Below, in pieces: positions 1-34,078 of a stretch of DNA of 34,078 nucleotides. Source of the DNA: Sphaeroforma arctica JP610 (Eukaryota). Below the pieces are notes generated by a model. That model did no database searches. It was not told the origin of the DNA and saw nothing but the letters and a program-made list of their open reading frames with translations. The translations under genes were made by a program, and so were the position numbers. The stretch's first letter is position 1; every line of letters starts with the position of its first letter. The DNA lies in assembly GCF_001186125.1 (NCBI RefSeq), contig NW_014040545.1, positions 113,287 through 147,364 on the forward strand. Direction: 5' to 3'.

Positions 1-1926
1 GGAAAACCGTGTTCCCCAAACACCTCCGTAAGTTTCGATGTCACCACTTCTGCTGACTTCGTGGCCGTTGCTCTTAATATCGAGTACCCCGTTGCTATAT
101 CCAAGACGTGCATTATATATCGATTTCCTGCTGCTGAAACTAGTGGCATTGGAATCATGTCGACTTGAATATGATTCCATGGATACTTTGCCATTATATT
201 GATCATCGGGTGAAATCCCTTTCGTATCACCCTCTTTCCTAGACATGTGCGACAGTTTCTCCTAACTGTTTGTGCAAGTTCCAGAGCGTTAGGCCACAAA
301 TGTCCGTTCTGCTTTAGTTGAGCAACTGTATCCTCTGCACTATGATGCCCAATCCTATGCTGACACAAGGTGAGCTGTGTGCGACGGCTTATCTCTTCCT
401 CATATGGTGAATCCGTCATGGCAACTTCCGAGGTAGCGATCGATACTAGCCGAGACGTATCTAATGGGGTGATTTTCGATACTGAGGACGGTTCGGCATA
501 TCCCAATCGTGCTGAAAACGTCGCTGGAAGGCTGTAACCATTGCGTGGGCCTACTCTGGCAATGACTGTGTGACCCCATGGTGTCTTGCCACTCGCATAC
601 TTTCCGTATTTGAGGAAGGAGTGGGATGTCCTTGGAACTAATACTGGGTCCCTTTGTAGAAGCGACTTGAATAACTGGAACCAAGGCTCGTGGGGCGCCC
701 ACGGTAGACACACCGTAGCTGTGGCCCTCTCTGATCGTATCTTGCGCAACATTCTATGGATTAATCTCCATGGTGGGTTCATCCATCCGTCTATATCTTT
801 CCAACAATGTGCAAACGCTCCGCCCCTGTCATCGTCGGTGTAGTAGCGTGGCAAATGGTGATCCTGTTGCGAAGCAAAGACATCGACATTATTCTCACCC
901 ATAATCCGTTGCGCTTGCTCAAAGTAAACTGGAAAAAGTTGCCAGCATTCTGAATATAGTACCTCCGGGTCCTCAGTCTCAACAGTTCCCTCATGAAGCC
1001 TAGACCACGCGTCTGGTAGCACGTTCTTTATACCCGGGATATGCGAGATAGTGAAATTGAAACGCGCTATGATGTGATGCCATCGTTGTAGCATCGGATT
1101 CAGCTTTAGCTGTGTGTTCATATACACCAAAGCTTTATGATCAGTCAACACTGAAAAGCGTTGACCTTCGAGATGATCCCGGAAGTGTGTGAGACCGTAT
1201 GCCAAGGCCAATAATTCCTTCATGGGTGTTGCGTAATTGTGCTGTGCGGCGTTGAGGGTCTTGCTGAAGAACATAAGGTATTGCTTCTTCCTATCTATGG
1301 TCTGGAACAATGCACCTCCAATACCGTAGTCGCTTGCATCCGTTTCGAGTTGTAAAGGTACTTCATCGACGGGAAATTTCAACACTACTGCCTCAACTAT
1401 GGCTTGCTTCATGGCATCCCAAGCTTGCTGGTGTCTCTGTTCCCACCTGTCTCCATAGACTTCCTTACGTCTCAGTCTTACGAATTCCCGGAGTGGGGCA
1501 ACTACCTCTGCAAAGTTTGGTAGGTGCTCGTGAAGAAAGTTGGCTAATCCCAAGGCCGATGCAATGTCTTTGTACTTCTTCGGGGTTGGCCAGTCAATGA
1601 GCTTGGCCTGCTTTTCATGGCAAATACCAATTCCGGCCTTCGATACTCGCTTCCCTAGGATCACGACTTCCTTGATTGCAAAATGACATTTTGAAGGGTT
1701 TAGTTTGAAACTGTGGTATGTCAGCCGCCGAATGACCTCTTTCACTACTCGCACGTGTTCCTCGTAGTCATCTGTTGCTATTATGATGTCGTCCAGGTAG
1801 TGGTATGCCGGAAATCCTCACAATATCACACTCAGTGTACACTGAAACTGCTGCGTCAGTGTGTGTAGTCCAAATGGCGCTGATGTAAAAGAATACTGGC
1901 TCTTGCCACGCGTGAAACTGAATAGA
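1..1926 (-). pseudogene. pol: pol of element A: RT, RNase H, Dam-like MTase, integrase N-terminal half
   Basis: Manual translation; not in the ORF track, presumably because the frame runs off the window edge without a stop. Motifs: SAPFGL, YLDD (1788-1799), LETDASDYGIGG, KELLAL, VLTDHKAL, IPGIKNVLPD, NPPW (768-779), HRIGHH...CRTC (H2C2), IQVDMIP (first integrase Asp). One in-frame TGA at 1818-1820; the frame is then open from 1817 to the window edge (~605 codons). Confidence 0.92.
546..947 (-). other. Dam-like N6-adenine DNA methyltransferase domain in pol of element A
   Basis: CWQLFPVYFEQAQRIMGENNVDVFASQQDHHLPRYYTDDDRGGAFAHCWKDIDGWMNPPWRLIHRMLRKIRSERATATVCLPWAPHEPWF...TVIARVGP. DVFAS at 870-884 and NPPW at 768-779 follow the DIRS MT / phage Dam pattern (W-x-L...DLFAS...DAF..W...NPP(F/W).LI..VL.K....A...LV.P.W...PWF). 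Confidence 0.85.
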
Positions 1927-2001
1927 NNNNNNNNNNNNNNNNNNNNNNNNNNNNNNNNNNNNNNNNNNNNNNNNNNNNNNNNNNNNNNNNNNNNNNNNNN
2001 N

Positions 2002-2750
2002 TCTGCACGCGTAACACGTGGTGGTCGTAGACGTGCTTGTACGTTGTGTGCTGCCTCCTCCTGTATTCGTATTCAAAATACGATATCGTTGTTGGGCCGG
2101 AAGCTGTCTACGCCGATCCCCCACATTCATCTGTGTCCGTACCCGTTGTCTGAGGATGGCATCGGTTTCTTGTATGTCTGGATTTAAAATGCGGAGAAGG
2201 CCTTCAGTCTCCAGCTGGTCCCAACCTATGTGGTGTTGTAGCGTGCGTTCATATGTCATATTACCTGTCAGGTCCTCGAGGGCCTGTATGAGGCAGTGAT
2301 TAAGCAACCGCTTGGGAAAGTCCTTGCCCTTATCTGCTCGCTCCCAAGCTCTCTTGTGAACTTCCACAATCTTGTTCAAATGTTCCCTGGCTGACTCTAC
2401 ACCTTTGGTGCGGGGATTACCCTTCGCCAACTTCTTAAAGGCAGGGTCTACGGTGGCCTTGCTCTCATGTTCACAGATTTGGACTATGACCTGTTCCGCC
2501 GGATATACTCTTAACTGATTATGGTTGTCACGGGATAGTCAATTGTGGCCTTTGCTGCCTTAAAATGTATGAGTACCTTATAGAACCAACGTACCATCCA
2601 CGACTCATCTAGTCCTGAGATATGGGCGTTCTTCAGTGCCTCTTCTAGCGTCCCTCGTGTGTCTCTATCGGCTGTGCTGCTTAATGAGGTGCCACGCGGT
2701 ACAGACGGTACGGTAGTGCAGGTAGTAGAAGAAGTAGGCGATTATGAACT
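2002..2750 (-). pseudogene. gag: gag of element A (frameshifted; zinc knuckle cut by the gap)
   Basis: ORF 1768..2430 reaches STTTTCYACR immediately before the N gap (CX2C start of a CCHC knuckle) and lies upstream of RT on the same strand. The upstream boundary is approximate. Confidence 0.65.
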
Positions 2751-2974
2751 AAATTTAGATTTAGATGAAATACACAATATTTCACCGGAGTCTATACGAG
2801 AACATAAAAGATCACCCGTAACTAGGCAGAACAGATCAGATCGATAACGGATTCGTTAAAGTACGTTCCAAAAATCCATATTATTCAGATAGTCCTAGGA
2901 GATCCGAAAGATATAGACGGCGATCCACTGAAAGTTTCGAGGGTCCACACACTCTATTGAGAATACAGCACCAT

Positions 2975-3526
2975 GAGAGAGCAAAGAAAAAAAATCCGCA
3001 AGGATATATCACGACTTTCAATACAAAGAAAGATTTTGTAAATATAGCAGCATTTGGTGCAGTAACGGGGGTAGCAGGAACGAAATAGAGATTCAGAGAA
3101 GTAGTAGACTATTTATTATCAGAAGACAACGTCGCCGAGGGGAAATTTGAGGTCGAGACAATGGCCGACCTAGTAATGTGGTACAAAAAATTGTATGTTT
3201 GACAACCACGATATTGCGTTTTATTGGATAGATATAACCGAGCGATTATTACTTGCACCATCATGGGCCATAGAGAAAAAGATAAGGGTAGTAACCTTGT
3301 TAGGCATCCAACGCCGGCCATCTGGAGTGTTGTTACAACAAAAGAGAGGGATTCAGCCAAGTATGTTTTCTCATACAGTGCCCCTGTGAACCAGACAAAT
3401 TTAGCAACAGGTCGTACTAAATTTTTCACTCAACACGTGTGCTTGCACGAAAGACATCTGTCAATTGCCGATACCGATGAGTTGGACACAGCAACTCACT
3501 GGCAGTACAACCAGTTGTACTCGTAA
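2975..3526 (+). pseudogene. Degenerate reading frame of unknown product (~180 codons, two internal stops)
   Basis: One frame reads ERAKKKNPQGYITTFNTKKDFVNIAAFGAVTGVAGTK*RFREVVDYLLSEDNVAEGKFEVETMADLVMWYKKLYV*QPRYCVLLDRYNR...QLYS* and includes ORF 3224..3526. No family recognised. Confidence 0.3.
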
Positions 3527-3605
3527 ACTACTATTAAACTACTACCCCTACTACTACTACTCCTACTACTACTACTCCTACTACTACTACTACTACTCCT
3601 ACTAA
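3527..3605. repeat. (CTA)n / (CTC) microsatellite
   Basis: Direct inspection. Confidence 0.9.
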
Positions 3606-4163
3606 TCTCGAAACAAAAAAGTATCAAATGAATAAAGCTACTACTACCCACACTACTTATCGGAATTATCAAATGAACAAACCTACTGCCCACACTACTT
3701 ATCAAAATAATCAAAAAAAAATATAATTATTCCTACATCAAAATGAAAAACTATAAAAATCTTCACGTAGGATTCGAACTAATGACTTTACACCACACAA
3801 TAGTAGTGGTAATATAAATTTTTTAAGGATATATAGTATTCTATATAGTAATATAACTACTGACCTGGTAACATAAAATACATTACATGCTTATCACTAC
3901 ACCACACATTAGTAGTAGCAGAAGCAGTTTTTAGGGTAAATATAACCCTATACAAAAATACTACCCATATTAATATTTACTACTAAATACTACCCATTTT
4001 GAATGAAATATACTACTACTATGTATTTTTATTTATTGCTCTCTCTTTAAGAAGCTTTGATATGTATATAGTATGTTATCAGAAATCACTGCGGTCACGA
4101 CTACTGTATCGTTCATTCGATTCACTGCGTTTGCGATCACTTAGTTCATCACATAGATTGATT

Positions 4164-4265
4164 TCATCGTCAACCGGATGTGCTGCTTCATCGTCAACCG
4201 GATGTGCTGCTTCATCTTCAACCGGATATGCTGCTTCATCTTCAAACGTATGTGCTGCTTCATCT
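4164..4265. repeat. 24-bp tandem repeat, ~4 copies (tcatcgtcaaccggatgtgctgct)
   Basis: Direct inspection; reads (D/E)DEAAHPV in minus-strand ORF 4079..4501. Confidence 0.9.
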
Positions 4266-4641
4266 TTAACCTTGCTAATCAGGGTAAACTCGCCAGTATC
4301 ATGATTATAAAAGCCATGTTTCCAATTTTCAGGCACACGAACTAGGATTGGTTCAGTAGTATCAGCACTGCTAGTACCAAGATTCCCACTGTTCGCAGCA
4401 CTACTAGCACAACGATTACCACCACCGGCCTGACGCTTTCCTTTCCGAGTATTCGGCGTAGTATGCGTAGTAGATGTAGTAGGCGCACTTGGTATGACCA
4501 CCTGTCTGTGAGACTGCGCACTAATGCCAGTAGCAGCAGTAGTAGCACTGTGCGAAGTAGTATGTGTGTAGTACGTGTATTCCGAGTTCTATCGCTTGTC
4601 CGAAGCATAACAGGTGGAGGCAATGGTGGTCCCGTTAAACT

Positions 4642-5510
4642 TGCCTGTGTACGAGACTACGCACTACCAGTAGAAGTAGCACTGTGCGGAGTAGTAGGAG
4701 CACTACGAGTCTTACGACGTACCAATATCTCAGGGCTGTTATTATCTGGTGTCAAGACTGCCTGTGTACGAGACTACGCACTACCAGTAGAAGTAGCACT
4801 GTGCGGAGTAGTAGGAGCACTACGAGTCTTACGACGTACCAATATCTCAGGGCTGTTATTATCTGGTGTCAAGACTGCCTGTGTACGAGACTGCGCAATA
4901 CTAGCAGTAGTAGCAGTGTGCGGAGTAGTACGAGCACTACGAGTCCTTACGACGTGTCGATATATCAGGGCTGTTATTATCTGGTGTCAAGACTGCCTGT
5001 GTACGAGACTGCGCACTACCAGCAGTAGTAGCACTGTGCGGAGTAGTACGAGAACTACGAGTCCTACGACGTGTCGATATCGCAGGGCTGTTATTATCTG
5101 GTGTCAAGACTGCCTGTGTACGAGACTGCGCACTACCAGCAGTAGTAACACTGTGCGGAGTAGTACGAGAACTACGAGTCATACGACGTGTCGATATCTC
5201 AGGGCTGTTATTATCTGGTGTCAAGACTGCCTGTGTACGAGACTGCGCACTACCAACAGTAGTAGCACTGTGCGGAGTAGTACGAGCACTACGAGTCCTA
5301 CGACGTGTCGATATCTCAGGGCTGTTATTATCTGGTGTCAAGACTGCTTGTATACGAGACTGTGCAATACCAGCAGTAGTAGCACTGTGCGGAGTAGTAC
5401 GAGCACTACGAGTCCTTACGATTATCACTGTGCGGAGTAGTAGGAGCACTACGAGTCCTACGACGTGTCGATATCTCAGGGCTGCTATTATCTGGTGTCA
5501 AGACTGCCTT
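4642..5510. repeat. 117-bp tandem array, ~7 copies
   Basis: Unit starts (tgcc/tgct) at 4642, 4759, 4876, 4994, 5111, 5228, 5345 and 5505. The last unit has an internal partial duplication. The minus strand reads the 39-aa repeat RRRTRSARTTPHSATTAGSAQSRTQAVLTPDNNSPEIST. Confidence 0.95.
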
Positions 5511-5788
5511 TGTAGGTTGACTATGTCTCGGAGGGTGCTGGGCAGCAGAAGTGGTAGCACGGTAGTAGTAGTTCCGCGCGTAGTACTACGACTACCACCA
5601 GTAGGTTGACTATGTCTCGGAGGGTGCTGGGCAGCAGAAGTGGTAGTAGGGGCATCGGGTAATGATGTTGGCGATTGTGGGGGTGAGCCGGATATTGGTG
5701 TCCCTTGGTTTAATATATGAAGCCCCACTGTACCTCCGGTAGCAACCGCGAAGCTCTCAACCGTGTTATAGTGTATGGTGTTAGTTGG

Positions 5789-6130
5789 CTACAACAAACC
5801 ATCGTTCGCATCCTGGTATGATTGCTCCTCGCACCGGGACAAATAAAACCGTGGCGTTGCGGTTCGACCATTGTTCGTTCTTAAACGACCGAATTTGTAC
5901 GGTCGTTCACGACTACCGTCTCCTCCCGCAGATATATGGAAGTCCTCTTTGCGGAAATGGATACAGCATACATGGGGATTTTTGACGCTCCTGAGATATG
6001 GCCCTATTCCATGAGTCTCTATGTGGCGCAATTTAAACTGCACCAGTCTGTTTCTGAAGAACTCGCCATGCTTCATGTACACAGCGTCGGCTACAACAAA
6101 GCATTTACACACACTACGGGTGTCCGGCAT
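5789..6130 (-). CDS. THAP-like zinc-finger ORF (probably transposon-derived, possibly truncated)
   Basis: MP start, N-terminal CKC, then VCCIHFRKEDF and a downstream RL...ATPRF. This resembles the THAP C-terminal signature vCsxHFxxxdf...L...AVPTIF. The conserved Trp/Pro of the N-terminal half is not evident. Confidence 0.5.
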   Translation of the reverse strand: MPDTRSVCKCFVVADAVYMKHGEFFRNRLVQFKLRHIETHGIGPYLRSVKNPHVCCIHFRKEDFHISAGGDGSRERPYKFGRLRTNNGRTATPRFYLSRCEEQSYQDANDGLL

Positions 6131-6287
6131 ATTGTATTTTTGGTTGTTTTTAGAAAAGCTACAGTAATTTTATAAACAAATGTCAGAGTGGTTGGAATTG
6201 TCAAACATGTCCTACGAATATATATACTGTAAATTATTATACAAAATAGTAGTAGTAGTACCAGGTGTAATAGAAGCGTTGGGTGTG

Positions 6288-6678
6288 GCGCTAGTTTGAC
6301 AACACAACATCGTTGGATGTGGTAGGAGTAGTAGTATAATACGTAACTGGCCTTCTACAGGTGGTAGGAGTAGCGCTAGTTTGACACCACAATATCGTTG
6401 GGTGTGGTAAGAGTAGTAGAATAATACATAGCTGGCCTTCTACAGAATCAAGAACTGAAAAGATATATAATTGCAGATGTCGAGTTGTTTGGAGTAGCAC
6501 GAAATTGAATTGACACCACAATATCATTATTTGTCGTAGGAGTAGTAGTACAATATTTACATAGCTGGCCTTCTACAGAATCAAGTTAAAATTGCAAATG
6601 TAGAATTGCTTGGAGTAGCGCGAAATTGAATTGACACCACAATATCATTATGTGCCGTAGGATTAGTTAGCTGGCCTG
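6288..6678. repeat. Degenerate direct-repeat cluster, ~4 units sharing ttgacaccacaatatc...gtaggagtagtagt...ctggccttctacag
   Basis: Direct inspection; units near 6288, 6372, 6500 and 6620. Confidence 0.8.
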
Positions 6679-6789
6679 AGGATCATTTTGAGACTCGTGT
6701 GTATTAGTTTATATTTATATTACACATTTATATTTATTTAGTGCTGTAACCCTAAAAAACCCCCCCTGAAGATTTGAGCCTCCGATAAG

Positions 6790-6913
6790 AAAGTTTGCTA
6801 CCATTCAGAAAAAGTTTGCTACCTTACGTAAAAAGGTTGCTACCTCAAGTAAAAAGTTTGCTACCTCAAGTAAAAAGTTTGCTACCTCAAGTAAAAAGGT
6901 TGCTACCCCGAGT
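6790..6913. repeat. 21-bp tandem repeat, ~6 copies (aaaaagtttgctacctcaagt)
   Basis: Direct inspection; conserved 15-bp core with a variable 6-nt tail. Confidence 0.9.
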
Positions 6914-7122
6914 TTACAACACCATAATGTTTTAGATTAAAAAATCGACTACCTCAAAGTTGGTAGAAATATAAGTGCAAGTAGGAAATCTAAATAAACG
7001 ACAAGTTCTTTATTACTTTAAATTTTTTTGAGCAAATATAAACAATTGCCAACCGACAGTCCTCTCTCGTGTTATATTTATTGAAATAGTAGTAAATAGT
7101 AATAGTAGTAAAAAGTAGTAAA

Positions 7123-7274
7123 TACATTGCAGGGTAGTAGAAGTGGTACATTGCAGGATAGTAGAAGTAGTACATTGCAGGGTAGTAGAAGTAGTACATT
7201 GCAGGGTAGTAGAAGTAGTACATTGCAGGGTAGTAGAAGTAGTACATTGCAGAGTAGTAGAAGTAGTACATTGC
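7123..7274. repeat. 24-bp tandem repeat, ~6 copies (tacattgcagggtagtagaagtag)
   Basis: Direct inspection; it generates the repetitive ORFs at 6990-7348. Confidence 0.9.
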
Positions 7275-7296
7275 GCACTATGCACAGAAGGCGTGG

Positions 7297-7870
7297 TCAT
7301 CTATCGACCATTCGAAGCATAGTATCGCGCGTATCTTGCTTGTCATAGTAGCGTAATGTTTTCATGATAGTTGGGGTTGAAGAACGATGAAGTTCGTCAT
7401 AGCAATCGTTGTAAGCATCGTTGGTCCACTTGTCGAGTAGATCGGCTCGAAGGTCCTTCAGAGTCGGTGAGTTTGGCAAGTTTAAGTTATGCCGCTTAAG
7501 ATTTTGTAGTACTTGCGTGTCAGACATAATGTTCACCATGTACTGTAACCCAATCCCCAATTCCGCTGCTATATGATTGATTTGCTGATTCATTGGTCTC
7601 GGCTTCAATGAGTGAACTTTCAATGTGACAATTTCTAGTGTCAAAGGGATTCTCTTCGCCATCCCAATCATAACAAGTGTCACATTCTACAGATGTATAG
7701 TTATGCTGACCATCTCCAACCTGATATTCATACTCTTCTACTTCTTCTACTTCGGCAGCATCATCAACATTGGGCATTGGATTGCCAACATATGGTCTAT
7801 AGGCTTCTACCCTCACAACATCTCCTACTTCTGCATCGGTAAGTCTATCTTGCTGACTCTGCCAGTACAT
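7297..7870 (-). pseudogene. Frameshifted reading frame of unknown product (acidic stretch, CxxC, possible SAP/HeH-like helix pair)
   Basis: Overlapping ORFs 7520..7870 and 7297..7683 look like one protein split by a frameshift. MSDTQVLQNLKRHNLNLPNSPTLKDLRADLLDKW loosely resembles a SAP/LEM motif. Confidence 0.3.
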
Positions 7871-8281
7871 GGTTTTCTCTACAAATTTTTGTTTGTTGAT
7901 AGTATGATGTAACTTATTTTACGTTTGTCCACCATTAGATTGAGATAGTTCTTATTTCTTCTTCGTAATTCAGACTTGGTGTATTCCTTCTTGCCTTCTA
8001 GGAGAATCAAATAGCAAGATTGTATACGAATGTGTACATGAACGAATATATAGATATATATATATACTACAACGGCTACTACTGCTACTACATCTGCTGG
8101 TACTACTACTACATCTGAACTATTACTACTATTGATACTATNNNNNNNNNNNNNNNNNNNNNNNNNNNNNNNNNNNNNNNNNNNNNNNNNNNNNNNNNNN
8201 NNNNNNNNNNNNNNNNNNNNNNNNNNNNNNNNNNNNNNNNNNNNNNNNNNNNNNNNNNNNNNNNNNNNNNNNNNNNNNNNN

Positions 8282-8327
8282 TATGTAAGTATTTATGTAT
8301 GTATGTATGTGTGTGTGTGTGTATGTA

Positions 8328-8366
<39 letters not shown>

Positions 8367-8480
8367 GTATGTATGTATGTGTGTATGTATGTATTTATGG
8401 GTGTATGGGTGTATGTGTGTATGTGTGTATGTATGTGTGTATGTGTGTCTGTGTGTATGTATGTATGTATGTATGTATGT
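8282..8480. repeat. (TG)n/(TATG)n microsatellite next to an N gap
   Basis: Direct inspection. Confidence 0.95.
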
Positions 8481-8529
8481 TTGTTTTACGTTTTAAATCT
8501 CCTATCGTCAACTTATTTTACTGATTCTG

Positions 8530-10405
8530 CAATTTGGGCTTACCTCCAAAGAATCCCTTGATTTTAGGACTGGTGACAATCATACGTTGATACCAATCGT
8601 ATGTGATTACGTTTTGTCTTAAAAATCTGCAGTGCTGCTTCAGAACTAACACACATGCTAGAGTCGTCTACTCCCTGTACATAAAGTTGTACCAAAACCT
8701 TTCGTACCCCGGCTGCAAAAGTTGCTTTCGGGGTTTGAAGGGGTTTCCTGGCCCATCGAGGTTGGACTATATTCAGCATCGTTTCGGGTTGTAATGGCTT
8801 CGTTTCTGATGAGATCTCATGCAGTGTCGCCACCCCTTGTTGAAACCTATCCAGTGCGGAACTAATAGCATTAGCCTTTTCACCCACAATCTCTTTGTCT
8901 TTTACTAACGCTCCCTTACTTGATACAATCGGCTTCCATACTGCAGGTACTGGACTTTGATGGTGGTGGAATGTCACTTTTCCTATATCTATGCGCGGTT
9001 GAAGACCTTCTGGCAAAGCCAATTCTTCAATCAATTCTGCCGGCGACTGGTGTTGAACGAGGTAGGAAATATATGATATGAGCGTTACTTGTACAATTAC
9101 TTATACTTATACTTCTAAAACTACTTGCACTTTTACTTCTACTACTACTCGCACTTTTGCTTCTACTACTACTTGCACTTTTGCTTCTACTACTACTTGC
9201 ACTTTTGCTTCTACTACTACTTGCACTTTTGCTTCTACTACTACTTGCACTTTTGCTTCTACTACTACTTGCACTTTTGCTTCTACTACTACTTGCACTT
9301 TTGCTTCTACTACTACTTGCACTTTTGCTTCTACTACTACTTGCACTTTTGCTTCTACTACTACTTGCACTTTACATACCATGCTTTGTTCCGATAGTTG
9401 TACGTGTCGGAATCCATCCCCTTCAATGTCACGAACGCGTGTCTTTCGCATAGTACTCTCCATCTGAGATTTGTAGCTGTGATGTTCCGACAACGTGGTT
9501 CCAAAGTGTACAACCGGTTGTTCCACAAGTTCCCCCGGTATTCATTTTTCCCTATACAGTACAGTTTCTTGTTCTATCTCATGTTCCGACTTATAAACTT
9601 CAGACATACATTCCTTAGCTTTACCGTTACAAAACCTTAAGGCCGAGGTAGTATCGTCGGTGCTCGGATCTTCGTGACCGCAGATCGCATGAATAGGACG
9701 AGCACAGCCTTTGGGAACTATTAATGAATCACCAGGCTTTTCACATTTTGTACCTGCTGCACACGTCCTCTCATCGCCAGTGCTAGTAGTATCTCAAGTG
9801 GCAGTATCTCCAGTGGTAGTATCTCCAGTAGTTTGGACAACATATTTCACGATGGAATTGTCTCGCGGGCTAATAGCCACAGAGCTACCAGTTGTTCCTT
9901 CTTGGTCACATAGTGCCCTGTAGATATCTGCAGGCGTACATATACTACCACCTTTGTTTGATTTTACATCGTGGCCTTCTACAAATCTTTGTAGCACGAT
10001 ATTCACATACGCGAAATGTGTGTCAAGCGCTGTTTCCCCCGCTTGTGCCTCTGTGAAAATCCATCGCGTTATCTTGAGCTTACCATCAGGTTATTGCATT
10101 TGAGGTGTAGTGGTGTAGTGTAAGGAGTTGGAAAATGCGGACGCATTGTCTGACTGCGTCACTATACTGGTAATATTGAGTATCGTCTTCCGCACGTGGT
10201 AAAGTAGTGCTTCAATAGCGAGCACGACAGACAGTGCGTCGTGTCCTCCGTTGTCGTCTGGTATATAATAAAAAAACGATGTCTGTAAGTGCTTGGTCGG
10301 TTCTTCGTCCCCAGATTGTACCTTGTATTCACCCCGCACGAGCATAAACCTTAGAAGAGACATCCTTGATTTGCCAAAGTACTCACTGTAAACTTTTCGT
10401 GGCTC
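8530..10405 (-). pseudogene. Relic DDD cut-and-paste transposase, Sola-like (probably Sola3-type), 5'-truncated
   Basis: In order: SEYFGKSRMSLL; HDALSVVLAIEALLYHVRKTILNITSIVTQSDNASAF (SDNA at 10142-10153); in-frame stop; KITRWIFTEAQAGETALDTHFAYVNIVLQRFVEGHDV; C-terminal WARKP...KATFAAGVRKVLVQLYVQG. This matches my recollection of the FGKxG / SDNAGCY / FSEPQxGKxxCDR / YxNEGHDV / GWAL...F...G transposase family. The superfamily label is from memory. Confidence 0.65.
9128..9373. repeat. 24-bp tandem repeat, 10 copies (cacttttgcttctactactacttg) inside the transposase relic
   Basis: Direct inspection; copies are nearly identical. Confidence 0.95.
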
Positions 10406-10849
10406 ACTAGACTATCTATATTACTATATTATAAAAACGAAATCGACGTTTAAAGAATGTGTTTTGAACACAATAAAATAAGGTTAGGAATGTGCCATAT
10501 CGTTGGCAGAAATTGCCATATATAATTGTATGATCAATTTCGTGTTTGTTCACGAAACGTACGTCCAGGCGAATGACGTTCGTCATATGTGAACATAACA
10601 CCTAAGCCAAATATCGCAAGATTTATTTATAGATTTCTAAAATAATATTACAAGTTTTTCTATAAAATAACCCAGTTTATAAATATAGAAGGGTTTTCCA
10701 TATTATAAACTGATTTATATTCATGAGTTTTTCTATAAAATAACTTTAGTTTTTATAAATACATCCTTTTCTCTTTATAAAAACAAAATAAAAATTCAAA
10801 CAAAAAATTGTCGTTTTTAATTATACGACCACCAGCTCTGCGTATACGT

Positions 10850-11155
10850 TCGGGGGAATCTACGACACGACATCGTTTGCCCTGCTGGCAGTATTATGAG
10901 ACGTCGTAAATACTTATTTGGTCCAGGTAGTCTCACTAGCCATATATGGTGAGGTAGACTATGGGTAAAAGGTATGTATCATACAAATAAACATCCCTTA
11001 GTCATAGTAGAAGTGGTTATAATATCTTTATTTATATTTATGTATTATAAGCTTCTACCACTATTGTGTTTAACTCGTAACTTACTATGGTTATGCTATT
11101 ACACTAAGTTACTACGTGATGTGATGGTTCTGTACTAAGACCCGGGTATTACACA
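10850..11155 (-). repeat. 3' LTR of element B (start defined, far end uncertain)
   Basis: Minus strand reads ttcaaagctggcggggggc|TGTGTAATACCCGGG, mirroring element C's tttcaaagatgggtgggggc|TGTGTAATAGCCGGG PPT/LTR junction. Confidence 0.6.
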
Positions 11156-11165
11156 GCCCCCCGCC
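11156..11165 (-). promoter_or_regulatory. Polypurine tract of element B
   Basis: G-rich ggcggggggc directly abutting the LTR start TGTGTAAT. Confidence 0.6.
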
Positions 11166-11489
11166 AGCTTTGAAGCATTGTACTGTGTTTGCCCTATTAA
11201 CCATGTACACATACAAGAAGCGAAAATTTAGCTAAGAAACGGGTCGCGGTGTATTAGACACCTGGGCAGAAGTTATTCAATATAGTCTATATCCATCCTA
11301 TTCCGTTTGGGTCGTGGTCCCCTAGGGACAAGAAATTGTGTTTGTCTGCGTTTGTTACTTGGCTTCTGAGTCATAGTCTCAGGAAGGTGTGGGATAAGTT
11401 GTGTATAAGGATACCACTTCGCATTTTTGTCGTCCACTTGTGGGAACGTTCGGGTTTTATCGGCATCACTTTTGTGTAACCGTTTACGC

Positions 11490-11640
11490 CACTTCTTATT
11501 GAATGAACGTATGTAATCCGGATTGTCAAATACATCTGACGCTAACCATAAGATAGTGTCATCGTGAAATCGAGTCATATAATAAGTTACATCGTTCCTT
11601 GTTTCACAACCAATTATATCCTTAAACTCTTCGATCAAAC
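11490..11640 (-). other. Chromodomain-like module at the integrase C-terminus (element B)
   Basis: EEFKDIIGCETRNDVTYYMTRFHDDTILWLASDVFDNPDYIRSFNKKW follows the pattern eVe.Il..r.....Y.v+w......Wep...f.....I..y, at the position where chromoviruses carry a chromodomain. Confidence 0.55.
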
Positions 11641-11817
11641 GGCGCAGCACTATCATGTGTGCGAGACAAAGTTATATCACTCGTCGGTTTTCTATGTAAA
11701 TCCATACTTTGTGCGCTACTGCCATCTAAGTTCACCACTCCATAAGTATTGCTCTTAGTGTCACGATAGCTTATTTTACATGGTCCGACGTGTCGACTTG
11801 ACAATGAATTCATATTC

Positions 11818-12260
11818 AGAAGCCGTATTATATATCCGTTAATAACGTTTTACGTCGTCAGCCCGAGAGTAATTTGGGACTTGTTGTCTCAAATTAATAA
11901 GAGTATAGGTGGGTCAGCCCGAGGGAACGTAAGAGTAATTTGAGACTTCTTCTCAGATTATTCTATTTATAGGACACGGGCCACCGGCTAGCCGAGAGCC
12001 GAGGTCCGAGACTGAGTGTAGTAACAGAAAATACGATATATTTATTTCTAGAAAATATATCCGAGTGCTAAAGTGTTCTGCATAAGGTTTCTCATACTGA
12101 TCATATGAGTTTTTACCCAGGCCACCCAAAGTGGTTGAACACTAGTACAAACACCATCAGTATATAACTGAGGGTGAGATCATAAATATATTCATTCGAA
12201 TGCACCATACTTTAAATACATTAGCACTTTACTTATAGTCCCCTACACCGCACGATAACA
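11818..12260 (-). mobile_element. ~440-bp insertion in the element B integrase tail; probable solo-LTR fragment of another family
   Basis: Alignment to element C shows KLTSRY|NMNSLSSRHVGP split by this block. It starts TGTTATC on the minus strand and contains cctataaata (TATA-like) plus an internal direct repeat (cagcccgag...agagtaattt). No clear CA end or TSD. Confidence 0.5.
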
Positions 12261-13564
12261 TGTAACGGCTGGTCAGTTTCACGATGTCTCCGACTTCGAA
12301 CACTTGTATGTTGTGTTTACTGTCCTAACGTTTATGTCTTTTTAATAAGTCCTTATTCTTCATATCTCGTAGATGAGGGTATACTACTTCTTGTACTCGT
12401 TTTAGTCTTTCTAACCATGGTACGTCAGTAGTTGGTTGGTTTCCCTCGTCGTACGATACTTGTAAAGCACTTCTTCTTCCCCTAAAGTAGTGCGCGGGAG
12501 TAGTCTTTGTAACCGGGTCAGTAGTCTCGTTCATCATGGTTTGAATCCATTTAAGATGGTAGGGCCAATAACCTTCATAGTCTTCAAACTGACCGCGTAT
12601 GAGTGTTTTCATACGTCTGTTTCTAGTCTCGTTGGCTCCTTGAGTCTGAGGTTTATAAGGTACTCCACGTTTATAGTTGCGGCGGTTACGTCTTCGCAAA
12701 ACTCTGAGCAGTTGTCTGTCGCCATGATAGTTGGCCACCCGTGGTCATTAAAGACAGTATATATGACTTCCGAAATCTCTTGTGTAGTCTTGGTTCTTGT
12801 CGGTTGCAAGATATTATACCTCGAAGTTACGTCAAAGAAATGGCAGACATACTGTGACTTTGTATGCTCGGACATGGGCAACTTAACCAGGTCAATGATT
12901 ACCCTGTGCCATGGTTCGTCTTCTATTACACTTTTTAGTGGCGCAAATGCATAATGCTTGATCTGGTTATATTCACAATCCCTACAGGAGTTGTAGACTT
13001 TACGTATTATCTCCCTGAGTTTGTGATGATCAATTCCTTTTGCTTGGGCATCTCGTAGAGTAGGTCGTTCGCTAACATGTTTAAGATTGTGGTGTTGTAC
13101 AACCCAATCGTGAACTTTAAGTTCTTTTTTTTACCCATGTCACGTTGTACAGGAGATTCGTCTTCTTCCTCATTATCAGTCTCTTGACCATGCTCATCAT
13201 CATTGGACTCTTGTTTTTCCGTCGAAGTGCGTTTTGCTGATGCTGCTGATACAGCATTGCTTTCGTTGAACAATGTCATATGTCTTTCGTGTACTTCTAT
13301 CATGTCCTTCAATAGCGCCTCGAGGGTTGTAGTCTGAGCTTCAGGTGACTTGATATTTAGCCCTTTCTTAAATACTTCAGCTAGCTTGTCTACCTGTGTT
13401 GACGTTCTCTGACCCATCGTTAATACTTCTCCTTGTGAGGTCTTGTTGGTTATGATTTCCTTAGCGTATTGCTTGGTAGGAGCTTGGACTGTATTTAGAG
13501 GAATCGTAATTTCTTCCAGGTTCTTTAAAGGGGTATACGATGGGGTCCAGTTCGATTTCTTCGC

Positions 13565-13975
13565 TGGGCCTATCCGGCATATTATGGTATGCATCCAAGG
13601 GGTCTTCTTTATAGCCCGGGTACCCATATACAAAAATGCATATACTTCTCTGTTTACATATATTGGTTCACATTGTATCATTGACATTTAAACTTTTTAA
13701 GCCAGGGGTAGGATTTCCTTAAGGGACAACATAACGTTATTTCGGCATTTTGTATTTCTACGTACTGTAGTAGCTGTGGTATTAATCGCCACGGCGGGTT
13801 TGCCCAAGCGTTGTGTTTTGACAAATCTACTTGAAAGGCATCGCCTTTTGGGTGTGTAAGACTTCTATAATCTTCACATTGTTTGTTATGTTCTGCCGCG
13901 AACATATTTATCGTAAACTTCCTAAATGCTCTACTTGCTAGTTCAAACCATTTGCGATTTAGTTTCCAATCTGTG
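13565..13975 (-). other. Dam-like N6-adenine methyltransferase domain in pol of element B
   Basis: TDWKLNRKWFELASRAFRKFTINMFAAEHNKQCEDYRSLTHPKGDAFQVDLSKHNAWANPPWRLIPQLLQYVEIQNAEITLCCPLRKSYPWL, frameshift near 13687, then MIQCEP...KTPWMHTIICRIGP. Confidence 0.85.
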
Positions 13976-14158
13976 GCCATAAGTGCTTTGACAGTCTTTT
14001 GATAGTCTGGAATCAGCCTTGTCAACATATCCGGTAAGTGATTATGTTTACCTGGTATATGTGTTATGTTAAACGATAATTTAGCCAGCGTATCATGCCA
14101 TCGGCTAACTAGTTGTGAGTCAGGTTTCATATCTTTCATGTATTGTAAAGACTTTTGA

Positions 14159-14385
14159 TTATATGCTACTTCGAATGTAGTGTAGTCAGGAAGTCCCTGA
14201 CAGGGTTTATTTTGATATTTGGGTTTAATTAGAGACTACATTTTGAACTGTGTTTATCCAATCAGGTTAAAACTGATTAACGGAAAACACATGACCAAAA
14301 TGATAGTCACAGGATTTAGTTCAATCCTTGTACGAGGGGAGTACGTTGAGATACAGTTATCCTCGACTACTTACTACAGTAGTAC
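14159..14385. other. ~225-bp unrelated insertion/replacement in RNase H of element B
   Basis: Interrupts YLYGT|...|QKSLQYMKDMKPD, which is contiguous in element C as YLYGTAFTLMCDQNSLQYMKEMKPD. Confidence 0.6.
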
Positions 14386-15888
14386 CATATAGATAATCAT
14401 TGAAGTGTTGTAGAGCAGTAACCATGCCTAATAGTTCCTGTTTCAATGTAGGATATGCTCGTTGACTCTTGCTCAAACTCTTTGAGTAGAACATGACATA
14501 TCGTGGTTTACCTTCAACCATTTGGTATAGGACTCCACCTACCGCCATATTAGATGCGTCGGTAGCTACTTGGAATGGTACTCCATCCACCCGAAACTGC
14601 ATGACAGGTGCCTCCATCACTTTCTGTTTTAGAAGCTTAAATGCGTCGTCGCATTCTTTTGTCCATAGTTCGCCCAATTTGCCTTTATGAGATCTTAGAT
14701 GTGAGAAAGGTTTCATGTATTCTGCAAAGTATGGTACTCCTGTTGTAAAGAAGTTTACAAAGCCACACACTGAGTTTACGTCCTTTCCTGTAATGGGTGT
14801 CCTCCAATCTAATAAGTGTTCTCGCTTATCTGGGTCAATTTCTATCCCTTTATCAGATATAAAGTAGCCTAACAATTCTATTCTGTTTACGGCAAATTGA
14901 CATTTCTTCTCATTTACTTTGAACCGCGCCTTATTAATCGGTCAAGCACTATCTTCGAGATGCGTTTATGTTCTGCAGCGGTCTTCGTATATATGACTAT
15001 ATCGTCGATATATACTTGTACATAATCTGTTAAATCTGCGAACAGCTCCATCATAACTTGTTGGAAGAATGAGGGTAGCTTATGTAATCAAAGAGGTGCT
15101 CCTCGAAAATGATACTTCACTACGCTCCACTGAAAGCTAAAATACTTTCTGTGTTCTTTATATATGTTCATTTGGTGATAACCTTGCGTTAAGTCTATCT
15201 TCGAGAAGAACTTCGCTCCATCTAGCTATCTTAATAGCTCGTCAATACGTGGTAGATGAAAGCTGTGTGTTGTAATTATTTTGTTTAATGGTGACATGTC
15301 CAAACACACTCTATATTTACGCAAAGACCCATCTGAATTATATTGGTCCACCGCTAACAACGTTAAGATAACTGGTGTTGGTGCATAACTCACTTCTATG
15401 ACCCCGTCTTCGAGCCATTGTTTCACCTGTGCAGTAACCTGCTCTTTATGTTTTCTAGAAACATAGTTTGTTGTTGGACACTTTAATTTTGTAAAATCTG
15501 CTTGTTCTAAGTTCAGACTTGCGTATCCTTTATTGAACCGAAATATAGCCCAATCTGTAATCTTCAGACGTCTATTTTGCACCAACAATTCTATTAATGT
15601 ATCCATTATATCTGGGATTAATGTTTTCACTTTGTTTGAAGGTGCTTCGGGAGTAAAGAATGTATCTTTCTCTCTTTGGTCTTTATCAGATTCAATGTTA
15701 CTTGGCAGTCCTTATATCACTATATCTAATGATAACAAGTCTGACATTCCTAATATGATGTCGTACTGTGGGCTCATTTCAAGTATTACCGCTTCTGTAT
15801 TAATTTGTCGGTAGTCTGCTAAGACTACTGTAAAGTCTTTTGCTAGTTGTGTACAAGAGATTTTTTCTTGGTTTGCTAGCACTACCGT

Positions 15889-16648
15889 TTTAATAGCCGG
15901 GCCTCCATATTAGACTCTATGTTATAAACATACTCTTAAGCAGTACGTAAAATTATAAACGTACTCTTAATAGTACAAGGAACTTAATTTTTCCTAAATG
16001 GTCTTTAATGGTTTTATTAATTAATACCTTTTCCATTTTACATATCAGATATTTGGACGAGGCCATTAAAAGGCCCCAGTAAAGTACCAAACATAAGAGT
16101 TGGTCTAGTTCTATTAATAGAACTATGTTTAGTTTCCAACTTTATTTATATCTGAATACTTCGGTAGCGAGATGGCTCAACCGAATATAGGTTTCTAGGG
16201 ACTATCAACGTTACCTAGTTGATCCTCCAATCAGCCAACCAGATGTGTCAGTCTGATGAAGGTTAAGATTCTTGATAAGTGGCAAGTTATTGGTTAAGAC
16301 AATAACTAAGGACATCAAGAGTATTTTATTATTATTAATTTTTTCTAAAGATAGGATTTTATGAGTCTCTCGGATTCGCCCCGGCGAAACATATCGTAGT
16401 TTCTAATAGAGCGACAACGAAATACTAAATAAAATCCCTTCGGCGGAAACAGTACTGAGAGGATTATATATAGGCAAGGTCTCAGCCTCACAATCCCTCA
16501 GAGTATTGCTGTTTTCACGAGGCACACCTAACTTTACTATAAGTCTCATTTCGTTTATTTACTTTGATATTTTTACACCACTTAGAATTTACTAACGCGT
16601 TTATTTACTCTAAGGCGTTAATATCGCCTTAATAGACCGAATTTTACA
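15889..16648 (+). repeat. 5' LTR of element C
   Basis: taatagccgggcc...gaattttaca, collinear with 22403-23160 at roughly 90-95% identity by eye. The initial TG is altered. TATA-like tatatatagg near 16465. Confidence 0.93.
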
Positions 16649-16775
16649 CATTTTAAGGTTAGCAAAGGTATTAATTACTTAGACTACTTAAGCGTAAAGG
16701 TAGATTAACTACCACAAACTTTTTCTTGTCCAAGCTAGTCCTTAAGAGATCAGCTAGCAGTCATAAGTTAAGATT

Positions 16776-19019
16776 ATGACCAAGAAAGACAATACTCCCT
16801 CTAAGAAGCGTAGAGCTGAAAAGAAGAAGATGAAGAGAGAAACCGCAGCCACTGCCGCCACAGAAGCAACCGCTGCCGCTGCTGATGCGTTTAACCGCAC
16901 TGTAGCCGAAGCACTTGCCTCCGACAATAATAGTCAACAGGACAATGCTTCAGATCAGGATGTAGCCACTCCGATTAAAGATACTACTCCCACTGACAGA
17001 GCCCGAGGGCCAACTATTGCCTCAACTTCAAAGCTTACATTTACGAAGCCAAGAAGTGAGACAAGGGACACGTCTCAAGACGACCCAACGAATTCTTCTG
17101 ACGAAACTCAGAAAGAAAAGTTCCCAATTATAAGAGAGCCCCCAATTATAAGGGAAATGACAAATCTCAGAAGGAACCTATAATGGAACCAGAAGAGGAG
17201 GCAAGCTCAAGTGGCAAACCCGAATCTACGTCCGAGACTACTAAGCTAACGCGCATAAGTAAGTTAATTACTGAAAACACTGATCTTAAGAATCAGTTAG
17301 CTACTTTTAAGAAAGACTTGACTGTTGAACATGTAGATCGATTGTATAGATCATGAAAACATACACAGCACTTACGTGAGCATGTTTCTCCGGGCATTAC
17401 TGAAGCCCTACAGAAGTGGACAGAACGTCGACAGGCAATTACGCCCAAAGAACGTAAAGACTCGAGCGCTACACCTGTGGCATATGAGCCAGATGTGCTC
17501 AGCGTATCTATACCTTACGAGGTACTACAACCAGAACTTCAGGCTAATTACTCGCCTGTTCTGACACCCGGCCGTAAGTCACCCGACCGTGAGTCACCCG
17601 TCCTTGAGGGTATTATAGACCCAGAGGCAGGTAGAAATATTCCGCCACCTTTACCCAATTGAGATGACAATCGTCTTTATCCAGACGCATGAACCACCCA
17701 AGATTATAATACCAACCACTATCCGAGGAACAGAGCGCCGAAAGGTCTCGACCATGGACTTTACAAGAAGTAACTAACACCCCTTTAAACGTGTTAACGA
17801 AGTCGAATTTAATCGCTTCGATCGCACAGCACTACATCAACCCGCAGAGGATTTTCACTCTGACGAGGTAACCGAACTTAACAAATCGGTCGACGATTAT
17901 ACCATTAAAATGGAAATCGCCCACGATGCGCATGCATCATGCTGAGGATGTCTCATATTTTGCTAATATGATTGCGATTAAGCAAAAGCGCATCGATCAG
18001 CTACTTCAAGCCCAACGTGGACAAGACCACAGGGATAACCAGAAGTACAAAGGACAGATCAGTCGAATTAAGTCGAACTGGGATGCCAACAGTAAGCAGG
18101 TCGAGTTTATAAACAACCATGACCCCGACACGCTAAGCCGTACGCGCAATGCGTTTACGGTCATGCTGGAGACGAATGATATCGTTCCCCAGCAATGGAT
18201 TTCCGCTTTAATGCAGACGTTTGACCATACAGGAACAAGTTACTTGATCCTACAGCGACACCAGCATGAACTAGACAATTGTCGCGACTGGCCAGCTGTG
18301 TGTTGGTCGGTTACATCCTTGTTAAGTAATGACATGCGTAGCCCAGGACTGAGTTCAATTTTAACTGAACCAGTTGAGAACACGCCCATTCAGAGTATAT
18401 TCTGAAGCTAGATGCTGACCTGAAACGTCCAGATATAACAAAGGACAAGGCGCAGCGATGGTACGAGTTCCTGATTATGCACGTGTTCTGTAAGAACATA
18501 GGGAATAACGACCGTGAGAGCCTGTACACCGAGTTGCGACGTAAACACGCGACTGAGGCTCGAGACAAGGGACATGAAACAAAGTTTCATCTATCCCGAC
18601 TTACATGAGAATAGTTTTATGATACTGTATCCACTCTTTTCCCCACACACCGAGTAACATAGAAGTGAAAAGCGACTGTTAAGAAACCGCGGGAGCAAAC
18701 CGATCGTGGATACGTATCCAGGCAGACCTCAAACGAGAGACCCCAACATACACGTGCTCGCGACTCCACACTATCCACGCGACCCAATAAACGGGCACGC
18801 GCGGAGGCGAAGGACAAGGAACCTCCATTTAAAGAGATTAAGAAATGTGCCGACGCACAGCGTGGGTATGACATGTACCAATTGACCCCTAACGGTTATT
18901 GGAATGGCAGGCATGCACCCACCTGCACACACTTTCTTATTAAGTGTGACAAGTGTGAGAAGACCAATGGCTATCACATTATGTCTTGTGACAAAAAGCC
19001 CAACATTAAGTTGGAGTGA
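16776..19019 (+). pseudogene. gag: gag of element C (stops and frameshifts)
   Basis: ORF chain 16776..17183, 17477..17662, 17926..18405, then a terminal Cys/His cluster CDKCEKTNGYHIMSC (CX2CX6HX3C). Lies between the 5' LTR and protease. Confidence 0.75.
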
Positions 19020-22000
19020 AGGTACTACCAGGTACAATCGTTACACAGACAATACAACGACTTTTTAGATGAGCGTGTAATAATACCTGTATATTGCAAT
19101 GGAAATAAAATCCTTGCGTTGATTGATCCTGGTTCTGAAATTTCATGTATATCCGATCGCTTTGCATTAATGAAAGATATCGAAAGGAGAACACAAACAA
19201 CTCCCCTTATTTTAGATGATGACAAAACATCTGAGCTTGGTACCATGGCCACAGATGTTAAAATCTCCCTGGCCGATGATAGGAATATCACTACCCAAGC
19301 TGTGATAGTTAAGATGTCACAGAAGTACGACATTATAGTCGGAATGAGCGATTTACTCACTCTAGGTATAACCGTAACTGGTCTACCAAATAACATAGAT
19401 CCATTAAAGGATCAATTAGACGATAACTGTCTGAACCCATAGAAGCCCCCGTCAGACACAGTCAAGGCATTAATACCTGACTTTGCGAACAAAACCATGG
19501 ATCTGATTCTAGTTAATAAGAAGATAAAGATCACAGATTGGGCAAAATTCCGTTTTAACGTCGGGTATGTCAGCCTTGACCTAACCAAGGTGTACTTTAC
19601 ACAGTTAAAGTGTCCCCCAAGGAACTATGTATCCTGGAGACACGAGGCTGTGGTAAAAAAACAAGTTGAGAAATGGCTAGCAGATGGAATGATAGAAATT
19701 AACTATCAATAGCAATGTACGCCTCCGATTTAGCTTTAGGAGGAGTATTATACCAGGTTATAGATAACAAACCTAGATATAAAAAATTCTTTAGTCGAGC
19801 AATGAATGTTTCACAGTCGAATTACCCAACTGTTAAACAAGAGCTATTAGCCATAGTGGCAGCTCTAACAGACGTACGAAATTACTTATACGGAACAGCA
19901 TTTACGCTGATGTGTGATCAGAATTCTCTTCAATATATGAAAGAGATGAAACCCGACTCACAATTACCGAGTCGCTGGCATGATACAATATCAAAGTTTC
20001 ATTTTGATATAAAACATCTGCCAGGAATACATAACCATTTACCGGATATGTTATCACGCTTCGTACCGGACTTTAATAAATCCGTAGATATTTGGGCCAC
20101 ATACAATAGATATGTTTGCTGCACATCATAATGCACAACTATCGAATTACAGGACTTTAAATCATCCTTTGGGAGGCGCCTTTCAAATAGACCTCTCCAA
20201 ACATAATGCGTGGGCTAGCCCACCATGGCAGTTAATTGCCCAGCTATTAAATTATGTTCATATACATAAAGCTACCATCACGTTGTGTTGCCCATTACGG
20301 AGTAAAGATCCATGGCTCAATAAATTGATCAGCATGATTCAATGCGAGCCAATGTATTTAGATAGGGAAGTAGATACTTTCCTATATCAGGGTACCCGAG
20401 CCGTTCAGAAGACGCCCTGGAGACATACTATTATATGTCGTATAGGTCCCATTGGAACAACCAAATGGACCCCTTCTGAGACCTTCCTTAACAAGGTCAA
20501 AGAATCAGAGATTCCACTCTTTACCTAACCGAAAGTTAAGCAGTTCAAAGGCAACACAGCATTTAACGTCTGTGCACAAGAAATACAATCTACTAATGAC
20601 ACTGTTAAGAAGCGTCAGTCTCTAGCTAGGACTCTGTTTAATTACATAAAGTCTAAGCCCGAGGTCTTTCAAACCTTATTTTTAAAGGGATTAATGAAAG
20701 ACAATCCTGAAGCGTATACACATATAAAGCAACTATTTAATAAGTCAGGTGTATCTAACGCACATGAGCGCGATTATGACGCTCATGCAAAAACAGGACA
20801 GGAGTCTGAAAACACTACAGACTTAGAGACCACGCAAGTGGATTCTCAACACCCTACCTTTATTCTGGAAGAGCAGAATGATAAAAACATTCTTGCTTGG
20901 CTGAAGCAACATCATAAGCTGAAGCACCAGAACGTAGTAGAAGGACTTAAAGATGCTAAGCGACATGGGATCGCGCACCCTAAGCTGGCAACTTTAGTTG
21001 ACAGAGTATATCAGTCATGCACAGACTGTGATCTCGATCAGATCAAGCGCTATGGGTTCGCAGCGCTCAAGAGTGTGACTGAAGATGTTCCATGGCGCAG
21101 GGTCATCATTGATCTGGTTGACCTGCCCACGTCCGAGCACACAGGCGGCCGTTACGTATGCCACTTCTTTGATGTGGCGTCACGGTTTAACTTGCTCTAT
21201 CCATTAAAGGATAAGAATACGCAGACCGTGGCAGAATTATGTTGCCAAGTCTTTGCTGACCACGGGTGGCCAGGCATTATGTGCACTGATAACGGTAGTG
21301 AGTTCTGCGATGACGTAATGGAATCACTAGTACTCGTATCAGGCATATGCCATAAGAGAGGTGTGCCATATAAGCAGCAAACGCAAGGCGCGAATGAAAC
21401 GCGCCATAGAAGACTTAAGTTCTTCTTGCGTACTGCATTAACGGACGATGCAGATGATTGGCCGTACCACCTTAAGTGAGTACAAACACAGATGAACGAG
21501 TGTGCTGATCCGGTTACCGGACCTACACCCGCTCACTATTTTCGTGGCAGATATAGTGAGTTACAAATCCCCTTTAACAAGGACGAACCTGATCACCATG
21601 AGTTACCATGGTTATAGAAGGTACAACGTATTTATAACGTTGTATATCCTTGCTTGCGAGAAATACGCAATGTAGCCCTATTAAAAAGGCAAAAGCGTTG
21701 GAACACTACCAAGGAGATAGCAGAGTATCAGGTCGGTGACAGAGTTAACATCCGTCAACGTAATTCCGATGCTACTGTATTATCATCTAAATGGATAGGT
21801 CAATATATAATCTCTGTAGCAGACACTAAAAGTGGAACGTACGAGGTAAATAACCCCGACGGTTCTAGTGCGCTTAATATACGCACAAGTCGTATTCCGA
21901 CTACAGAGATTATACTCGCAAGAAGACATGACTCTAATGCCCCTCTTGATCGTTCTGAATTTAAAGACATTATATGGAGAACGGATAAGGGAGGCTATAC

Positions 22001-34078: not shown

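What the first reader, a model, noticed from the sequence alone, without database searches (positions are those of the whole stretch)
546..20455. Gypsy LTR retrotransposons carrying a Dam-like N6-adenine methyltransferase between RNase H and integrase
Seen: three elements (546-947, 13565-13975, 20100-20455) have the same ~135-aa domain at the same pol position, directly after RNase H and before the integrase H2C2 finger. They share D/N-x-F-A, G.AF, N/S-PPW-x-LI, P...PW and KTPW.HT.I.R.GP; A and B also keep the upstream W-x-L, which is deleted in C. Established: (D/N/S)PP(Y/F/W) is catalytic motif IV of amino-methyltransferases, and a phage-Dam-like MT domain follows RNase H in DIRS-type tyrosine-recombinase retrotransposons. 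Ordinary Ty3/gypsy pol has only a linker there. Inference: this is a lineage of DDE-integrase retrotransposons that stably carries the MT, since it is kept in the divergent family A and in B/C. It may 6mA-mark its own cDNA or insertion site, for example to evade silencing or mimic host active-chromatin 6mA. I cannot verify whether this architecture is already published.
Basis: partly seen in the sequence, partly recalled or inferred. Interest (0 to 1): 0.92.

Follow-up and report, generated by a model that had tools for sequence, protein, structure and literature searches.

The report
Known methylase-carrying gypsy retrotransposons, broken copies
Three broken copies of a gypsy-type jumping gene in a single-celled relative of animals carry a conserved phage-like adenine-methyltransferase domain that likely marks the element's own new DNA copy as active, but this kind of element was already described, in this same host group, in a 2026 preprint.

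Summary
Three Ty3/gypsy copies (A 546-947 minus, B 13565-13975 minus, C 20100-20455 plus) carry a Pfam Dam (PF05869) domain between RNase H and integrase. Its model is a compact SAM-dependent adenine-methyltransferase fold (pLDDT 95) closest to phage Dam proteins. It is as conserved as RNase H between B and C.

It is not new. A host DDX20 exon in the window is 100% identical to an S. arctica protein. All three domains fall in a 100/98 clade with S. arctica and Abeoforma proteins.

All three copies are defective. Catalysis is unproven: the preprint's E. coli assay was negative, and the closest solved structure is the RNA-cap methyltransferase CAPAM/PCIF1, so the substrate is open. This scan has noted the same kind of element on other DNA (23 notes, at least 3 genomes). 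Verdict: real, already known, low interest.

The parts
3..1817 (-). Element A pol frame, 605 codons without a stop: RT C-terminal half, RNase H, Dam-like domain, integrase H2C2 finger and start of the core. It runs off the window start; an in-frame stop lies at 1818-1820 inside RT.
546..947 (-). Element A Dam-like domain, motifs intact (DVFA, NPPW)
   Evidence: Pfam Dam E 4.3e-5; PHROG 111 E 4.2e-5; model pLDDT 95; Foldseek and VIA-align
2002..2538 (-). Probable end of element A gag (a CxxC, read as the start of a zinc knuckle from recall), next to an assembly gap (N 1927-2001) that hides protease and the start of RT
   Evidence: sequence; no Pfam gag hit
11153..15885 (-). Element B: protease end, RT, RNase H, Dam-like domain, integrase, purine tract and start of the 3' LTR (11153). 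Several stops and frameshifts; cut at its 5' side by element C.
13565..13975 (-). Element B Dam-like domain (NPPW kept; motif I Asp replaced by Asn; frameshift near 13687-13690)
   Evidence: Pfam Dam E 5.3e-7
15889..16648 (+). Element C 5' LTR
   Evidence: 704 of 753 aligned bases identical to the 3' LTR
16649..22402 (+). Element C internal region: gag-like part, aspartic protease (19020-19442), RT start with about 270 codons of the RT core deleted near 19706, RNase H (19703-20086), Dam-like domain, integrase core (about 20856-21600), purine tract. No chromodomain hit.
20088..20456 (+). Element C Dam-like domain (DMFA, SPPW; N-terminal W-x-L helix deleted)
   Evidence: Pfam Dam E 0.0097
22403..23160 (+). 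Element C 3' LTR (TG...CA ends)
23161..23980 (-). gag fragment of the B/C family in the opposite orientation, abutting C's 3' LTR
   Evidence: 79-92% DNA identity to C 17503-18460

Best explanation
These are three defective copies, from two divergent families, of the published ichthyosporean DAM-LTR Ty3/gypsy retrotransposons, whose Pol carries a conserved domain predicted to have an adenine-methyltransferase fold and which likely N6-methylates the element's own cDNA or RNA-DNA intermediate so that the host would treat the new insertion as active chromatin. Shown here: domain order PR-RT-RH-MT-IN, LTRs, profile match, purifying selection and clade membership (about 0.95). Predicted: the fold. 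Inferred (about 0.55): in intact relatives the domain is made as part of Pol and packaged with RT and integrase. Its 134-residue model has no separate target-recognition domain, so it would get its substrate by being tethered next to the nascent DNA. After integration the host 6mA enzyme AMT1 would keep the mark and favour transcription of the copy (the preprint's model). The three copies here cannot do this on their own.
For: Pfam Dam in all 3 copies. Model pLDDT 95.2; best viral matches are phage DNA N-6-adenine methyltransferases, E 5.6e-8 to 4e-7, TM 0.74-0.80. NPP[W/F] is kept in 18 of 20 clade rows and the motif I Asp in 18 of 19 rows that reach it. B vs C: MT 70% amino-acid identity over 119 codons, pN/pS 95% interval 0.16-0.32 with synonymous sites saturated; RNase H 59%, 0.24-0.42. 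9 of 30 scanned hits have RT-RH-Dam-integrase in one frame. MT tree: 100/98 clade with 2 S. arctica and 3 A. whisleri proteins. Host exon 100% identical to an S. arctica protein. The preprint reports more 6mA-positive insertions and higher expression for DAM-LTRs than other LTRs in S. arctica and A. whisleri, and association with AMT1.
Against: No activity has been shown: the preprint's expression of DIRS, DAM-LTR and adintovirus DAMs in dam-minus E. coli gave no extra 6mA. The 6mA enrichment is a correlation that host AMT1 acting on transcribed copies could give. 4 of 13 DAM-LTR species lack AMT1 in the preprint's screen, and Euglena DAM-LTRs are not more expressed. Iyer et al. (PMC4738411, passage) call the related DIRS1 domains likely inactive. 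The best solved-structure match is an RNA enzyme, CAPAM/PCIF1 (Z 10.8, rmsd 2.9, 128 aligned), ahead of T4 Dam (Z 8.1, rmsd 2.7, 104 aligned). In these copies B has lost the motif I Asp and C has SPPW. The first RT/RH tree with DIRS rows did not recover the MT clade (p-AU 0.052), though one row was mis-cut there.
Confidence: 0.55

Rival explanations
1. The domain is active, but on RNA: like its structural relative CAPAM/PCIF1 it N6-methylates an adenosine of the element's own transcript (cap-adjacent or internal), stabilising the RNA or aiding packaging. Genomic 6mA over the copies then follows from transcription and host AMT1.
For: Top PDB matches are CAPAM/PCIF1 (Foldseek E 4e-4; VIA-align Z 10.8), then rRNA adenine methyltransferases KsgA/Erm. 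22 of 62 alignment members also hit Pfam PCIF1_WW at E<=0.1. Iyer et al. place DIRS1 MTases in the PCIF1 clade. The E. coli test read only genomic DNA.
Against: Phage Dam models match far better than viral PCIF1-like ones (E 1e-7 vs 2e-4). 49 of 62 members hit Pfam Dam, best E 2e-18 against 1.7e-6 for PCIF1_WW. The PDB ranking may only reflect that no close relative has been solved (0 sequence hits). The three window domains do not hit PCIF1_WW.
Confidence: 0.15
2. The domain is a non-catalytic nucleic-acid or SAM-binding module (a tether or spacer between RNase H and integrase, or a 6mA reader that steers integration into 6mA-rich active chromatin), kept for binding and not for chemistry.
For: Negative heterologous assay. 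DIRS1 domains judged likely inactive. Among 46 DIRS-like hits, 9 have F, Y, V or H in place of N before PP[FW] and 6 lack the motif. Insertion into methylated regions could also give the reported enrichment.
Against: Within this clade both the SAM-binding Asp and NPP[W/F] are nearly invariant over deep divergence, as expected of an enzyme.
Confidence: 0.25
3. The domain is a neutral passenger left from recombination with a DIRS element.
For: All three copies in the window are broken.
Against: pN/pS well under 1 and higher identity than RNase H, integrase (55%) or the adjacent linker (39%) between B and C; kept in frame in long intact relatives.
Confidence: 0.03

Closest known systems
Ichthyosporean DAM-LTR lineage (Fernandez-Moreno et al., bioRxiv 10.64898/2026.05.21.726589; whole main text read, figures and supplements not available)
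   Same: Ty3/gypsy organisation, DAM domain in Pol, no chromodomain, same host species, NPP triplet kept, same proposed mechanism; the MT domains group with S. arctica and A. whisleri proteins.
   Different: Nothing of kind. The copies here are defective. The text does not state the exact place of the DAM for this lineage (it is probably in Fig. 2B, not seen) and does not mention PCIF1/CAPAM (0 occurrences).
DIRS1-type tyrosine-recombinase retrotransposons with an MT domain (Iyer et al. PMC4738411 and de Mendoza et al. PMC5890265, passages read)
   Same: Homologous MT domain placed directly after RT-RNase H; 46 of 149 classified hits look like this.
   Different: DIRS use a tyrosine recombinase and end Pol at the MT; these elements have a protease, direct-repeat LTRs and a DDE integrase, and their RT-RH separates from the DIRS-like rows at 100/100.
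Phage N-6-adenine methyltransferases, Pfam PF05869 / PHROG 111
   Same: Profile match and best predicted-structure match.
   Different: Free-standing phage enzymes acting on phage DNA; only 14-24% identity in the top 10 structural matches.
CAPAM/PCIF1 cap-specific adenosine N6-methyltransferase (PDB 6irw, 6irx)
   Same: Closest solved fold, Z 10.8 over 128 residues.
   Different: Cellular RNA enzyme with extra domains, about 14% identity; no evidence here that the substrate is shared.

Membership tests
Ty3/gypsy LTR retrotransposon | Pol order protease-RT-RNase H-integrase | tested here: met
   C: protease 19020-19442, RT start, RNase H, rve in this order; B and A agree where present
Ty3/gypsy LTR retrotransposon | RT/RNase H of Ty3 type | tested here: met
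   A matches Ty3 Gag-Pol at E 5e-39, against 9e-16 for the next non-Ty3 chain; split from DIRS-like rows 100/100. No Repbase reference set was available.
Ty3/gypsy LTR retrotransposon | DDE integrase with H2C2 finger | tested here: met
   rve E 1.2e-7 (C), 1.2e-4 (B); H2C2 in A; A's core is cut by the window start
Ty3/gypsy LTR retrotransposon | Direct-repeat LTRs with purine tract | tested here: met
   C LTRs 93.5% identical, 3' LTR TG...CA, purine tract before it; B purine tract and LTR start
Ty3/gypsy LTR retrotransposon | Target-site duplication and tRNA primer-binding site | tested here: inconclusive
   No matching 4-5 bp duplication around C, which sits in rearranged element DNA; primer site not identified (host tRNAs not available)
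Ichthyosporean DAM-LTR lineage | DAM domain encoded in a gypsy-like element | tested here: met
   only B passes the preprint's E<=1e-5 screen threshold in my Pfam scan
Ichthyosporean DAM-LTR lineage | Ichthyosporean host | tested here: met
   DDX20 exon 32326-32613 is 100% identical over 96 aa to an S. arctica protein; next hit 76%
Ichthyosporean DAM-LTR lineage | DAM domain in one clade with S. arctica / A. whisleri / P. gemmata DAM-LTRs | tested here: met
Ichthyosporean DAM-LTR lineage | No chromodomain | tested here: met
   No Pfam hit on the tail of C, and no Chromo hit on the tail of B or on the closest intact relatives P0003 and P0010; A's tail is outside the window
Ichthyosporean DAM-LTR lineage | RT-RH tree concordant with the DAM clade | tested here: inconclusive
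   89/89 for the 13 rows among 17 LTR-class rows; not recovered with DIRS-like rows in, p-AU 0.052, one row mis-cut
Ichthyosporean DAM-LTR lineage | 6mA enrichment and expression of insertions | not testable with these tools
   No methylation data; reported for the species in the preprint
DIRS retrotransposon | Tyrosine recombinase in place of DDE integrase; no protease | tested here: not met
   rve and aspartic protease present
Active amino-methyltransferase | Motif IV (N/D/S)PP(Y/F/W) and motif I acidic residue | tested here: met
   A has both; B lacks the Asp; C has SPPW; motif numbering is from established knowledge, recalled
Active amino-methyltransferase | Demonstrated methyl transfer | not testable with these tools
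   The preprint's assay on representatives was negative

The most novel reading that the evidence does not exclude
The DAM of gypsy and DIRS elements is not a DNA methylase but a retroelement-borne counterpart of CAPAM/PCIF1 that methylates the element's own RNA or the RNA strand of the RT hybrid. That would explain the negative E. coli DNA assay and why DIRS keep the domain in hosts without 6mA. The structural tie to PCIF1 was noted for DIRS by Iyer et al.; the 2026 preprint's main text does not consider it.
Probability: 0.15. Interest if true: 0.65.

Novelty: already known. Interest (0 to 1): 0.15.

Why it matters
The class matters: retrotransposons that may write their own 'active' 6mA mark invert the usual picture of methylation as silencing, and what the DIRS/LTR Dam domain methylates is still open. 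This window adds little to that. It holds three defective copies in a species that the preprint already profiled. The modest additions are a pairwise selection estimate, the deep split between the A and B/C families inside one host, and the reminder that the nearest solved structure is an RNA-cap methyltransferase, so RNA and hybrid substrates should be in any assay.

Tried and rejected
No whole genome was held, so copy number and genome-wide dN/dS were not computed. Two word-indexed homolog searches with the MT region of A found nothing (0 of 59 and 0 of 145 candidates); the full HMMER scan found 1639 hits, so those blanks were a sensitivity limit. The profile of alignment A1 found no solved structure by sequence. 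No RNA holder was listed among sequencing runs; runs guessed to be RNA were contigs only, so expression is not shown. Variation among copies across the MT alone was not obtained, so selection within family A is untested. dS between B and C is saturated, so only pN/pS is given; A vs B/C is too divergent. The first RT-RH tree had row P0010 cut at the wrong motif (seen) and was rebuilt without DIRS rows. Rows dropped: P0016 (repetitive, 14 stretches) before classification; 74 of 85 fragment rows before the MT tree; 31 of 46 DIRS-like rows before the first RT-RH tree; 4 of 18 LTR rows with little or no RT-RH before the second. ApT, CpG and GATC content of the elements showed no consistent signal. 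No tRNA genes in the window. The preprint's reference on a caulimovirus DAM was not found. Rejected: chance motif, DIRS element, neutral passenger.
Full report
Observation. Element A has a 605-codon pol frame (3-1817, minus) with the end of RT, RNase H (residues 125-253), a Dam match (292-381) and the integrase H2C2 finger. Pfam PF05869 Dam scores E 4.3e-5 on A alone, 5.3e-7 on B and 0.0097 on C; PHROG 111 'DNA methyltransferase' also matches A and B but not C. The listed motifs are all present. The combined motif pattern occurs 3 times in the window, against one match in 2 of 200 shuffles.

Anatomy. C is a whole LTR element, 15889-23160 on plus, with LTRs 93.5% identical (704 of 753 bases), a purine tract, protease, RNase H, MT and integrase core. 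Mapped against the intact relative P0010, it lacks about 270 codons of the RT core and has stops and a frameshift. B (11153-15885, minus) keeps RT, RNase H, MT and integrase with several stops and frameshifts, one inside the MT, and is cut by C. A has a stop at 1818-1820 in RT and an assembly gap above it. None is an autonomous copy. A's RT-RH matches Ty3 Gag-Pol at E 5e-39, far ahead of the next chains (E 9e-16 and weaker).

Fold. AlphaFold2 on a 62-sequence alignment gave pLDDT 95.2 and pTM 0.89 for the 134-residue A domain. The best viral models are phage DNA N-6-adenine methyltransferases (E 5.6e-8 to 4e-7, TM 0.74-0.80). Among solved structures the best is CAPAM/PCIF1 (Foldseek E 4e-4; VIA-align Z 10.8, rmsd 2.9, 128 aligned), then rRNA adenine methyltransferases, with T4 Dam at Z 8.1. 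Of 62 alignment members 49 hit Pfam Dam and 22 hit PCIF1_WW at E<=0.1. The domain is therefore an adenine-N6-methyltransferase fold; the fold does not tell DNA from RNA.

Selection. Over 119 aligned codons the MT of B and C is 70% identical in amino acids, pN 0.196, pS 0.853 (saturated), pN/pS 95% interval 0.16-0.32. RNase H gives 59% and 0.24-0.42 over 127 codons, integrase 55%, the MT-integrase linker 39%. The domain was under purifying selection in the lineages leading to B and C. Selection within family A was not tested.

Relatives. A full HMMER scan gave 1639 hits at E<=0.001, of which 150 were listed. By my own score rules 149 were classed as 18 LTR-type, 46 DIRS-like (recombinase not checked) and 85 fragments. 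Of 30 hits scanned with Pfam, 9 have RT, RNase H, Dam and integrase in that order in one frame. In a tree of 78 of 152 MT rows, A, B and C lie in a 20-row clade at 100/98. In this clade NPPW or NPPF is kept in 18 of 20 rows. The RT-RH tree separates LTR from DIRS-like rows at 100/100, but did not recover the MT clade (p-AU 0.052, with one mis-cut row). Rebuilt on 17 LTR-type rows it gives the 13 clade rows at 89/89. A host DDX20 exon in the window is 100% identical over 96 residues to an S. arctica protein, the next hit being 76%.

Literature. A search for retrotransposon, adenine methyltransferase, gypsy, DIRS and integrase gave 2 papers. I read the whole main text of bioRxiv 10.64898/2026.05.21.726589; figures are not held and its supplements are closed, so the drawn domain order for this lineage and the sequence lists were not seen. 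[quoted passage not shown] It reports more methylated insertions and higher expression than other LTRs in S. arctica and A. whisleri, association with AMT1 (9 of 13 species), and no activity in dam-minus E. coli. Its model is deposition of 6mA on RNA-DNA intermediates, kept by AMT1. From PMC4738411 I read passages only: DIRS1 MT domains are placed in the PCIF1 clade and called likely inactive. From PMC5890265 I read passages only: Dam-like domains were known in DIRS, and a cytosine methyltransferase in a charophyte gypsy. Four further searches and one on DIRS (listing only, apart from PMC4738411) showed no earlier report of gypsy with Dam. Earlier notes of this scan record the same kind of element in at least 3 other genomes and name the same preprint; I had found the preprint before that call and did not check their DNA.

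Mechanism. Shown: order of domains, LTRs, conservation and lineage. Predicted: the fold. Inferred: the domain, carried in Pol with RT and integrase and lacking a separate recognition domain in the model, acts on the nucleic acid next to it, most likely the new cDNA or hybrid, seeding 6mA that the host reads as active chromatin (0.55). Rivals: a non-catalytic binding or targeting module (0.25), an RNA methyltransferase like PCIF1 (0.15), a passenger (0.03). Nothing done here tests catalysis.

Verdict. Real feature, correctly read, but a member of a lineage described in May 2026 in this host species, and represented here by defective copies. Novelty: already known. Interest 0.15.

Noticed in passing
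window 25556-32622 (minus): Multi-exon host DEAD-box helicase gene of DDX20 type, with a 968-codon open frame at its 3' end that has no Pfam hit.
   Followed up: partly
window 15885-23980: Element C sits between B's protease (cut at 15885) and an oppositely oriented gag fragment (23161-23980). It may have inserted into one element with loss of about 0.7 kb, or between two; the gag fragment is closer to C (79-92%) than B's pol is (63-76%), and no target-site duplication is seen.
   Followed up: partly
window about 20070-20100: The deletion that removes C's W-x-L helix falls at a short stretch resembling both the start of the helix in B and the residues after it, which suggests a microhomology-mediated deletion.
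   Followed up: no
proteins P0026 (2382 aa) and P0034 (2144 aa): Odd polyproteins with an Exo_endo_phos endonuclease, then Dam, RT, RNase H and integrase H2C2 in one frame (P0026 also has a protease first): a LINE-like endonuclease in an LTR-like Pol, with Dam before RT. Host unknown; may be the Euglena chimeras that the preprint mentions.
   Followed up: no
window 1-2600: Family A looks abundant and variable: 5829 and 4328 contigs of runs X1 and X5 lay on it, and one contig of X11 covers 1-1926 with 62 differences. Depth there is no copy number.
   Followed up: partly
window 4525-5527, 7099-7290, 9037-9420, 6769-6913: Tandem arrays with units of 117, 24, 24 and 21 bases between elements A and B.
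   Followed up: no
window about 24560-24600 (plus): A short frame reading like the start of a non-LTR endonuclease (an ETW motif, label recalled) after an unannotated 102-codon frame at 24157-24465; possibly a decayed LINE fragment.
   Followed up: no
window 11150-15885: GATC is under-represented in B (observed/expected 0.36) but not in A (0.95) or C (1.14); small counts, no control.
   Followed up: no
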